Translations under genes and position numbers: made by a program | The notes under the pieces: generated by a model | Seen by the model: the letters and a program-made list of their open reading frames with translations, nothing else | The model's database searches: none | Told to the model about the DNA's origin: nothing | From: an uncultured Thiotrichales bacterium | GTDB lineage: Bacteria; Pseudomonadota; Gammaproteobacteria; UBA4575 | Direction of reading: 5' to 3' | NCBI GenBank assembly: GCA_964636225.1 | Contig: CAZWQM010000005.1 | Location: forward strand, 40,668-104,667 | Length of the DNA stretch: 64,000 bases | In this document: positions 1-64,000 of the stretch, piece after piece | How the letters are laid out: every line of letters begins with the position of its first letter | Numbering within the stretch: position 1 is the first letter of the stretch

Positions 1-645
1 CGTCGCCGAAGTTGTAACCACTTCATCAAAAATTGTCACTTCTTCATAATCAATTTTTTTGACTAAGCTAAATGCATCGCGTACATTTTTTATGCGCTGC
101 ATTTTTGATTTACCGATTTGTGTCTCGGTATATCTCGTTCTTTGCAGGCAATTAAAATCATAATCAAAGTTTATGTATTTACTGTACAATCGGATTAGCT
201 CATACACAGCATTAAACCCCCTTTGCCTGATACGTGCAGGATGACTTGGAACCGGAATCACCAGGCTCGATGTACACACATCAAAAAATTGTTTTAACGA
301 TAGCTGGATTAACGTATGCGCATGCTCCCAGTGATTAAAGTACTTATAACCCGTAATGAGTTGATCGATAGGTGCTCGATACCAGAATGTAGCTTTGAGT
401 GAGACATAGAACGCAGGAAGAGCCTGACAGGCACCACATATTTTGATTTCACTTCGAGACGCCATAAGGGGTAATCCACAAACCACACATACCTGACTTT
501 CTGCGCACCAGGGAAGATATTGTTTACAGGGCGGACATATACCAAGCTGACCTTTATCGATGCTTCCACACAGGCAACACCCCCAAGGGTAAATTGACCT
601 GGTCAAGTTAGTCCCTAACTTGTAAAATTTACTGATGTTATTCAT
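1..645 (-). CDS. ComF/GntX-family protein (double zinc ribbon plus phosphoribosyltransferase domain); the C-terminus runs off the window start
   Basis: My manual minus-strand translation from the ATG at 643-645 is open to position 1. It gives MNNISKFYKLGTNLTRSIYPWGCCLCGS...PVPSHPARIRQRGFNAVYEL...RTRYTETQIGKSKMQRIKNVRDAF...FDEVVTTSAT. These are the CxxC pairs and PRTase motifs of the ComF family. The ORF-track call 309..569 is in a different frame. The gene diverges from bioB, as in many gammaproteobacteria. Confidence 0.7.
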   Translation of the reverse strand, partial: MNNISKFYKLGTNLTRSIYPWGCCLCGSIDKGQLGICPPCKQYLPWCAESQVCVVCGLPLMASRSEIKICGACQALPAFYVSLKATFWYRAPIDQLITGYKYFNHWEHAHTLIQLSLKQFFDVCTSSLVIPVPSHPARIRQRGFNAVYELIRLYSKYINFDYDFNCLQRTRYTETQIGKSKMQRIKNVRDAFSLVKKIDYEEVTIFDEVVTTSAT

Positions 646-653
646 TTGACAAG
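620..653. promoter_or_regulatory. Candidate BirA operator (bioO-like imperfect inverted repeat TTGTAAAA...TTTGACAA) in the comF/bioB divergent promoter region
   Basis: TTGTAAAA at 620-627 and TTTGACAA at 645-652 form an imperfect inverted repeat. It resembles the E. coli bioO half-sites TTGTAAACC/GGTTTACAA and lies about 40-70 bp upstream of the bioB start. Confidence 0.3.
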
Positions 654-691
654 TGCTATGAGGTGTTTAGACTCCGACATAAGTTTATTTT

Positions 692-1660
692 TTGAAGCGG
701 GCCCCAATGACCAAAAAGAAATGGAATAAAGATGAAATTCGTGAAATTTTCGCAAAGCCTTTCAATGACCTGCTATTTGAAGCGCAATCCGTTCATCGTA
801 AGCACCACAACCCAAATACCATTCAAGCTAGCACGCTGTTATCTATCAAAACAGGTGCCTGCCCTGAAGATTGTGCGTATTGCCCCCAGAGTGCGCGCTA
901 TGAGACTGGCCTGGAGCGCGAACGACTTCTGTCGTTGGAAGAAGTAAGAAACGCAGCACGTAATGCCAAACAACAGGGAGCTACACGTTTTTGTATGGGT
1001 GCCGCCTGGCGTAACCCCACGGATAAGAACCTTGAAACCGTTGTCGAAATGATTAAAGAAGTACAGGCTGAAAATCTTGAAACCTGCGTCACTTTAGGCA
1101 TGTTGACTGAAAAACAGTCTAATCGATTGGCGGAAGCTGGCCTGGATTTCTATAATCATAATATTGATACCTCGCCGGAATTTTATGGTGAAATCATTAC
1201 AACCCGGGACTATCAGGACAGGCTGGATACGTTAAGAAACGTTCGCGCCTCGGGCATTAATGTCTGTTCCGGTGGAATTCTTGGTATGGGTGAAAATCGC
1301 GAACAACGCATGGGCTTACTGATGGAGCTAGCGAATATGGATCCGCCTCCTGAATCCGTACCGATAAATCTGTTAGTGCAAATCGAAGGTACGCCTCTGT
1401 TTGGCACGGATGAACTGGATCCGATTGAGTTTGTACGCATGATCGCCGCTACTCGAATATTAATTCCGGAAACCTATATTCGCTTATCTGCTGGGCGAGA
1501 ATCCATGAACGATGCCATGCAGGCCCTGTGTTTTCACGCAGGAGCAAATTCTGTTTTCTTTGGTGAAAAATTATTAACCGCAGCAAATCCCGAAGTGGAA
1601 ACCGATACAAAACTTTTTGAACGCTTAGGCATAAGTCTTGAAGCACCTACCTGTCATTAG
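692..1660 (+). CDS. bioB: Biotin synthase
   Basis: 322 aa. It has the radical-SAM CxxxCxxC motif ([13 protein letters not shown]) and is globally similar to BioB. Confidence 0.95.
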
Positions 1661-1672
1661 CAATTTCAGGCT

Positions 1673-2836
1673 GTGGCCAATTCAATCTCTCAACAGCTAG
1701 CTGCATTAAAGCAACAGGGTGCGTACCGACACCGCCAGCCTCTACAAAGTCCGCAAGGTGTGGAGGTGCGGATCAATGAAAAATCCTTTATATCATTCTG
1801 TAGTAATGATTATTTAGGGCTGGCGAATGAGCCACGAGTGTGTCAAGCCGCGACTAAAGCGATATCCCAATTTGGCTTGGGCAGCGGCGCATCTCAGCTC
1901 ATCAGCGGCTATTCTTCTTTACATGTTTCTTTAGAAGAAAAACTGGCAGATTTTTTTGGGTATCAACGCTGCCTGCTGTTTTCATCCGGTTATCTGGCTA
2001 ACCTGGGTGTGATCTCGGCTTTCAGTACACGTCAAAGCTTAATTCTAGAAGACAAATTAAATCATGCCTCGCTGATTGATGCTGCAAGATATGCGGGCAG
2101 TCATTTAAAACGCTATCGACATCGCGATGTGAGTCATGCCAGTCAAATTATCGATTATAGTAAGCCCCATTCCTGCTTACTTGTCAGTGATGGTGTATTT
2201 AGCATGGAAGGCAGTATTGCTCCTTTGCAGCAACTGGCTCAATTAAAACGCAAGTTCACTGGAAAATTAATTATAGATGATGCCCACGGGATTGGGGTGC
2301 TTGGAGACCACGGAAAAGGATGCCTGGAAGATTGCGGGCTGGATCATAATGATATTGATATTCTAATTGGTACTTTTGGTAAATCGTTTGGCTGCAGTGG
2401 TGCATTTGTATTATCAGACCATGACCATATTGAATTCCTCATTCAAAAAGCACGAACATTAATTTATACCACCGCTCCTCCCGCAGCACTGGCGGCCGCT
2501 GCCATACTGAGTCTGGATATCATCCAACATGAACCGGAACGTCGTCTGCGATTACAAAACAATATTGACTATTTTCGCCAGGCCATGATCCCCACAAAGC
2601 TGAATTTACTTGATTCGCGTACGGCCATTCAGACAATTATTCTGGGTGAAAATGAACAGGCACTCTGGTTCAGCCAGCAGCTTGAAAACAAAGGTTTGCT
2701 TGTAATGGCGATTCGTCCCCCAACAGTTCCCAAGAATAGCGCCAGACTACGAATCACGTTATCGAGTGAACACAGTCATCATCAAATTGATTTGCTAATT
2801 AATGCATTGCTGGAAATTGAAACCAGTCTATTGTGA
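1673..2836 (+). CDS. bioF: 8-amino-7-oxononanoate synthase
   Basis: 387 aa PLP-dependent class-II aminotransferase fold with the GTFGKSFGCSGAF lysine motif. It sits directly downstream of bioB. GTG start. Confidence 0.9.
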   Translation: MANSISQQLAALKQQGAYRHRQPLQSPQGVEVRINEKSFISFCSNDYLGLANEPRVCQAATKAISQFGLGSGASQLISGYSSLHVSLEEKLADFFGYQRCLLFSSGYLANLGVISAFSTRQSLILEDKLNHASLIDAARYAGSHLKRYRHRDVSHASQIIDYSKPHSCLLVSDGVFSMEGSIAPLQQLAQLKRKFTGKLIIDDAHGIGVLGDHGKGCLEDCGLDHNDIDILIGTFGKSFGCSGAFVLSDHDHIEFLIQKARTLIYTTAPPAALAAAAILSLDIIQHEPERRLRLQNNIDYFRQAMIPTKLNLLDSRTAIQTIILGENEQALWFSQQLENKGLLVMAIRPPTVPKNSARLRITLSSEHSHHQIDLLINALLEIETSLL

Positions 2837-2844
2837 ATACTGAA

Positions 2845-3570
2845 TCACATAAGCCCATGTTCCGCCATAGAAAAGGTTTCTTCTCCAACAATGATGTGAT
2901 CTAGTACATGCACATCAATTAAGTTTAGTGCCTGATTTATTTTATGAGTAATCTATTTATCAGCTTCACTTGGCTGGTAGTTTCCCGAAGGATGATTGTG
3001 CGCAAGAATTACTTTCGCAGTATTGGTTCTTAACACCAACTTGACGATCTCACGGGGATACACACTTGCATTATTAATCCTGCCTTTAAACAATTCTTCA
3101 TAGCGGATTAACTGGTTCCGTGTATCCAGCAGCAAGCATGCAAATACCTACGAGGTGTAATCACGCATTTTCGATAATAAAAATCTTGCTGCCTGTTTTG
3201 AACTAGTGAATTCAGGTTTTGACTCCAGTTGTTGCATCAGACTACGCTGTGCAATCGTACTTATCGCTAAAATCTGAGTGAATTTTGCCGGCCCAAGCCC
3301 TTTGATAGCCCGTAATTGTTCACTCTCACATTTCAGCAGACCACGAATACCACCAAATTGATCCAGTAATTCCTGTGCCAGTTCAAGCACACTTTTTCCT
3401 GCCAGTCCGGTTCTTAAAATAATGGCCAAAAGCTCTGCATCGGATAATATCTCCGCACCCTCCTTAATGAGTCTCTCACAAGGGCCATTTTTTGTGACCA
3501 ATTTTGTTTCATTGACTATAAAAAACTGAAGTCGGGTACACGCCGAAAGGATTGATTCTGGTACACTCAT
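2845..3570 (-). pseudogene. radC: radC (JAB/MPN-domain DNA repair protein) interrupted by two in-frame TAG codons
   Basis: ORFs 3148..3570 and 2953..3135 are in the same frame. Reading through TAG (3148-3150) and TAG (2953-2955) gives continuous RadC-like sequence: ...[106 protein letters not shown]. The HNHPSG (JAMM) motif and C-terminal tail are conserved. Confidence 0.75.
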
Positions 3571-4808
3571 TTTCCATGAAACTTACAAACAAGCATATTC
3601 TTGTCGCCGTTACTGGTGGTATCGCTGCCTACAAGTCTGCCGAATTTGTTCGGGCGCTACAAAGGGCAGGTGCACAAGTGCGTGTAGTCATGACAGAAAG
3701 TGCGACAAAATTTGTCACGCCATTGACCTTTCAGGCCCTTTCAGGTTATCCGGTACATGCCGCCGATAATGGCCAGTTCGACAAGTCCGGCATGGACCAT
3801 ATCGCGCTTGCACGTTGGTCCGATGCCATCATTGTGGCGCCTGCCACCGCGAATATCATTGCTAAAATTAGTCACGGCGTTGCAGATAATTTTGTCAGTT
3901 CCCTGTGTCTTGCTCACCAGGGTCATTTAGCCGTAGCCCCCGCTATGAATCAGGCTATGTGGAAAAATATCGCCAGCCAGAACAATATTGCCGCGCTGAA
4001 AGAAAGAGGTATAAAAGTCTTTGGTCCCGCACAGGGTGTTCAGGCCTGTGGCGAAACAGGTGAAGGCAGAATGCTTGAACCCAATGATTTGACACAGCTG
4101 TGTATTTCATTATTTCCCAATCATTCCCTAACAGGTAAAAAAGTCGTGATTACAGCGGGCCCTACGCAGGAAGCGATCGACCCGGTGCGATTTATCAGTA
4201 ATCGTTCCTCAGGAAAAATGGGTTACGCAATTGCGCAAGCCGCACTGGAGGCCGGTGCCGATGTCACTGTGATTACCGGTCCTACCCATTTACACAAAAA
4301 TGATCGTATTCATTACGTGAATGTGGAATCTTCTCAGCAAATGCATGCTGCTACATTGGCTAATTGTGCAAATGCCGATTTATTTATTGCGGCAGCGGCA
4401 GTGGCAGACTACCGACCGAAAAATATTTCTATGCAAAAAGTTAAAAAACATGATGAAAATTTTTCACTAAAGCTCACTCGCACTGCAGATATTTTAAAAG
4501 ATGTGAAGCAGGCTTATGCCCGCCTTTTCTGTGTAGGCTTTGCTGCCGAAACAGAAAACATTATTGAAAACGCTTTAACAAAATTGCGTAATAAATCACT
4601 TAATATGATTATCGCCAATCAGGTAGGCCTGCCTGATCAGGGTTTTGACAGTGACTATAATGCTATTGAGATAATTACAGAGAATAGTGTGATATCAATT
4701 GGTCGTGCTCGCAAAGCAGAGCTAGCCCGACAAATAATCGAAAATATTTCTAAACAACTCAAACTGGATACACCCCAAACTAATGTCACTTACATCCAAC
4801 CCAAATAA
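3552..4808 (+). CDS. coaBC: Bifunctional phosphopantothenoylcysteine decarboxylase / phosphopantothenate-cysteine ligase
   Basis: 418 aa with a flavoprotein N-domain plus a CoaB domain. It is divergent from radC, matching the E. coli dfp-radC arrangement. The true start may be the internal [10 protein letters not shown]. Confidence 0.9.
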
Positions 4809-5256
4809 AATCAAACTTAAAATCTTGGACAGTCGGATAGGTAACGAATTTCCTATGCCAGGTTATGCTACCTGCGGTTCTGCAGGCTTGGATTTACAGG
4901 CCTGCATCGAACACACTTTGACCGTCAAAGCAGGGGAAACGCATCTTATTCCTACAGGCATCTCAATTTTTATAGATGACCCTTCCCTTGCAGCAGTTAT
5001 ACTCCCACGCTCTGGCTTAGGACATAAACATGGCATCGTACTGGGAAATCTGGTCGGACTTATTGATTCTGACTACCAGGGACCGTTAATGGTGTCCTTG
5101 TGGAATCGAGGAGATAAAGAATTCACAATAGAGCCCGGAGATCGTATGGCTCAGCTGGTGTTTGTTCCAGTTGTACAGGTAGACTTTGAAATCGTAGATG
5201 ACTTTGTAACGACCGATCGTGGACAAGGAGGCTTTGGCCACACGGGTCAAAAATAA
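4783..5256 (+). CDS. dut: dUTP diphosphatase
   Basis: 157 aa, near-identical in motifs to E. coli Dut ([26 protein letters not shown]). It lies downstream of coaBC, as in E. coli. Confidence 0.95.
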
Positions 5257-5287
5257 TAATGTTTATTAAGACTTTACGGAAAGAACA

Positions 5288-7548
<2,261 letters not shown>

Positions 7549-7651
7549 CTGCACGTTTTGTGAGTTCCTTGTAGCGTTCTATATCTTCACCAAACTTTTT
7601 ACGTAGCCGTTCTTTTTCAACCGCTTTGTCGTTGATGTATTCTTCGATTCC

Positions 7652-8164
7652 TCAAATGCGACTTAATACTTTAAGTTCGGTTGTATCAATCCACTCCGGG
7701 GGCTCCATATCCCGCTCTATGAATCGATTACGGCTTTCATTCAGCTTAGCCAGTTCCTGCTGCTGTTTACGCAGTCGTTCACGAGACATATTAATTGATT
7801 GTTCGATGAGGTTGATTCTTTCATCGCGTACTTCCAGAATCTGTTCGGGGCTATTAAAGGTAGCTAATAGAACACGGTCATAAGCATCCTGTTCTTCACG
7901 ACGCTGACGTTCCATTTTTGCTATACGCTGCTGCTCTTCATAGCGTTTTTGCTCTTCTGGTGATCGAGCAGGACTGACCTCTTCAACAACCTGTCCACTT
8001 TCATCCAGCAAGCTACGCCCCGAATTGACTTCCTCGGCGGGCACCTGGTCACCATACTGGGTGTTGCCATTTTTATCTTTCCAGCGGAAATATTCTGCCG
8101 ACACCAAACCGCTCCACGTCATGGCGCAAATCATTAAAACAATTGTGGTTTTGTATCGTCGCAT
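7652..8164 (-). CDS. DUF4124-domain periplasmic protein with a charged coiled-coil region
   Basis: It has a signal peptide and the FRWKDKNGNTQYGDQ motif typical of DUF4124. The middle is rich in E/R/Q. Confidence 0.6.
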   Translation of the reverse strand: MRRYKTTIVLMICAMTWSGLVSAEYFRWKDKNGNTQYGDQVPAEEVNSGRSLLDESGQVVEEVSPARSPEEQKRYEEQQRIAKMERQRREEQDAYDRVLLATFNSPEQILEVRDERINLIEQSINMSRERLRKQQQELAKLNESRNRFIERDMEPPEWIDTTELKVLSRI

Positions 8165-8234
8165 TTGAATACTAACTATACAAGGCGTCCTGTTATAAAA
8201 CTCTAGATTAGATCACTAATTTTCCGGCGAGTTC

Positions 8235-8873
8235 TTATTGAATGCCATAAGTTTGTCGATAGGATGTTAATTGTTCCAGTTGGCCGGAGAGGTCTTCACG
8301 AGATCTGGTGTAATCCAGCAAATCATCCAGTTTCGCAATGGCTATTACCGGAATTTTATAGGCGCGTTCGACTTCCTGAATCGCACTACCCCCATTAGGC
8401 CCTTTTTCCTGGCGGTCGAGTGCCACCACTACAGCGGCAGGCTCTGCTCCCGCCTCTTGTATCAGTTCCATACTCTCCCGGATGGCAGTGCCTGCGGTAA
8501 TCACATCATCTACAATAACCACACGTCCAGCGAGTGGTGCACCAATCAACTTTCCAGCTTCACCATGGGTTTTGGCCTCTTTGCGATTAAAACTGACACT
8601 CACTGAACGTTGATACTGGCTGTCCAGTGCAATCGCAGTGGCTGTGGCGAGCGGTATCCCTTTATAAGCCGGGCCAAACAATAGATCAAATGCGATGTTG
8701 GATTGCATCAGTGCGGCTGCATAATATTGACCCAAAACATTAAATGCAGATCCCTGATTAAATTTTCCGGCATTAAAAAAATAGGGACTAAGCCGTCCAG
8801 ATTTAAGTGTAAATTCACCGAATTGCAAGGCATCATTTTCAAGTGCAAATTGGACAAAAGAAGAAGCTTTCAT
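8235..8873 (-). CDS. pyrE: Orotate phosphoribosyltransferase
   Basis: 212 aa with the PRTase motif VVIVDDVITAGTAI. Confidence 0.9.
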   Translation of the reverse strand: MKASSFVQFALENDALQFGEFTLKSGRLSPYFFNAGKFNQGSAFNVLGQYYAAALMQSNIAFDLLFGPAYKGIPLATATAIALDSQYQRSVSVSFNRKEAKTHGEAGKLIGAPLAGRVVIVDDVITAGTAIRESMELIQEAGAEPAAVVVALDRQEKGPNGGSAIQEVERAYKIPVIAIAKLDDLLDYTRSREDLSGQLEQLTSYRQTYGIQ

Positions 8874-8950
8874 TGTATTTTGTTTAATGATAGTTGTTTT
8901 TCAGCATGCTAAAGTAAGCAGGTTCTTTTAACAATCTCACCAAATTTCTC

Positions 8951-9736
8951 TTGCCTAAGACAAAAATTATTTCCCTGAATGCAAATGGCATTCGAGCCGC
9001 CGCCCGAAAAGGTTTTTTTGATTGGTTAGCCCTGCAGAATGCCGATCTGGTATGTATACAGGAAACCAAGGCGCAAATTGATCAACTGCAGGCGGATTCC
9101 AGTTTTTTTCCAGACGGTTATCATCACTACTACGTTGATGCGCAAAAAAAAGGCTATAGTGGCGTGGCGATTTACAGTCGTAAAAAACCCCATAAAGTGA
9201 TTTCCCAATTCGGTGTTGAAGAATTTGATGATGAAGGCAGATATATTGAATTACAGTTTGATGATATTGCCATTGTTTCTCTTTATGCGCCTTCAGGATC
9301 CTCCAGCGAAGAACGACAGCAGGCCAAATTTCGCTTTATGGATGTATTTATGCAGCACCTTAAAATTTTAAAACGACGTAAACGTGAATACATTATTTGC
9401 GGTGACTGGAATATTGCACATAAAGAAATTGATTTAAAAAACTGGAAAGGAAACAAAAAAAATTCTGGCTTCCTGCCCGAAGAACGTGCCTGGGTGGACC
9501 AACTGTTTTACAAGGAAAACTATATCGACGTTTTTCGAGAAATCAATCAGCAGGAAGACCAATATACCTGGTGGTCTAATCGCGGCCAGGCATGGGCTAA
9601 AAACGTCGGCTGGAGAATCGACTACCACATCGCAACGCCCGGTTTAGCAGGGCTGGCCAGCGCGGAATCCATCTATAAAGATGAGCGCTTTTCAGATCAC
9701 GCGCCATTGATTATAGAGTATGATTTTACCCTCTAA
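8951..9736 (+). CDS. xthA: Exodeoxyribonuclease III
   Basis: 261 aa endonuclease/exonuclease/phosphatase family (LVCIQETK...GDWNIAH...SDHAPL). Probable TTG start. Confidence 0.85.
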   Translation: MPKTKIISLNANGIRAAARKGFFDWLALQNADLVCIQETKAQIDQLQADSSFFPDGYHHYYVDAQKKGYSGVAIYSRKKPHKVISQFGVEEFDDEGRYIELQFDDIAIVSLYAPSGSSSEERQQAKFRFMDVFMQHLKILKRRKREYIICGDWNIAHKEIDLKNWKGNKKNSGFLPEERAWVDQLFYKENYIDVFREINQQEDQYTWWSNRGQAWAKNVGWRIDYHIATPGLAGLASAESIYKDERFSDHAPLIIEYDFTL

Positions 9737-9739
9737 CGT

Positions 9740-11104
9740 ATGAATAGCTGGGCACAGTCATTTCAAATATATCTACACCCAAAAATGCTCGCCATGCTCG
9801 TATTGGGTTTTTCTGCTGGATTACCTTTGCTGCTGGTGTTTGGTACACTTTCTTTCTGGCTACGCAAGGAGGGGATTGATAGAAGCACTATTGGTTATAT
9901 TTCCTGGGTGGCCGCCTTATACGGCGTTAAATTTTTATGGTCTCCTCTGGTTGATAGATTACCTCTACCCTTGTTATCGAAATATATGGGGCAACGACGC
10001 AGCTGGATGTTCATCGCCCAGCTTGGCGTACTATCAGGCTTATTGCTGCTAGGGACAGTTAATCCTCAGGACCAACTATCGCAATTAGTCATATTTGCTT
10101 TATTGGTCGCTTTTTTTTCGGCTACACAAGACATTGCTCTAGATGCCTGGCGTATCGAATCTGCACCCAGCGAAGAACAGGGCGCCATGGCCGGGACTTA
10201 TCAATTGGGCTATCGCTTAGGCATGTTATTGGCCGGAGGCGGGGCTTTTTCGCTTGCACATTTTTATAGCTGGAATACTGCCTATACTGTTATGGGCTTT
10301 AGCATGCTGACAGGGTTAATTACTACTTTGATTGTATCTGAACCCCTACGATGCGGATCTACACAGACGGCTACACAAGAATCCGCCGTGATTAATTTTC
10401 TTCAGTGCTCTACCACGCTTCCAAAACCTTTACGCAATAGTGTTGCCTGGTTTTTGGCTGCCGTTGTTTGTCCATTTACTGATTTCTTTAAACGTAATGG
10501 TATCTTTTCAATTGTTATTCTACTGTTTATCGGCACTTTCAGATTAAGCGACATTACCATGGGTGTGATGTCCGGGCCATTTTATGCAGATATGGGTTAC
10601 AGTGAACTGCAGGTAGGTTTGATCTCAAAAACATTTGGCATTGGTGTCACTATCGCAGGCGCCTTGCTCGGCGGCGTGCTGGTCATGCGTTGGGGGATTT
10701 TAAAAGTATTATTGATTGCGGGTATATTAGTCGTTGTTACAAATCTCGTATTTGTCTGGCTTGCTACCCAGGAACCTAAAACCTGGCTTCTTGCGATTGT
10801 CATCACTGCCGATAATTTAAGCGGTGGTATTGCCGGGACTGTATTTATTGCCTACCTCTCAAGCTTGACCAATAAAATATATACGGCCACTCAATATGCA
10901 CTACTAAGTTCAATCATGCTGCTACCTGCAAAATTTTTAGGCGGTTTTTCAGGAAAAATTGTTGACGATTATGGCTATATTAACTTTTTCATTTATGCTG
11001 CCTGCTTAGGATTGCCTGCCATACTTCTTGCGCTTTATCTCGCAACTCGCAAAAGCATAAGCAGTCTTAGCTTCGATAAGCCAACCTCTCAGGAGCTTAA
11101 ATAA
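9740..11104 (+). CDS. MFS transporter, AmpG-family muropeptide permease-like
   Basis: 454 aa with multiple transmembrane segments and AmpG-like N-terminal motifs (GLPLLLVFGTLSFWLRKEGIDRSTIG). Confidence 0.75.
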   Translation: MNSWAQSFQIYLHPKMLAMLVLGFSAGLPLLLVFGTLSFWLRKEGIDRSTIGYISWVAALYGVKFLWSPLVDRLPLPLLSKYMGQRRSWMFIAQLGVLSGLLLLGTVNPQDQLSQLVIFALLVAFFSATQDIALDAWRIESAPSEEQGAMAGTYQLGYRLGMLLAGGGAFSLAHFYSWNTAYTVMGFSMLTGLITTLIVSEPLRCGSTQTATQESAVINFLQCSTTLPKPLRNSVAWFLAAVVCPFTDFFKRNGIFSIVILLFIGTFRLSDITMGVMSGPFYADMGYSELQVGLISKTFGIGVTIAGALLGGVLVMRWGILKVLLIAGILVVVTNLVFVWLATQEPKTWLLAIVITADNLSGGIAGTVFIAYLSSLTNKIYTATQYALLSSIMLLPAKFLGGFSGKIVDDYGYINFFIYAACLGLPAILLALYLATRKSISSLSFDKPTSQELK

Positions 11105-11861
11105 TGTTTGGCTTTATTCACAAAAAATTTTATTTCTCTTTATTTATCGTTCTAAGTTTACTTTTTTTTATAGCCTGACGCCCGTTTATGCTGGCTGGTT
11201 TGATAAAATCAAAGATGTCATCAATTCAGAATCATCAAGCTCTACGTCAAGTACATCCCTCACTGACAATGAAATTGCGGATGCATTAAAAGAAGCGCTC
11301 AGTGTAGGTTCCAGTAATGTAGTCAGTCAGCTTAGTGCTCCAGGTGGATTTAATCTGGATTCAAATATACATATTCCTTTACCGGAATCGTTGCAAACTG
11401 TGCAGAAAACTATGAACAAATTCGGCATGGGAAGCTCGTTAAACAATCTTGAAAACAAATTGAACGAAGCAGCCGAAATCCCCACCGAAAAAGCTAAACC
11501 TTTATTTCTAGATGCGATTAAGCAAATGACGTGGAGTGATGTAAAATCTATTTTGAATGGACCGGATGATGCAGCGACTCAATATTTCAAGGGGAAAATG
11601 TCATCACCTTTAACCGCCGAAATGTAGCCCATAGTAGACAACAGTTTGAGCGAAGTAGGCTCAATTAATACATATAATGATGTTATGGGTAAATATAAAT
11701 CTTTGCCTTTGGTGCCGGATGTTCAGGCAGATTTGAGTCAGCATGTTTTAAGCAAAGGTATCGATGGAATATTCTATTATCTGGCCAAAGAGGAAAAAGC
11801 AATTAGAGATAATCCGGCTAAAAGAACAACCGATTTATTGAAAAAAGTTTTTGCAAAATAG
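11104..11861 (+). pseudogene. DUF4197-family periplasmic protein, disrupted by a frameshift at a T8 tract and an in-frame TAG
   Basis: The ATG at 11104 encodes a signal-peptide-like MFGFIHKKFYFSLFIVLSLLFFIA and then stops. The next frame continues from the T8 run (11162-11169) as ...YSLTPVYAGW...DNEIADALKEALSVGSSNVVSQL..., which is DUF4197-like. This runs into ORFs 11391..11627 and 11646..11861, which share a frame and are split only by TAG at 11625-11627 (...PLTAEM*PIVDNSLSEVGS...). Confidence 0.65.
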
Positions 11862-11895
11862 CTGCCAGACCAAAAACATATTTAATAGATCTATT

Positions 11896-12510
11896 TCAGG
11901 GGTCTATTTTAATTGCCGTTCCATCAGGCACGAGATTCCATAGTTCAATCATGTCCTGGTTTTCAAGCGCGATACACCCTTCTGTCCAATCAGGGCCTTT
12001 GAAGGTGAGCTTGATTCTTTCTGACCAGTTGCTTGGCTGACCGTGAATCATTATCTCTCCTCCCGGATCAATGCCGGCTTCTCTGGCAGATTTTGATTGC
12101 TTTAGGTTTGGATAAGATACATGGATAGAACGAAAAAACTTGCTGTTAGGATTGCGCCAATCCAGTGTATACAATCCTTCAGGTGTTCTCGAATCTCCTT
12201 CTTTTATCTTTTGCCCATCAGGATGTTTACCCAGAGCAATTCTGTAGCTTTTAACCATTATATCGTCTGAATACAACGCCAACTCGCGCGCTTTCTTTTT
12301 TACATGAACGTAATTCACGGTTCGATTGAATGGCTGTGCCGGCGTTTTAATATTTTCTATTTTTTCAACCCTTTGCTTGGCCTGAATCTTAGTTTTCACG
12401 GGTTCCAATATGAGTGGTCTGTCTGCCATGGCGCAAACAGATAACGACCATAGCAAAACTAAAATGATGCCTTTACGCGATATTCGCATAACTTTAAAAA
12501 TCCTTTTCAA
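11896..12510 (-). CDS. L,D-transpeptidase (YkuD domain) with signal peptide
   Basis: 204 aa with the catalytic IHG...SEGCIAL signature (MIHGQP...TEGCIALEN). Confidence 0.75.
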   Translation of the reverse strand: MKRIFKVMRISRKGIILVLLWSLSVCAMADRPLILEPVKTKIQAKQRVEKIENIKTPAQPFNRTVNYVHVKKKARELALYSDDIMVKSYRIALGKHPDGQKIKEGDSRTPEGLYTLDWRNPNSKFFRSIHVSYPNLKQSKSAREAGIDPGGEIMIHGQPSNWSERIKLTFKGPDWTEGCIALENQDMIELWNLVPDGTAIKIDP

Positions 12511-12534
12511 TTATCGATATCAAAAAATATTTAC

Positions 12535-13173
12535 TTATGGCTGGCTTCGTTTGCTTTTAATCCATTTAATAATTGGTTGCCACTGTTCACGGTCAACGGC
12601 CGTTGCTGCTGGTCCCATTTCAAATATACCCAAGCCTCGTTCTGCCGCGCGAACATAGTTCTGATTGTCTCGCAGCATTGTTAAGTATGGAATTTTTTGT
12701 TTTGATAAAAATTCTTCCAGCTCCCAGGCAATATTGGTGATTTCTCTGGCTCGATTGGCCACCAATGCAATTTTTGCTTTTTTTTGTGTGACAGGTGCTG
12801 ATTTTCTCAGTTCGTTTAAAAACTGCGTGGCCGCTCGCATATCTATTGGGGACGGAAGCACCGGAATGATAATGGTTTCGGCTTTTCTCAGTAGTTTTGT
12901 TAGTTCAGCACCATGCACAGCGGCTGGCACATCTAAAATGACGATTTCAGTGTTTCTTTGTGGCTTTTCGGAATTTCGCTTAAAACCAGCGATCCCCTGA
13001 ATGGGATTCCGGGCGGATGATCTCGCCGCTAACCAGTCAAGACTGCTGCCCTGTGGGTCGTAATCAACGATTGTGACTTTATTATCCTGAGATGCAAAAT
13101 AACTGGCGAGATTGGTTGCCAGGGTTGTTTTACCGGAACCGCCTTTGGCATTGATGACCATGATATGACGCAT
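12535..13173 (-). CDS. Orphan ParA/MinD-family ATPase (short, 212 aa)
   Basis: It has the deviant Walker A motif KGGSGKTT and a DYDPQGS motif. It is not adjacent to a parB, and the canonical parAB pair is at 27486-29178. Confidence 0.7.
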   Translation of the reverse strand: MRHIMVINAKGGSGKTTLATNLASYFASQDNKVTIVDYDPQGSSLDWLAARSSARNPIQGIAGFKRNSEKPQRNTEIVILDVPAAVHGAELTKLLRKAETIIIPVLPSPIDMRAATQFLNELRKSAPVTQKKAKIALVANRAREITNIAWELEEFLSKQKIPYLTMLRDNQNYVRAAERGLGIFEMGPAATAVDREQWQPIIKWIKSKRSQP

Positions 13174-13251
13174 ATTTCCCCCGTTATAGGTAGTGCATAT
13201 TAATCAGTTGCTGATTCTGAACCATGCACCGACAAGTCTCAACCCGGCGAT

Positions 13252-14022
13252 TTACTTAACTCGGAATTCTGCAATTACCGGAGCATGGTCCGATGGGCGT
13301 TCCCATGTTCTGGGGGTTTTATCGATACTGCTTTTAATACAGTAATCATTTAGCGCTTTGGTTGCCAGAATCAGATCTATTCTCAGGCCGTGATTGCGTC
13401 TGAACCCGCCACCACGATAATCCCACCAACTGAATAATTTATCATCCTGCTTAAAATTCCTGAAGGTGTCAGATAATCCTAACGAAAGCATTTTTTCAAG
13501 CGCTTGGCGCTCATCCTGACTACATAAAATTTTATCTTTCCATTTTTCAGAATCGTGTACATCCCGATCTTCAGGCGCAATATTAAAATCACCTAATACA
13601 ATCACTTTTTTATGAGCTTTCATTTCTTTTTTAATATGTGCTGTGACTTTGTCGATCCACTCGAGCTTGTAGGCATACTTCTCACTCCCCACCTCAGATC
13701 CATTGACCACATACAGGTTGACTATGCGTATATCATCTACTGTGGCTATAAGGATTCTGCGCTGTGGATCTTCCAGTTTATCAATATCTGTAACTATATC
13801 GGTGGGTTCAGACTTTGCCAGAATGGCAACGCCGTTATAAGTTTTTTGCCCGGAAAACACAACATGGTAGCCCGCCTTATGAATTTCATCTCGAGGAAAT
13901 TCCAGATCCTGTGTTTTGGTTTCCTGTAGCGCGAGAATGTCTACATTTGTAGCTTCAAGCCATTCCAGAACTTGAAGTAGTCGTACTCGCAGAGAATTAA
14001 CATTCCAACTTGCTATCTTCAT
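13252..14022 (-). CDS. Exodeoxyribonuclease III family nuclease (second paralogue)
   Basis: 256 aa (MKIASWNVNSLRVR...LALQETK...GDFNIAPE...SDHAPV). Confidence 0.85.
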   Translation of the reverse strand: MKIASWNVNSLRVRLLQVLEWLEATNVDILALQETKTQDLEFPRDEIHKAGYHVVFSGQKTYNGVAILAKSEPTDIVTDIDKLEDPQRRILIATVDDIRIVNLYVVNGSEVGSEKYAYKLEWIDKVTAHIKKEMKAHKKVIVLGDFNIAPEDRDVHDSEKWKDKILCSQDERQALEKMLSLGLSDTFRNFKQDDKLFSWWDYRGGGFRRNHGLRIDLILATKALNDYCIKSSIDKTPRTWERPSDHAPVIAEFRVK

Positions 14023-14025
14023 AAA

Positions 14026-14649
14026 TTAATGGGCTAGCTGATATCCCCACAATCGTTTTGTTTCACGCCTTCCTGCCCAAACACGATAACTGATCACCCC
14101 GGCAAAAAATGACAGTAAAAAGAAAATCAGGATAATCAAGTTTAAGTTATATTTTTTGGCAAATTCATATTTCGCAAGCTCACTGATCTGGGAATCGACC
14201 TGCAACTCTAATCTTCTTTTGCTTTCATTCAAGCTGGTAATTTTCCCGGTTAATTCAGCTATAGTGGATCTTAATTCTTCATTCTCTCTTGCTGTTTCGC
14301 TATCAAAATTTTTAAGCTTCGCATTGGCAGATGGAAGTTTCGTTGTCAGCGATTCATTTCCTTTAGTGAGATTGTTTAATAAGAAAGTTGCCGGTGGTTT
14401 ATCAGTTAAGAACCATGATTGAACCCAGCCCTCCTTGCCTTCACTTGTGCGAACACGAGTATAGCTTTTTTGTTTTTCAAGCACTGTGAGTTCTTGACCG
14501 CTGTCCAGATTCGTTACGACTTCCGCATCATTACTAGCCTGTGCTCGCAATTTTAACTTTAGACTATCCGTTACGAAGATGGTTTCTGCCTGAGCACTTA
14601 GTGGCAAAACAAATAAAATGGTTAACAATATAAATAATTTTTTTCTCAT
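14026..14649 (-). CDS. SH3-domain protein (TIGR04211-like): signal peptide, SH3b, coiled coil and a C-terminal transmembrane segment
   Basis: 207 aa. It has an N-terminal signal peptide and a central coiled coil (ENEELRSTIAELTGKITSLNESKRRLELQV). It ends in a hydrophobic segment plus a basic tail. Confidence 0.55.
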   Translation of the reverse strand: MRKKLFILLTILFVLPLSAQAETIFVTDSLKLKLRAQASNDAEVVTNLDSGQELTVLEKQKSYTRVRTSEGKEGWVQSWFLTDKPPATFLLNNLTKGNESLTTKLPSANAKLKNFDSETARENEELRSTIAELTGKITSLNESKRRLELQVDSQISELAKYEFAKKYNLNLIILIFFLLSFFAGVISYRVWAGRRETKRLWGYQLAH

Positions 14650-14788
14650 CTGCTACGCCTCACAATTACATGGTCGCCCACCGCTTGGTAAGACATAAAA
14701 TGTTTCATAGTTATTATTTAACCGCTATACCCGTTGTAACAGCCTTAATCATACGGGCGACGAATGATGTTTTTTATTTGTTTAGTGC

Positions 14789-17215
<2,427 letters not shown>

Positions 17216-17234
17216 TTAGTAAGTGAAAGAATGA

Positions 17235-18308
17235 TTATACCACCGATGAAACACATCCATGTTTCACGTGGAACCATTTTATTGGTTGATCTAGGCACTT
17301 CATTGCTTCTCTTGATAGAGCAGTAATAATGATTTGGGAATCTAACTGAGCTAATATCTCCAAAGCAATCTGTGTCTGTTTTGCATCCAGCTCAGCCTGT
17401 AGCTCATCGACTAAATATACTATGGATTTGCCATATTTCTGCTTAATGGTTTTTGCCTGCGCCAATTTTAGTGCAATCGCCATCATTTTCTGCTGACCAC
17501 GTGAACTGGTCTTTGCAAAAAGCTTTCCATTCCAGCTGATTTTAAGATCGCCCCGATGGGGACCGACTTGTGTAAATAATGACAGATCATCTGACCTTAG
17601 CTCGTTATCCAGCGCTACTTTAAGCCCAAGTCTTGAATCCCAACCTGGCGTATATTCCAATCTAATGCTTTGTGTAAAACCAAAAAGGGTTAATATTTCA
17701 TTCACTCGGGGTACGATTTCTAGACAATAATTCGATATTTGCTTGGAAATCGCTTCCCCATGGTCGGCCAGAGTGTGATGCCAATGTTTTGCTTGAGAAA
17801 TATTACGAGTTTTCAAACAGAAATTTCTCTGCTTGACCGCCTTTGAATATTCACTCCACATTTTGGAAAACCCTTGTTCCACGTGGAACACACCCCAATT
17901 AAGAAACTTACGTCGTTCTGACGGACCAGAAGTAACGAGCAAATAGGATTCCGGGTGAATATCAAGTACTGGCAGGCTTTTTGCGAGCTCGGACCAGCCT
18001 GAAGTCGTCTCACGGTTTAAGCGCAGTTCTTTCTCTGAAGAAGAGGATATACGCACGCCTAATTGGGAAGTGTTTCCTAGATTAACGACTTCTCCATACA
18101 GGGTCAGCATTGAGGCATCATGGTGGGTGACATTTACTAATGAGCTGGTACGAAAACTTTTACCGCAGCTGAGTACGTGGATTCCTTCCAGTATGCTGGT
18201 TTTGCCAGCACCATTTTCCCCGAATAGAACATTAATTCCATGCGAAAACGAAATTTCACATTGTTTGAATGAACGCAGCCCCTCTGCCTGCAATTTTTGC
18301 AACCACAT
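17235..18308 (-). CDS. recF: DNA replication and repair protein RecF
   Basis: 357 aa SMC-like ABC ATPase (GENGAGKTSILE). Confidence 0.93.
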   Translation of the reverse strand: MWLQKLQAEGLRSFKQCEISFSHGINVLFGENGAGKTSILEGIHVLSCGKSFRTSSLVNVTHHDASMLTLYGEVVNLGNTSQLGVRISSSSEKELRLNRETTSGWSELAKSLPVLDIHPESYLLVTSGPSERRKFLNWGVFHVEQGFSKMWSEYSKAVKQRNFCLKTRNISQAKHWHHTLADHGEAISKQISNYCLEIVPRVNEILTLFGFTQSIRLEYTPGWDSRLGLKVALDNELRSDDLSLFTQVGPHRGDLKISWNGKLFAKTSSRGQQKMMAIALKLAQAKTIKQKYGKSIVYLVDELQAELDAKQTQIALEILAQLDSQIIITALSREAMKCLDQPIKWFHVKHGCVSSVV

Positions 18309-18321
18309 CTTAGCGATAGGA

Positions 18322-19416
18322 TTACAGCCGCATAGGCATCACGACATATTTTCGGTTTTCAATTTCAGGTGAAATAATAAGAAGACTGCTGTTTGTATCC
18401 TGAAGATAAAAATGTACTTCATTTGAATGGATAGTATTTAGCACATCTACCAGATAGCTGACATTGAAGCCTATTTCGAGATCCGGACCGCTGTAAGAAA
18501 TATCCAGTTCTTCTTCTGCCTCTTCTTGTTCTGGATTATGTGCTTGAATTTTAAGTATATTTTCAGAGAAACCTAGCCGTACACCACGATACTTTTCATT
18601 ACTGAGAATAGATACACGCATTAAACATGCACGCAGTATTTCACGTTCAATGCTGGCGATATATTGATGTCCCTCAGGAATCACACGTTGATAATCGGGG
18701 AATTTTCCATCAATTAGTTTTGTAACAAAACGTATGTCTCCAAAAGTTGCTTGTAAGTGGTTTTGACTAAAAGCCAGCTCCACCCGACTGCTGGCAGCCG
18801 ATAATATTCGCATAAATTCCTGCACTGCCTTTTTGGGTACAATCACCTGCCGGTCTTCTGCAGAATCTTCCAAAGGAGTGTCAGCGATAGAAAGACGATG
18901 TCCGTCCGTAGCAACTGCGCGCAAATGTCCTCCCTCTGATTCCATCATTAATCCATTCAGATAGTAACGAACATCCTGTTGCGCCATTGCAAAAGAAGTA
19001 TCTTCGATTAAGGAATGTAATTGATCTTTATCGATCGAAATGGTTTGGTCGACAGCAATTTCATCCACTAGGGGAAATTCACTGGCAGCGAGCGTTGCAA
19101 GTGAAAATCGGCTTTTAGCTGATTTGATTTCAACTTTTTCACCCGAACAGGAAAAGTGAATATCATTGCCTTCGGGCAAAGACTTACAAATATCCAGTAA
19201 TTTTCGTCCGGGTACAGTAATGGGATCACCGTCTGGTTCTATATCAATAGTGGCTGAAACTTCCAGCTCCAGGTCGGTCGCAGTAATGACTAACCTTCCA
19301 TTGACATTTCTGAGCAGAAAGTTGGAAAGAATTGGCATGGTTTGTCTACGTTCAACTGCACCAATTATCAGCTGGACAGGTTTGAGTAATTCTTCTCTTT
19401 GAATATTGAACTTCAT
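18322..19416 (-). CDS. dnaN: DNA polymerase III beta sliding clamp
   Basis: 364 aa with three beta-clamp domains and an N-terminus like E. coli DnaN (MKFNIQREELLKPVQ). Confidence 0.95.
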   Translation of the reverse strand: MKFNIQREELLKPVQLIIGAVERRQTMPILSNFLLRNVNGRLVITATDLELEVSATIDIEPDGDPITVPGRKLLDICKSLPEGNDIHFSCSGEKVEIKSAKSRFSLATLAASEFPLVDEIAVDQTISIDKDQLHSLIEDTSFAMAQQDVRYYLNGLMMESEGGHLRAVATDGHRLSIADTPLEDSAEDRQVIVPKKAVQEFMRILSAASSRVELAFSQNHLQATFGDIRFVTKLIDGKFPDYQRVIPEGHQYIASIEREILRACLMRVSILSNEKYRGVRLGFSENILKIQAHNPEQEEAEEELDISYSGPDLEIGFNVSYLVDVLNTIHSNEVHFYLQDTNSSLLIISPEIENRKYVVMPMRL

Positions 19417-19630
19417 TTCTTTTAATAATATTTTTTTAATTTAAAACATTGTTATTATTAGCTAGATACTTTTCTGTGGATATCGATAAATAATATATAA
19501 TATTCAGTAGGTTAAATATATAACAAGCTGTTGATAACTTATTTGTAAGAGACAACACCTTAGTATTCTTTTTCGTCGGACCTGTCAGGTTAAAGTTAAC
19601 CAAATTATATAAACAGGTTTTCCACAAGTT
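19417..19630. promoter_or_regulatory. AT-rich dnaA-dnaN spacer with DnaA-box-like 9-mers; candidate oriC / DNA-unwinding region and dnaN promoter
   Basis: The 214 bp spacer is very AT-rich. It contains TGTGGATAT (19475-19483, complement of ATATCCACA), TGTTGATAA (19529-19537, complement of TTATCAACA) and TTTTCCACA (19618-19626). Each is within 1-2 mismatches of the TTATCCACA consensus. Confidence 0.4.
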
Positions 19631-20968
19631 TTAGTTACTTAGTATACGTAATAGATTTACATATTCGTCATTTATTTTAACGTCACTTTGCCTCAATTCC
19701 TTGGTTTTTCTACACGCATGTAGCACTGTTGTATGATCCCGGCCACCAAAGGCATCACCTATTTCTGGCAGACTGTGATTAGTCACTTCTTTTGCTAACG
19801 CCATGGCAATTTGTCTTGGGCGCGTGATTGAGCGCGTGCGGCGAGAGGAGTTTAAGTCCGAAATGCGTATTTTGTAATACTCGGCGACCGTTTTCTGAAT
19901 ATTTTCGATCGTGACCAGCTTTTCCTGCAAAGTAATCAAGTCGTGCAGAGCTTCCTTGGCAAAGTCTAAAGTGATGGGCTTGCCTTTAAACTGTGAATTG
20001 GCGAGGACACGGCGCAAAGCACCTTCGAGTTCTCGAATGTTTGAACGAATCCGTTTGGCAATGAAAAAGGCGACATCATGAGGGAGATTCACATTTACCG
20101 CTTCAGCCTTACTTTGCATAATGGCTACCCGGGTTTCCAGTTCAGGTGGTTCAATGGCTTGTGACAGACCCCAGCCAAAACGAGATTTAAGTCTTTCTTC
20201 CAGACCATCCAGCTCTTTGGGGTAACGGTCACAAGTCATAATGATTTGCTGCTGGCCTTCCATAAGTGCATTAAATGTGTGAAAAAACTCTTCTTGTGAG
20301 CGCTCCTTGCCTGCGAAAAATTGGATATCATCTATTAAAAGAGCGTTAACTGAACGATAATGTCGCTTAAATTCGTCGATCGCGTTATGTTGCAAGGCTT
20401 TAACCATATCTTGCACAAAACGCTCGGAGTGAAGATACACAACTTTGGCCTCGGGATTCAGCGCCAGTATCTGATTACCGATGGCATGCATTAAGTGTGT
20501 TTTACCCAGACCTACGCCGCCATACAGTAAAAGCGGGTTATAGGCTTTTCCTGAATTATTAGCGACTTGAACGGAAGCTGCCTTTGCCAGTTCATTGGAT
20601 TTACCCTCAACGAAACTATCAAAAGTAAAGTCACGATTCAGATTATGAGTATAGGCTCGATTAGTGGATGCAGCCGGGGGTTGCGGCGACATCGGGGTTG
20701 CCACGCTAGATGGGGGAATTTGTCGACTACCTACACTAATCGATACCTGATTAAGACCTGCCTCTTTACCAATCGACTGGACCAGCTGACGAATTCGTTC
20801 CAAGTAGTGGTCGTTGACCCAATCCAGCACAAATCGATTGGGAGCTAGTAATGTCAGCATTTGATTATGTTGCTCGGCCTGTAAAGGTCGAATCCAGGTA
20901 TTAAGTAACTGTTCTGTGAGCTCGGACTCGAGCTGGCGGACACATAAATTCCAAACAGGACTAGACAT
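19631..20968 (-). CDS. dnaA: Chromosomal replication initiator DnaA
   Basis: 445 aa with an AAA+ domain ([16 protein letters not shown]) and a C-terminal DNA-binding domain. Confidence 0.97.
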
Positions 20969-21073
20969 TAGGCTTTCGGTTCGTTGAGTAGAAGTTGAGG
21001 ATTAAATTATTCGGCAGACCATAGTCAAAATATTATAATATCCGACCCTAGGACTGAAACAGCATTATAATCG

Positions 21074-21102
21074 TTGACAAAGCGGCATCTGGCAATTAAT
21101 GT
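21074..21102 (+). promoter_or_regulatory. Sigma-70-type promoter for rpmH-rnpA (TTGACA-N17-TAATGT)
   Basis: TTGACA at 21074-21079, a 17-nt spacer and TAATGT at 21097-21102. It lies about 45 bp upstream of the rpmH start. Confidence 0.45.
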
Positions 21103-21146
21103 TTCCGCCCCCTAACATATACAACCATCGAAACTAGGTATTTGCT

Positions 21147-21281
21147 GTGAAAAGGACGTTTCAACCAAGTAATTTACGCCGTGCACGTACGCATGGGTTT
21201 AGAGCACGCATGAAAACACGTGGTGGACGTGCGGTTATTCGAGCGCGACGCGCACGTGGTAGAGCCCGTCTTTGTCCATAA
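21147..21281 (+). CDS. rpmH: 50S ribosomal protein L34
   Basis: It is not in the ORF track because it has a GTG start. Translation gives [44 protein letters not shown]. Confidence 0.9.
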
Positions 21282-21284
21282 CAG

Positions 21285-21650
21285 TTGTGTAGTAAGCCCG
21301 CATCTAATCGATTTACCAAGCAGGATCGGCTGTTATCTTCCAATGAATTTGAAGCCGTATTTGACAAACCTGTCAAGTCTGCAGATTCCGCCTATACAAT
21401 TCTTGCTCGAGCCAATCAATTACCGGGCCCCAGACTGGGTGTTATTGTTAGCAAAAAAAATGTTCCAGGGGCCGTTGGCAGAAATCGATTAAAGCGTATT
21501 GTTCGAGAAAGTTTTCGTACCCATAAAAATATTATTGGCCCCTTTGACGTAATAGTAATATGTAAGAAAAATAGTGCGAATATTATTAATTCGTCTCTTT
21601 TGAAAAAACTGCAAAGGCACTGGAAATTTTTAAATACACATGCTGAATAA
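21285..21650 (+). CDS. rnpA: RNase P protein component
   Basis: 121 aa. [12 protein letters not shown]...[27 protein letters not shown] aligns with the E. coli RnpA RNR motif region. Probable TTG start 4 nt after rpmH. Confidence 0.85.
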
Positions 21651-21873
21651 AATTTTCATAGGAATAATTCGATTCTATCAGCTGTGTATCAGCCCAATGT
21701 TAGGTCCGCGCTGTCGATTTACACCCACCTGTTCTCAATATGCAGTCGAAGCGATTCAGACTTATGGCGTACTTAAAGGCATGTATCTGGGCATTCGAAG
21801 AATTTCTAAGTGTCATCCTTTCCATGCAGGTGGATACGACCCCGTGCCGGAAAAACTCATGGATAAAAGCTAA
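21640..21873 (+). CDS. yidD: Membrane protein insertion efficiency factor YidD
   Basis: 77 aa with conserved YQ..ISP..G..CRF.PTCSQYA. Confidence 0.85.
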
Positions 21874-23540
21874 TGGATAATCAACGTTTTTTCTTATACA
21901 TCTCGCTGTTACTGGTTTCCTATATATTATGGAGTAACTGGTCAGGTGAAAATGCACCTGTGGTTGAACAGCAGGTAGAAGAGCAACGTGCGGATAATTC
22001 CAACATCGGTAATAAAAATGATGTACCTGAGTCCGCAGCGCAGACACGTGCGCCGGCAAATCTCACTTCCGCACCAATCAATAATGACACCCGTGTAGAA
22101 AATGAATATGTGGTGGTTGAAACTGATATATTTAGTCTACATATAAATACACGTGGTGCAGATATACATGAAGCGGAACTTAAAACTTATCCTGTTGATA
22201 TTAAGCATAAAGACCAACCACTGGTATTGCTCGAGGATGACGGTAAAATCTACATAGCTCAGTCAGGCTTATTACATGATCGAATTGGCGATGTGGATGT
22301 CAGTACACTGGCGCCAAATCATCATGATATCTATAGTGCTGAGAACAATAAGTACGTGCTGATGCCCGGGCAGGATGATCTTGTTGTACCTTTTCAGTGG
22401 CAAAGCGCTAACGGTGTCACTGTCACAAAAACCTATCACTTCAAGCGCAGCAAGTTTCTGGTTGAAGTCGATTACAAAATTTCAAATCAAGGTCAGCAGG
22501 AATGGGTTGGTCGACAGTATCGTCAACTGCGACATGGTTATGTTAGTGGACAAAAAAGTTTTCTGCGTTTGCCGACTTATACCGGGGGCGCCTATTATGA
22601 TACCAAGTATGAAAAAATATCCTTTGATGATATGGCAGAGGAACCCCTGGCAAAAGAAGTTACAGGTGGTTGGGCAGCCATGTTGCAACATTATTTCTTC
22701 TCTGCATGGCTAGCGGAAGAATTTGAAACAAACTATTACTATACGAATGTAGTGAAAAACGCAGTGGGAAATGATTACATTATAGGTCTGCGTTCAGAAC
22801 CAATAAAAATCGCACCAGGTGAAACGGCAGAATTTAAAAGTCGTTTATACATGGGGCCAAAATTACAGAAGAGAATCGAGAAAATACAGCCTGGGCTGGA
22901 GTTGACAACAGATTATGGAATGTTGACCCCATTAAGTAAGCCATTATTCTGGTTGCTGGATTTCATTCATGGCTACGTAAAAAACTGGGGTTGGTCAATT
23001 ATTCTGCTGACATTATTGATTAAGCTGGCATTTTTCCGCCTGTCTGCATCAAGCTATAAATCAATGGCAAGAATGCGCAAGGTCCAGCCTAAAATGGTGG
23101 CTCTGCGTGAGCGATATGCTGACGACAAACAAAAATTAAACACGGCTATGTGGGATCTTTACAAGAAGGAAAAAATTAATCCTCTTGGTGGCTGTTTACC
23201 GATCCTGATACAAATGCCGGTATTCCTGGCGTTGTACTGGGTACTAATAGAAAGTGTAGAGATGCGCCACGCACCATTTATGTTCTGGATACACGATCTA
23301 TCATCCAAAGACCCATTATTTATTCTGCCAGTGCTGATGGGGATCTCTATGTTTATTCAGTTTAAACTGAACCCAAAACCACCCGATCCCATGCAGGAAA
23401 AAATATTCATGATCATGCCAGTGTTTATGTCGGGCTTTATGGCGTTTTTCCCCGCCGGACTGGTTTTATACTGGTTCGTGAATAATTTACTTTCCATCGG
23501 TCAGCAGTGGTACATTACGCGTAAATATGCTGACGCATAA
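21873..23540 (+). CDS. yidC: Membrane protein insertase YidC
   Basis: 555 aa with an N-terminal transmembrane segment, a periplasmic domain and the conserved C-terminal five-transmembrane core. Confidence 0.95.
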   Translation: MDNQRFFLYISLLLVSYILWSNWSGENAPVVEQQVEEQRADNSNIGNKNDVPESAAQTRAPANLTSAPINNDTRVENEYVVVETDIFSLHINTRGADIHEAELKTYPVDIKHKDQPLVLLEDDGKIYIAQSGLLHDRIGDVDVSTLAPNHHDIYSAENNKYVLMPGQDDLVVPFQWQSANGVTVTKTYHFKRSKFLVEVDYKISNQGQQEWVGRQYRQLRHGYVSGQKSFLRLPTYTGGAYYDTKYEKISFDDMAEEPLAKEVTGGWAAMLQHYFFSAWLAEEFETNYYYTNVVKNAVGNDYIIGLRSEPIKIAPGETAEFKSRLYMGPKLQKRIEKIQPGLELTTDYGMLTPLSKPLFWLLDFIHGYVKNWGWSIILLTLLIKLAFFRLSASSYKSMARMRKVQPKMVALRERYADDKQKLNTAMWDLYKKEKINPLGGCLPILIQMPVFLALYWVLIESVEMRHAPFMFWIHDLSSKDPLFILPVLMGISMFIQFKLNPKPPDPMQEKIFMIMPVFMSGFMAFFPAGLVLYWFVNNLLSIGQQWYITRKYADA

Positions 23541-23542
23541 CG

Positions 23543-24868
23543 GTGTCAACAACTGAAACTATTTGTGCGCTGGCAACTCCAAATGGGAATGCCAGCGTCG
23601 CAGTCATCCGCATCTCTGGCCCAGACGCGCACAAAGTTGCAAACCAACTTACGCATATAACGTTAAAGCCGCGCTATGCTCATTTTTCAGTATTTTATAA
23701 CCTGCAAAATGAAGCGCTTGATCAGGGCCTGGTTATTTATTTTAAGGGACCCAACTCGTTTACCGGCGAAGATGTAGTTGAACTTCACCCGCATGGTAAT
23801 CCATATGTCTGTCAGCAAATAATTCACTGCCTAAATAAACTGGGCATAAGGTTGGCTTTGCCAGGGGAGTTCAGTGAACGCGCCTTTCTTAATGGAAAAC
23901 TGGACCTGACTCAACTTGAAGCTATTGCCGATCTTATTACCAGCGGTTCAGAACAGGCTGCAAAATCAGCTGTACAATCCATGCAAGGAAAATTTTCGCA
24001 GCAGATACAAATAATTCTGGATCAACTCATTCAAATAAGAACTCACATAGAGGCGTCACTGGATTTTTCAGAAGAGGATATAGAAACAGAAACCCGAGAC
24101 AGCGTAAGCAGTAAACTGTCCTCTTTAATGTTGCAGCTTAGAAAAGTATTTGAGCTGGCAGAAAAGGGCGCACAACTGCAGAAAGGTTTTAGCGTGGTTT
24201 TAATGGGCCGACCCAATGTTGGCAAGTCTTCACTATTTAATATGCTATGTGCACAAGATCGCGCAATAGTAACGAATATTCCTGGCACGACGCGGGATAT
24301 TATCTCCATTGATATGCAGTTAAACGGTGTGTCTATACGCTTATTAGATACTGCCGGCATTCGAGATGATGCCGGACAAGTGGAAAAAGAGGGTATTCAG
24401 CGTGCACAATCCGCGATAGAAACTTCCGATGCCGTTATTCATGTCATCGACGGAACCGAGTTATCCTCTAAAGTAGAAGACTTCAAGCGACAAGCGAATG
24501 AAATTACCGTTATTAATAAATGCGATCTGTTGCCCGAAGGATTTAAAGTGCCAGCGGGCACCTTATTAATATCCGCAAAAACAGGGCAGGGATTGGAAAG
24601 CTTAACGGAAAAAATTCAACACCTATTACATATACAACCACAGGATGTTGAAGCGCCATTTTCAGCCAGAGTGCGACATTTGGATGCACTTTCTCGGTGT
24701 CATGTACATCTTGATTTGGCTCACAAGCAAATTATTGATACACATCCACTAGAGCTGGCGGCGGAAGAATTACGCGTGTCACAACAGATATTGGGTGAAA
24801 TAACAGGCGAATTTACTCCGGATGACTTGCTGGATTATGTATTCCGCGAATTTTGTATCGGCAAGTAA
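23543..24868 (+). CDS. mnmE: tRNA modification GTPase MnmE
   Basis: 441 aa with a G-domain (GRPNVGKSSLFN) and a C-terminal CIGK. Confidence 0.95.
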   Translation: MSTTETICALATPNGNASVAVIRISGPDAHKVANQLTHITLKPRYAHFSVFYNLQNEALDQGLVIYFKGPNSFTGEDVVELHPHGNPYVCQQIIHCLNKLGIRLALPGEFSERAFLNGKLDLTQLEAIADLITSGSEQAAKSAVQSMQGKFSQQIQIILDQLIQIRTHIEASLDFSEEDIETETRDSVSSKLSSLMLQLRKVFELAEKGAQLQKGFSVVLMGRPNVGKSSLFNMLCAQDRAIVTNIPGTTRDIISIDMQLNGVSIRLLDTAGIRDDAGQVEKEGIQRAQSAIETSDAVIHVIDGTELSSKVEDFKRQANEITVINKCDLLPEGFKVPAGTLLISAKTGQGLESLTEKIQHLLHIQPQDVEAPFSARVRHLDALSRCHVHLDLAHKQIIDTHPLELAAEELRVSQQILGEITGEFTPDDLLDYVFREFCIGK

Positions 24869-24926
24869 GCAGCAGTGCGGTATCATTTCTGATCAGATAT
24901 AAATTAATTTTAGTTAAATCAAAACA

Positions 24927-26840
24927 ATGCAACACGAATTTGATGTCATAGTAGTGGGCGGGGGACACGCCGGCACAGAAGCAGCACTGGCTTCTGCGCG
25001 CATGGGTGTGCGCACGCTTTTATTGACCCAGAATATCGAAACCATTGGTCAGATGAGTTGCAACCCGGCCATTGGCGGCATTGGCAAGAGTCATTTAGTG
25101 CGTGAAATTGATGCCATGGGGGGCGTCATGGCGACTGCGGCTGACCGAGCGGGCATCCAGTTCAGAGTGTTGAATCAACGCAAAGGCCCGGCAGTACGTG
25201 CAACACGTGCACAAACGGATCGGTCTTTATATCGTCAAGTGATTCGTTCGGTAGTCGAAAACCAGCCAAATCTGTCTGTCTTTCAGCAGGAAGTGGACGA
25301 TCTGATTGTAGAACAGGGTCGGGTCAAGGGAGTTTTGACTCGCATGGGGCTTAGTTTTAAAGCTTCTGCCGTGATACTTACGGTGGGTACATTTCTTGGT
25401 GGAAAAATTTTTGTTGGTCCTCAAACCTATCAGGCGGGGAGAGCTGGAGATGCTGCCTCCATTCGCCTGGCTGATCGGCTGCGAGAACAACCGCTTGATG
25501 TCGATCGGCTGAAAACCGGAACACCGCCGCGCATCGATGGGCGCTCGATTGATTATTCAAAAATGGAAATTCAGCCAGGTGACGAACCACGGCCGGTATT
25601 TTCTTTTATGGGTTCGCGTGATCAACATCCTCAACAAGTGAATTGTCACATCACTTACACCAATTCGAAAAGCCACGACATCATTCGCGATTCGATGCAT
25701 GAGTCGCCTATGTACAGCGGCGCGATAAAAGGAATCGGTCCGCGCTATTGCCCATCTATTGAAGACAAGGTCACTCGATTTGCGGATCGTGAACGCCATC
25801 AGGTATTTATTGAGCCGGAAGGATTACACACTCATGAAGTGTATCCGAATGGTATTTCAACCAGTCTGCCTTATGAAGTGCAATTGAACATGGTGCACAC
25901 TATCGCAGGTTTGGAAAACTGTCATATCACACGTCCTGGCTATGCAATTGAATATGACTTCTTTAATCCAACCGGCTTACAGTCCAGTCTGGAAACAAAG
26001 TCATTAACAGGATTGTTTTTTGCCGGGCAAATTAATGGCACTACAGGATATGAAGAAGCCGCCGCACAGGGTTTAATGGCCGGAATTAATGCAGCACGTG
26101 CAGTACTAAATGAAGAGCCCGTAATACTGCGCCGTGACCAGGCCTATATCGGTGTAATGATTGATGACCTGGTAACTCGCGGAACGCAGGAACCCTACCG
26201 CATGTTTACCAGCCGCGCAGAGTATCGATTAATGCTACGTGAAGATAATGCCGATTTGCGTTTAACGCCGCTGGCTCACGATCTTGGCTTGGTCGACGAA
26301 GTTCGATGGGCGCGCTTTTGCTGGAAACAGGAGGCCATCTTAAAAGAACAAGCCAGACTGGATAAAACTTTCGTTCAGGCGGTTCACTTAACCGAAGAGC
26401 AGGGTATTCGTTTATTTGGCAGTAAAATTGAACGTGAGTACAGTATGTCCAATCTGTTAAAGCGCCCGGAAGTCAGCTACGCAACATTTTCTGGGCTGGA
26501 TAAATATGCGCCTTATATACAAGATGAAGAAGTTATAGAACAAATCAATATTCAGGCGAAATACGCTGGCTATATGCAACGTCAAACGGCGGAAATAGAA
26601 AAAACCAAACGCCTTGAGGATACTCGTATACCGGATAGTTTTGATTATTATCTGGTAAAAGGCTTATCCAATGAGGTGTTGCAAAAACTCACTGCCATAA
26701 AACCCAAAACAGTTAGCCAGGCGTCCAGAATTTCTGGTGTGACACCCGCGGCCGTATCCTTGTTGCTGGTACATTTAAAAGCACGCCATTCGTTGCTTAA
26801 TAATTCCTTTCAGGAATCCAGGGCCGCCCAGGATAGCTGA
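24927..26840 (+). CDS. mnmG: tRNA uridine 5-carboxymethylaminomethyl modification enzyme MnmG (GidA)
   Basis: 637 aa with an FAD-binding N-terminus ([16 protein letters not shown]). Confidence 0.95.
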
Positions 26841-26871
26841 GCTCTCAGTTGATATAAGCTGCCTGATCTAA

Positions 26872-27489
26872 ATGGAAACTCGCCAATACCTGGATGCCGC
26901 AGCCAGGCAGTTAAATACTCTATTGACGGGAACACAACTGGACAGCCTGCTAAACTATCTTGAAATGATAAAAAAATGGAACCGCGCTTATAATCTTGTT
27001 GGCACATCAAGTACCGATGAATTATTGCAAAAGCATATTCTGGACAGTTTATCGATCATGCAATTCATCCAAATGTCGCCCGTGCTGGATGTCGGCAGTG
27101 GCGCTGGCTTGCCAGGTATTCCTTTAGCTATTGCTTTACCTGACATATCATTCACTTTACTGGATTCAAATGGAAAAAAAGCCCGATTCATGCGCCAGGT
27201 AGCTCTGGAGCTTAAACTAGACAATGTAGAAGTTGTGCAGACACGAGTAGAAAACTATCACCCCGATGCCGCACCCAGGACAGTAATGTCACGCGCGTTT
27301 GCGCCACTTGAAAAAGCCCTGCAAAGCATGACTAGTGTGTGCGCACCACTCGGCCAGGTACTAATCATGCTGGGGACAAAGCCGATACAGCAGCCATCAC
27401 ATAACGCGATTAAGCGTTTGCAAATAAGCTCTATCAATCTTCCGGGGCTGGATTCACAACGTCACCTCTTAATTGCTGACAAAGTATGA
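26872..27489 (+). CDS. rsmG: 16S rRNA (guanine527-N7)-methyltransferase RsmG (GidB)
   Basis: 205 aa SAM methyltransferase (LDVGSGAGLPGIPLAI). Confidence 0.9.
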   Translation: METRQYLDAAARQLNTLLTGTQLDSLLNYLEMIKKWNRAYNLVGTSSTDELLQKHILDSLSIMQFIQMSPVLDVGSGAGLPGIPLAIALPDISFTLLDSNGKKARFMRQVALELKLDNVEVVQTRVENYHPDAAPRTVMSRAFAPLEKALQSMTSVCAPLGQVLIMLGTKPIQQPSHNAIKRLQISSINLPGLDSQRHLLIADKV

Positions 27490-28280
27490 TCAATATGTCC
27501 AGAATGATTGCGATTACGAATCAAAAAGGCGGGGTAGGTAAAACGACGACCACGGTTAACCTGGCAGCATCCCTGGCCGCAGCTAAAAGAAAAGTGTTAC
27601 TTGTGGATCTGGATCCACAGGGAAATGCCACCAGCGGTTCTGGTGTTGACAAGAGTAGTCTGGAGAAAACCGTGGCTCATGTTCTGCTGGAACAGGAAGC
27701 TATTAATGAATGCATCGTCAGCAGTGAAAGTGCGGGATACGATGTACTGCCCGCGAACGAACAATTAACAAGTGCCGAAGTTGGTTTGCTTGAAGCGCGC
27801 GGTAGAGAATTTAAACTGCGTCGAGCACTTGAAGAAGTCAGAAATAAATATGACTACATATTAATTGATAGTCCGCCTTCACTAAACATGCTCACTGTAA
27901 ATGGGTTGGTCGCTGCAAAAAGTGTCATAATTCCTACTCAATGTGAGTACTATGCATTGGAAGGCTTGTCTGCCTTGCTGGGAACAATTGAGAGAGTGAG
28001 ACAAACCGCGAATCCCGAACTACAGGTCGAAGGCGTGCTGCGAACCATGTTTGATCCACGAAATAACCTTGCCAACGATGTATCGTCTCAACTAACCAGT
28101 CATTTTGGTGACAGTGTTTATCGTACAATTATTCCCCGAAACGTCACTTTGGCAGAAGCCCCAAGTCACGGACTACCTGTGATTCGATATGATAAAGGTT
28201 CGCGAGGTTCTCTTGCATATATCGCTTTGGCCGGAGAAATGCTGAGACGGGAAGAAGCAGCGATGCAGCCAGGAGCATAA
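27486..28280 (+). CDS. parA: Chromosome partitioning ATPase ParA/Soj
   Basis: 264 aa with Walker A KGGVGKTT. It is upstream of parB in the gidAB-parAB arrangement. Confidence 0.9.
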   Translation: MINMSRMIAITNQKGGVGKTTTTVNLAASLAAAKRKVLLVDLDPQGNATSGSGVDKSSLEKTVAHVLLEQEAINECIVSSESAGYDVLPANEQLTSAEVGLLEARGREFKLRRALEEVRNKYDYILIDSPPSLNMLTVNGLVAAKSVIIPTQCEYYALEGLSALLGTIERVRQTANPELQVEGVLRTMFDPRNNLANDVSSQLTSHFGDSVYRTIIPRNVTLAEAPSHGLPVIRYDKGSRGSLAYIALAGEMLRREEAAMQPGA

Positions 28281-28284
28281 AATA

Positions 28285-29178
28285 ATGAGTGGTCAAAAAA
28301 AGCGTAAAGGACTGGGAAATCTGGGGGTCGATATACTTTTATCTACCCCTGTTGATGCTGTTCCGAGCAAACAATCTACCCAGACTGATTCGGAGTTACA
28401 GTATATCGCTGTCGACCTGGTTGATAGAAGCCCCTATCAACCGCGTCAGACTATCACCGAAGAAGGAATTAGCGAGTTAGCGGAGTCGATACGTAGTCAA
28501 GGGTTGATTCAGCCCATAGTGGTACGCAAAACGGCGCATCGATTTGAGCTGATCGCCGGCGAAAGACGCTGGCGAGCTGCGCAAAAGGCCGGTCTTGATG
28601 AGATTCCGGCAGTAATCAAAGAAGTCAACGATGAATCGGCTGCCGCCATGGCCTTGATAGAGAATCTGCAGCGTGAGAATCTGAATCCTATCGAAGAGGC
28701 ATTTGCGATTTCCAACCTGACCAAAGAATTTAACTGGACCCATCAGGAAGTGGCCGATGTACTTGGTAAAGCACGTGCCACCATCAGTAATATGTTGCGG
28801 CTACTGGAGTTGCCCAGTGAAGCGCGCGAATTAATTAAACAAAATACACTTTCTATGGGGCACGCACGTGCATTGCTTGCCCTGCCACAAAATCAGCAGA
28901 ATGCTATGGCTCAAAGCGTTGTGGCAAAAAACTTGAGTGTTCGACAAACTGAACAGGCGATTCGCAAAATACTTAGCGAAGCAGGCCGGCATGTGGCCGT
29001 GCCAAGAAAAGACCCCAACATCCAAAATTTGGAAAATCTTATTGCTGACACACTTGGCGCCGCGGTTACCATCAAACAAAGCGCGCAATCAAATAAAGGC
29101 AGAATTGAGATTCAATACAACAATCTGGATGAACTCGATGGCATATTGCGCAAACTTGGTGCGCAAACCAGCCTCTAA
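28285..29178 (+). CDS. parB: Chromosome partitioning protein ParB
   Basis: 297 aa with a ParB box (GERRWRAAQ) and a helix-turn-helix. Confidence 0.9.
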   Translation: MSGQKKRKGLGNLGVDILLSTPVDAVPSKQSTQTDSELQYIAVDLVDRSPYQPRQTITEEGISELAESIRSQGLIQPIVVRKTAHRFELIAGERRWRAAQKAGLDEIPAVIKEVNDESAAAMALIENLQRENLNPIEEAFAISNLTKEFNWTHQEVADVLGKARATISNMLRLLELPSEARELIKQNTLSMGHARALLALPQNQQNAMAQSVVAKNLSVRQTEQAIRKILSEAGRHVAVPRKDPNIQNLENLIADTLGAAVTIKQSAQSNKGRIEIQYNNLDELDGILRKLGAQTSL

Positions 29179-29232
29179 ATGCGTTAAACCCGTGCATTAA
29201 TTTGGCTGCTTAATATTATTGATGTGCACATG

Positions 29233-29261
29233 TTGAGATTTTATGCGTCAGCGCTTATACT
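29233..29261 (+). promoter_or_regulatory. Sigma-70-type promoter for the atp operon (TTGAGA-N17-TATACT)
   Basis: TTGAGA at 29233-29238 and TATACT at 29256-29261 with a 17-nt spacer. It is about 100 bp upstream of atpI. A perfect 10-bp palindrome ATGTGCACAT (29222-29231) abuts the -35 element. Confidence 0.4.
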
Positions 29262-29365
29262 CCGCGCCGCGAGCAAATTTCGTTTGTAGTTGATGGGCTT
29301 AAGCGCATCACAAAAGAATAATTCACTACAGACGCAAGAGAGCATCAAAATTCACTGGGAACTGC

Positions 29366-29758
29366 TTGAATAGGTTAAACAAGTTGACGGGCAGGCGGTC
29401 GCTGGTAAGTAAAATAATAATCACCCAGGTAATCGTCAGCTGTGTATTTGCGCTATGTATGAGCTACCAGGGAATGCTGGTCGCGTTTTCAGCGGTGCTT
29501 GGAGGGTTTATTTGTGTCATCCCAAATTTTTATTTGGCACGCAAATTACTCGCTAAAAAAACTGCCGATGTAAATCAGCTAAGAAATACTCTGTATGCAG
29601 CAGAAATTGGCAAAATTATATTGACTGCATCACTTTTTGCAGGAGTATTTGCGACTCAGGAATGGATACATCCAGTAGCACTGCTGGCTGGGTTTGGATT
29701 GGTGCAACTAACTCACTGGCTAACTCCGGTAGTTATGTCGGCTATAAACAAAAATTAG
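29366..29758 (+). CDS. atpI: ATP synthase protein I
   Basis: 130 aa small hydrophobic protein at the head of the atp operon. Confidence 0.7.
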   Translation: MNRLNKLTGRRSLVSKIIITQVIVSCVFALCMSYQGMLVAFSAVLGGFICVIPNFYLARKLLAKKTADVNQLRNTLYAAEIGKIILTASLFAGVFATQEWIHPVALLAGFGLVQLTHWLTPVVMSAINKN

Positions 29759-30631
<873 letters not shown>

Positions 30632-30662
30632 TCGAATCTTAATTAAACATCAACATAAGTAG

Positions 30663-30908
<246 letters not shown>

Positions 30909-30954
30909 GGCTGAGTGTAAGACCTGTAAGTTTATAAACGAATGAGGTGTTAAG

Positions 30955-31425
30955 GTGAATATAAACGCCACCCTGATAGGACAATCAATTGCTTTCTTAG
31001 TGTTTGTTTGGTTCTGCATGAAGTTTGTTTGGCCGCCGATTACGGGAGCGTTAGCTGAACGTAAAAAGAAAATCGCGGAAGGTCTAGAGGCTGCAGAGCG
31101 AGGATTGCAGTCACAAGAACAAGCGCAAGCTCAGGTGCAGATTCAAATAACAGAAGCAAAGCAGAAGGCGTCTGAAATAATCAATCAAGCACAAAAACGT
31201 GCTAATGAGATTGTTGAAGAAGCCAAAGGTACGGCAACACAAGAAGGCGCGCGCATTAAAGCCGCGGCGCACTCTGATATCGAAAAAGAAATTAACCGAG
31301 CTAAAGAACAGCTGCGTTCTCAAGTATCGGCGCTGGCAATTGCCGGCGCAGAAAAGGTGCTAAATAAAGAAATCAATGCAGACGCTCATCGAGCGGTGCT
31401 TGATGATCTTGCGGCACAAATTTAA
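30955..31425 (+). CDS. atpF: F0F1 ATP synthase subunit b
   Basis: 156 aa with an N-terminal transmembrane segment and a long helix. GTG start. Confidence 0.9.
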   Translation: MNINATLIGQSIAFLVFVWFCMKFVWPPITGALAERKKKIAEGLEAAERGLQSQEQAQAQVQIQITEAKQKASEIINQAQKRANEIVEEAKGTATQEGARIKAAAHSDIEKEINRAKEQLRSQVSALAIAGAEKVLNKEINADAHRAVLDDLAAQI

Positions 31426-31434
31426 GGAAATCCG

Positions 31435-31971
31435 GTGTCAGAATTAATTACTGCAGCACGACCGTACGCAAGAGCAGCCTTCGCATACGCATCTGATAAT
31501 AGTGCGGTAACAGAGTGGGCAGAGATGTTAAGTTTTTGTGCAGCTGTTGCTGAAGATGCAACAATGAAAGCTGCATTAGATCAACCCACACTTAATCGTC
31601 AGCAGAAAGGCGATTTATTTAACCAAGTGTGCGTCGATAAATTAAATGATCAAGGTAAAAATTTTATCAAAATGCTGGCTGAAAATGATCGTATTGCTTT
31701 ATTGCCTGATATTGCTGTGCTCTTTCATCACTATCAGTCAGATGCTGAAGGTGTGATTGATGCTGAACTTATCAGTGCATTAGACGTTAGTGATCAGCAA
31801 GTACAAGCCATTGCAGCATCCTTAACGAAACGTCTTGGAAAGAAAGTCTCGCTAACAACAAAAATTGATGGATCACTTATAGGTGGTGCAGTAATACGTG
31901 CCGGTGACATGGTAATTGATGGATCAGTACGTGGACGTTTAGAAAAATTATCCAGCGCCCTTAGTAATTAA
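31435..31971 (+). CDS. atpH: F0F1 ATP synthase subunit delta
   Basis: 178 aa, in the conserved operon position. Confidence 0.9.
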   Translation: MSELITAARPYARAAFAYASDNSAVTEWAEMLSFCAAVAEDATMKAALDQPTLNRQQKGDLFNQVCVDKLNDQGKNFIKMLAENDRIALLPDIAVLFHHYQSDAEGVIDAELISALDVSDQQVQAIAASLTKRLGKKVSLTTKIDGSLIGGAVIRAGDMVIDGSVRGRLEKLSSALSN

Positions 31972-32008
31972 AGAATTTAGATTAATATAGAGTTCAAGAG
32001 GAATTCAT

Positions 32009-33550
32009 ATGCAACTCAACCCAACAGAAATAACAAGCTTAATCAAACAACGTATTGACAAGTTTGAAGCTGCGTCAGAAGCGCGAACAGAAGGAACCGT
32101 GGTCGGTGTGACTGATGGTATTGTTAGAATTCACGGGCTGGCCGATGTGGTCTCTGGTGAAATGATCGAGTTCCAGGGCAACATTTTTGGAATGGCGTTG
32201 AACCTGGAGCGTGATTCTGTTGGTGCGGTAGTCCTTGGCGATTACAAATCTATTTCTGAAGGTGACAAGGTTAAATGTACAGGTAACATTTTAGAAGTTC
32301 CAACTGGCCCAGAACTATTGGGCAGGGTAGTCAACTCACTAGGTGAGCCAATTGATGGCAAAGGCCCAATCAACGCAACACTTTCCTCGCCAATTGAAAA
32401 GATTGCGCCTGGCGTGATTGAACGTAAATCCGTAGACCAGCCTGTACAAACAGGTTTGAAATCAATTGACGCGATGGTACCCATTGGTCGTGGTCAGCGT
32501 GAGTTAATTATTGGTGACCGTCAAACAGGTAAGACAGCCGTTGCGCTGGATGCCATCATTAACCAAAAAGGTACCGGTGTTAAATGTATCTATGTTGCTA
32601 TTGGTCAAAAGAACTCATCGGTAGCAAACGTTGTACGTAAGCTGGAAGAGCATGGCGCAATGGAACATACCATTGTTGTATCAGCTGCCGCAGCGGAATC
32701 CGCAGCCATGCAATATATTGCGCCTTACTCAGGATGCACAATGGGCGAATACTTCCGCGACCGTGGTGAAGATGCGCTAATTATTTACGATGATTTATCC
32801 AAGCAGGCAGTTGCATATAGACAAGTTTCACTTCTATTACGTCGTCCACCAGGCCGTGAAGCATATCCCGGCGATGTATTCTATTTGCACTCAAGATTGC
32901 TAGAGAGAGCTTCTCGTGTAAATGAGGAATATGTGGAAGCGTTTACTAATGGAGAAGTTAAAGGCAAGACGGGTTCATTAACCGCGTTACCTATAATTGA
33001 AACACAGGCCGGTGACGTATCTGCATTCGTACCGACCAACGTAATTTCAATTACTGACGGACAGATATTTCTTGAATCTAATTTGTTTAATGCAGGATTC
33101 CGTCCGGCTATCAACGCGGGTCTTTCAGTATCACGTGTGGGTGGTGCAGCTCAGACTAAGATCATCAAGAAATTGGGCGGCGGTGTGCGTTTGGCGTTGG
33201 CACAATATCGTGAGTTGGCCGCATTCTCACAGTTTGCTTCCGATCTTGATGAGCAGACAAGAAAGCAACTGGAACGAGGTGAACGAGTAATGGAGCTAAT
33301 GAAACAAGCTCAATACTCGCCATTGTCTGTAGGTGAAATGGCAGTATCTCTGTACGCCGCTGATAAAGGTTACATAGATGATGTGCCAAAGAACAAAGTA
33401 GTGGCCTTTGAATCTGCATTACATAATTATTTGCGTTCAAGTCAGAAAGATCTGTTAGATAAGATTAATCAAACCGGTGACTATAACGATCAAATAGAGG
33501 CGAGTATTAAAGCCGCAGTCGAAGCCTTTAAAGCAAATAATGTCTGGTAA
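32009..33550 (+). CDS. atpA: F0F1 ATP synthase subunit alpha
   Basis: 513 aa with the P-loop GDRQTGKT. Confidence 0.97.
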
Positions 33551-33555
33551 GTAAT

Positions 33556-34422
33556 ATGTCTGGCGCGAAACAAATACGAACCCAGATTGCGAGTATTAAG
33601 AATACTCAAAAAATCACAAAAGCAATGGAAATGGTAGCAGCGAGTAAAATGCGCAAAGCGCAAGATCGCATGAATGCCACACGTCCATATGCCATTAAAA
33701 TTAAACAGGTAATTAGTCATCTAGCATCTGCACATTCAGAATATAAGCACCCGTATATGACGGAACGTGAAAATGTGAAGCGCGCCGGCATTATTATTAT
33801 TTCTACTGATCGGGGTCTCTGCGGTGGTTTAAATATAAACCTGTTTAAGGCCGTGCTTAAATTAGTTAAACAATATCATGATCAAAATGTAGAGATCGAT
33901 CTTAGTATCGTTGGCTCTAAAGGTATGGCATTTTTTAGGCGCATAAAAGGACTTAATGTTGTGTCGCATGTAAATAACATTGGCGATACAGTGCACATGA
34001 ATGAAATTATTGGTCCGATTAAAGTCATGCTGGATGCCTATTGTGAAGGCGCCATTGACCGTTTGCACCTGGTCGAGAATGAATTTGTAAACACCATGAC
34101 TCAGTCAGCACGAGAATCTACACTTCTGCCATTGCCTAAAGAGGAAGAACAAGTACGAGAGCATCACTGGGATTACATCTACGAACCTGATGCTAAAGAT
34201 GTACTTGACTCTTTATTAGTTCGATATATTGAATCTATTGTCTATCGTGCAGTAGTAGAAAACGTTGCTTGTGAAATGTCAGCACGGATGATCGCTATGA
34301 AAAGTGCATCTGATAATGCAGGTAATCTTATTGATGATCTACAGCTTGTCTATAACAAAGCCCGTCAGGCATCAATTACTCAAGAATTGTCAGAAATCGT
34401 CGGTGGTGCTGCTGCGGTATAG
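33556..34422 (+). CDS. atpG: F0F1 ATP synthase subunit gamma
   Basis: 288 aa. Confidence 0.95.
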
Positions 34423-34464
34423 CTGTAAAGAATTTGTAGTTAAGAATATTTAAGATTGAAGTAA

Positions 34465-35853
<1,389 letters not shown>

Positions 35854-35865
35854 AATCAAACGCTT

Positions 35866-36282
35866 ATGTCAAATACAATGCAATTAGACATCGTTAGTGC
35901 TGAAACAGAAATTTTCTCTGGAACAGTTAACGCGGTGTTTGCTCCCGCCATCATCGGTGATGTCGGTATCTACCCACAACATACGCCTCTGGTAACCCGG
36001 TTAAAACCCGGGGAACTGAAGATTGAGGTGGATGGGGAAGAAGATCACTATATCTATGTGTCAGGAGGAATGCTGGAAGTGCAGCCGGATGTTGTGACAG
36101 TGCTTTCTGATACCGCAATTCGAGCCGAAGATCTTGATGAAAACATGGCCATGGAGGCTAAACAAAAAGCGGAAGAAATGCTAAGTGATAAACAATCTGA
36201 AATCGACAGTGCGCGTGCATTGGCAGAATTGGCAGAAGCTGCAGCCCAATTACGCATGATTGAAAAACTTCGCAAAGGCTAG
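35866..36282 (+). CDS. atpC: F0F1 ATP synthase subunit epsilon
   Basis: 138 aa. Confidence 0.93.
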   Translation: MSNTMQLDIVSAETEIFSGTVNAVFAPAIIGDVGIYPQHTPLVTRLKPGELKIEVDGEEDHYIYVSGGMLEVQPDVVTVLSDTAIRAEDLDENMAMEAKQKAEEMLSDKQSEIDSARALAELAEAAAQLRMIEKLRKG

Positions 36283-36342
36283 TCTCACCCACCTAAATAT
36301 TTAATAGGTTCAAAGCTTTTTAAAGATAGATAGAACATAAAG

Positions 36343-36366
36343 GCAGCCAAATGGCTGCTTTTTTCA
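36343..36366 (+). terminator. Rho-independent terminator after the atp operon
   Basis: GCAGCC-aaat-GGCTGC hairpin (36343-36358) followed by TTTTTTC. Confidence 0.6.
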
Positions 36367-36447
36367 TTTCTATGTAAACGTAACTAGTTCAAAATACGGA
36401 CTAGAAAAATAGTGTAACCTTTTCTATCTCAATGAATTAAAGAATCT

Positions 36448-37821
36448 ATGTCTCTAAACGTCGTAATATTAGCCGCCGGTCAGGGTACCCGCATGAAAAG
36501 CAAGTTACCCAAAGTGCTGCATCAGGTTGGGGGTAAATCCATGCTTGCGCATACTATCAGCACGGCTGAAAAGCTGGGCGCAAACCGAGTCATCGTAATT
36601 TATGGTCACGACGGAGATTTGGTTCGAGCTACCCTTGAGGATGCAAAAGTGGAATGGGTGGAACAAGCAGAAAGGTTGGGTACGGGACATGCGGTGCAAC
36701 AGGCTATTCCACATTTTGATACGGGAAATAATAGCCAGGTTCTGGTGTTATATGGCGATGTGCCGTTAGTCAGTGAAGAGACATTAAGATCGCTTATCAT
36801 GCAACAGCCGAAACAGTCTATGGCGATCCTGACTACACGGCTTGGGAACCCACTGGGTTATGGACGTATTGTTCGCGAAGAAAAAGGAATAGTTAAAAAG
36901 ATAGTTGAAGAAAAAGACGCTACGGATGAAATTAAAAAAATAGATGAAATAAATACAGGTATATTGTGTGCCGAATCAGAAAGTCTAATTCGTTGGCTAG
37001 GCAAGCTCGATAACAACAATCAACAGCAGGAATATTATTTAACAGATTGCGTGGGTTTGGCGGTAGCAGAAGGAAAAATAGTTGAAGCGATTATATGTAA
37101 AGATCCCAGTGAAGTGATGGGTGTCAATAGCCGTATAAACCTAGCAGAGATGGAAAAAGTATTTCAGTCAAGGCTGCGCGAGGAATTGATGACAAATGGG
37201 GTTACCCTGAAGGACCCCGAAAGCCTGTATATAGAAGGTAAGCCTGAAACAGGTAGTGACATTACCATAGAACCGAATGTGATGTTACGGGGAAATGTCA
37301 AAATCGGTGATGACGTCACAATTGGTATGAATAGTGTGATCATTAATAGTGTGATTGAGTCTGGAACGGTAATACATCCTAATTCTGTGATAGAAGATTC
37401 AAAAATTGGTGAGAATTGTGAAATAGGTCCTTTTGCTCGCGTGCGTCCCAATACAGAAATAGCCAGTAAAGTAAAGTTGGGTAACTTTGTAGAAGTCAAG
37501 AAGTCTACGATAGCAAGTGGCAGTAAAGTGAATCATCTAAGTTATATTGGGGATGCTCAAATAGGTGAACAAACCAATATAGGAGCAGGTACAATTTGTT
37601 GTAACTATGATGGGGTTAATAAACACCAAACTATTATTGGCAACAATGTATTTATAGGCTCAGATACCCAGCTAATAGCACCAGTAAAAATAAATGATGG
37701 TGCAACGATTGGTGCAGGCTCAACCATAACAAGAGATGTTCCCGCACAAAAGCTAACACTATCTCGTAGTAAACAAACGACGATAAAAAACTGGAAGCGC
37801 CCTGTTAAACAAAGTAAATAA
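36448..37821 (+). CDS. glmU: Bifunctional UDP-N-acetylglucosamine pyrophosphorylase / glucosamine-1-phosphate N-acetyltransferase
   Basis: 457 aa with an N-terminal nucleotidyltransferase ([11 protein letters not shown]) and C-terminal hexapeptide repeats. Confidence 0.93.
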
Positions 37822-37844
37822 AAGGAAGTGAGGAGACTTTCGCT

Positions 37845-39674
37845 ATGTGTGGAATCGTAGGTGCAATCTCACAAAGAGATATATCAGGGATATTGCTGGA
37901 AGGTTTAAAACGACTAGAGTATCGAGGTTATGATTCTGCCGGTATGGCAGTATTAAATAAAGGTTTGCTGGAACGTATAAGACGTCAAGGTAAAGTCTCT
38001 GAATTGGGAGATGCCTTACAGGCATCTAAACTTTCCGGAATAGTTGGAATTGCGCATACGCGTTGGGCTACACATGGTGTGCCATCAGAATATAATGCGC
38101 ATCCACATATTTGTAAAGGTCGTGTGGCGATTGTCCATAATGGAATAATAGAAAATTATCAGGAACTGCGTGAGATGCAGTCCAAAGCCGGTTTTAAGTT
38201 CACTTCAGATACAGATACAGAGGTGATTGCGCACCAGATTGTTTTGTATCTTGAAAAGGGCGATTCTTTATTTTTTGCCGTGCAAAACGCTGTTAAAGAT
38301 TTAAAAGGTGCGTATGCCCTGGGCGTAATTGACAGAACGGATGAAGAAAGAATCATCGCTGCCCGCAGTGGAAGTCCGTTGGTTATTGGTGTCGGAGAAA
38401 ATGAAAACTTTATTGCTTCCGACGTTCATGCCCTATTAAAAGAGACACAGAAATTTATTTATCTGGAAAATGGTGATATAGCCGAAATTACACACGATAA
38501 AATATCTATATTTGATCTTAATGGTCAGTTTGTCGAAAGAGAAATCAAGGTCAGCAAACAAAGTTCAGATGCCGCCGAGAAAGGTGAGTATGCGCACTAC
38601 ATGCTCAAAGAAATTTATGAGCAGCCTCGTGCGATCGCAGATACACTGGAAGGACGAGTGTTAAATGGCCGTGTTATGGATGAAATTCTTGGTCCTAAAG
38701 CAAAGTCCATTCTAGACAGCACTCAATCCATCCAAATTATTGCATGTGGAACAAGTTACCATGCCGGGTTGGTAGCAAAATACTGGTTTGAAGAAATAGC
38801 TGGTATTCACTGCCATGTCGAGGTTGCCAGTGAATTTCGTTATCGCAAACATGTTGTTAGACCGGGAACTTTGTTTGTAACGATTTCCCAGTCAGGCGAA
38901 ACAGCGGACAGTCTGGCCGCATTACAGCAGTCGAGTTCTGAAAATTATGTCGGATCATTAGTGATTTGTAACGTGCCTGAGAGCTCACTAGTTAGAGAAT
39001 CCGATTTGGCGTTGATGACACATGCGGGTCCTGAAATTGGTGTGGCATCCACCAAAGCATTTACCACCCAACTGGTTGCGTTGATGATGCTGGTCATATT
39101 AGTAGGTCGACGAAATGGTCTTCATCCCGAAATGGAAAAAATTCTGGTAGAACAACTCTTAAATCTGCCAGTACGCATTAATAAAGCGCTTTCACTTAAT
39201 GAGCCAATCAAAAAGCTGGCACAACTTTATAAAGATAAGCAACATGCGCTGTTTTTAGGTCGTGGATCTCATCATCCGATTGCGATGGAAGGTGCATTGA
39301 AGCTAAAAGAAATATCGTATATTCATGCCGAGGCTTATGCAGCCGGTGAACTTAAGCATGGACCTATTGCACTGGTTGACAAAAATATGCCCGTGATTAC
39401 TGTGGCGCCAAAAAACGAGTTGTTGGAAAAACTAAAGTCAAATATAGAAGAAGTGCGAGCACGAGGTGGTGAATTACATGTGTTTGCAGATATGGGTTGT
39501 GCATTCAAAGCCGAAAGTGGTATGCAGTTGATTGAACTGGATGCGCCTGAAAATGCGGTGGCACCTATTATCTTTACCATCCCTTTACAATTGCTTGCTT
39601 ATCACGTGGCTGTGCTTAAAGGTACTGATGTGGATCAACCGAGAAATCTTGCCAAATCTGTCACAGTCGAGTGA
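37845..39674 (+). CDS. glmS: Glutamine--fructose-6-phosphate aminotransferase
   Basis: 609 aa with an N-terminal MCGIVG, two SIS domains and a C-terminal VE. Confidence 0.95.
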
Positions 39675-39751
39675 TTCTACCAGTTTACATTTGATTTATT
39701 CGCTCAACCTCTAATGAAAAATTTTTAACCAGACAAGAAAGCGATAAACAT

Positions 39752-41185
39752 ATGTCGATAGGAAAAGAAGTCTCCAGTTCTATTCGATGGATGGCCGGCA
39801 TGCGAATGGTCAGCCAGGTGTTCACTTGGGCAGCCACATTAATTGTCATAAGATTATTGTCGCCCGAGGATTATGGCCTTATGACTCTGGCTGCCGTAGT
39901 AATTGGCTTACTGGATATTCTTGATGACATGGGCCTCGCTTCAACGCTTGTCCAAAAAAAGCAGACATCTGATGAATTTGTGCGGCAAATTTTTGGAATG
40001 CTTTTCATCTTTAACACTGGCTTTTATGTATTGCTGTTTGTCACTGCGCCATGGGTGGCAGATTTCTTTGGTGATGAACGATTATCCGTGATCATTCAAA
40101 TACTAGGTCTGCAGACAATAATTCGTATTTTTTTCTATATACCTAATGCCATCATGCGCAGAAACATGCAGTTTAAATCTGTGTCGTTGATTAAATTTAG
40201 CGCTGTTGTTACACAAAGTATGACAATACTTCTGTTTGCTTATTTAGGTCACGGTGTATGGTCTTTGGTGTACGGCGGTCTTGTCTATACTGGTGTGCAA
40301 ACTATAGGAGCCATGCTGGCATCTAATTATTTTCGCCGGCCAAGTTTTTCCTTTTAAGGTATCGGAGAGGCTTTAAGTTTTGGCGGGTTAATTACAGTTC
40401 ATCGTTTTATGTTTTATTTCTACCATGCGATAGGTTCGGTAATTCTGGGTAAGGTAGATGGACAAAAAGCACTGGGCTACTACTCGGTTGCTATGCAAAT
40501 TGCCCATTTACCCATGGAGAAATTTATGATGATTCTGAATGAAGTGGGTTTCTCGGCTTTTTCAACTATTCAGGATAATCAGAAAAAAATGAATGAATTG
40601 TTATGCAAGGCGGTACGCTTGCTGGGAGTGGTGGTATTTCCTGTATTTATGGGTATTTCGTGTACTTCTCCTGAACTGGTTGCGGTGTTATTAGGCGATA
40701 AATGGACTCCCGTCGCAATACCGTTGCAGATTGTCAGTGCAGTGATGGCACTTAAAATGATGAACATCACTGATCCATTATTATTTGCCATGGGTCGCCC
40801 CGATGTTGGAGTTAAAGCGCTGGCTATAGGATGTGTCATTATGCCAATAGCATTTTACATCGGTTCACACTGGGGTGTTCTGGGCATGTCGATATCATGG
40901 CTGATAGCCTATCCTCCGTATTTTTATATATCCATGAAGATTGTGTTAGCGACTATCGGCATGAAATTCAGTACCTACTTACGTGAATTTACATTCCCGG
41001 CAATTTTCAGCGGTGTTATGTATATCATGGTCATTATCGCCAGAGAGGTGATTAGTCCACATGTTGGAAACACAGCACTGGAATTAGTAATGCTGATATT
41101 TGTAGGCGCAGTAACCTATACAGTACTGGTACTGGCTTTTCAACGTGACATCGTCAAACAACTATATGTGATGGTAAGACATTAA
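39752..41185 (+). pseudogene. Wzx-like oligosaccharide flippase (MOP/PST family) interrupted by one in-frame TAA
   Basis: ORFs 39752..40357 and 40409..41185 are in the same frame (offset 657 = 3x219). Reading through TAA at 40355-40357 gives ...NYFRRPSFSF*GIGEALSFGGLITVHRFMFYFYHAIGSVILGKVDGQKALGYYSVAM..., a contiguous PST-family flippase of about 478 aa. The stop sits where homologues have K in ...F(S/L)KGIGE. Confidence 0.7.
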
Positions 41186-41333
41186 AACAATGTGTGTGAC
41201 GCGCTAAATGTAGGCATCGAAATGACAATGCAGTGCATAGCTTAAAAAACAACCCCTTCACTTTAGGAAACAATTAAAAAGTAGTATAAGTTAAGTCAGC
41301 AAAGTTTCATTTGCAGTGTAAAAGGAGCACTTG

Positions 41334-41621
41334 TTGGCCAAGCGACCGGAAATAGAAGATGAAGAAATTCAGGAATGGGTACAGGCGCTACATGATGTGC
41401 TGGAGCTTCACAAAATAAAATAGCCGGTTTCGTTGGCGATATGTTAAAAGTCAAAGTTAAAGCCCCAGCAAGAGAGGGTAAAGCCAATTTGGCGGTGATA
41501 GATTTATTATCGCTGGAATATAAAGTGCCAAAAAATAACATTTCGCTGATATCGGGCACGACATCAAACTTAAAAATAGTAGAAATTAAAGAAGGTCAGG
41601 CTAAAGATAAAAGGCTATGAT
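41334..41621 (+). pseudogene. YggU/DUF167-family remnant (frameshifted or internally deleted)
   Basis: Frame 1 gives (L)AKRPEIEDEEIQEWVQALHDVLELHKIK*. Frame 3 continues IAGFVGDMLKVKVKAPAREGKANLAVIDLLSLEYKVPKNNISLISGTTSNLKIVEIKEGQ*, matching the DUF167 core (G.HGD.LKV.V.APP.EGKAN). The frames switch at about 41415-41425 and several N-terminal core residues are missing. Confidence 0.45.
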
Positions 41622-42103
41622 TTGCGTACGCGAATAATCACGTCTATATCATCCAGCACAGTGTCATGAGGCAATTTGGGTAATTGCTCCAGATCGACCT
41701 GAAGGGCCGAGATATCCTCAAGTTTTCCGCTGTCCACATGGTACAAGTGATGATGTTTTTCAAGATTTGTGTCGTAAAACACCTTGTTGGCTTCGATGAT
41801 AACTTCATGTAGCAGGCCTTTTCTGGCGAACAGACCTAGCGTATTGTAGACAGTTGCCTTGGACACCTCATCGCTGTCTTTATTAACCATAGCCAATACC
41901 TGCTCTGCAGAGACATGCTGTGCCTTGGCAAATAATGCTTCAGCAATACGCATACGTTGGTGAGTGGGTGTTATTCCACAGCAACGTAAGCGCGCAGAAA
42001 CTTGCTCACTGGTAGGGCTGATATTTTCAGGCGTCAGATTCATGACCGCATTATAATCAGAATTTAGAATAAGTCTATTTTGTAGGTCACATGTCCTGCA
42101 CAA
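41615..42103 (-). CDS. Fur-family metal-responsive transcriptional regulator (start uncertain; probably the internal MNLTPENISP...)
   Basis: It has a winged helix (ATVYNTLGLFARKGLL) and an HHHLYH metal site, but lacks the C-terminal Cys cluster. Confidence 0.7.
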   Translation of the reverse strand: MCRTCDLQNRLILNSDYNAVMNLTPENISPTSEQVSARLRCCGITPTHQRMRIAEALFAKAQHVSAEQVLAMVNKDSDEVSKATVYNTLGLFARKGLLHEVIIEANKVFYDTNLEKHHHLYHVDSGKLEDISALQVDLEQLPKLPHDTVLDDIDVIIRVRKS

Positions 42104-42147
42104 AGAAAGAACAAATCCGCGAAGTTATCAGCCAAACACGCAATCCA

Positions 42148-43212
42148 TTAACTGGGGTGTTTATGGTGGGTGAATTTGCGTTCCTGATCGTCTAGCGAGG
42201 CACCATTGTTACATATCCACTGGGTAATAATCTCAGCAGAAGTTGGGGCCATGGCAACGCCATATCTGAAATGACCGCAATTCAGGTATAGACCCCGAAT
42301 CGTCTGATGCGGGCCAATCGTAGGGATATTATTCATGGTCGCTGGCCTTAATCCTGCCCATTGGTGGGAAATAGGAAAATCGCGTAGTTCAGGAATCATT
42401 GAGATGGCACTGTTATACAATTCCTGGCGTGCCGAGAGAGTAGTACTTTTATCATATCCTGTGTTTTCCAGTGTGCTGCCAGAAATAATCAATCCGTCTT
42501 TTCTTGGAATTATATACAGCCCATTTTTATATTTTATAGTCTTTAACAATCCAGGTTGTGCTTGTATGGCAACAAGTTGCCCTTTCACAGGCTTCACCGA
42601 TGGCAAAGATATATTGGGGTTTGATGTTGACAGTTCAGAAAGCCATGCACCATTGGCACATAAGACTTTATCGGTTTTGATACGGCCTGCGGATGTATCC
42701 ACGCCAATAATTCGATTGTTTTGCAGTAATAACTGACTGGCTGAAGTGTGAGTAAGAAGGGTGAGGTTATTCTCAGTTAAATACTTTACAAGAGCTGAAA
42801 TTAATCTGGGCGTTCTGACTTGTGCAATATCAGGCAAGTGAAACTGCTGCTGGCTAGGTGTGCTTGAGTGAATACGCAGATTGTTGTGAGTGCACCAGGT
42901 AGTAATTGTTTCATCCAGAAAATCATATACCGTCAGGCCACAGTTCCAGAATTCAATATCTATCCCGGTATCATGATGTAACTTTTGGGAAAGTTGTTGG
43001 TAGGATTTGGCAGAGTTGGTAGTTAGGTAGAAAACTTGTGAGTCGTAATGCCACGGTAGAAGAGGTGCAAGTATGCCACCAGCAACCCAGGAACTTTCGT
43101 GACCCAGGGACCCTCGCTCGATAATTGTTAAATTAACACCTCGTTGTGTCAAAAGATAGGCGCTGTAGAGGCCAATAATACCTCCGCCAATAATTACTAG
43201 GTCTGAATTCAC
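42148..43212 (-). CDS. thiO: FAD-dependent glycine oxidase (ThiO-like)
   Basis: 354 aa DAO family with an N-terminal VIIGGGIIG dinucleotide fold. thiS and thiG lie 1.6 kb downstream. Confidence 0.6.
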   Translation of the reverse strand: MNSDLVIIGGGIIGLYSAYLLTQRGVNLTIIERGSLGHESSWVAGGILAPLLPWHYDSQVFYLTTNSAKSYQQLSQKLHHDTGIDIEFWNCGLTVYDFLDETITTWCTHNNLRIHSSTPSQQQFHLPDIAQVRTPRLISALVKYLTENNLTLLTHTSASQLLLQNNRIIGVDTSAGRIKTDKVLCANGAWLSELSTSNPNISLPSVKPVKGQLVAIQAQPGLLKTIKYKNGLYIIPRKDGLIISGSTLENTGYDKSTTLSARQELYNSAISMIPELRDFPISHQWAGLRPATMNNIPTIGPHQTIRGLYLNCGHFRYGVAMAPTSAEIITQWICNNGASLDDQERKFTHHKHPS

Positions 43213-43389
43213 GTTACGCTAAGGTTGATTTCAAAAGTGAATATATATTCGTTTTTACAATGACATGAAGTAATGATTCAATTCGTAAAACATTGTTAAA
43301 TATCCGTAACATTTAATGCATTCAAATAATAACACTGTGATAATTAATGTAGGTAGGAATTAAAAAATAGATTTAGAGGGCTACATACA

Positions 43390-43803
43390 GTGATTATAGC
43401 AAGGGAATTTAATAAAGATATTGTACCTAAAAAACTGACAGATTTACGCGCACCTGTGAAAGATCGAGCCAACCTGTTAGTAGATTTAACAGTGATGTCT
43501 CGCCAGGTAGGTTACTCAATAAGTAAAAAAGTATCCCGCTTTGGAGTGAATTATAATTTATGGCAGGTTTTGGTGACATTATGGAGCGAACATGCTGTGA
43601 CACCGGCTGCGGTTGCTCAATATCTTCAGGTCGAGCCTGCGACAATCAGCCGTTATCTGGATCAGCTTGAGTCTTTGGGTTACATCACACGCGAAAGAAG
43701 TAAAGTGGACCGGCGAGTAGTAGATGTTATTTTGACAACCAATGGTAATAAGGTTGTTAAAGCCGGCTTAAATGAACTCGACGAACTTGGCAAATATTTA
43801 TAA
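43390..43803 (+). CDS. MarR-family transcriptional regulator
   Basis: 137 aa winged helix (ATISRYLDQLESLGYITRERSKVDRR). It is divergent from thiO. Confidence 0.75.
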   Translation: MIIAREFNKDIVPKKLTDLRAPVKDRANLLVDLTVMSRQVGYSISKKVSRFGVNYNLWQVLVTLWSEHAVTPAAVAQYLQVEPATISRYLDQLESLGYITRERSKVDRRVVDVILTTNGNKVVKAGLNELDELGKYL

Positions 43804-44009
43804 CAAATTCAGATTTACATCTCCCTGCAACATGTGAAAGCCTTCCGCTTGAGTTTATCTTGGCGGCAGGACCTTTCATTTTCTATAGAGTTTGGCTGGA
43901 TATCTGCCATGGATATTAGCTTATTGCGATGTAATTAAGGTTTTTTGTATCAGACACTGGATATAATTGAGCACAGGTTTATCTCGTTTATTCCAGAAAA
44001 TGCAAGCAA

Positions 44010-44738
44010 ATGCTTTTTGGTTATCCTTCGGCACTGAGACGCATCGCTAAGTTCGCACATGATCATGCCATGGATTTAACACAAGTTGGAGTGAAAGTCG
44101 TTTTCGTAACTTCTGAATATCTTTATCCAGAGCAGCGTGAGTTGATACAAGACTGCTTTGGTTGTCCGGTTGCCAATGGTTATGGTGGCCGAGATGCAGG
44201 ATTTATCGCGCATGAGTGCCCATCAAAAAACATGCACATTACCGCAGAAGATATTATTGTTGAAATAATTGATCCGCAAGGCCAACCGGTTAAAACAGGC
44301 GAGTCCGGTGAAATTGTGGTGACGCATCTGGCAACAAGGGGGTATCCGTTTATACGCTACCGTACCGGGGATATAGGCATACTGGATGATAAACAATGTG
44401 AATGTGGACGGGGGCTGCCAATTTTAAAAGAAATACAAGGACGCACAACGGATTTTGTCGTTAGCCAAAACGGCAATGTGATGCACGGTTTGGCGTTGAT
44501 CTATGTATTGCGAGAAATAACCAGCATTCAAGAATTCAAAATTATTCAGGAAAGTAAAGACAGCACACGAATTTATTTAATTGTAGACAATGCCTTTAGT
44601 TCAGAGGATAAATATAAGATTGTCCAGGGATTCAAAACCCGCTTGGGTGAGCAGGTGGATATCATTATTGAATGCGTGGATACGATCCCCGCTGAAAAAT
44701 CTGGCAAGTTCAGGTATGTGATTAGTCATGCTATCTAA
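44010..44738 (+). pseudogene. 3' fragment (C-terminal ~240 aa) of a phenylacetate-CoA ligase / CapK / F390-synthetase-family adenylate-forming enzyme
   Basis: It contains the C-terminal subdomain motifs (YRTGDIG...GR..D). The expected ~200 aa N-terminal adenylation half is absent. Upstream there is only 206 bp of non-coding DNA and an in-frame TGA 45 bp before the ATG. Confidence 0.55.
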
Positions 44739-44856
44739 CGTTATCGACAACAGAAAACTCTTCAAGCCCATTATTAATTACCATGGTTAGCTGATACAGA
44801 TTCATCGAGATATCCTGTAAAATCATTCTTGATTAAACTAAGTTCAATTTACGACG

Positions 44857-45057
44857 ATGCAAATTGTATTAAATGGTCGAAGCACAGAAGTGGAAGTGTG
44901 CTGCACAATAACAAACATGCTGGAACAGTTAGCACTGCAGGACCAAAGAGTGGCTGTAGAGGTAAATAAAGAAGTGATACCACGCACGCAACATGTATCA
45001 TTCGAATTAACTTCTGGTGATAGTGTGGAAATCATCCAGGCGGTCGGTGGCGGCTAA
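44857..45057 (+). CDS. thiS: Sulfur carrier protein ThiS
   Basis: 66 aa ending in GG. It is immediately upstream of thiG. Confidence 0.85.
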
Positions 45058-45092
45058 TTCAAAAAATCACATTAAATATAGAAAGTAATCAA

Positions 45093-45890
45093 GTGGAAAT
45101 TACACAAGCAGCCTGGAAAATGGGTGAACGTGAGTTCAACTCACGTTTATTGGTTGGCACTGGGAAATACCGGGATTTTGAGCAGACAAGAGAAGCAGTG
45201 ATCGCCAGTGGGGCCGAAATTGTCACAGTAGCGCTACGTCGTACCAATATCGGACAACAGACCGGTGAAGCCAATTTACTGGATTTTATTTCGACCGATC
45301 AATTTACTATTTTACCCAATACGGCAGGCTGTTTTACCTGCGAGGATGCGGTACGGGTTTGTAAACTGGGACGTGAATTACTTGACGGACATTCTCTGGT
45401 CAAACTTGAAGTTCTGGCCGATAAGACAACCCTGTTCCCCAATGTTATCGAGACCATTAAAGCTGCAGAAATATTAGTCAAAGATGGCTTTGAAGTGATG
45501 GTGTATACCAACGATGATCCTGTGATTGCCAAGATACTGGAAGATATCGGCTGCGTGTCCGTGATGCCATTGGCAGCACCGATAGGTTCCGGACTGGGTA
45601 TTCGCAATCCCTATAACATCGTGACAATCATTGAGAATGCAAAAGTGCCTGTGATTGTCGATGCGGGTGTAGGCACGGCTTCTGATGCGGCAATAGCCAT
45701 GGAACTTGGTTGCGATGGTGTGTTGATGAATACTGCCATCGCTGAAGCTACACATCCGGTTACCATGGCCACGGCAATGAATCATGCCATTGTAGCTGGT
45801 CGACTGGCTTATCTGGCAGGGCGTATGCCCAAACGCAGATTTGCTTCAGCTTCTTCACCCGTGGAAGATACTATCTCAGCCAAGCCTTGA
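45093..45890 (+). CDS. thiG: Thiazole synthase
   Basis: 265 aa TIM barrel ([10 protein letters not shown]...[12 protein letters not shown]). Confidence 0.93.
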
Positions 45891-46579
45891 ACGATCCGAT
45901 AACGCCTCCACTAAGAACCAATCGCAGCTTTGTTATTCGCGAAGGCCGATTTACGCGCGCTCAGAAAAAAGCATTTGAGGATTTATGGCCAAAATTTGGC
46001 ATTCCGACTGACGTCATTGACAATATCCATCCAAATGACTGGTTTAGTGCTGATCAGCCTATAATTCTTGATATCGGTTTTGGTAGCGGAGACTCATTAC
46101 TATCACTGGCAATGCAGCGTCCTGATTTGAATTTTATTGGCGTGGAAGTTTATCGGCCCGGAATAGGGGCTGTATTGCGCAAGATACAAATGCAAGAACT
46201 GAATAATATCCGTGTGATTAATACAGACATCATGCAATTATTACGTGCAAGGCTTGCTCCAGATACTATCACCGGAGCCATGGTCTGGTTTCCAGACCCC
46301 TGGCCTAAAACCCGTCACCACAAGCGCAGACTGGTGCAAAAAGAATTTTTACTGCAACTTATCCGAGTCATGCAGAACCAAAGCATTTTGCATCTTGCTA
46401 GCGATTGGCAACCTTATGTTGAGTTTATGCTTAAAGAAATTACACAGGTGGAAAATTTTGTGGCGCTAAAAACAAATCGAAATCCTCTAGGGCTTGAAAG
46501 GCCACCTACGCGCTTTGAGCAGCGTGGGCTACGAAAAAGTCATGAAGTTTCAGACCTGATATACCGAATTGTAAAATAG
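45887..46579 (+). CDS. trmB: tRNA (guanine46-N7)-methyltransferase
   Basis: 230 aa ([13 protein letters not shown]...WFPDPWPK). Confidence 0.9.
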
Positions 46580-46583
46580 TGTA

Positions 46584-48362
46584 TTACTGACCCTTCGATT
46601 TGCATGCTGGGCAATGCTCCTGAATAGAAAGAGGACATTTATCTTCATTGCAGTCTTCAATTCGATTCCAGGCAAATTGGATAGCCTGTTGTTCAGTATG
46701 CAGGAAGTGATCATGCCAGGGCTCGCTGGCAAACCCGGTACGCAAAAATACGTCCATGACCTGCTTTTTGGTACGGCAAAACAGAAACTCAATTCCTAGC
46801 CCATGCAGCCTTATCGCAAGCTGATGCAACATTTCCTCGCCGGTAGCATCAATCTCATTAATCCCTTCGGCATCAATAATGATGAATTTAAGTTCAGGTT
46901 TTGAGGCCACGCGTTCCAAAACTTTTTCTTCAAAATAACCAGTATTGGCAAAAAACAGCGGTCCATCAAAACGTAAAATAGAGATTTTCGGGCAGGTTTT
47001 CAGGATATTCGATTCGGCATCAGCAAGACTGCCGTCACTTTGCATAGCCAGTATGGCAATTCTTGGGCGCATGGTTCGGTACATATACATGCTCATGGAC
47101 AGAACTACACCGACCAGGATGCTTTTCTCCAGATGTGGTGCCCATAATAATGTTAAAACAAAGGTAATCATTGCTACTATGGCATCATGTTTCTGCACAC
47201 GCCAAGCATACTTGATGGGCTTGAATTTGATTAAATTCACAACCGCAAGAATAATGACCGCTGCCAGAGTGGGTTGAGGCAAATGATACAAAAGCGGGGT
47301 GAAATACAGCAGGGTAATCATCACCAGGATACCGCTGGAGATGGCCGCAAAACCGGTTTTGGCACCGGCACTAAGGTTGACCGCAGAGCGGGAGAATGAA
47401 CCCGACACGGCATAACCACTGAATAAACTTGAAGTGATGTTGGAAAGTCCCTGTCCTACAAGTCCCTGGTTGACATCTAGGCGTTGGCGTGTCTGAGCGG
47501 CAATGGCTTTTGCCACGGATATCGCTTCAGTAAAGCCGATTAGACCAATGGCTATAGCGTTGGTAATTAATGTTGCGGCGATTTGAAAGTCAATTTCGGG
47601 AAAGGCAAATCCGGGCAAACCCTGAGGGATATCGCCTACAACTTTGCCGCCAATTTCTTCATATTTCATTTTCCAGGAAACAACTGTGGTAATAATCACA
47701 GCAGTCAGAACGCCAGGAATTTTAGGCGCGAACTTTTTAAGCAATATCATTATGGTGAGTGCTGCAATACTATATGCAACTGTCGGCCAGTGGGTATTAT
47801 GTATTATTTGGTCGAAGATCCTCCAGACCGTTTCATAATGGTGTTCTGCCCGTTCTGCTGATACTCCAAACAACTTGCCCAACTGAGAAGTGGCAATAAT
47901 AATGGCTGCACCATTGGTAAAACCGATCACTACAGGGTGTGAGAGGAAATCCACAAAAAAACCCAGCTGTAATAGCCCCAAAGACAGCTGAAACAGGCCG
48001 ACCATTAAAGCCAGCATTACCGCATAGGCCGCATACTGTGTCGGATCCCCCGAGGCATAGGGTGCCAGTGCAGCTGCCGTTAACAAAGAGACTACCGCTA
48101 CCGGCCCTGTGTGTACCTGGCGTGAAGAACCCATTAGTGAAGCAATCATCACGGGCAGAAATGATGCATACAGCCCATAGTAAGCCGGTAGCCCTGCCAA
48201 TTGGGCATAGGCCATGGATTGCGGAATTAATACCAGGGCAACAGTGACCCCGGCAATTAAATCAGCCTTTAAGACCCTCGGGTCTTTTAGTTCATAGATC
48301 CACTCACGAAAGGGTAAAAAACGCTTAGTGAGTCTCCGCGACACGACATTTAATAAATTCAC
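46584..48362 (-). CDS. SulP-family anion permease with a STAS domain and a Cys-rich C-terminal tail
   Basis: 592 aa with a SulP transmembrane core, a STAS domain, and then ...EDCNEDKCPLSIQEHCPACKSKGQ. Confidence 0.85.
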   Translation of the reverse strand: MNLLNVVSRRLTKRFLPFREWIYELKDPRVLKADLIAGVTVALVLIPQSMAYAQLAGLPAYYGLYASFLPVMIASLMGSSRQVHTGPVAVVSLLTAAALAPYASGDPTQYAAYAVMLALMVGLFQLSLGLLQLGFFVDFLSHPVVIGFTNGAAIIIATSQLGKLFGVSAERAEHHYETVWRIFDQIIHNTHWPTVAYSIAALTIMILLKKFAPKIPGVLTAVIITTVVSWKMKYEEIGGKVVGDIPQGLPGFAFPEIDFQIAATLITNAIAIGLIGFTEAISVAKAIAAQTRQRLDVNQGLVGQGLSNITSSLFSGYAVSGSFSRSAVNLSAGAKTGFAAISSGILVMITLLYFTPLLYHLPQPTLAAVIILAVVNLIKFKPIKYAWRVQKHDAIVAMITFVLTLLWAPHLEKSILVGVVLSMSMYMYRTMRPRIAILAMQSDGSLADAESNILKTCPKISILRFDGPLFFANTGYFEEKVLERVASKPELKFIIIDAEGINEIDATGEEMLHQLAIRLHGLGIEFLFCRTKKQVMDVFLRTGFASEPWHDHFLHTEQQAIQFAWNRIEDCNEDKCPLSIQEHCPACKSKGQ

Positions 48363-48524
48363 TAAAAATCCTTTTTGTAGATTTAGCCTGTGAAAGCTGA
48401 AATGGGGTTCTATGGAAATTAATCTGTTGAAGCCAGTAGAAATACTATAGATTATTATAAAACGGATTAAAGATCACAGAATAATTGCATATTAGAAATA
48501 GACTAACCCTAAATCAAGACTTGT

Positions 48525-49557
48525 ATGGGTATGAAATATAAATCATTAGGCAATACAAATCTAAGTGTCAGCAAAATATGCCTGGGCACAATGACTTTCG
48601 GTGAACAGAACACCGAGGCTCAGGCACATCAGCAACTCGACTATGCAATCACGCATGGAGTCAATTTTATTGATACTGCTGAGATGTATCCGGTGCCTCC
48701 ACGCCAACAAACCCAAGGTGCCACCGAAGCCTTTATCGGAAGCTGGTTGCATAAACGCCAATGCAGAGAAAAAGTCATTTTAGCCAGCAAAGTAGCTGGC
48801 CCTGGGATGGATGATGGAGTATTTGCGTAATGGCGCTCAATTGGTGCGAAGCCAAATGGAACAGGCGTTGCACGAAAGCCTTTTGCGCCTGCAAACCGAT
48901 TATATTGATCTTTACCAGATCCATTGGCCTGCACGTAATACTAATTTCTTTAGTAAGCTGGGTTATCAATATGATGAATCTGAATCCACTCCGATTGAAG
49001 AAACGCTGTCGGTACTTAATGATTTTGTTAACTCAGGTAAAGTACGTTACATTGGAATATCCAATGAAACTCCATGGGGTGTGAAAGAATATTTGAGGCT
49101 TTCAGAGCAGCGCCAATGGGCGCGAATTATTTCAATTCAAAACCCCTATAGCCTGCTCAATCGAACTTTTGAAGTCGGTCTGGCAGAATTTGCACACAGA
49201 GAATGCGTTGAGTTGCTGGCCTATTCCCCTCTAGGTTTTGGTGTGCTCACAGGGAAATATTTGAGAAACATTAATCTGAGTAAAGCACGCTTGAGTGTAT
49301 TTGAGGGTTATACGCGCTACAGTAATGAACAGGCAAAAAAAGCCACTGCAGCCTATGTTCAACTCGCGGATGACCACGGCTTGTCCGCTACACAAATGGC
49401 TTTGGCTTATGTGAATAGTCGGCCCTTTGTGGCAGCCAATATTATTGGTGCTACGTCCATTCAACAACTAGAAGAAAATATTCAGAGTGCAGAACTTGAG
49501 TTGTCAGCTGAGGTGCTTGAAGAAATTCACCGTAAAATTCCCAATCCTAGCCCTTAA
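48525..49557 (+). pseudogene. Tas-like NADP-dependent aldo/keto reductase, frameshifted
   Basis: ORF 48525..48830 (N-terminus, like E. coli Tas) and ORF 48811..49557 (the rest) are in different frames. The switch maps to the tandem GATGGATGATGG at 48806-48817. Deleting one GATG gives ...KVAGPGMMEYLRNGAQ... contiguous with the Tas alignment. Confidence 0.7.
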
Positions 49558-50273
49558 GCAGAAATATTTTGTTTTATTAGCATCTGTGTTTGCTTTAACC
49601 ACGTAGCATAGTGGTCGCGTAACTGTTCAGCGTCCATATCTTTGGTGGATATCGGTTTGCCTATATGTAAATGTATTGTGCCTGGTGTTTTTATAAATCC
49701 CTGTTTCGGCCATAAGCGTCCCGCATCGTGAGCGACCGGAAGGATGTCTGATTTGGATTTTTTTGCCAATACAAAGCCGCCAATCTTAAGTGTTTTTTCT
49801 TCACCGTAAGGGATACGTGTGCCTTCAGGAAAAATAAGAATAAACCGGCCCAGTGCCAGTTTTTCTTTGCCGTCTCTAATCAATTGAATAAAGGATTTCT
49901 TGCCCTGCTTTCGATCCAGTGCGATCGGTTGGGTGGATGCAATGCCCCAGCCAAAAAGTGGAACATACAGTAACTCTTTTTTGATTACCCAGGTTAGGGT
50001 TGGAAATATGGAAGGGAAGGCCAGTGTTTCCCAGGTCGACTGGTGGTTGGACATTATCACGCAGGGCTTATCAGGTATATTTTCAAGGCCTGTAATTTCA
50101 TAACGAATGCCACAGGTAATTTTTGCCCAGTAAACATTAAAAGTACACCAGCTGGATACAATCGCGAAACAGATATGATAAGGAAAAAGTCGCGCGACAA
50201 TGCAGGGTATCACCCACAGGCAGGTCGAAAGAGTCATGCCAAGTAAAAACAATGCAGAGCGAATTAAACGCAT
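49554..50273 (-). CDS. plsC: 1-acyl-sn-glycerol-3-phosphate acyltransferase
   Basis: 239 aa with the acyltransferase motifs NHQS and FPEGTR. Confidence 0.8.
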   Translation of the reverse strand: MRLIRSALFLLGMTLSTCLWVIPCIVARLFPYHICFAIVSSWCTFNVYWAKITCGIRYEITGLENIPDKPCVIMSNHQSTWETLAFPSIFPTLTWVIKKELLYVPLFGWGIASTQPIALDRKQGKKSFIQLIRDGKEKLALGRFILIFPEGTRIPYGEEKTLKIGGFVLAKKSKSDILPVAHDAGRLWPKQGFIKTPGTIHLHIGKPISTKDMDAEQLRDHYATWLKQTQMLIKQNISA

Positions 50274-50812
50274 TAGTTGGTTCCTTGTTGTTTCAGTAAT
50301 GACTCAACAGCCTCATATAAATTTTCATAAACCTGAACATGATCGGGCACCTCGCCACTGTTTAAAGTTGATGTGCCTTTTCCTGTTTTAACTAGGACTG
50401 GAATAGCGTCTACTGCCATTGCGGCTTCCAAATCACGCATGGCATCACCAATAAAAGGGGTTGTCTCTAAATTAACGTGTGCGCGATAGGCAATGTCTTG
50501 CAGCAGTCCCGGGTTTGGCTTGCGACAAGGACCACTTAAAAAAGGGCAAAAGAAAAAACCACTAATTCGACCACCAAAGCTTTCTGTCTCATGTAATAGT
50601 TTTTTGTGCATGGAATGTAAAGTGCTGTAATCAAATAAGCCATACGCAATGCCTGACTGATTGCTGGCGATAAATACTTTGATTCCTGCCTTAGTCAAAC
50701 GAGCAATCGCTTCCAGGCTTCCATCAATGGCGTGCCACTCATCTGCACATTTTACGTAATCCGGACTGTCATGATTTATGACCCCATCACGATCGAGAAT
50801 TACTGCTTCCAT
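50273..50812 (-). CDS. gmhB: D-glycero-beta-D-manno-heptose-1,7-bisphosphate 7-phosphatase (HAD family)
   Basis: 179 aa with DRDGVIN and a zinc-binding CxC...C pattern. It is in the glyQS-gmhB-plsC synteny. Confidence 0.8.
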   Translation of the reverse strand: MEAVILDRDGVINHDSPDYVKCADEWHAIDGSLEAIARLTKAGIKVFIASNQSGIAYGLFDYSTLHSMHKKLLHETESFGGRISGFFFCPFLSGPCRKPNPGLLQDIAYRAHVNLETTPFIGDAMRDLEAAMAVDAIPVLVKTGKGTSTLNSGEVPDHVQVYENLYEAVESLLKQQGTN

Positions 50813-50826
50813 TGCTTATTGCGGAG

Positions 50827-52896
50827 TTAACTCTGAAGTAAGGAAATATCCGCGACCGTCATAAATAAACGGTGCACGCGGGAAAGCAGGTTAATACGGT
50901 TATTGCGCAATTGTTCATTATCATCCATGACCATCACCTCATCGAAAAATTGATCGATCGCAGGTTTTAATTGTGCCAAGTCTGTCATGGCTTGATTATA
51001 ATTGCGCGCCTGAAATTTAGGTGAGACTATTTCTTCTAATTCACTGAGTTGCTGAAAAAGATATTTCTCGGCTTCCTTTACCAAAAGACCCGTATCAACT
51101 TCATCGGTTTTAGTCTTGGCTTTCTTAAGTATATTTCCGATGCGCTTGTTTGCCGCCGCAAGGCTGCCGGCCTCCGATAAAAGACGGAATTGTTTAATCG
51201 CTTCCATGCGGTTTGCGAAATCAAGCAACTGGGTAGGCTTGACACTTCTGACGGCTTCAAACGTATCTGGTGAATGTCCCTGATCTATAAAGTAACCGCG
51301 TAAACGATCCAAAATAAAATCAAGAACTTCCTCAGAACTGTTGGAGGTATCCAATTTGTTTTCAAGAGAGTGAGCAGAGCATTCAAGAAGTTTTTGTAAA
51401 TCAAAATCGACCTGGCCTTCTATGCAAATCCGAACAACACCCAGAGCAGCGCGGCGTAGGGCATAAGGGTCTTTGACGCCACTGGGTTTTTTGCCGGTGG
51501 CAAAAATGCCTACTAGTGTATCAATACGATCACAAAGTGCCACGATTTTACCTGTAAGACTGATAGGTAAAGTGCTTCCGGATTGCAAAGGCTGATAATG
51601 TTGTTCAATGGCCTGTGAAACTTGATCAGGTTCTTTATCGTGTTGAGCGTAATAGCGACCCATGATGCCTTGTAGCTTGGGGAATTCATTGACCATGTCA
51701 CAGACAAGGTCAGCTTTACACAACAGCGCAGCTCGAGTCGCATGCTGGTCGTCTATGTCCAGAGCGTTGCACAGAGCGCTGGCAAGATGAGCAATACGTT
51801 GTGTTTTCTCCAGGATGGAACCTAATTCTTTTTCAAACAAAATACCCTGCAAGTCTTTGGTTCGACTTTCCAGCGTTCTCTGTCTATCACGTCGCCAAAA
51901 AAAATCTGCGTCTTCAAAGCGAGGTTTAATGACGCGCTCATTACCCTGTTTAATAATGAGTGGATTGCGACTTTCAATGTTCGCTATAGTAATAAAGTAC
52001 GGTAATAGGGCCCCGTCCAGTTTGGAAAACATGGGAAAATAACGCTGTGCATCCTGCATCGTTGCTACCAGGGCTTCTAGTGGAATTTCCAAAAAGGCTT
52101 GTGAAAATTCACCTACAATAGGACTGGGCCATTCCACCAGATTGGTTACTTCCTCCAATAAAGAGTCATTGTACTTTAGTTCAGCATTATGTTTTTCGGC
52201 ACATTCCTCCAGCATGCGGCGTATGGAATCCTGACGCTCGGAAAAGTCGACAATCACTTTTGCCTGACGTAGTGATTCGATATAGTCATCGGCATTTGAA
52301 AGTGTAATTGCCTGTGGTGCATGAAAGCGATGTCCATAACTGATATTAGAAGCAGTGATGCCTTTTATTTTGCAAGTAATTACTTCGCTGCCGTACATCA
52401 TGACCACCCAATGCACCGGACGAACAAACTCTACTTCACTGCTCCCCCAGCGCATGGGTTTAGGTATCGGAAGTTTAGTTAAGCCCTGTTCCAAAATTTC
52501 CGGTAATACCTGATGGATAGTCTTGCCGGCTTCAGTCGATTTAAAGTAAAGCCAGGCACCCTTGTCCGTCTCCAGAGTTTGTAGATCATGAATCTCTACA
52601 CCACATGAAGCTGCAAAACCGAGTGCGGCTTTTGAGGGTTCTCCATTTTTGTCGTAGGCAGCTTTTAGTACTGGGCCTTTGCGTTCTATGGTCTGTTCTG
52701 GCTGTTTTTCGCTGGCATCAAAAAGGAACATGACCAGGCGGCGTGGCGTCACACAGGGCAGGGCTTTGCTATAAGTAAAACCGGCTTCTGCTAATTGTGA
52801 AGCGACATAGTCTGACAAAGTGTCCGCTAGATTTTTTGCCGCCGTAGGAGGAAGTTCTTCGGTGCCGATTTCAACCAGTAATGTTTTTTTGCTCAT
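50827..52896 (-). CDS. glyS: Glycine--tRNA ligase beta subunit
   Basis: 689 aa. Confidence 0.95.
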   Translation of the reverse strand: MSKKTLLVEIGTEELPPTAAKNLADTLSDYVASQLAEAGFTYSKALPCVTPRRLVMFLFDASEKQPEQTIERKGPVLKAAYDKNGEPSKAALGFAASCGVEIHDLQTLETDKGAWLYFKSTEAGKTIHQVLPEILEQGLTKLPIPKPMRWGSSEVEFVRPVHWVVMMYGSEVITCKIKGITASNISYGHRFHAPQAITLSNADDYIESLRQAKVIVDFSERQDSIRRMLEECAEKHNAELKYNDSLLEEVTNLVEWPSPIVGEFSQAFLEIPLEALVATMQDAQRYFPMFSKLDGALLPYFITIANIESRNPLIIKQGNERVIKPRFEDADFFWRRDRQRTLESRTKDLQGILFEKELGSILEKTQRIAHLASALCNALDIDDQHATRAALLCKADLVCDMVNEFPKLQGIMGRYYAQHDKEPDQVSQAIEQHYQPLQSGSTLPISLTGKIVALCDRIDTLVGIFATGKKPSGVKDPYALRRAALGVVRICIEGQVDFDLQKLLECSAHSLENKLDTSNSSEEVLDFILDRLRGYFIDQGHSPDTFEAVRSVKPTQLLDFANRMEAIKQFRLLSEAGSLAAANKRIGNILKKAKTKTDEVDTGLLVKEAEKYLFQQLSELEEIVSPKFQARNYNQAMTDLAQLKPAIDQFFDEVMVMDDNEQLRNNRINLLSRVHRLFMTVADISLLQS

Positions 52897-52905
52897 GAAT
52901 AAATA

Positions 52906-53787
52906 TTATGTTGTGAGCAGGGGAAAGCCCATGATTTGTCTGGATTCAAGATAACGCGTGGCCACCAACCGCGCTAAGGTGCGAATTCGAAGAATGTATT
53001 GCTGACGTTCTGTCACGGAGATGACCTGGCGTGCATCAAGAAGATTAAAGACATGAGAAGCTTTTAACACCTGTTCATATGCTGGCAGTGGTAGAACACA
53101 TTCCAGTAAGCGATTACATTCTTTTTCGCTGCTATCAAATTCCGCAAATAAATAATCAGTGTTGGCCTGTTCAAAATTATAAGAAGATTGTTCCACTTCA
53201 TTTTGATGAAAAATATCGCCATAGCTGATGGTGTCGTTCCAGGCCAGCTGATAAATGTTTTCTTTTCCCTGCAGATACATCGCCAGCCGTTCAAGACCAT
53301 AAGTAATTTCGCCTGTGACCGGTTGACAATTAATCCCCCCGACTTGCTGAAAATAGGTAAATTGGGATACTTCCATCCCGTTTAACCACACTTCCCAACC
53401 AAGTCCCCAGGCGCCAAGTGTGGGCGATTCCCAGTTATCTTCCACAAAGCGAATATCGTGCTCCAGAGGGTCAATGCCAAGTTGTTGCAAGGACTCAAGG
53501 TATAAGTCCTGAATGTTATCGGGCGAAGGTTTGAGTATCACCTGGAACTGATAATAATGCTGTAGACGATTGGGATTGTCGCCATAGCGTCCATCTGTAG
53601 GACGACGACAAGGCTGAGCATAGGCCGCCTTCCAGGGTTCAGGACCAATCGAGCGCAGGAAAGTCCCGGGGTGAAAAGTCCCCGCTCCCATTTCTTTATC
53701 GAAAGGTTGTAATAAGACGCAGCCCTGATTAGCCCAGTATTGTTGCAGGGTGAGGATTATCGATTGAAAACTGGCATGTTCGGTCAC
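52906..53787 (-). CDS. glyQ: Glycine--tRNA ligase alpha subunit
   Basis: 293 aa, highly conserved. Confidence 0.95.
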
Positions 53788-54467
53788 GTCGTTTCGTGTT
53801 GATTTTATGAAAAGCCGAGATTGTACCGCGTAAAAGCATGAATACGAGTATTTTTTCTGAATAGTCGTTAGTCTGAACGTAAAAATCCGGTTCTGTCATA
53901 CGAGTGTTTTAGGATCTGCCTGTAGACATCCATGTCCTGGCAGATTTCATCCTGAAACAAAAGATCATCCGTGAAATCTCAAGTCATTCGCCTAATTTAC
54001 CTTCCCTGATAAATTACGCTCTCCCTGAGCTTGAGTCTTGACTTCATTATTCCTTATACACTGCCCTAAAGTTGAACATTCTGTTTAACACTCTAGGTTG
54101 GGGCATCCTTGCCGAAGTACTGCTGGACTGAATTCCAATGAAGATTTCATTGTAAAGTCACGGCATGCATACACGAATGAAAGCACAGCAAGGGCTATGC
54201 CAATTTTGAATTGGTTGGTCTTCTGTATCTTGTTAACTAATTGATAAAATTAAAAATATAGATAACGAAAGGCTAAATTCAGAAGATAAACGTGTTATTG
54301 TAATCGTTTGTATTTGGGGGAGAAGCCAATCACGTTTAGCCATTTACTGACGCTATTTGACAATTTGTGGCGCTATAGATGACAGCGTGGGCAATTTACT
54401 TTATAAGAGCACTGCTTGGGAGCAAAAATTGTTTTTAGTTATTGCGGGGCAATAAATATGTTCATAA

Positions 54468-54515
54468 TGCACCAAATATGTGCAAAATAATCTATAAATG
54501 CACAAAATTTGTGCA
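54468..54515 (+). promoter_or_regulatory. Two tandem NtrC (NRI) enhancer-like sites upstream of glnA
   Basis: TGCACCAAATATGTGCA (54468-54484) and TGCACAAAATTTGTGCA (54499-54515) both fit TGCACC-N5-GGTGCA-type dyads. Their centres are 31 bp apart, at about -126 and -95 from the predicted start. This matches the E. coli glnAp2 geometry. Confidence 0.55.
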
Positions 54516-54575
54516 TATCTGGCTGTTTACTTGTGGTGCAAGATGCTAACTATTTGAATTCCCTGCCTGATTATG

Positions 54576-54592
54576 TGGCACATATCATGCTT
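54576..54592 (+). promoter_or_regulatory. Sigma-54 (-24/-12) promoter of glnA
   Basis: TGGCACatatcaTGCTT has GG (54577-78) and GC (54589-90) separated by exactly 10 nt. It lies about 85 bp upstream of the glnA ATG. Confidence 0.6.
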
Positions 54593-54674
54593 AACACCGG
54601 TCACAATACAAAACAAGAATAAACTCGGCCTAATTACTGGGTATTCAAATTTTTTAAATAATAGGAGTTTCTAA

Positions 54675-56084
54675 ATGTCCGCAAGTGATGTTTTAAAAAT
54701 GATAAAAGATAATGACGTACGATACGTTGATTTTCGATTTACAGATACGCGTGGAAAAGAGCAGCATGTCTCGGTGCCTGCACATAGCATTGATGAAAGC
54801 GTATTTGAATCTGGAAAGATGTTTGATGGATCATCTATTGCTGGATGGAAGGGCATTAACCAGTCAGACATGATTTTAATGCCAGATGCCGAATCTGCGG
54901 TGATGGATCCTTTCTTCAGTGAACCTACATTAATCTTGCGATGCGATATTTTAGAGCCGTCCACGATGCAAGCATACGAGCGTGATCCACGTTCTGTTGG
55001 CAAGCGTGCGGAAGCCTATTTGAAGTCATCCGGTGTGGCTGACACCGCCTTCTTTGGTCCTGAGCCTGAATTCTTTATTTTTGATGATGTACGCTGGAAA
55101 AATGAAATGTCGGGTGCATCTTTTGAGATTAATTCCGAAGAAGCCGCTTGGGCATCCAACCAGATTATGGAAGAAGGCAATATTGGTCATAGACCAGGAA
55201 TTAAAGGTGGCTACTTCCCGGTCCCACCTGTGGATTCATTACAGGATGTACGTTCGGCCATGTGTCAGGTGCTGGAAGAAATGGGCGTAGTAACAGAAGT
55301 ACACCACCATGAAGTGGGCACTGCTGGCCAGTGTGAAATTGGCACTCGATTTAATACTTTAACAATCCGTGCCGACCACAATCAGATACTCAAGTATGTG
55401 GTATTAAACGTGGCTCATAACTACGGCAAAACGGCGACATTTATGCCTAAGCCGCTGGTAGGTGATAATGGTAATGGTATGCATGTTCATATGTCTCTGG
55501 CGAAGGACGGTGTAAACCTGTTTACCGGTGACCTGTACGGTAACCTTTCTCAAACGGCCTTGTATTACATTGGCGGAATTCTGAAGCACGCTAAAGCCAT
55601 TAATGCATTTTCAAATGGCTCTACTAATAGTTACAAGCGCCTGGTTCCAGGCTTTGAAGCACCAGTGATGCTGGCGTACTCTGCGCGTAACCGTTCCGCC
55701 TCGATTCGTATTCCATACGAGTCAAATCCTAAAGCACGTCGCATTGAAGTACGGTTTGGTGATGCCTCTTCTAACCCGTATCTGACTTTTGCGGCCATGT
55801 TGATGGCGGGTCTGGATGGAATTCAGAATCAGATTGATCCGGGCGAGCCAAACGATAAGGATTTGTATGATCTTCCACCGGAAGAGGATGCGAAAATACC
55901 AAAAGTATGTGCTTCGCTGGAAGAAGCGCTGGATGCTTTGGATAAGGATCGAGAGTTTCTAAAAGCGGGCGGTGTGTTTAGTGATGATGCCATTGATGGC
56001 TACATTGCGCTGAAGATGCAAGAGGTGACTGCTTTGCGTCAGGCGGCCCATCCGATTGAGTTTGAAATGTACTACAGTTGCTAA
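54675..56084 (+). CDS. glnA: Glutamine synthetase type I
   Basis: 469 aa, including the adenylylation-site region (NLYDLPPEE). Confidence 0.97.
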
Positions 56085-56113
56085 TCGCGCTGAAAATTCT
56101 GTCATTTGTCTAA

Positions 56114-56140
56114 AAACGCCCCGTAAGGGGCGTTTTTTTT
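56114..56140 (+). terminator. Rho-independent terminator after glnA
   Basis: ACGCCCC-gtaa-GGGGCGT hairpin followed by an 8-T run. Confidence 0.7.
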
Positions 56141-56158
56141 GCAATCATTAATAAATTT

Positions 56159-56731
56159 GTGTATCTAAAACAAAGACATTTAAAAAGAGTCCAAAACATG
56201 AAGCTTTTACTCGTATCCGTACTGTGTTTGATGATCGTGAACGCGAATGCAGAACTATTTAAGTGGAAAGATGCCGACGGCAACACGATATTTTCGGACC
56301 AACCGCCACCGGATCAAAAAAATTGCGAGTTGGAGGTTGAAAAACAATCCCTGCCAAAAGTGAATACCTTACCTGCCCTTGAGATAAACAACGGCACCAG
56401 AACGTCTGTGCCGAAGAATACCGGGGAAGACAGGGTCGTTTATAAAAACTTAGCTATTATCAGCCCGGTAAATGATTCCGAAGTTCGCGAAAATTCTGGA
56501 AAAGTAACCATATCTGTACGTGTAGAGCCCGATAACTTCGCTGAACGTGGTCATCAGCTGGTTATCTATATGGATGGCATTGAAGTGTCTAAAGGTAATA
56601 GCACAGCGATTATGCTGGATAATGTAGATAGAGGGACGCACGAAATTAAAGCAAGCATTATTAATCACAGTGGCTTTGTAATTAAAGAAACCCGTAACAC
56701 GACTTTTACTCTGCACCGCTACCATACATAA
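56159..56731 (+). CDS. DUF4124-domain periplasmic protein (second copy in the window)
   Basis: It has a signal peptide (probable start MKLLLVS at 56198) and an ELFKWKDADGNTIFSDQ motif. Confidence 0.6.
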   Translation: MYLKQRHLKRVQNMKLLLVSVLCLMIVNANAELFKWKDADGNTIFSDQPPPDQKNCELEVEKQSLPKVNTLPALEINNGTRTSVPKNTGEDRVVYKNLAIISPVNDSEVRENSGKVTISVRVEPDNFAERGHQLVIYMDGIEVSKGNSTAIMLDNVDRGTHEIKASIINHSGFVIKETRNTTFTLHRYHT

Positions 56732-56752
56732 AAATTCCTTTCCATTCGCTTT

Positions 56753-56769
56753 TGCACCAATATTGTGCA
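56753..56769 (+). promoter_or_regulatory. NtrC-type site upstream of ntrB
   Basis: TGCACCAATATTGTGCA has the same dyad as the glnA sites. It lies about 135 bp upstream of the ntrB start. In E. coli, glnLp is NtrC-regulated. Confidence 0.4.
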
Positions 56770-56903
56770 ATAGTGGGGTTTGTCAAATTGAATATTTACT
56801 TTGATTCGGCTTCGATATGTCGAATGTGCGCCGTTTTGCGACAATAGCACCGAAATCAAGCTTTTAACGTGAAACTGGTTCAGAAATTGCTAGAAAAATA
56901 GTT

Positions 56904-57953
56904 ATGAAGGACAGCTTTTATGCATCGATTGTTGATTCTCAGGCAACAGCGATATTACTACTGGATGAACACTGTGATCTTGAATATATGAATACATCGG
57001 CAGAAGCCATTTTTAGCATCAGCAGTACACGAGCAAAAGGCACTGCTTTTTCAACTATGCTGGTGGATGAAGATAATGTTTTCTATGAGCGAATACAAAC
57101 TTCCATCAGTCGGGGTGAGTCCTGGACCGAACATGAGTGTCTGTTACGCGTGGCACCAAACAAGGAAGTGACGGCGAATCTAACCATTAATCCGGTGGAA
57201 CTGGGTGGTGAAGAAAAAGTATTGGTCGAAATTATTACTCTGGATCGTCAGCTTAAAATTCTTAAGGAAAGTCATTTATTAAAAGAACACCAGGCTACGC
57301 GAAGTATGTTGCGAGGAATGGCTCACGAAATAAAAAATCCACTGGGCGGACTGCGCGGAGCAGCACAATTGTTAGAGGGTGAATTGGAAGATGATGAACT
57401 GACGGAATATACCCGCATTATCATCAAGGAGGCAGATCGATTACACAAATTGGTCGATCGAATGCTCGGACCAAATATGGTTCCGAATAAAGTGCCGCAG
57501 AATATTCATGAAGTGTTACACCATGTTTATAGCCTGGTTTCTGTTGAAGAAATTAAAAATATTAATTTCAGAATTGATTATGACCCAAGTATTCCTGAAA
57601 TTAGCTTTGATCGGGATTTGCTGGTTCAAGCAATTCTGAATATTACTCGCAACGCAATTCGTGCTGTAGCGGAGGATGGCGAGATTGTTTTTAAAACACG
57701 AGTATTGCGACGCCACACAATTAATGGTGTCCCGCATAAGCTGGTTGCCTGTATTAGCATAATCGATAACGGACCTGGGATCCCGGAAGATATTGCAGCA
57801 AAGATTTTTTTCCCGATGGTATCGGGTCAAACAGGGGGTTCCGGATTGGGTCTGGCCATATCACAAATGCTGATAAATCAACATGAAGGGTTAATTGAAT
57901 TTGAGTCGGTGGCAGGGAGAACAGAATTCAGAGTGATGTTACCCATTTACTGA
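56904..57953 (+). CDS. glnL: Nitrogen regulation sensor histidine kinase NtrB (NRII)
   Basis: 349 aa with an H-box (MAHEIKNPLGG) and a HATPase domain. It lies between glnA and ntrC. Confidence 0.9.
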   Translation: MKDSFYASIVDSQATAILLLDEHCDLEYMNTSAEAIFSISSTRAKGTAFSTMLVDEDNVFYERIQTSISRGESWTEHECLLRVAPNKEVTANLTINPVELGGEEKVLVEIITLDRQLKILKESHLLKEHQATRSMLRGMAHEIKNPLGGLRGAAQLLEGELEDDELTEYTRIIIKEADRLHKLVDRMLGPNMVPNKVPQNIHEVLHHVYSLVSVEEIKNINFRIDYDPSIPEISFDRDLLVQAILNITRNAIRAVAEDGEIVFKTRVLRRHTINGVPHKLVACISIIDNGPGIPEDIAAKIFFPMVSGQTGGSGLGLAISQMLINQHEGLIEFESVAGRTEFRVMLPIY

Positions 57954-58000
57954 AACAGAAAAAATGATTAACAAAGATAAAACGTACAGAGAAATAAATA

Positions 58001-59425
58001 ATGAAAAGTGATGTTTGGGTAATCGATGATGATCGATCTATTCGTTGGGTGTTGGAACGTGCGCTTAAAAAAGCCGATCTTGATGTAACACTATTTGAGT
58101 CAGCCAATAATGCCATGCAAGCGCTAGCGTCGAATGCGCCTCAAGTTATTATTACTGATATTCGTATGCCTGGTATGAACGGGTTTGAATTTTTGGAAAA
58201 AGTTCAAGCGCAACATCCGGAGTTGCCGGTAATTGTTATGACTGCACATTCCGATTTGGATAATGCAGTCCATGCCTATAAAGGTGGAGCCTTTGAGTAC
58301 CTTCCAAAGCCTTTTGATGTTGATGAAGCGGTAGAGCTGACCAAACGCGCCTGCCAATCCAACACAGAAGAAAATCCACCCTATGCCGAGACCGAAGAAG
58401 TCCCGGAAATCATAGGGGAATCGCCGGCCATGCAAGAAGTGTTTCGCGCTATTGGCAGGCTCTCGCGTTCTAGCATAACCGTGTTGATTAATGGTGAAAC
58501 CGGAACTGGAAAAGAGCTGGTGGCTCATGCGCTACATAAGCATTCTCTTCGCAGTTCAAAACCCTTTATAGCCCTGAATATGGCAGCCATTCCCAAGGAT
58601 CTGCTGGAGTCGGAATTGTTTGGGCATGAAAAAGGCTCATTTACGGGGGCGCAAGGTCTAAGACGAGGTCGTTTTGAACAGGCCAATATGGGGACATTAT
58701 TTCTAGATGAAATAGGCGATATGCCAGCAGACTTGCAGACTCGCCTGCTTCGTGTGTTGTCTGATGGCGAATTCTACCGCGTCGGAGGGCAGGAGCCCAT
58801 CAAAGCCGATGTAAGAATCATAGCTGCAACCCATCAAAATTTACAGAAGCTAGTAGAGAAGGGTGAATTTCGTGAGGACTTGATGCACCGTCTGAATGTA
58901 ATCCGAATTCAGGTCCCCGCTTTAAGAGAACGTCGCCAGGATATACCCCTTCTGCTTAAAAACTTTCTGACCTCGGCGGCGAATGAACTGGAAGTGGAAG
59001 TCAAACAACTTGAAAGTGAAGTAGTTACTTATTTAAGCGGACTTGAGTGGTCGGGCAATGTACGCCAGCTGGAGAATTTATGTCGCTGGCTCACTGTTAT
59101 GGCATCGGGTAAAACAATTCATCTGGAAGATTTGCCGCGGGAGCTTAAAGAAGGCGATCTACCGATGGATACCTCAGCGAATTGGCAATCTCTGCTGGCT
59201 AGTTGGGCAGATCAAAAACTTGATAACGGAGATGCAGAGATTCTACAGAATGCGACGCCTCAGTTTGAGCGCGTGCTGATAGAAGTAGCAATGAAGAAAA
59301 CTGGAGGAAAAAGACAGAGAGCAGCTAAATTACTGGGTTGGGGACGAAATACTCTGACACGTAAAATTCAGGAGCTGCATATGTATGAGTACGGCAGTAA
59401 ATCTGTAGAAGAGCGTGTGGGATAA
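58001..59425 (+). CDS. glnG: Nitrogen regulation response regulator NtrC (sigma-54 activator)
   Basis: 474 aa with a receiver domain, an AAA+ sigma-54 interaction domain (GESGTGKE, GAFTGA) and a C-terminal helix-turn-helix. Confidence 0.93.
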   Translation: MKSDVWVIDDDRSIRWVLERALKKADLDVTLFESANNAMQALASNAPQVIITDIRMPGMNGFEFLEKVQAQHPELPVIVMTAHSDLDNAVHAYKGGAFEYLPKPFDVDEAVELTKRACQSNTEENPPYAETEEVPEIIGESPAMQEVFRAIGRLSRSSITVLINGETGTGKELVAHALHKHSLRSSKPFIALNMAAIPKDLLESELFGHEKGSFTGAQGLRRGRFEQANMGTLFLDEIGDMPADLQTRLLRVLSDGEFYRVGGQEPIKADVRIIAATHQNLQKLVEKGEFREDLMHRLNVIRIQVPALRERRQDIPLLLKNFLTSAANELEVEVKQLESEVVTYLSGLEWSGNVRQLENLCRWLTVMASGKTIHLEDLPRELKEGDLPMDTSANWQSLLASWADQKLDNGDAEILQNATPQFERVLIEVAMKKTGGKRQRAAKLLGWGRNTLTRKIQELHMYEYGSKSVEERVG

Positions 59426-59438
59426 TAATATTGAGTAG

Positions 59439-60377
59439 CTAATTTAGACTTAGGCTGCCGACCAGCTCAGATATATGTGAAAGTTGATGCTCATTTAAGT
59501 AATCACATAAGATCTGATTAATGCTGGCACAAATCAGTGGGTCATAATAAAGGCCGGTTCCGATACCCACCGCACTGGCACCCGCAATGATAAATTCCAG
59601 TGCATCTTCTCCGCTGGCAACGCCTCCCTGACCGATGATAGGGATATTATGGTTTTTACACACCTGATAAACCTGATGGACTTTTAATAGCGCAATAGGT
59701 TTTATTGCAGGACCGGATAAGCCGCCCTGATTATTTCCAATCACGGGCTTGCGTGAATGAATATCAATCGCCATTCCCATTAAGGTATTAATCACCGCAA
59801 ACGCGTCGGTTCCTGCTTCAATACAACGCCTGGCGTTATACGCAATATCTGTCTGATTGGGCGATAATTTGGTAATTAAGGGTTTATCGGTCACCTTTCG
59901 ACATGCCGCAACCACGCGTGCAGACATATCTGGGTCATTACCAAAGGCAACGCCGCCCTCTTTTACGTTGGGGCAGGAGATGTTTATTTCTATGGCATCA
60001 ATTGGTGAGTCATCAAAGATACGCGTGACTTCAGAATATTCTTCCAGAGTGGAACCGGAGACATTAGCGATATAACGTGTCTCACTGAAATCGAGTTTAG
60101 GCAGATAATCTTTAACCACTGTTCTGACGCCGGGATTTTGCAAGCCGATAGCATTCAGCATTCCAGCCGGAGTTTCATATACGCGATGTGCCGGATTGCC
60201 CAATCGGTTTTCAAGTGTGGTACCTTTTAAACAAATCGCGCCGATTTCCTGATTAGAATATCCCGCCACGCGCGTGTATTCTTGCCCGAAGCCAACACAA
60301 CCTGAAAGTAATACCAGAGGTGTCTGAAAATCCAGACCGCAAAACTTACTATGTAATAGTTGATATTTAGAATCCAT
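59439..60377 (-). CDS. Class-1 dihydroorotate dehydrogenase-family flavoprotein (PyrD-1B / dihydropyrimidine-dehydrogenase-like catalytic subunit)
   Basis: 312 aa TIM-barrel oxidoreductase with LLSGCVGFGQEY and a catalytic Cys in NISCPNV. Confidence 0.75.
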   Translation of the reverse strand: MDSKYQLLHSKFCGLDFQTPLVLLSGCVGFGQEYTRVAGYSNQEIGAICLKGTTLENRLGNPAHRVYETPAGMLNAIGLQNPGVRTVVKDYLPKLDFSETRYIANVSGSTLEEYSEVTRIFDDSPIDAIEINISCPNVKEGGVAFGNDPDMSARVVAACRKVTDKPLITKLSPNQTDIAYNARRCIEAGTDAFAVINTLMGMAIDIHSRKPVIGNNQGGLSGPAIKPIALLKVHQVYQVCKNHNIPIIGQGGVASGEDALEFIIAGASAVGIGTGLYYDPLICASINQILCDYLNEHQLSHISELVGSLSLN

Positions 60378-60840
60378 GTTTCATGTCATTTTATACGAGC
60401 CGGAAATCCCGCCCAATACCGGGAATATTATGCGTTTATGCGCCAACAGTGGTTGTCAATTGCACTTGATTCATCCGTTGGGATTTGAGCTGGATGACAA
60501 ACGCATGCGGCGGGCTGGGTTAGATTATATAGATAAGAGCATAGTACAAGAATATCCAGATTATCCTAGTTGCATGGAAAAAATATCCGCCAAGCGAATA
60601 TTTGCTTGTTCGACCAAGGGTAAAAAAAATTATAGTGATATAAAGTATCAGCCAGGTGATGCACTGTTATTTGGTCCTGAAACACGTGGACTTCCAGTAA
60701 ATGTACTTAACAGCTTTGAAAAAGATCATATACTGCGTGTGCCCATGCTTGAAAACAGCCGTAGTATTAATTTATCCAATACTGTTTCCATCTTTGTCTA
60801 TGAGGCCTGGCGACAAAATGATTATATCGGAGCAGTTTAA
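60376..60840 (+). CDS. trmL: tRNA (cytidine34/5-carboxymethylaminomethyluridine34-2'-O)-methyltransferase TrmL
   Basis: 154 aa SPOUT family. The N-terminus MFHVILYEPEIPPNTGNIMRLCAN matches E. coli TrmL. Confidence 0.9.
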   Translation: MFHVILYEPEIPPNTGNIMRLCANSGCQLHLIHPLGFELDDKRMRRAGLDYIDKSIVQEYPDYPSCMEKISAKRIFACSTKGKKNYSDIKYQPGDALLFGPETRGLPVNVLNSFEKDHILRVPMLENSRSINLSNTVSIFVYEAWRQNDYIGAV

Positions 60841-61850
60841 TCAACTTCGTTTTTGAGTGATCGGGATATCAGATATTCAACTGCTTCTCGTGCCGGCTTA
60901 CCATTGTATAAAACTTCATACACCTGATGGCTTATAGGTAACTCAATGCCTAGTCGGTGTGCCAGATCGTAGACGACTTTGGCCGCGTATTTACCCTCAA
61001 TGACTTGACCTATCTCCTGTTCTACTTGTGCAAGGGATTTGCCACTGCCAATGCCCAGACCAAAGCGACGATTACGCGACAGATTTTCTGTACAGGTTAA
61101 TACAATATCACCTAGGCCGGACAGGCCGGAGAAAGTCTGAGTGTGCGCTCCAAGCTTTCTGCCCAAACGAATCATTTCTGCCATGCCTCGTGTGATTAAG
61201 GCAGCACGTGCATTAGCGCCAAACTGCAAGCCGTCACTGATACCGGTGGCAATCGCAAGTATATTTTTAAAAGTACCTCCAATTTCTACACCGGTTACAT
61301 CAGTACTAATATAAGTACGAAATAAACTGTCATGAAATAATCGCGCGGCCTTGCGTGCAAAAGCGGTGTGTTTGGATGCAACTGTAACGGCAGTCGGTAA
61401 ACCCTTACCCACTTCTTGAGCAAACGAAGGTCCGGATAAGATGGCATTGTTTATGCCGCTTCTTAATTCCTCCTCTGCTATCTGATGTAAAAATTTACCA
61501 CTGCCCTGTTCCAGACCTTTGCAAGCCCAGATAATGCCTTGCAGATTTTCACTGGCATTTGAGTTGATACGTTGCATCATCTCCCGCATGGTAAGACTGG
61601 GAACAGCCACTATGATGAAATCACTGGTTTGAACAAGCCGGGAAAAATCTACACAGGGAATAATATTGTCTGACAACATCGCGCCCGGCAGGTAACGAGA
61701 GTTTTCCTTTTGTGAAATTACTTTCTGTAGTGCCTGCGTATTTCTGCCCCAAAGCTGAATTTGCGGGTGTAGTTTGGCTAGATGTATGGCTAGTGCCGTT
61801 CCCCATGCGCCGGCTCCGAGTACGCCGATTGAAGAAGGCTTGTTGCTCAT
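60837..61850 (-). CDS. gpsA: NAD(P)H-dependent glycerol-3-phosphate dehydrogenase
   Basis: 337 aa with an N-terminal GAGAWGTALA Rossmann fold. Confidence 0.93.
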   Translation of the reverse strand: MSNKPSSIGVLGAGAWGTALAIHLAKLHPQIQLWGRNTQALQKVISQKENSRYLPGAMLSDNIIPCVDFSRLVQTSDFIIVAVPSLTMREMMQRINSNASENLQGIIWACKGLEQGSGKFLHQIAEEELRSGINNAILSGPSFAQEVGKGLPTAVTVASKHTAFARKAARLFHDSLFRTYISTDVTGVEIGGTFKNILAIATGISDGLQFGANARAALITRGMAEMIRLGRKLGAHTQTFSGLSGLGDIVLTCTENLSRNRRFGLGIGSGKSLAQVEQEIGQVIEGKYAAKVVYDLAHRLGIELPISHQVYEVLYNGKPAREAVEYLISRSLKNEVD

Positions 61851-61895
61851 CTAAGTAATTTCAGTCTGACTTCAGCACTAATCTGCGGGAAATCA

Positions 61896-62360
61896 TCAGT
61901 GCTTGGTGCTTTTACCAGTCGCTTGCAACTGTTCTTTTTGCTGTGCCATTTGCTGGGCATACAGCGCATCAAAATTGACTGGGGATAATAACAATGGAGG
62001 GAACCCGCCTTTGCTGATTAACTCGGCAACGGCTTCACGTGCAAATGGAAACAGGGTATGCGGGCAATAACTGCCAAGCAAATGATTGCGTTGTTCTTCA
62101 GGAAAGTCTTTAATCAAAAATACACCCGACTGTTTTAATTCAACTAAAAACGCCGTTTTTTCATTTTGTTTTGATGTCACACTTACATTAAGAGTGACTT
62201 CGTATAACTCGTCAGTAAGTTTTATGTTTTGTGATGTCAGATGAATATCTGTTTTAGGCTGCCATTTTTCACGAAATACTTCAGGGCTGTTGGGAGACTC
62301 AAAAGAAACATCTTTTAAAAAGATTTTTTGAATCTCAAATCTTTGCTCGGTGTCTGCCAT
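61896..62360 (-). CDS. secB: Protein-export chaperone SecB
   Basis: 154 aa, conserved. It sits in the grxC-secB-gpsA cluster, as in E. coli. Confidence 0.9.
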   Translation of the reverse strand: MADTEQRFEIQKIFLKDVSFESPNSPEVFREKWQPKTDIHLTSQNIKLTDELYEVTLNVSVTSKQNEKTAFLVELKQSGVFLIKDFPEEQRNHLLGSYCPHTLFPFAREAVAELISKGGFPPLLLSPVNFDALYAQQMAQQKEQLQATGKSTKH

Positions 62361-62403
62361 GGGAAAATATTAAAGAATGTAGTTGGAAGATTGATGTGTG
62401 AAT

Positions 62404-62667
62404 TTATTCTAGGCCCAGCATGCCATTAAGTTTGCCTTCCCGATTAAGTTCTGCCAGGTCATCAAAACCACCTACATGTGTGTCGCCGATGAAGATTTGC
62501 GGAATACTGGTGCGCCCACTGAGCCGTTCCATTTCTTCACGTATGGAAGGATCATTATCAACTAATATTTCTCGGTATTTAACGCCTTTATTGTCAAGTA
62601 ATCTTTTGGCTGCATTACAATATGAGCATAAACGTCCGCTATACACCTTGATGTCTGGAGTCTTCAT
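62404..62667 (-). CDS. grxC: Glutaredoxin 3
   Basis: CSYC active site. The likely start is the internal MKTPDIKVY, 11 codons into the ORF-track call. Confidence 0.85.
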   Translation of the reverse strand: MKTPDIKVYSGRLCSYCNAAKRLLDNKGVKYREILVDNDPSIREEMERLSGRTSIPQIFIGDTHVGGFDDLAELNREGKLNGMLGLE

Positions 62668-63089
62668 TATTTCACCACTGGTAGGTTGGCAGATTTCCAT
62701 CCTTCAAGGCCGCCTTTAAGGTTCATCACGTTAGTAAAATTATGTTTTTTCAAAATTTCACAGGCGGAAGATGAACGATTTCCGCTTTTACATAGCGTAA
62801 TGACGGGTTGATCTGCATAGGCTTTTAGTTCATCTACACGTTGTTTTAGCACACTTAAAGCCAGATGTTTTGAACCGCGGATTGAGCCCTGAGCGAGTTC
62901 ATTGCTCTCTCGCACATCAATAATAACTGCATTCTCTTTATTGATTAACTGTACTGCTTCAGCGGGGGAGATATCTTTGAAGCCTCGTGTAGCACGTTTT
63001 ATCTCCATACGCACTATAAGCATAAGGATAACGCCAAGCGCAACAAACAAAATAAAATTATTAGTAAAAAATTCAGATTCAGGAGTCAT
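62667..63089 (-). CDS. Rhodanese-domain protein (YibN-like) with an N-terminal transmembrane segment
   Basis: 140 aa with an active-site CKSGNRS. Confidence 0.8.
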   Translation of the reverse strand: MTPESEFFTNNFILFVALGVILMLIVRMEIKRATRGFKDISPAEAVQLINKENAVIIDVRESNELAQGSIRGSKHLALSVLKQRVDELKAYADQPVITLCKSGNRSSSACEILKKHNFTNVMNLKGGLEGWKSANLPVVK

Positions 63090-63151
63090 AAGCTAGCGGC
63101 CCGGGATTCAGCGGGCTGTCATTATACAAATTAATGAATCGTATTCTATCT

Positions 63152-63499
63152 TTAATGTGTTGAGCAGAAGACGTATTGCATCATTTCTATAAGCTTTAAA
63201 GTGCGTTCATCACCGACTTTATAAAATACCCGGTTAGCGTCTTTTCGCGACTTCAAAATGCCTTTGTCACGTAGAATGGCAAGATGCTGTGAAATGTTGC
63301 TTTGAGAGGTGCCCACATTTTCAACGATTTCTTGTACGCTGACTTCTTGATCGCCAAGTACACACAGTATCTTTAGGCGTAATGGATGAGACATAGCCTT
63401 CAATGAACGCGAGGCTCTTTCTATATCATCCTCTTTTGCCATGAGGTCTGAGCGATTGAGTGGCACAAAGCCGGTTTCAGTCATTTTATTCGCTTCCAT
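63152..63499 (-). CDS. ArsR/SmtB-family transcriptional regulator
   Basis: Helix-turn-helix (VQEIVENVGTSQSNISQHLAILRDKGIL). It is adjacent to the rhodanese gene. Confidence 0.75.
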   Translation of the reverse strand: MEANKMTETGFVPLNRSDLMAKEDDIERASRSLKAMSHPLRLKILCVLGDQEVSVQEIVENVGTSQSNISQHLAILRDKGILKSRKDANRVFYKVGDERTLKLIEMMQYVFCSTH

Positions 63500-63581
63500 T
63501 CATATCCTAATAAATTAATAATGGCATTATCGAATATTCTAAACCATTAATACGACAATAATAGTCGGGAATTTGTCTGTT

Positions 63582-64000
63582 GAATAGCCTTTTCCTTTAT
63601 TTTTATGACAATCGCGGTAAGCAAATATTCCGTGCAATAGAAGCTACTTGTTTAATATTCAGTCTAACTGGTTTGTTTGTGGCGCATGCCGAAGAAGGAC
63701 TGAGCGACACTCAGGCACAGCTTGACAGAGTTACAAAAATTGTTGAACAGATTGAAAGTAACCTTGCAAAAAACATTAAAAATCAAGATCTTGTACGTAA
63801 GGAAATGGATCAGCTTGAGCGTGAACTGGGCAAGCTGCATGCGCAAATAAAAGCCACTGAAAACAGTATCTCGCAGGGTCAGAAGCGCGAAAAACAGCTG
63901 CAGAATGAAAAAGCTCGCCTGGATCAGGATTTGGCCGACCAGGGTATACTATTCAAACAGCTGGTACGGGTTGCCTATGGTGCTCAGGACCAGAGTAAAT
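63582..64000 (+). CDS. envC: Murein hydrolase activator EnvC-like (coiled coil / M23 family), 5' part only; start codon uncertain (TTG?)
   Basis: My manual translation gives a signal peptide ...IFSLTGLFVAHA, then EEGLSDTQAQLDRVTKIVEQIESNLAKNIKNQDLVRKEMDQLERELGKLHAQIKATENSISQGQKREKQLQNEKARLDQDLADQ... running to the window end. This is the EnvC N-terminal coiled coil. Confidence 0.55.

Follow-up and report, generated by a model that had tools for sequence, protein, structure and literature searches.

Probable early-stage loss of dispensable genes near the origin of replication in an uncultured marine gammaproteobacterium

Known cases of genome reduction and the locus studied

Serratia symbiotica (PMC3056288) and Burkholderia mallei (PMC2877748) are recently host-restricted bacteria in the early stages of genome erosion. 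Numerous genes that are intact in their free-living relatives have recently been broken by nonsense mutations, frameshifts or deletions, the recognisable pseudogenes are later deleted, and the lesions differ between strains. The luminous symbionts of ceratioid anglerfish are a marine gammaproteobacterial lineage in genome reduction with free-living relatives, in which, according to PMC6020299, transposon proliferation drives the process. For the pseudogene content of most prokaryotes PMC11078800, summarising Liu et al. 2004, gives 1-5%. In the types of lesion and of dispensable gene concerned, this background resembles what is reported below, but it falls mainly in transposases or paralogous families.

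The DNA analysed here (the window, a stretch of 64 kb taken as a whole) comes from an uncultured marine gammaproteobacterium and is a conserved stretch surrounding the replication origin. Its broken genes share with those of S. symbiotica and B. mallei the features of lesions and pseudogenes named above, but the window shows neither mobile-element expansion nor A+T enrichment, the lesion density of ca. 12% of gene slots is a local figure only, and the other known members of its marine clade come from plankton blooms, a sponge and an alga culture. Unlike the anglerfish symbionts as described there, it has been affected by point mutations, slippage and plain deletions, and no repeats were found. 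The syntenic relatives belong to the GTDB order UBA4575; they are represented by contigs from Tara Oceans and by a genome of 2.4 Mb obtained from the culture of a red alga. Three contigs from Tara Oceans and JGI (L111-L113) span bioB to dnaA, two (L115, L116) span marR to pyrD, and two (L117, L118) span glmU to capK, aceE-aceF included. JAWPMW (Padam54) is a circular genome of 2.40 Mb assigned to UBA4575, genus UBA1858 (PMC10793256), and members of the order have been described in PMC8371827 and PMC8941161. The source of the window very probably represents a lineage related to this order, in which dispensable genes are being inactivated and then deleted.

Inactivated loci in the window

Six-frame translation, combined with comparison with the closest relatives, in which the counterparts of all but DUF167 are intact, revealed eight inactivated or partly deleted loci in the 64-kb window. 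They are listed below together with one junction sequence.

2845..3570, minus strand: radC pseudogene with two in-frame TAG codons, both spanned by the RadC JAB profile
7535..8164, minus strand: DUF4124 gene, truncated by a TGA at 7652-7654
11104..11861, plus strand: DUF4197 pseudogene, frameshifted by a run of eight T at 11162-11169 (T8) and interrupted by an in-frame TAG at 11625-11627
39752..41185, plus strand: wzx-type polysaccharide flippase pseudogene with an in-frame TAA at 40355-40357
41322..41405, plus strand: aceE remnant (pyruvate dehydrogenase E1, codons 5-32), 82% identical to the L117 AceE in an alignment of 28 aa
41396..41620, plus strand: DUF167/yggU 3' fragment (profile positions 11-76 of 76), lacking a start codon and preceded by a TGA at 41393-41395
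43849..44007, no strand assigned: unique 159-nt filler, a deletion/replacement junction recognised by comparison with a sister strain
44010..44738, plus strand: remnant of a capK-like ligase, residues 216-458 of a 458-aa protein
48525..49557, plus strand: tas pseudogene (aldo-keto reductase), frameshifted by tandem duplication of GATG at 48806-48813 (4 nt, +1 frame)

The sequence-only reading had counted six disrupted genes and a possible seventh. All seven lesions exist, at the positions given or close to them: the double TAG of radC, the T8 frameshift and TAG of DUF4197, the TAA of wzx, the reduction of the capK/paaK-like ligase to its 3' half, the frameshift of tas (now traced to the 4-nt duplication), the broken yggU/DUF167 and the suspected TGA of DUF4124. 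The tally was slightly low, the aceE remnant having been overlooked. Conceptual translations gave Pfam profile matches spanning the lesions in radC (JAB, 1-121/121), DUF4197 (2-199/199), wzx (Polysacc_synt_3, 1-291/293) and tas (Aldo_ket_red, 1-288/291), and partial matches for DUF167 and for capK, covering only the C-terminal portion of the latter.

Both stops of radC fall within the JAB domain. The first (3148-3150, codon 141) occupies a position held by Glu in homologues and is common to the window strain and the sister strain; the second (2953-2955, codon 206) is private to the window strain and is CAG in the sister strain, the radC of which carries an additional +1 insertion at 3487. The conceptual product is 72% identical to an intact syntenic orthologue of 222 aa. 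The TGA of DUF4124 is likewise private (GGA in the sister strain) and cuts off 38 sense codons of a C-terminal tail through which the homologues align, i.e., a conserved one; the identity to the intact 189-aa orthologue is 80% along the full length. The truncated protein retains the sole recognised domain and may still be functional. In DUF4197, intact in syntenic relatives (246 aa), the T-run is located in the signal-peptide region and nine T residues are required for the reading frame; the TAG, which is shared with the sister strain, stands where 13/13 homologues have K or R. The sister strain has seven or eight T residues and a 1-nt deletion at 11292. The duplication in tas is common to both strains, and a 9-nt deletion at about 49516 is private to the window strain; the closest full-length homologues among the matches listed, syntenic orthologues included, have 343 aa.

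Downstream of glmS the gene order in relatives is glmS-wzx-aceE-aceF, with an intact wzx of 478 aa. An intact wzx allele (477 aa, GAA at the site of the stop) with 99.6% nucleotide identity to the broken one was found in another sample. The aceE stub has lost its start codon, the remaining part of aceE and the whole of aceF (E1/E2) are deleted, and nucleotide homology to L117 and L118 stops at about 41406. A single deletion took aceE and aceF and joined the stub to the DUF167 fragment; aceE-aceF copies could be present elsewhere in the genome. The segment 41322-41405, considered as the 5' part of yggU, was ruled out as such, for it matches the 5' end of aceE; the lesion read in yggU/DUF167 is one end of the deletion that also took aceE and aceF, and its presumed 5' part is aceE codons 5-32. 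The sister strain retains only the last ~25 codons of DUF167 and has no wzx, having lost the segment corresponding to 39677-41536 of the window, with the adjoining remnant.

The 159-nt filler upstream of capK stands in place of 536 nt of capK 5' sequence still held by the sister strain, and the GT4-asnB-GT4 genes preceding capK in the ancestral cluster are missing from the window. The 5' truncation of capK is common to both strains, the loss being larger in the window strain; the longer remnant of the sister strain has a TAG of its own and, in some contigs, a frameshift. A contig of a sister-species metagenome-assembled genome (L009) has two in-frame stops in capK and stops in the neighbouring deacetylase-like gene as well. 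In syntenic relatives capK is intact (458 aa). In L117 the stretch from glmS to thiS covers 15.5 kb, compared with 5.2 kb here and 3.85 kb in the sister strain, a net loss of DNA.

Intact syntenic orthologues were found for radC, DUF4124, DUF4197, wzx, aceE-aceF, capK and tas; for DUF167 there is none, and the relatives carry other small ORFs at that place. The broken genes are 72-82% identical to their orthologues, which lies within the range of intact neighbours (60-94%), so for most of their history they were under constraint. The view that the lesions are recent and lineage-specific is borne out by the intact genes of syntenic relatives and by the near-identical intact wzx. Three nonsense codons indeed stand at Glu or Lys sites, as had been claimed (radC codon 141, wzx and DUF4197), and the other two derive, by comparison with the sister strain, from CAG (radC codon 206) and GGA (DUF4124).

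The lesions occupy 8 of ~69 gene slots (~12%), and pseudogene remnants make up 5.6 kb (8.7%) of the 64-kb window; the high local density of broken genes in a core syntenic region, asserted previously, is thus upheld. The other 61 genes are of normal length. Assuming a 3% pseudogene background, the binomial tail for 8 of ~69 slots is ~9e-4, and the Poisson tail for at least eight lesions is ~0.005 if one per 25 kb is assumed. Compared with the prokaryotic background given in PMC11078800, the density is several-fold higher, though measured locally only, and the lesions lie in core syntenic genes rather than mainly in transposases or paralogous families. With the flanks included (~18 kb outside the window), nine affected loci are found in about 82 kb of a single genome region. 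The ninth is dprA, situated ~9 kb upstream of the window, which has lost its central domain by an internal deletion common to the window strain and the sister strain.

Two-strain history and evolution of the broken genes

Contigs assembled separately from SRR15213105, SRR15213107 and SRR15213108 are 99.9-100% identical to the window and have the same lesions. The sister strain, 99.2-99.6% identical, turns up in runs of further accession series (SRR159275xx and SRR24791495, plus several ERZ assemblies). Only the stretch with the DUF4197 T8 run and TAG is covered by the window and sister-strain contigs alone; the other lesions recur in separate sequence data. Both strains share TAG-141 of radC, the TAG of DUF4197 and the frameshift of tas, as well as the truncated 5' end of capK and the deletion within dprA. 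The window strain alone has TAG-206 of radC, the TGA of DUF4124, the TAA of wzx, the larger capK loss and the 9-nt tas deletion, and the sister strain alone has the +1 in radC, the -1 in DUF4197, the TAG in capK with or without the frameshift, a nonsense mutation in comF with or without a frameshift, a +1 frameshift in marR and the loss of 39677-41536.

The recurrence of the lesions in separate assemblies of the same strain and in the sister strain indicates that they are biological and not artefacts. That errors made in sequencing or in assembling the metagenomic genome produced them is hardly conceivable: two of them are of an error-prone type (homopolymer length, short duplication), and a low-coverage (2.84x) long-read contig of a relative, L114, has split genes that are probably errors, but the majority are substitutions or kilobase deletions, identical lesions turn up when short reads of several runs and accession series are assembled separately, and their division into shared and private ones is consistent with a two-strain history. 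Gene decay is still in progress, as shown by the intact wzx allele in circulation, the deletion of wzx and the adjoining remnant in the sister strain, and the private second hits of each strain.

Between the two strains the intact genes differ by 45 nonsynonymous and 59 synonymous substitutions (pN 0.0025, pS 0.0112, ratio 0.22), and the broken genes by 21 and 4, respectively, which gives a pN/pS of about 1-1.5 and a Fisher p of 2.7e-4 against the intact ones, all on small counts. Indels, too, are unevenly distributed: the 3.9 kb of broken genes contain six events, the 23.3 kb of intact ones a single event (p = 5e-5). The broken genes drift neutrally between the two strains. The intact-gene ratio is nothing unusual for such close strains and, at this divergence, is not diagnostic of host restriction or of a reduced effective population size.

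These data also bear on a rival view, in which the genes stay functional through stop-codon readthrough, reassigned codons, programmed frameshifting or phase variation. TAG accounts for 3/5 of the in-frame stops as against 7/58 of intact-gene terminators (TAA 43, TGA 8), and the length of the DUF4197 T-run, which is absent from relatives, varies between T7 and T8 among assemblies. However, each of TAA, TGA and TAG serves as the terminator of conserved genes of normal length, and the in-frame stops are of three types, found in no essential gene and confined to genes with other damage as well, including frameshifts, deletions and strain-specific indels; the pN/pS of about one in the broken genes also speaks against recoding. 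As for phase variation, the in-frame T9 allele was not found, T7 and T8 being the only ones, and DUF4197 has the shared downstream TAG and, in the sister strain, another frameshift. Functional recoding of any of these kinds is therefore extremely improbable, and its rejection in the sequence-only reading agrees with the use of all three stops, the mixture of lesion types and the neutrality of the broken genes.

Course and cause of the gene loss

The evidence for gene erosion via point mutation, slippage and deletion is strong. The first hits are ordinary mutations, namely single-base nonsense mutations (GAG>TAG, GAA>TAA, AAG>TAG, CAG>TAG, GGA>TGA), small indels (slippage in the T-run, the 4-nt tandem duplication) or multi-kilobase deletions, one removing aceE-aceF and another GT4-asnB-GT4 with the 5' half of capK. 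A gene inactivated in this way then drifts neutrally, gaining further stops and indels, and in the end its remnant is deleted. The functions presumably lost form four groups. One is competence-associated DNA processing (radC, dprA outside the window and, in the sister strain, comF), and another is the pathway for a surface polysaccharide, to which wzx and the capK cluster belong. Pyruvate dehydrogenase E1/E2 is gone from the ancestral site, and the fourth group consists of several small genes, namely tas, DUF4197, DUF167 and the tail of DUF4124. The picture is one of early-stage gene loss, which is real, though as a phenomenon already familiar.

This grouping is relevant to whether inactivation was favoured by selection, e.g., for phage escape or cost saving, and not left to drift. 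comF, dprA and radC are genes of the competence regulon of Haemophilus influenzae (PMC1635313), wzx and GT4-asnB-GT4-capK are polysaccharide genes, and capK lesions arose independently in three lineages. On the other hand, unrelated genes (tas, DUF4197, DUF167, the DUF4124 tail and aceEF) have been struck as well, and the alleles are polymorphic and not fixed, intact wzx being in circulation. Adaptive loss, which would be compatible with the main explanation, is accordingly judged unlikely.

Two classical signs of recent host restriction, IS-like repeats and an A+T shift, are missing here. Among repeats in the 64-kb window there is no family of at least 30 nt, except for one 34-nt chance pair, and there are no inverted repeats; the G+C content is 43.2%, compared with 38.3-43.2% at the syntenic loci of relatives, and the GC3 of gyrB is 0.364 versus 0.352 in the comparison with relatives. 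Together with the pN/pS of intact genes and the 8.4 kb downstream of the window, in which there is no broken gene, this would suit a local turnover in an ordinary free-living genome, the pseudogenes being real and clustered by chance, with two flexible polysaccharide sites within the window. Gene turnover at variable polysaccharide loci is frequent in free-living bacteria. Four of the loci (wzx, the aceE and DUF167 remnants and capK) are indeed found at two sites that vary in gene content between the two strains and the sister species, one downstream of glmS and the other between marR and thiS. Nevertheless, five of the affected genes, radC, DUF4197, tas, DUF4124 and dprA, are individual core genes whose syntenic position is conserved and which are intact in all relatives examined, the sister strain and sister species have acquired independent further lesions (comF, marR, capK, the deacetylase-like gene), and eight lesions in ~69 slots are improbable under a 1-5% background. 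Local turnover has, in our estimate, perhaps a minor chance of being the whole explanation, and the inferred cause, relaxed selection acting genome-wide, would stem from newly acquired reliance on a host or partner, or from a small population.

A more specific possibility, put forward tentatively and rather doubtful, is that the organism is an unrecognised member of UBA4575 that has newly become dependent on a host or partner and is in the earliest phase of reduction, in which IS elements have not yet expanded and the base composition has not yet drifted towards A+T. If so, pyruvate dehydrogenase E1/E2, the surface-polysaccharide pathway and genes for DNA uptake would already be gone, and at least three co-existing population variants would document successive steps of the reduction.

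Gene order and lesions in the window

The window is a gene-dense region spanning the replication origin of a gammaproteobacterium, with a G+C content of 43.2% and the following gene order.

comF, bioB, bioF, radC, coaBC, dut, pmm, argB, DUF4124, pyrE, xthA, ampG, DUF4197, ykuD, parA-like, xth, SH3 gene
gyrB, recF, dnaN, dnaA, rpmH, rnpA, yidD, yidC, mnmE, mnmG, rsmG, parA, parB
atpIBEFHAGDC, glmU, glmS, wzx, short remnant, fur, thiO, marR, capK, thiS, thiG, trmB, sulP, tas
plsC, gmhB, glyS, glyQ, glnA, second DUF4124 gene, ntrB, ntrC, pyrD, trmL, gpsA, secB, grxC, rhodanese, arsR, envC

Six-frame translation and codon-level inspection located every lesion listed by the sequence-only reading, the stops and frameshifts being as follows.

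radC: in-frame TAG at 3148–3150 and TAG at 2953–2955
DUF4124: TGA at 7652–7654, followed by 38 more sense codons
DUF4197: T8 run at 11162–11169 and in-frame TAG at 11625–11627
wzx: TAA at 40355–40357
tas: tandem duplication of GATG at 48806–48813, where relatives read GPGMMDY

Conceptual translations bridging the lesions match their Pfam families end to end, so the stops and shifts sit inside conserved domains. Codon 141 of radC is Glu in homologues, and the DUF4197 stop site is Lys or Arg in 13 of 13. An intact 477-aa wzx allele from sample ERZ27296344 (99.6% DNA identity) has GAA in place of the window TAA; the first 45 nt of its contig are unlike the glmS 3' end that precedes wzx in the window, which may point to a locus arranged differently or to an end effect of the assembly. 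In the sister strain, a second metagenomic population, radC codon 206 reads CAG and the codon at the DUF4124 stop site reads GGA; the 38-residue DUF4124 tail is conserved in more distant homologues. Three of the four polarised nonsense changes in the window strain are G>T, as expected, since a single G>T change turns a Glu or Gly codon into a stop. Of the five in-frame stops in the window, three are TAG, as is the extra capK stop of the sister strain; these numbers are too small to interpret. The transition to transversion ratio between the strains is 88:63, with nothing distinctive in the mutation spectrum.

Repaired DUF4197, repaired Tas and ThiO, used as queries, retrieved a large set of homologues with 60–83% identity, the closest full-length ones being of normal family lengths. 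The contigs of these relatives, several of them from Tara Oceans samples, are co-linear with the window, and the genes broken in the window are intact there, DUF167 excepted, for which they have nothing corresponding at that site. The broken genes are 72–82% identical to their orthologues, inside the range of their intact neighbours, so that the genes were inactivated recently compared with the divergence from these relatives. In the contig with the closest DUF4197 (L114 from ERZ25072490, 81%), ampG and ykuD are split; its label (2.84x) indicates very low coverage, so the splits are probably errors and not pseudogenes. One relative, JAWPMW (Padam54), is a circular genome of 2,402,513 bp with 38.95% G+C from a red-alga culture, assigned by GTDB-Tk to order and family UBA4575, genus UBA1858 (PMC10793256). 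Order UBA4575 comprises bloom-associated marine bacteria showing signs of methylotrophy (PMC8371827), and one UBA4575 MAG comes from a sponge (PMC8941161). From 60–94% protein identity and conserved gene order we infer that the window organism would fall in or beside this order.

Deletions between glmS and thiS

The glmS–thiS interval measures 5.2 kb in the window versus 15.5 kb in a relative. The short remnant downstream of wzx had been read as a yggU (DUF167) gene broken by a frameshift or deletion; the DUF167 fragment is real, but the supposed 5' part of yggU (41322–41405) is aceE sequence, encoding KEHLLAKRPEIEDEEIQEWVQALHDVLE with 82% identity to AceE residues 5–32 of a close relative. 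Two relatives have glmS, wzx, aceE (886–894 aa), aceF (418–422 aa), three small ORFs and fur in this order, and nucleotide homology between window and relatives extends through the wzx–aceE spacer and ends at ca. 41406. The DUF167 fragment begins at 41396 in a separate frame, covers only profile positions 11–76 of 76 and has no start codon. This end of aceE homology, together with a startless DUF167 fragment in another frame, shows that a single deletion fused the first ca. 32 aceE codons to the DUF167 interior and eliminated aceF entirely along with the remainder of aceE. aceE–aceF, coding for pyruvate dehydrogenase E1/E2, is thus gone from its ancestral site in the window; a second copy may lie elsewhere in the genome.

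Relatives carry marR, GT4, an asnB-like gene, GT4, capK (458 aa) and thiS, while capK of the window retains only the C-terminal 242 codons (residues 216–458). In the window strain a private 159-nt filler replaces 536 nt of capK. Short unique fillers lie at both variable junctions (159 nt at window 43849–44007 and ca. 155 nt at 155–309 of contig L092), neither matching the other strain or any fetched relative, and the metagenome contigs of both strains tend to end at these two sites.

Strain distribution of the lesions, recoding and selection

Separately assembled contigs of SRR15213105, SRR15213107 and SRR15213108 are 99.9–100% identical to the window and carry identical lesions. The sister strain (99.2–99.6% identity), found in SRR15927517/18/27, SRR24791495 and several ERZ assemblies, shares part of them. 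Recurring in separate assemblies and, in part, in a second strain, the lesions are not artefacts.

Distribution of lesions between the two strains
Both strains: first radC stop, DUF4197 TAG, tas duplication, capK 5' truncation, dprA internal deletion
Window strain only: radC TAG-206, DUF4124 TGA, wzx TAA, capK filler replacement, 9-nt tas deletion
Sister strain only: radC +1 insertion
Sister strain only: DUF4197 -1 deletion
Sister strain only: capK TAG, with a frameshift added in some contigs
Sister strain only: comF nonsense codon 20 codons before the end, with a frameshift added in contig L110
Sister strain only: marR 1-nt insertion at 43427 (ca. codon 13), the gene being called 10 codons shorter
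Sister strain only: loss of the whole of window 39677–41536, which holds wzx, the aceE stub and the greater part of the DUF167 fragment

marR of the window (43390–43803) is 89% identical to that of relatives (137 aa). comF of the window strain (1–640, minus strand, running off the window start) is an intact ORF of 239 codons, in which Pfam sees the zinc-ribbon domain only, the phosphoribosyltransferase part being undetected. dprA lies ca. 9 kb upstream of the window and lacks the central DprA domain in both strains (contigs L109 and L108, 1080–1545); what remains lies in different frames, as a C-terminal winged-helix piece and an N-terminal piece that matches the DprA N-terminal domain weakly, below threshold.

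In a sister species (MAG HER19_SLT_250_bin_64_1, contig L009; ThiG 90% identical), within contig positions 600–3000, capK has two in-frame stops at positions differing from those of the sister strain, and an adjacent, divergently oriented polysaccharide-deacetylase-like gene has one, both broken genes lying within a 5.9-kb contig. sulP, listed there among the ORFs as a truncated gene, has a reading frame continuous to the contig end.

The evidence favours fresh gene decay over recoding, as the sequence-only reading had proposed. The 58 intact genes end in TAA (43), TGA (8) or TAG (7); all three stop codons also occur in frame; and the in-frame stops are confined to genes that also bear frameshifts, deletions or strain-specific indels. 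Neither tRNA genes nor Rfam matches were detected by the respective scans in the whole window, so the window itself offers no suppressor tRNA or recoding element as an explanation. At the DUF4197 T-run, T9 alone would keep the signal peptide in frame with the remainder of the protein; only T8 and T7 alleles were found, with no in-frame T9, and relatives have no such run.

Selection was assessed from the window strain versus the sister strain over 29.4 kb.

Substitutions and indels between the two strains (counts are small)
Intact genes: 59 synonymous, 45 nonsynonymous; pN/pS 0.22 (pS 0.0112, pN 0.0025); 1 indel event in 23.3 kb
Broken genes: 4 synonymous, 21 nonsynonymous; pN/pS about 1.5; 6 indel events in 3.9 kb

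The broken genes are unconstrained, the contrast with intact genes being clear though counts are small (Fisher p 2.7e-4 for substitutions and 5e-5 for indels).

Density, possible cause and the intact remainder

The local pseudogene density amounts to ca. 12% of gene slots and 8.7% of bases in the 64-kb window; in most prokaryotes pseudogenes make up 1–5% (PMC11078800). In ca. 18 kb read beyond the window, dprA is broken upstream and no broken gene was found downstream. The functions hit are not a random set. Three of the genes, radC, dprA and comF, are members of the competence regulon of H. influenzae, conserved across gammaproteobacteria (PMC1635313), and polysaccharide genes are among the losses (wzx and the GT4–asnB–GT4–capK cluster), as is pyruvate dehydrogenase E1/E2 (aceE–aceF). 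No shared function is apparent for tas, DUF4197, DUF167 and the DUF4124 tail. The pattern is consistent with several functions having become dispensable in this lineage. Most probably, first hits arise by ordinary mutation (single-base changes to stops, short-repeat slippage and deletions) and land in genes whose loss is tolerated; the hit genes then drift and are finally deleted. Host restriction or a small population, the cause proposed from sequence alone, is plausible; two of the classical marks of recent host restriction are missing, since the window shows no A+T drift and a repeat search within it found no IS, MITE or other repeat families.

Gene decay is a well-known phenomenon, of which this is a further case; its main value lies in the same genes occurring as intact, broken and deleted alleles side by side in public metagenomes. 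Should the density hold genome-wide, the organism would show how genome reduction begins in a marine bacterium under natural conditions, with the alleles still polymorphic, in a clade otherwise known as free-living bloom-associated methylotrophs. With alleles coexisting, the sequence and pace of gene loss and the relative weight of drift and selection would become open to direct measurement instead of reconstruction from end states, and the loss of aceE–aceF, if no other copy exists, would indicate a specific metabolic dependence. For annotation, the split genes of this MAG are biological and the pseudogene label is appropriate.

The other 61 genes of the window have ordinary lengths and align over their full length wherever an orthologue was at hand. 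rpmH (21147–21281), suspected of lacking a start, uses GTG, as in a Tara relative (L112). The 887-bp glyQ–glnA spacer (53788–54674) was considered as an eroded gene and rejected, tblastx against all fetched loci giving no match; it contains no ORF and no Rfam match, and its similar length in relatives (859–943 bp) indicates an ancestral spacer, not decay. It shows eight changes between the strains, about the neutral rate. AmpG (9740–11104) is just 37–40% identical to the AmpG encoded at the same position in four relatives (L111–L114), where neighbouring genes reach ca. 80%, and shares 48–53% identity with its homologues in more distant gammaproteobacteria (L011, L024 and L044); judging by these identities, ampG could have been replaced by a foreign copy or could have diverged fast in the relatives.

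Follow-up and report, generated by a model that had tools for sequence, protein, structure and literature searches.

A radC gene on the minus strand of the stretch of DNA analyzed here (the window; 64 kb, G+C content 43%) has lost its reading frame through two nonsense substitutions and a one-nucleotide deletion. Comparison with same-species contigs and with an intact syntenic orthologue indicates with high confidence that radC here is a genuine pseudogene of evolutionarily recent origin, in a lineage that shows gene decay at scattered loci. The features of the locus are the following.

2845-3512, minus strand: very probable radC pseudogene, bounded by the native ATG (3512-3510) and the natural TGA (2847-2845); a 222-codon HhH + JAB (RadC) protein after repair of three lesions
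3513-3575: 63-nt divergent spacer between radC (ATG 3512) and coaBC (ATG 3576), containing ATG 3570
3488-3493, minus strand: A6 homopolymer, shortened from the ancestral A7 by a 1-nt deletion that puts the native ATG out of frame
3478-3480, minus strand: R12C, TGT (Cys) for CGT (Arg12) in the near-invariant PRERL motif; a missense change of the window lineage
3148-3150, minus strand: first TAG, a nonsense codon in place of the near-invariant Glu122, where the JAB domain begins (context tcg TAG gta)
2953-2955, minus strand: second TAG, CAG>TAG (C>T) at a variable position, codon 187; lineage-specific (context aaa TAG att)

Family identity and native start of the radC locus

The minus strand from 3570 to 2845 reads as a frame of 241 codons that ends at the TGA at 2847-2845 and contains two internal TAG codons, both present where the initial annotation had placed them. 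With the stops masked, the conceptual translation matches UPF0758_N (PF20582, 5.7e-24) and the RadC JAB domain (PF04002, 1.9e-42, model positions 1-121 of 121) in Pfam, as well as the NCBIfam model PRK00024 'RadC family protein' with 251.9 bits against a cut-off of 180. The UPF0758_N HhH domain is followed by a full-length JAB domain, which is the domain order of the RadC family. Using the intact orthologue P0001 as the tblastn query, we obtained a single alignment that passes through both stops and covers residues 8-222 at 74% identity (E=3e-106). Given this alignment and the family matches, the similarity downstream of each stop is real and far above chance. The description of the sequence before, between and after the stops as RadC-like thus holds, and an alignment to homologues, in which a loss of downstream similarity would have spoken against that description, finds the similarity present. 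The JAB metal-binding motif H-x-H ... S-x-x-D is kept in the window allele, and its residues His172, His174, Ser182 and Asp185 are invariant in 23 orthologues. The conserved upstream glutamate of the JAB domain (Glu122) is replaced by TAG both in the window and in all sister contigs.

The frame from native start to natural stop is interrupted by a -1 frameshift at 3488-3493 in addition to the two TAG codons. Dozens of orthologues among 5.8 billion clustered proteins, nearly all of exactly 222 aa, cover 100% of the model starting MKQNWSQKNGPRERL..., and ATG 3512 encodes this MKQNWSQKNGPRERL... N terminus only when seven A's are present at 3488-3493. Two 121-aa proteins called on same-species contigs (P0128 and P0129) likewise begin MKQNWSQKNGPRERL. 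The start chosen in the initial annotation, ATG 3570, is only 5 nt away from the ATG of the divergent coaBC (3576), and the family matches begin only at residues 26-32 of the resulting ORF. We take ATG 3570 to be a spurious start and ATG 3512 to be the native one. Because of the A6 frameshift and the start at 3512, the first ~27 residues of that ORF (MSVPES...LVTK) are to be read as translated spacer and out-of-frame native N terminus and not as RadC. The radC-coaBC spacer is also 63 nt long in the sister contigs L029 and L030, and 62 nt between the called genes of the outgroup contig L028. A tblastn search found no second copy of radC within the 64-kb window.

Same-species contigs and the intact orthologue

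Contigs of the same species were found by exact look-up of BioF, the product of the neighboring gene, and of the truncated forms of RadC. They derive from runs SRR15213105, SRR15213108, SRR15927517, SRR15927518, SRR15927527 and SRR15927528 and from the ENA assemblies ERZ27257198, ERZ27257201, ERZ27275788 and ERZ27296344, a tally of about ten runs or assemblies in which the ERZ assemblies may reuse SRR reads, so that fully independent samples may number fewer than ten. We distinguish three radC haplotypes: the window type (the window, L001/L036 and L003), a common sister type (L002, L004 and L029-L034) that differs from the window type by about 1.4% across radC, and an intermediate type (L035).

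The nearest intact orthologue, P0001, is a 222-aa protein with 75% identity encoded on the 2.16-Mb contig L028, where the gene order argB - pmm - dut - coaBC - radC - bioF - bioB - comF - ubiA is identical. Intact radC orthologues thus occupy the syntenic position in relatives, and in the window, as in L028, radC is divergent from coaBC-dut; yicR of E. coli has the same arrangement. The interval 990-4730 of L028, between argB and pmm, is an insertion absent from the window that holds type I restriction-modification fragments (Methylase_S, N6_Mtase) and an IS1595-family transposase. No intact allele with more than 75% identity was found among the 5.8 billion clustered proteins, a search that rests on a protein database, though the 121- and 140-aa truncated products of this species are present there. 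The locus of the first TAG, searched with that codon left free, gave no match in JGI metagenome contigs. Among GTDB species genomes the RadC relatives are distant only (52% identity or less), and the nearest named RadC matches are unclassified Gammaproteobacteria MAGs.

Lesions of the window allele

Both TAG codons arose by substitution, in agreement with the initial annotation: the second is CAG in sister contigs, and the first aligns to GAG in the outgroup L028. The codon of the first TAG is invariant in every contig that covers it, across all three haplotypes, and its counterpart is Glu in all 23 aligned orthologues and in the RadC JAB domain structure PDB 2QLC. As TAG is found here in all contigs, with GAG in the outgroup and Glu in the orthologues, the first lesion was most likely a GAG>TAG change that took place before the haplotypes split. 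Judged by this distribution, the first TAG is the oldest lesion of radC and is common to all sampled haplotypes. The site of the second TAG is polymorphic, with CAG in L002, L004, L029, L030, L032 and L034 and TAG in the window, L001 and L003; the outgroup has CAA, and the alignment column is variable among orthologues (Q, L, K, E, D, H, C). Since the sister haplotype has CAG, we assign the second TAG to a later C>T change.

The reading of the locus as a perfectly conserved frame free of frameshifts does not stand. The A6 run, compared with A7, produces a -1 frameshift just past the native start, eight codons into the window radC, and the native frame from ATG 3512 now runs for 32 codons before it ends at 3414. 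The run is A7 in each of the nine sister contigs covering it, and the outgroup likewise has a nucleotide where the window lacks one. Only the window and L001/L036 (Logan assembly, run SRR15213105) have A6, and of the three lesions it has the weakest replication because the window and the SRR15213105 assembly may share reads. Transcriptional or ribosomal slippage on A6 that restores the frame was considered and set aside as moot, given the downstream stops; the run is also short. At the R12C site the window has T where all other contigs, including the outgroup, have C, and the window lineage carries one further derived missense change at 3080.

Divergence between haplotypes

With L028 as the outgroup for polarization, the derived changes of the sister haplotype are E21G, R154C in the invariant PRE motif, S182G at the invariant metal-site serine, where the sister protein would thus carry glycine, and S215T at a further invariant residue. 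A fifth change, L127F, falls at a near-invariant position where the outgroup base differs from both haplotypes and gives no polarization at the DNA level; we assign it to the sister lineage because the orthologues have Leu. This brings the sister lineage to five missense changes, of which four affect invariant or near-invariant residues.

Between the window and the sister contig L030, radC differs at 8 non-synonymous sites and 1 synonymous site (pN 0.0154). For the seven flanking genes (bioB, bioF, coaBC, dut, pmm, argB and DUF4124), the same comparison gives 8 non-synonymous and 20 synonymous differences (pN 0.0016, pS 0.0132, pN/pS 0.12), and the contrast between radC and its flanks is significant (Fisher's exact p=0.0023). 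Because the pN of radC (0.0154) about equals the pS of the flanking genes (0.0132), radC is drifting neutrally. This between-haplotype comparison refutes the claim that no drift had followed the nonsense hits; radC combines relaxed selection with independent secondary lesions in each haplotype. By halves, the N-terminal part of the gene differs between haplotypes by 2 missense changes, 1 synonymous change and the frameshift, and the C-terminal part by 5 missense changes and 1 nonsense change.

Six deviations at highly conserved columns, mostly conservative, are common to both haplotypes, as is one disabling lesion. From these few shared deviations and the single shared disabling lesion we infer that the inactivation of radC is not much older than the divergence within the species. 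The initial annotation had left three readings side by side, namely very recent inactivation, artefact and translational suppression, and had pointed to closely related genomes for comparison. That comparison, made here with the same-species contigs and L028, supports recent inactivation; the replication of the TAG codons excludes an artefact, and the polymorphic second TAG and the neutral rate make suppression very unlikely.

Other decaying genes and the surroundings in the window

Decay in this species extends to two further genes of the window.

11105-11861, plus strand: DUF4197 gene, read as a pseudogene; a predicted signal peptide then the full-length domain, with a T8 run and an in-frame TAG
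1-645, minus strand: comF, of the ComF family with a double zinc ribbon + phosphoribosyltransferase; runs off the end of the window; intact in the lineage of the window

The repaired translation of the DUF4197 gene matches its Pfam model at 1.7e-72 over positions 2-199 of 199. The run at 11162-11169 is T8, and T9 is needed to keep the predicted signal peptide in frame with the domain; an in-frame TAG follows at 11625-11627. The sister contig L037 has the same TAG, but with T7, another 1-nt deletion and three missense changes. As judged from these contigs, the DUF4197 gene is broken in all sampled strains. A search by sequence found no solved-structure relative of DUF4197. In the sister lineage, comF (L037 13049-13531; L002 4312-4793) carries a CGA>TGA change about 20 codons before its end, and L002 has an extra 1-nt deletion; the L028 orthologue is a 240-aa protein (PF18912). 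Within the window itself, 2 of roughly 65 genes are broken.

Elsewhere in the window, the interval 14789-29178 appears to span the chromosomal origin region, with genes assigned by ORF size, order and recognizable sequences only: gyrB-recF-dnaN-dnaA on the minus strand, and rpmH-rnpA-yidD-yidC-mnmE-mnmG-rsmG-parA-parB together with the atp operon on the plus strand. Ordinary small genes recognized by eye from their sequences (rpmH, yidD, thiS, a glutaredoxin gene and a DUF167 gene) fill the other gaps in the ORF map. The 887 nt between glyQ and glnA (53788-54674) contain no ORF, Rfam match or tRNA and are probably a regulatory region upstream of glnA.

Alternative explanations

If the TAG codons were decoded, by a suppressor tRNA, as pyrrolysine or through leaky termination, full-length RadC could still be made. 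Between codon 8 and the natural stop the frame indeed stays open and RadC-like, and all three nonsense codons in the two broken genes of the window are TAG, an outcome of about 3-5% under a neutral mutation model. The second TAG, though, is CAG in the sister haplotype and hence no conserved recoding site, the window allele has its native start out of frame, and radC evolves at the neutral rate, with the invariant Arg154, Ser182 and Ser215 replaced in the sister haplotype. The first TAG, confined to this species, replaces a glutamate that is near-invariant (23 of 23 orthologues), and common suppressors would not restore Glu at this position. Stop usage over the 60 ORFs of the window is TAA 44, TGA 9 and TAG 7; the ORFs that end in TAG have normal lengths and include bioB (317 codons, the same length as in L028) and three from the ATP synthase cluster. 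This ordinary use of TAG, at the end of 7 of the 60 ORFs, excludes global amber reassignment and bears out the earlier argument from the bioB terminator. Scans of the 64-kb window found no Rfam element and no tRNA gene. Known amber suppression and recoding systems (supE/supF-type tRNAs, pyrrolysine) have in common with this locus only an in-frame TAG within a conserved frame; here the second TAG is not conserved, TAG is an ordinary terminator, the downstream sequence is without constraint and the window holds no tRNA. Neither conservation of TAG among constrained relatives nor depletion of TAG as a terminator (7 of 60 ORFs), as recoding would entail, was found. We regard continued production of full-length RadC by this route as extremely unlikely. 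The excess of TAG was also considered as a hint of suppression and rejected as non-significant: the probability that a nonsense event yields TAG is about 0.30-0.36 each time in a mutation model on window codon usage, and although three of the four nonsense lesions in the species are TAG (two in radC, one in DUF4197), the fourth, in the sister comF, is TGA. We treat the excess as chance. A weak amber suppressor, present or recent, might have rendered TAG alleles in the dispensable radC and DUF4197 genes near-neutral and fixable; we hold this to be very doubtful, and if true, it would account for three of the four nonsense lesions being TAG.

The window belongs to a metagenome-derived contig and A6 is supported by one run only, both of which would fit a sequencing or assembly artefact, with sense codons at the lesion positions in the true genome. 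Against this, the first TAG recurs unchanged in three haplotypes and in contigs from about ten runs or assemblies, built with at least two assemblers (Logan and a k141 MEGAHIT-style one). The second occurs not only in the window but also in SRR15213105 and SRR15213108, which are separate runs, and gene callers on same-species contigs give truncated products of 121 and 140 aa. Replication across runs, assemblers and haplotypes excludes artefact for both TAG codons, and for the locus as a whole we consider it exceedingly improbable. A split but functional gene is also very unlikely, in our judgment. Here a 121-aa HhH fragment, possibly with a separate JAB fragment from TTG 3135, would keep some function, in keeping with the intact 121-codon ORF from the native ATG that the sister haplotypes retain and with the fewer between-haplotype changes in the N-terminal than in the C-terminal half. 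These counts are too small to show N-terminal constraint, however, and the window allele frameshifts the N-terminal ORF after 8 codons and alters Arg12 of the PRERL motif. A JAB fragment would also be without the conserved Glu122 strand and would meet a stop in the window allele or changes at invariant residues in the sister allele.

Discussion

The reading that we prefer, recent pseudogenization of radC, can be set out as a sequence of events. It began with a nonsense mutation at near-invariant Glu122, seen in all sampled members of the species and so placed before the haplotype split, for which GAG>TAG is the most parsimonious, though assigned, change. The locus then drifted neutrally. As the aligned contigs show, the window lineage acquired the 1-nt deletion in A7 past the native start, R12C and the CAG>TAG change, and the sister lineage its five missense changes, four at invariant or near-invariant residues. 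We infer that full-length RadC is not made and that at most a 121-residue HhH fragment would be translatable in the sister haplotypes. The loss was presumably tolerated since RadC is dispensable, and it would form part of a low-level, lineage-specific decay together with DUF4197 and the sister comF.

The window locus resembles the RadC/YicR family (PF20582 + PF04002; PRK00024) in domain order, in its 222-codon length and in the HNHPSG...PSxAD motif. It differs in that its frame is broken three times and its Glu122 codon is a stop. By descent it belongs to the family, as a pseudogene and not as a working member. Its history is textbook pseudogene formation, in which a point nonsense mutation is followed by homopolymer slippage and substitutions, and it is nothing new in kind. 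Among the repair genes lost in the reductive evolution of Rickettsia is radC (PMC1779305), and the present locus is like such young pseudogenes in that a dispensable repair- or competence-associated gene was hit by nonsense and homopolymer-indel mutations and then evolved neutrally, with secondary lesions that differ between sister lineages. Unlike in Rickettsia-type gene loss, decay here is sparse, coding density is high, the window contains no insertion sequences, and we see no sign of host restriction for this organism.

For annotation, the locus is best recorded as a radC pseudogene, frameshifted with internal stops, and not as a 140-aa protein. It provides a small, clean case in which contigs from other metagenomes date and order the lesions of a young pseudogene. 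The passage of PMC3239186 that cites Attaiech et al. 2008 ('RadC, a misleading name?') treats the RadC-type role in DNA repair as uncertain, and the decay described here adds evidence for the dispensability of RadC. In some bacteria, both radC and comF belong to competence regulons. A loss of natural competence might underlie their decay, which affects radC in every strain and comF in a single lineage.

Follow-up and report, generated by a model that had tools for sequence, protein, structure and literature searches.

Recurrent gene decay between glmS and thiS in an uncultured Thiotrichales bacterium

The interval between glmS and thiS of an uncultured Thiotrichales bacterium is, with a probability of about 85%, a native part of the chromosome that has been inherited vertically and is actively decaying, and not the relic of an insertion. 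In the window, by which we mean the whole stretch of 64,000 nucleotides that was analysed, two deletions have removed aceE-aceF and most of a polysaccharide operon from this interval, and a flippase gene is interrupted by an in-frame stop codon (Table 1). The genes fur, thiO and marR are conserved residents flanked by the two separate losses. This is ordinary, recurrent reductive gene decay, and no new molecular system is involved.

Table 1. Features of the decayed interval, with positions in the window
Feature	Position	Strand	Basis and remarks
wzx pseudogene, MOP/PST-family polysaccharide flippase	39752..41185	+	477 sense codons and one internal stop; single frame
In-frame TAA	40355..40357	+	codon 202 of wzx, past the N-terminal hydrophobic segments
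Native wzx-aceE intergenic region	41186..41330	+	aligns with L002 11438-11610
First 25 codons of aceE (pyruvate dehydrogenase E1), at the left edge of deletion 1	41331..41405	+	translation LLAKRPEIEDEEIQEWVQALHDVLE
3' part of yggU (DUF167), at the right edge of deletion 1	41404..41620	+	no start of its own; end overlaps 3' end of fur
Fur-family regulator (Irr/PerR-like), intact	41615..42103	-	Pfam FUR
thiO (glycine oxidase), intact	42148..43212	-	full-length DAO domain; full-length alignment to relatives
marR-family regulator, intact	43390..43803	+	Pfam MarR; 87-91% identical to relatives
Native marR-GT4 intergenic region	43804..43999	+	palindrome and GGATATAAT box conserved with relatives
First glycosyltransferase (TIGR03088 type), beginning of the gene up to codon 3 (ATG CAA G..), at the left edge of deletion 2	44000..44007	+	
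CapK/PaaK-like ligase 3' remnant; right side of deletion 2	44008..44738	+	residues 216-458 of 458, 243 codons at 44010-44738

Ancestral gene order and conserved residents

Relatives were collected by a contig scan around ThiO with an alignment of five sequences as query, and all compared genomes are metagenome assemblies. Five uncultured marine gammaproteobacterial species (L012-L015 and L017, also seen as L002, L005 and L006) share the order glmS-wzx-aceE-aceF-small ORFs-fur-thiO-marR-GT4-amidotransferase-GT4-ligase-thiS-thiG-trmB-sulP. A sixth contig (L016) covers the part from fur to sulP in the same order. The proteins of these relatives have lengths of 477-478 residues for Wzx, 886 for AceE, 422-426 for AceF, 397 for the first GT4 glycosyltransferase, 630 for the amidotransferase, 360 for the second GT4 and 458 for the ligase. 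The last four are encoded by an operon between marR and thiS, with marR immediately upstream of it. The first-pass annotation had taken the flippase and the ligase as leftovers of a polysaccharide gene set, and the presence of this operon together with an intact flippase in relatives supports that view.

Exopolysaccharide (EPS) gene sets associated with XrtA (EpsH) and PEP-CTERM are known (Haft et al. 2006, PMC1569441) and are represented in NCBIfam by TIGR03088 and TIGR03108. In intact relatives, the first GT4 and the amidotransferase exceed the curated cutoffs of these two families (for L013, 507 bits against 409 and 1094 bits against 817, respectively). The window contains only the ATG CAA G of the first gene and nothing of the second. 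Judged from these family assignments, the polysaccharide operon that the window has lost is of the XrtA/PEP-CTERM-associated type. The relatives also carry the second GT4, the CapK/PaaK-like ligase and the Wzx-type flippase, of which the window retains only a flippase pseudogene and the 3' part of the ligase gene. In comparison to the XrtA-associated sets, the module here is compact, with four genes in one operon, and the flippase is set apart from it by aceEF, fur and thiO. Neither the exosortase XrtA nor PEP-CTERM proteins were found among the window ORFs scanned.

The earlier description of fur, thiO and marR as intact is borne out, as all three are full length compared to relatives. A role as cargo of an island does not agree with their conserved position in relatives. 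The Fur-family protein is 70-75% identical to its syntenic counterparts and reaches 126 bits for NCBIfam IrrA, under the cutoff of 150; ThiO reaches 246.8 bits for TIGR02352 with a cutoff of 250.8. That these genes are intact would be explained by roles of their own.

Two deletions and a nonsense mutation

One unbroken blastn match, from window positions 39000-41398 to L002 9247-11675, covers the intergenic region between wzx and aceE. Downstream of it, 25 N-terminal codons of aceE remain, and their translation agrees with the aceE N-termini of L002, L005 and L006 (tblastn, residues 1-25, 80% identity). A protein of about 886 residues with PDH_E1 and transketolase domains, which is followed by aceF in relatives, is no longer encoded. 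Codon 25 is fused at about position 41404 to yggU, and aceEF is gone from the locus. This junction is spanned by contigs L001, L094 and L096 and by the ENA contig L095 (99.6%). The yggU sequence had been called a remnant before, and indeed its ORF (41441-41620, extendable to about 41404) corresponds to Pfam DUF167 positions 11-76 of 76 with 63.8 bits, while its 5' end including the start codon is replaced by the aceE remnant. The residues AGAS ahead of this match were considered as part of YggU and rejected, as the alignment assigns their bases to aceE. In a homologue search with the YggU fragment, no close match was obtained except the fragment itself. As intact relatives lack a yggU counterpart at this position, the genes that once lay between aceF and fur in the window's lineage can be reconstructed only in part.

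The second deletion follows a native intergenic region downstream of marR (MAFFT alignment with L008 and L011-L015; blastn match of 43900-43971 to L011 10048-10120). Positions 44000-44007 align with the relatives' GT4 starts ATGCAAGTCAAAGC; at the third codon of this first GT4, at about 44007, the sequence switches to ligase codon 216, and about 5 kb are missing. L094 is the one contig that crosses this junction, extending 30 nt beyond it to position 44037. By tblastn, ligase residues 216-458 are located at 44007-44735 with 84% identity to the full-length ligases of relatives, in agreement with the earlier statement that the N-terminal half is missing. Similar to CapK/PaaK-like adenylate-forming ligases of capsule and EPS loci, the remnant keeps the C-terminal domain CapK_C (PF27533, on record for an identical 242-aa protein) and the distal AMP-binding region. 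In contrast to these ligases, it lacks residues 1-215 with the N-terminal adenylation domain, including the candidate nucleotide-binding motif GGSSGQP that is seen in L013, and its AMP-binding match of 29.3 bits stays below the cutoff of 29.9. The cutoff of no specific NCBIfam family was reached by the ligase. The interval contains no glycosyltransferase, wzy or wzz, as the first-pass annotation had already found. Both deletion scars, including the former presence of aceE-aceF between flippase and fur, were absent from that annotation.

The flippase gene lies directly after glmS, the place that is also occupied by its intact counterparts. It forms a single frame with Pfam matches on both sides of the TAA, whose reported position is correct: PF13440 (Polysacc_synt_3) is matched at positions 1-170 by the first half with 144.2 bits and at positions 191-291 by the second half with 91.3 bits (cutoff 23), and PF01943 is matched above cutoff as well. 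The top NCBIfam matches are PRK10459 'MOP flippase family protein' and TuaB, with no equivalog cutoff reached (214 bits against 273). In Pfam matches, length and hydrophobic profile the product resembles the Wzx/PST-family flippases of the MOP superfamily, such as WzxC and TuaB, and it is not MurJ-like. Orthologues have an uninterrupted frame of 477-478 codons, whereas the window's copy is broken at codon 202. Its identity is 73-81% to intact 478-aa proteins and 63-81% to the flippases of the five species genomes, and all 62 invariant alignment columns are retained. The TAA falls in a variable column with CGT, GAG, GCA or AAA in relatives and is thus reachable by one substitution from AAA or GAA. 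It is present in Logan contigs of three runs (SRR15213107, L001, 0 mismatches; SRR15213105, L094, 99.89%; SRR15213108, L096, 100%).

These observations suggest the following history. The ancestor would have carried glmS, a Wzx-type flippase gene, aceE-aceF, a few small genes (with yggU in the window's lineage), fur, thiO, marR, an EPS operon for GT4, glutamine amidotransferase, GT4 and a CapK-like adenylating ligase, and thiS. Three separate lesions then disabled the dispensable parts. One deletion, from aceE codon 25 into yggU, took the E1 and E2 components of pyruvate dehydrogenase from the locus. Another, clean and about 5 kb long, reaches from codon 3 of the first GT4 to ligase codon 216 and eliminated all sugar-building enzymes, and a one-base change created the TAA at codon 202 of the flippase. 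In the absence of a lipid-linked repeat unit to transport, the flippase would be useless, so that a nonsense mutation could be tolerated. As the stop truncates the flippase behind its N-terminal half, residues 1-215 of the ligase are missing and no glycosyltransferase remains, we predict that the remnants cannot work. In genome annotation, pseudogene status is appropriate for the flippase, ligase, YggU and aceE fragments, and metabolic reconstructions should not take them as capsule or O-antigen capacity. The relic may be read as a record of the ancestor's abilities, namely synthesis of an XrtA/PEP-CTERM-type exopolysaccharide and pyruvate oxidation via AceEF.

Independent erosion in related lineages

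Loss at this locus has occurred repeatedly in this uncultured marine group. In contigs L091-L093, which are 99.2-99.6% identical to the window at the DNA level, a site 45 nt past marR is joined to ligase codon 36. This junction and that of the window cannot be derived from each other, and the deletions are therefore independent; in L091 the deletion junction shows 7 nt of microhomology. In L011, wzx is reduced to codons 1-63, aceEF is missing, and residue 269 of the first GT4 is followed directly by residue 326 of the second; the ligase is intact. The lineage of L008 and ERZ4113377 has neither wzx nor aceEF, and GT4 residue 261 is joined to amidotransferase residue 328. In a neighbour-joining tree based on about 800 aligned residues of four proteins and calculated without bootstrap, L011 pairs with the intact L013 and L008 is found among the intact L012-L014, so the eroded lineages are scattered. 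We count four or more independent hits on the operon and three or more on aceEF, among them two different alleles within one species. A 271-aa ligase (P0123) was considered as a further eroded lineage and is not counted, since its contig L098 contains 8416 N and thus a scaffold gap.

At about 70% DNA identity to relatives, synonymous sites are expected to be saturated, and for this reason protein relative rates were compared in place of dN/dS. The two halves of wzx gave ratios of 1.00 and 1.09 and the ligase remnant one of 1.01; those of the intact genes other than marR range from 1.02 to 1.13. With no extra divergence in the wzx and ligase remnants, their inactivation is recent, and the EPS and AceEF genes appear to have been dropped from this locus very recently. 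Only marR among the retained genes shows excess divergence in the window's lineage, with a ratio of 2.14.

Decay in the window extends to radC (two TAG stops), a DUF4197 gene (one TAG and a probable frameshift) and an aldo/keto reductase gene, whose frameshift is common to the window, L092 and L093. Two ORFs of 212 aa at 8235 and 12535 were examined as a possible repeat; self-blast finds none, and they belong to different families. Nonsense and frameshift pseudogenes within 64 kb, deletion junctions and parallel loss of surface-polysaccharide genes are shared with reductive genome evolution in bacteria under relaxed selection. As a difference, the relatives here come from open-ocean and other metagenomes. 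The independent erosion of the same genes in a sister strain and two other species, together with the further pseudogenes, points to deletion-biased, genome-wide reduction, which may have been aided by selection against exopolysaccharide. With these parallel losses and three to four further pseudogenes in or near the region within 64 kb, the genome is a candidate for ongoing reduction. Beyond that, we tentatively raise the possibility that the glmS-thiS interval is a hot spot at which the clade repeatedly sheds the XrtA-type EPS operon, flippase and aceEF together. If selection drives this co-loss, a shift in lifestyle or metabolism would be expected, for example with surface attachment and pyruvate oxidation given up, and a functional link between pyruvate dehydrogenase and the polysaccharide would be implied.

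Alternative explanations

The eroded alleles might be strain variants, with an intact locus persisting in other members of the same species; presence of the polysaccharide would then vary among strains as a standing trait, for instance under pressure from phages. Two different deletion alleles do coexist at less than 1% divergence, and contigs that end at the junction plus k-1 hint at an alternative path in the same samples. However, among 5.8 billion proteins no intact wzx product exceeds 81% identity, the cluster of at least 90% identity includes no full-length ligase, and all same-species contigs recovered are eroded. We therefore consider this explanation improbable, and an intact allele in the same population could be present at low frequency.

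The first-pass annotation had proposed a surface-polysaccharide locus that was inserted next to glmS, with borders at 39.7 and 44.8 kb, and then mostly deleted; such a locus would be a horizontally acquired island. Insertion at the 3' flank of glmS is well known from Tn7-type elements, and some genomes of this clade do have foreign DNA at that place. In L097, a recombinase-like ORF and an HNH endonuclease gene follow from about 8 nt past the glmS stop, the first ~120 nt of this element are kept in L091 and L093, and L011 has an additional 700 bp between glmS and wzx. In the window, however, the glmS-wzx spacer of 77 nt is native and lies inside the continuous alignment to L002. An island should be absent from the same site in relatives, but the glmS-to-thiS order is ancestral, being kept in the five species and in part on the sixth contig, and the housekeeping genes aceEF, fur and thiO are interleaved with the supposed island genes. 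The true scars are the internal deletion junctions at about 41404 and 44007. Deviant composition is not seen either: interval GC is 0.415, compared to 0.432 +/- 0.012 in 5-kb windows that range from 0.411 to 0.467, so the proposed GC comparison does not indicate foreign origin. tRNA and Rfam scans gave no matches, no integrase is found at the interval borders, and flanking repeats are at chance level only. The alignment to relatives that had been suggested as a check did reveal full polysaccharide genes between glmS and thiS, but as part of the ancestral layout and not as an insertion. Relatives with an intact flippase and no extra polysaccharide genes had been named as evidence against this reading; the intact flippase is there, but so are the extra genes. 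Taken together, insertion is very unlikely, and we retain vertical inheritance followed by decay.

It is hardly credible that the flippase still functions, be it by read-through or recoding of the TAA or by N-lobe and C-lobe that are made separately and assemble in the membrane. A crude hydropathy scan places the stop at residue 202 approximately between the two lobes of MOP transporters, and both halves are otherwise well conserved, but this conservation is accounted for by the recency of the mutation. The next in-frame ATG (40409) is 17 codons on, inside a conserved segment and without a Shine-Dalgarno-like sequence just upstream, and the glycosyltransferases that would make the flippase substrate are all deleted. 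The TAA is not reassigned, since it ends 40 of the 56 intact window genes (TGA 9, TAG 7). Reassignment had been considered in view of the in-frame TAG and TAA in wzx, radC and DUF4197 and was rejected, as all three stops end intact genes, essential genes are uninterrupted and frameshift pseudogenes exist.

An origin of stop codon and junctions in faulty sequencing, or in a chimeric bin or assembly of the metagenome-assembled genome, can practically be dismissed. All data are metagenomic, and Logan contigs are interrupted close to the right junction (end of L001 at 43815, start of L007 at 44008, end of L094 at 44037). However, the TAA is a substitution found in three runs and no homopolymer indel, both junctions are spanned by contigs, the window and compared loci contain zero N, and the contig breaks fit co-occurring alleles better than misjoins.

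Ancestral layout and the content of the patch

A search with the flippase read through its stop returned intact 478-aa proteins at 73-81% identity, followed by hits of steadily declining identity, to about 40%. We compared the window with the contigs of these flippases and with species-representative genomes found by ThiO alignment. Five species (L012-L015 and L017) share one full order: atp operon, glmU, glmS, wzx (477-478 aa), aceE (886), aceF (422-426), two or three small minus-strand ORFs, fur, thiO, marR, an operon of GT4 (397), amidotransferase (630), GT4 (360) and CapK/PaaK-like ligase (458), an optional 323-aa ORF, thiS, thiG, trmB and sulP. A further relative, L016, spans fur to sulP only. 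The first GT4 belongs to TIGR03088, the PEP-CTERM/XrtA system glycosyltransferase (NCBIfam, 507 bits; cutoff 409), and the amidotransferase to TIGR03108, the XrtA/PEP-CTERM system amidotransferase (1094 bits; cutoff 817). The genes missing from the window are therefore assigned to an exopolysaccharide module of the PEP-CTERM/EpsH-associated kind. Exopolysaccharide gene modules associated with the PEP-CTERM/EpsH system have been described (PMC1569441).

The ORF map and Pfam scan confirm every item that the first-pass annotation listed in the patch, and the sole break between the two parts of wzx is an in-frame TAA at 40355-57. That annotation proposed a surface-polysaccharide locus inserted next to glmS and mostly deleted. 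The polysaccharide relic is borne out by the operon that relatives carry between glmS and thiS; the insertion is not, because the same layout is ancestral there. The glmS-wzx adjacency and the remaining order are common to species with a ThiO merely 48-57% identical to that of the window. Fur, thiO and marR are conserved residents and not cargo, and the supposed insertion boundaries at 39.7 kb and 44.8 kb are wrong, as the scars sit at about 41404 and about 44007. The GC content of the patch, 0.415 against 0.432 +/- 0.012 (5-kb windows), also speaks against an insertion, as does the lack of tRNA genes, of integrase genes and of significant flanking repeats. The loss of aceEF (pyruvate dehydrogenase E1/E2) had been missed.

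The window is a dnaA-containing housekeeping region with a GC content of about 43% and the loci bioBF, gyrB-recF-dnaN-dnaA, yidC-mnmEG-parAB, atp operon, glmUS, thiSG, glyQS and glnA-ntrBC, in which unscanned ORFs were named by inference from gene order and length. Across the whole 64 kb (1-64000) there is no Rfam family at gathering score and no tRNA gene, and no TPP riboswitch was detected near thiO or thiS-thiG. Upstream of glnA, 887 nt (53788-54674; GC 0.38) hold no ORF of at least 90 aa in any frame.

Features of the patch, pseudogenes elsewhere in the window, and related segments in other contigs
Feature	Position	Strand	Remarks
wzx flippase, two parts	39752-40357 and 40409-41185		PF13440 positions 1-170 and 191-291; one frame
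yggU remnant	41441-41620		matches C-terminal two thirds of DUF167/YggU
Fur-family gene	41615-42103	-	
thiO	42148-43212	-	
MarR regulator	43390-43803	+	
CapK/PaaK-like ligase, distal part	44010-44738		
radC pseudogene	2845-3570	-	in-frame TAG at 3148-3150 and 2953-2955
DUF4197 pseudogene	11104-11861	+	in-frame TAG at 11625-11627; Pfam match 2-199/199 bridges stop
aldo/keto reductase pseudogene	48525-49557	+	frameshift at about 48811-48830, giving 101-aa and 248-aa ORFs
X-related segments	L097 1-1171; L091 1-136; L093 1-122		

Deletion scars and the state of the remnants

On the left, glmS, wzx, the wzx-aceE spacer and the beginning of aceE all lie within one continuous stretch of DNA homology to the relatives. 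The first 25 codons of aceE occupy window 41331-41405 (translation LLAKRPEIEDEEIQEWVQALHDVLE), and yggU sequence begins at about 41404 (DUF167 positions 11-76). As these codons abut yggU, a single deletion took aceE from codon 25, aceF and whatever preceded yggU. An 87-aa ORF of public gene predictions (41296-41559, minus strand) crosses this junction without a family match and is almost certainly spurious. On the right, the native intergenic region is retained 3' of marR: its palindrome and GGATATAAT box, both conserved, are present, as is the GT4 start ATG CAA G. From about 44007 the sequence resumes directly at ligase codon 216. This scar is one deletion of about 5 kb, and with it went the two glycosyltransferases, the amidotransferase and the first 215 ligase codons. 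Microhomology of 3-4 nt is possible at the joint, owing to an A-run. What remains of the ligase is not in frame with the GT4 start codon and is without residues 1-215, where the intact relative L013 has GGSSGQP, a candidate nucleotide-binding motif.

The lesions are unlikely to stem from sequencing error, chimeric assembly or codon reassignment: they recur in independent contigs, the in-frame stop is a base substitution, and 40 of the 56 intact genes in the window end in TAA. Over 8449 nt a Logan contig of SRR15213107 (L001) shows no difference from the window, TAA included, and the stop is also found in L094 (SRR15213105; window 38597-44037, 99.89%) and L096 (SRR15213108; 40306-41631, 100%). 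The left junction is spanned by the ENA contig L095 (41154-41675, 99.6%) and by the Logan contigs L001, L094 and L096, the right junction by L094, which ends 30 nt beyond it. Logan contig ends bunch at this right junction (43815-44037), with L001 ending at 43815, L007 starting at 44008 and L094 ending at 44037, as would be seen if, in these samples, another allele entered the assembly graph at 44008.

Relative-rate ratios were taken from the distances of the window to the outgroups L015 and L017, against the same distances for ingroup genomes. They are 1.00 and 1.09 for the wzx halves and 1.01 for the ligase remnant, close to the 1.02-1.13 of the intact genes except marR, and wzx keeps all 62 alignment-invariant residues. 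Both remnants therefore stood under purifying selection until very recently. The stop falls in a variable column (K/E/R/H/D/A), for which the relatives use AAA, GAG, CGT and GCA. MarR is 87-91% identical to its relatives, yet among the retained genes it alone shows excess divergence in the window's lineage (distances to the outgroups of 12.1% against 5.7%, a ratio of 2.14 from small numbers), which may reflect relaxed constraint once the adjacent operon was gone.

Parallel erosion in related lineages

In three contigs of the same species (L091-L093; 99.2-99.6% DNA identity to the window), marR+45 nt runs straight into ligase codon 36. Their ligase has a TAG, with an extra frameshift in L092 and L093. 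They are without the intergenic DNA kept by the window and retain ligase DNA absent from it, so that neither allele is obtainable from the other by deletion alone. On their left side an unrelated sequence, X, is joined to the last 28 yggU codons with a 7-nt microhomology. In the JGI contig L097, the distance from the glmS stop to X is about 8 nt, and to the part common with L091 about 30 nt; the strains of L091-L093 have therefore probably lost wzx entirely. There X is the start of a 106-aa ORF that weakly matches the Recombinase domain and precedes an HNH endonuclease gene, in an AT-rich accessory patch. The first ~135 nt of this patch match the left end of L091 at 97.8% identity though the glmS ends differ, which suggests that different species share a mobile element in the 3' flank of glmS.

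In L011, wzx codons 1-63 are kept, aceEF is lost, the first GT4 breaks off at residue 269 and is fused to the second at residue 326, and the ligase is intact. Between glmS and what is left of wzx, L011 has some 700 bp more (6465-7163 of the reverse complement), encoding a lipoprotein-like ORF (MKLKLLILFLSFSLVSCGG...) that matches no Pfam family. The L008/ERZ4113377 lineage has only a 52-aa ORF between glmS and fur; GT4 residue 261 is joined to amidotransferase residue 328, and the second GT4 and the ligase are further disrupted. In an NJ tree of ThiO, MarR, ligase C-part and ThiS, L011 adjoins the intact L013 (distance 0.16), L008 falls among the intact L012-L014, and the window species occupies a separate branch. 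Going by the differing junctions and this placement, the operon was hit independently at least four times and aceEF at least three times. Wzx is intact with an intact operon in 5/5 genomes covering both and inactivated with an eroded operon in 3/3 lineages, which supports a functional link between them.

Proposed ancestral pathway and background decay

By family knowledge, the GT4 enzymes of the ancestor would have built a lipid-linked repeat unit, the amidotransferase and CapK-like ligase would have modified carboxyl groups, and Wzx would have flipped the unit across the membrane; precursors could come from the UDP-GlcNAc pathway, with glmU and glmS encoded just upstream. None of these steps is possible in the window. 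The most economical order would place the operon deletion first and a tolerated nonsense mutation in the idle flippase second, the aceEF deletion being a third, separate event. Recurrent loss may reflect drift with deletion bias, or selection through cost saving, phage evasion or leaving surfaces. Pseudogenes and deletion scars are features of an ordinary kind, here in an undescribed organism, and the well-documented parallel loss gives them modest evolutionary interest.

Three more pseudogenes lie within the same 64 kb, and the patch is therefore one case among several in a genome where genes are decaying more widely. RadC is otherwise complete (UPF0758_N and RadC JAB domain), and its JAB match, 1-121/121, bridges both stops. 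The DUF4197 gene has a probable frameshift between signal peptide (frame of 11104) and body (frame of 11175). The aldo/keto reductase is split in the same way in L092 and L093 and is intact, with 343 aa, in L008.
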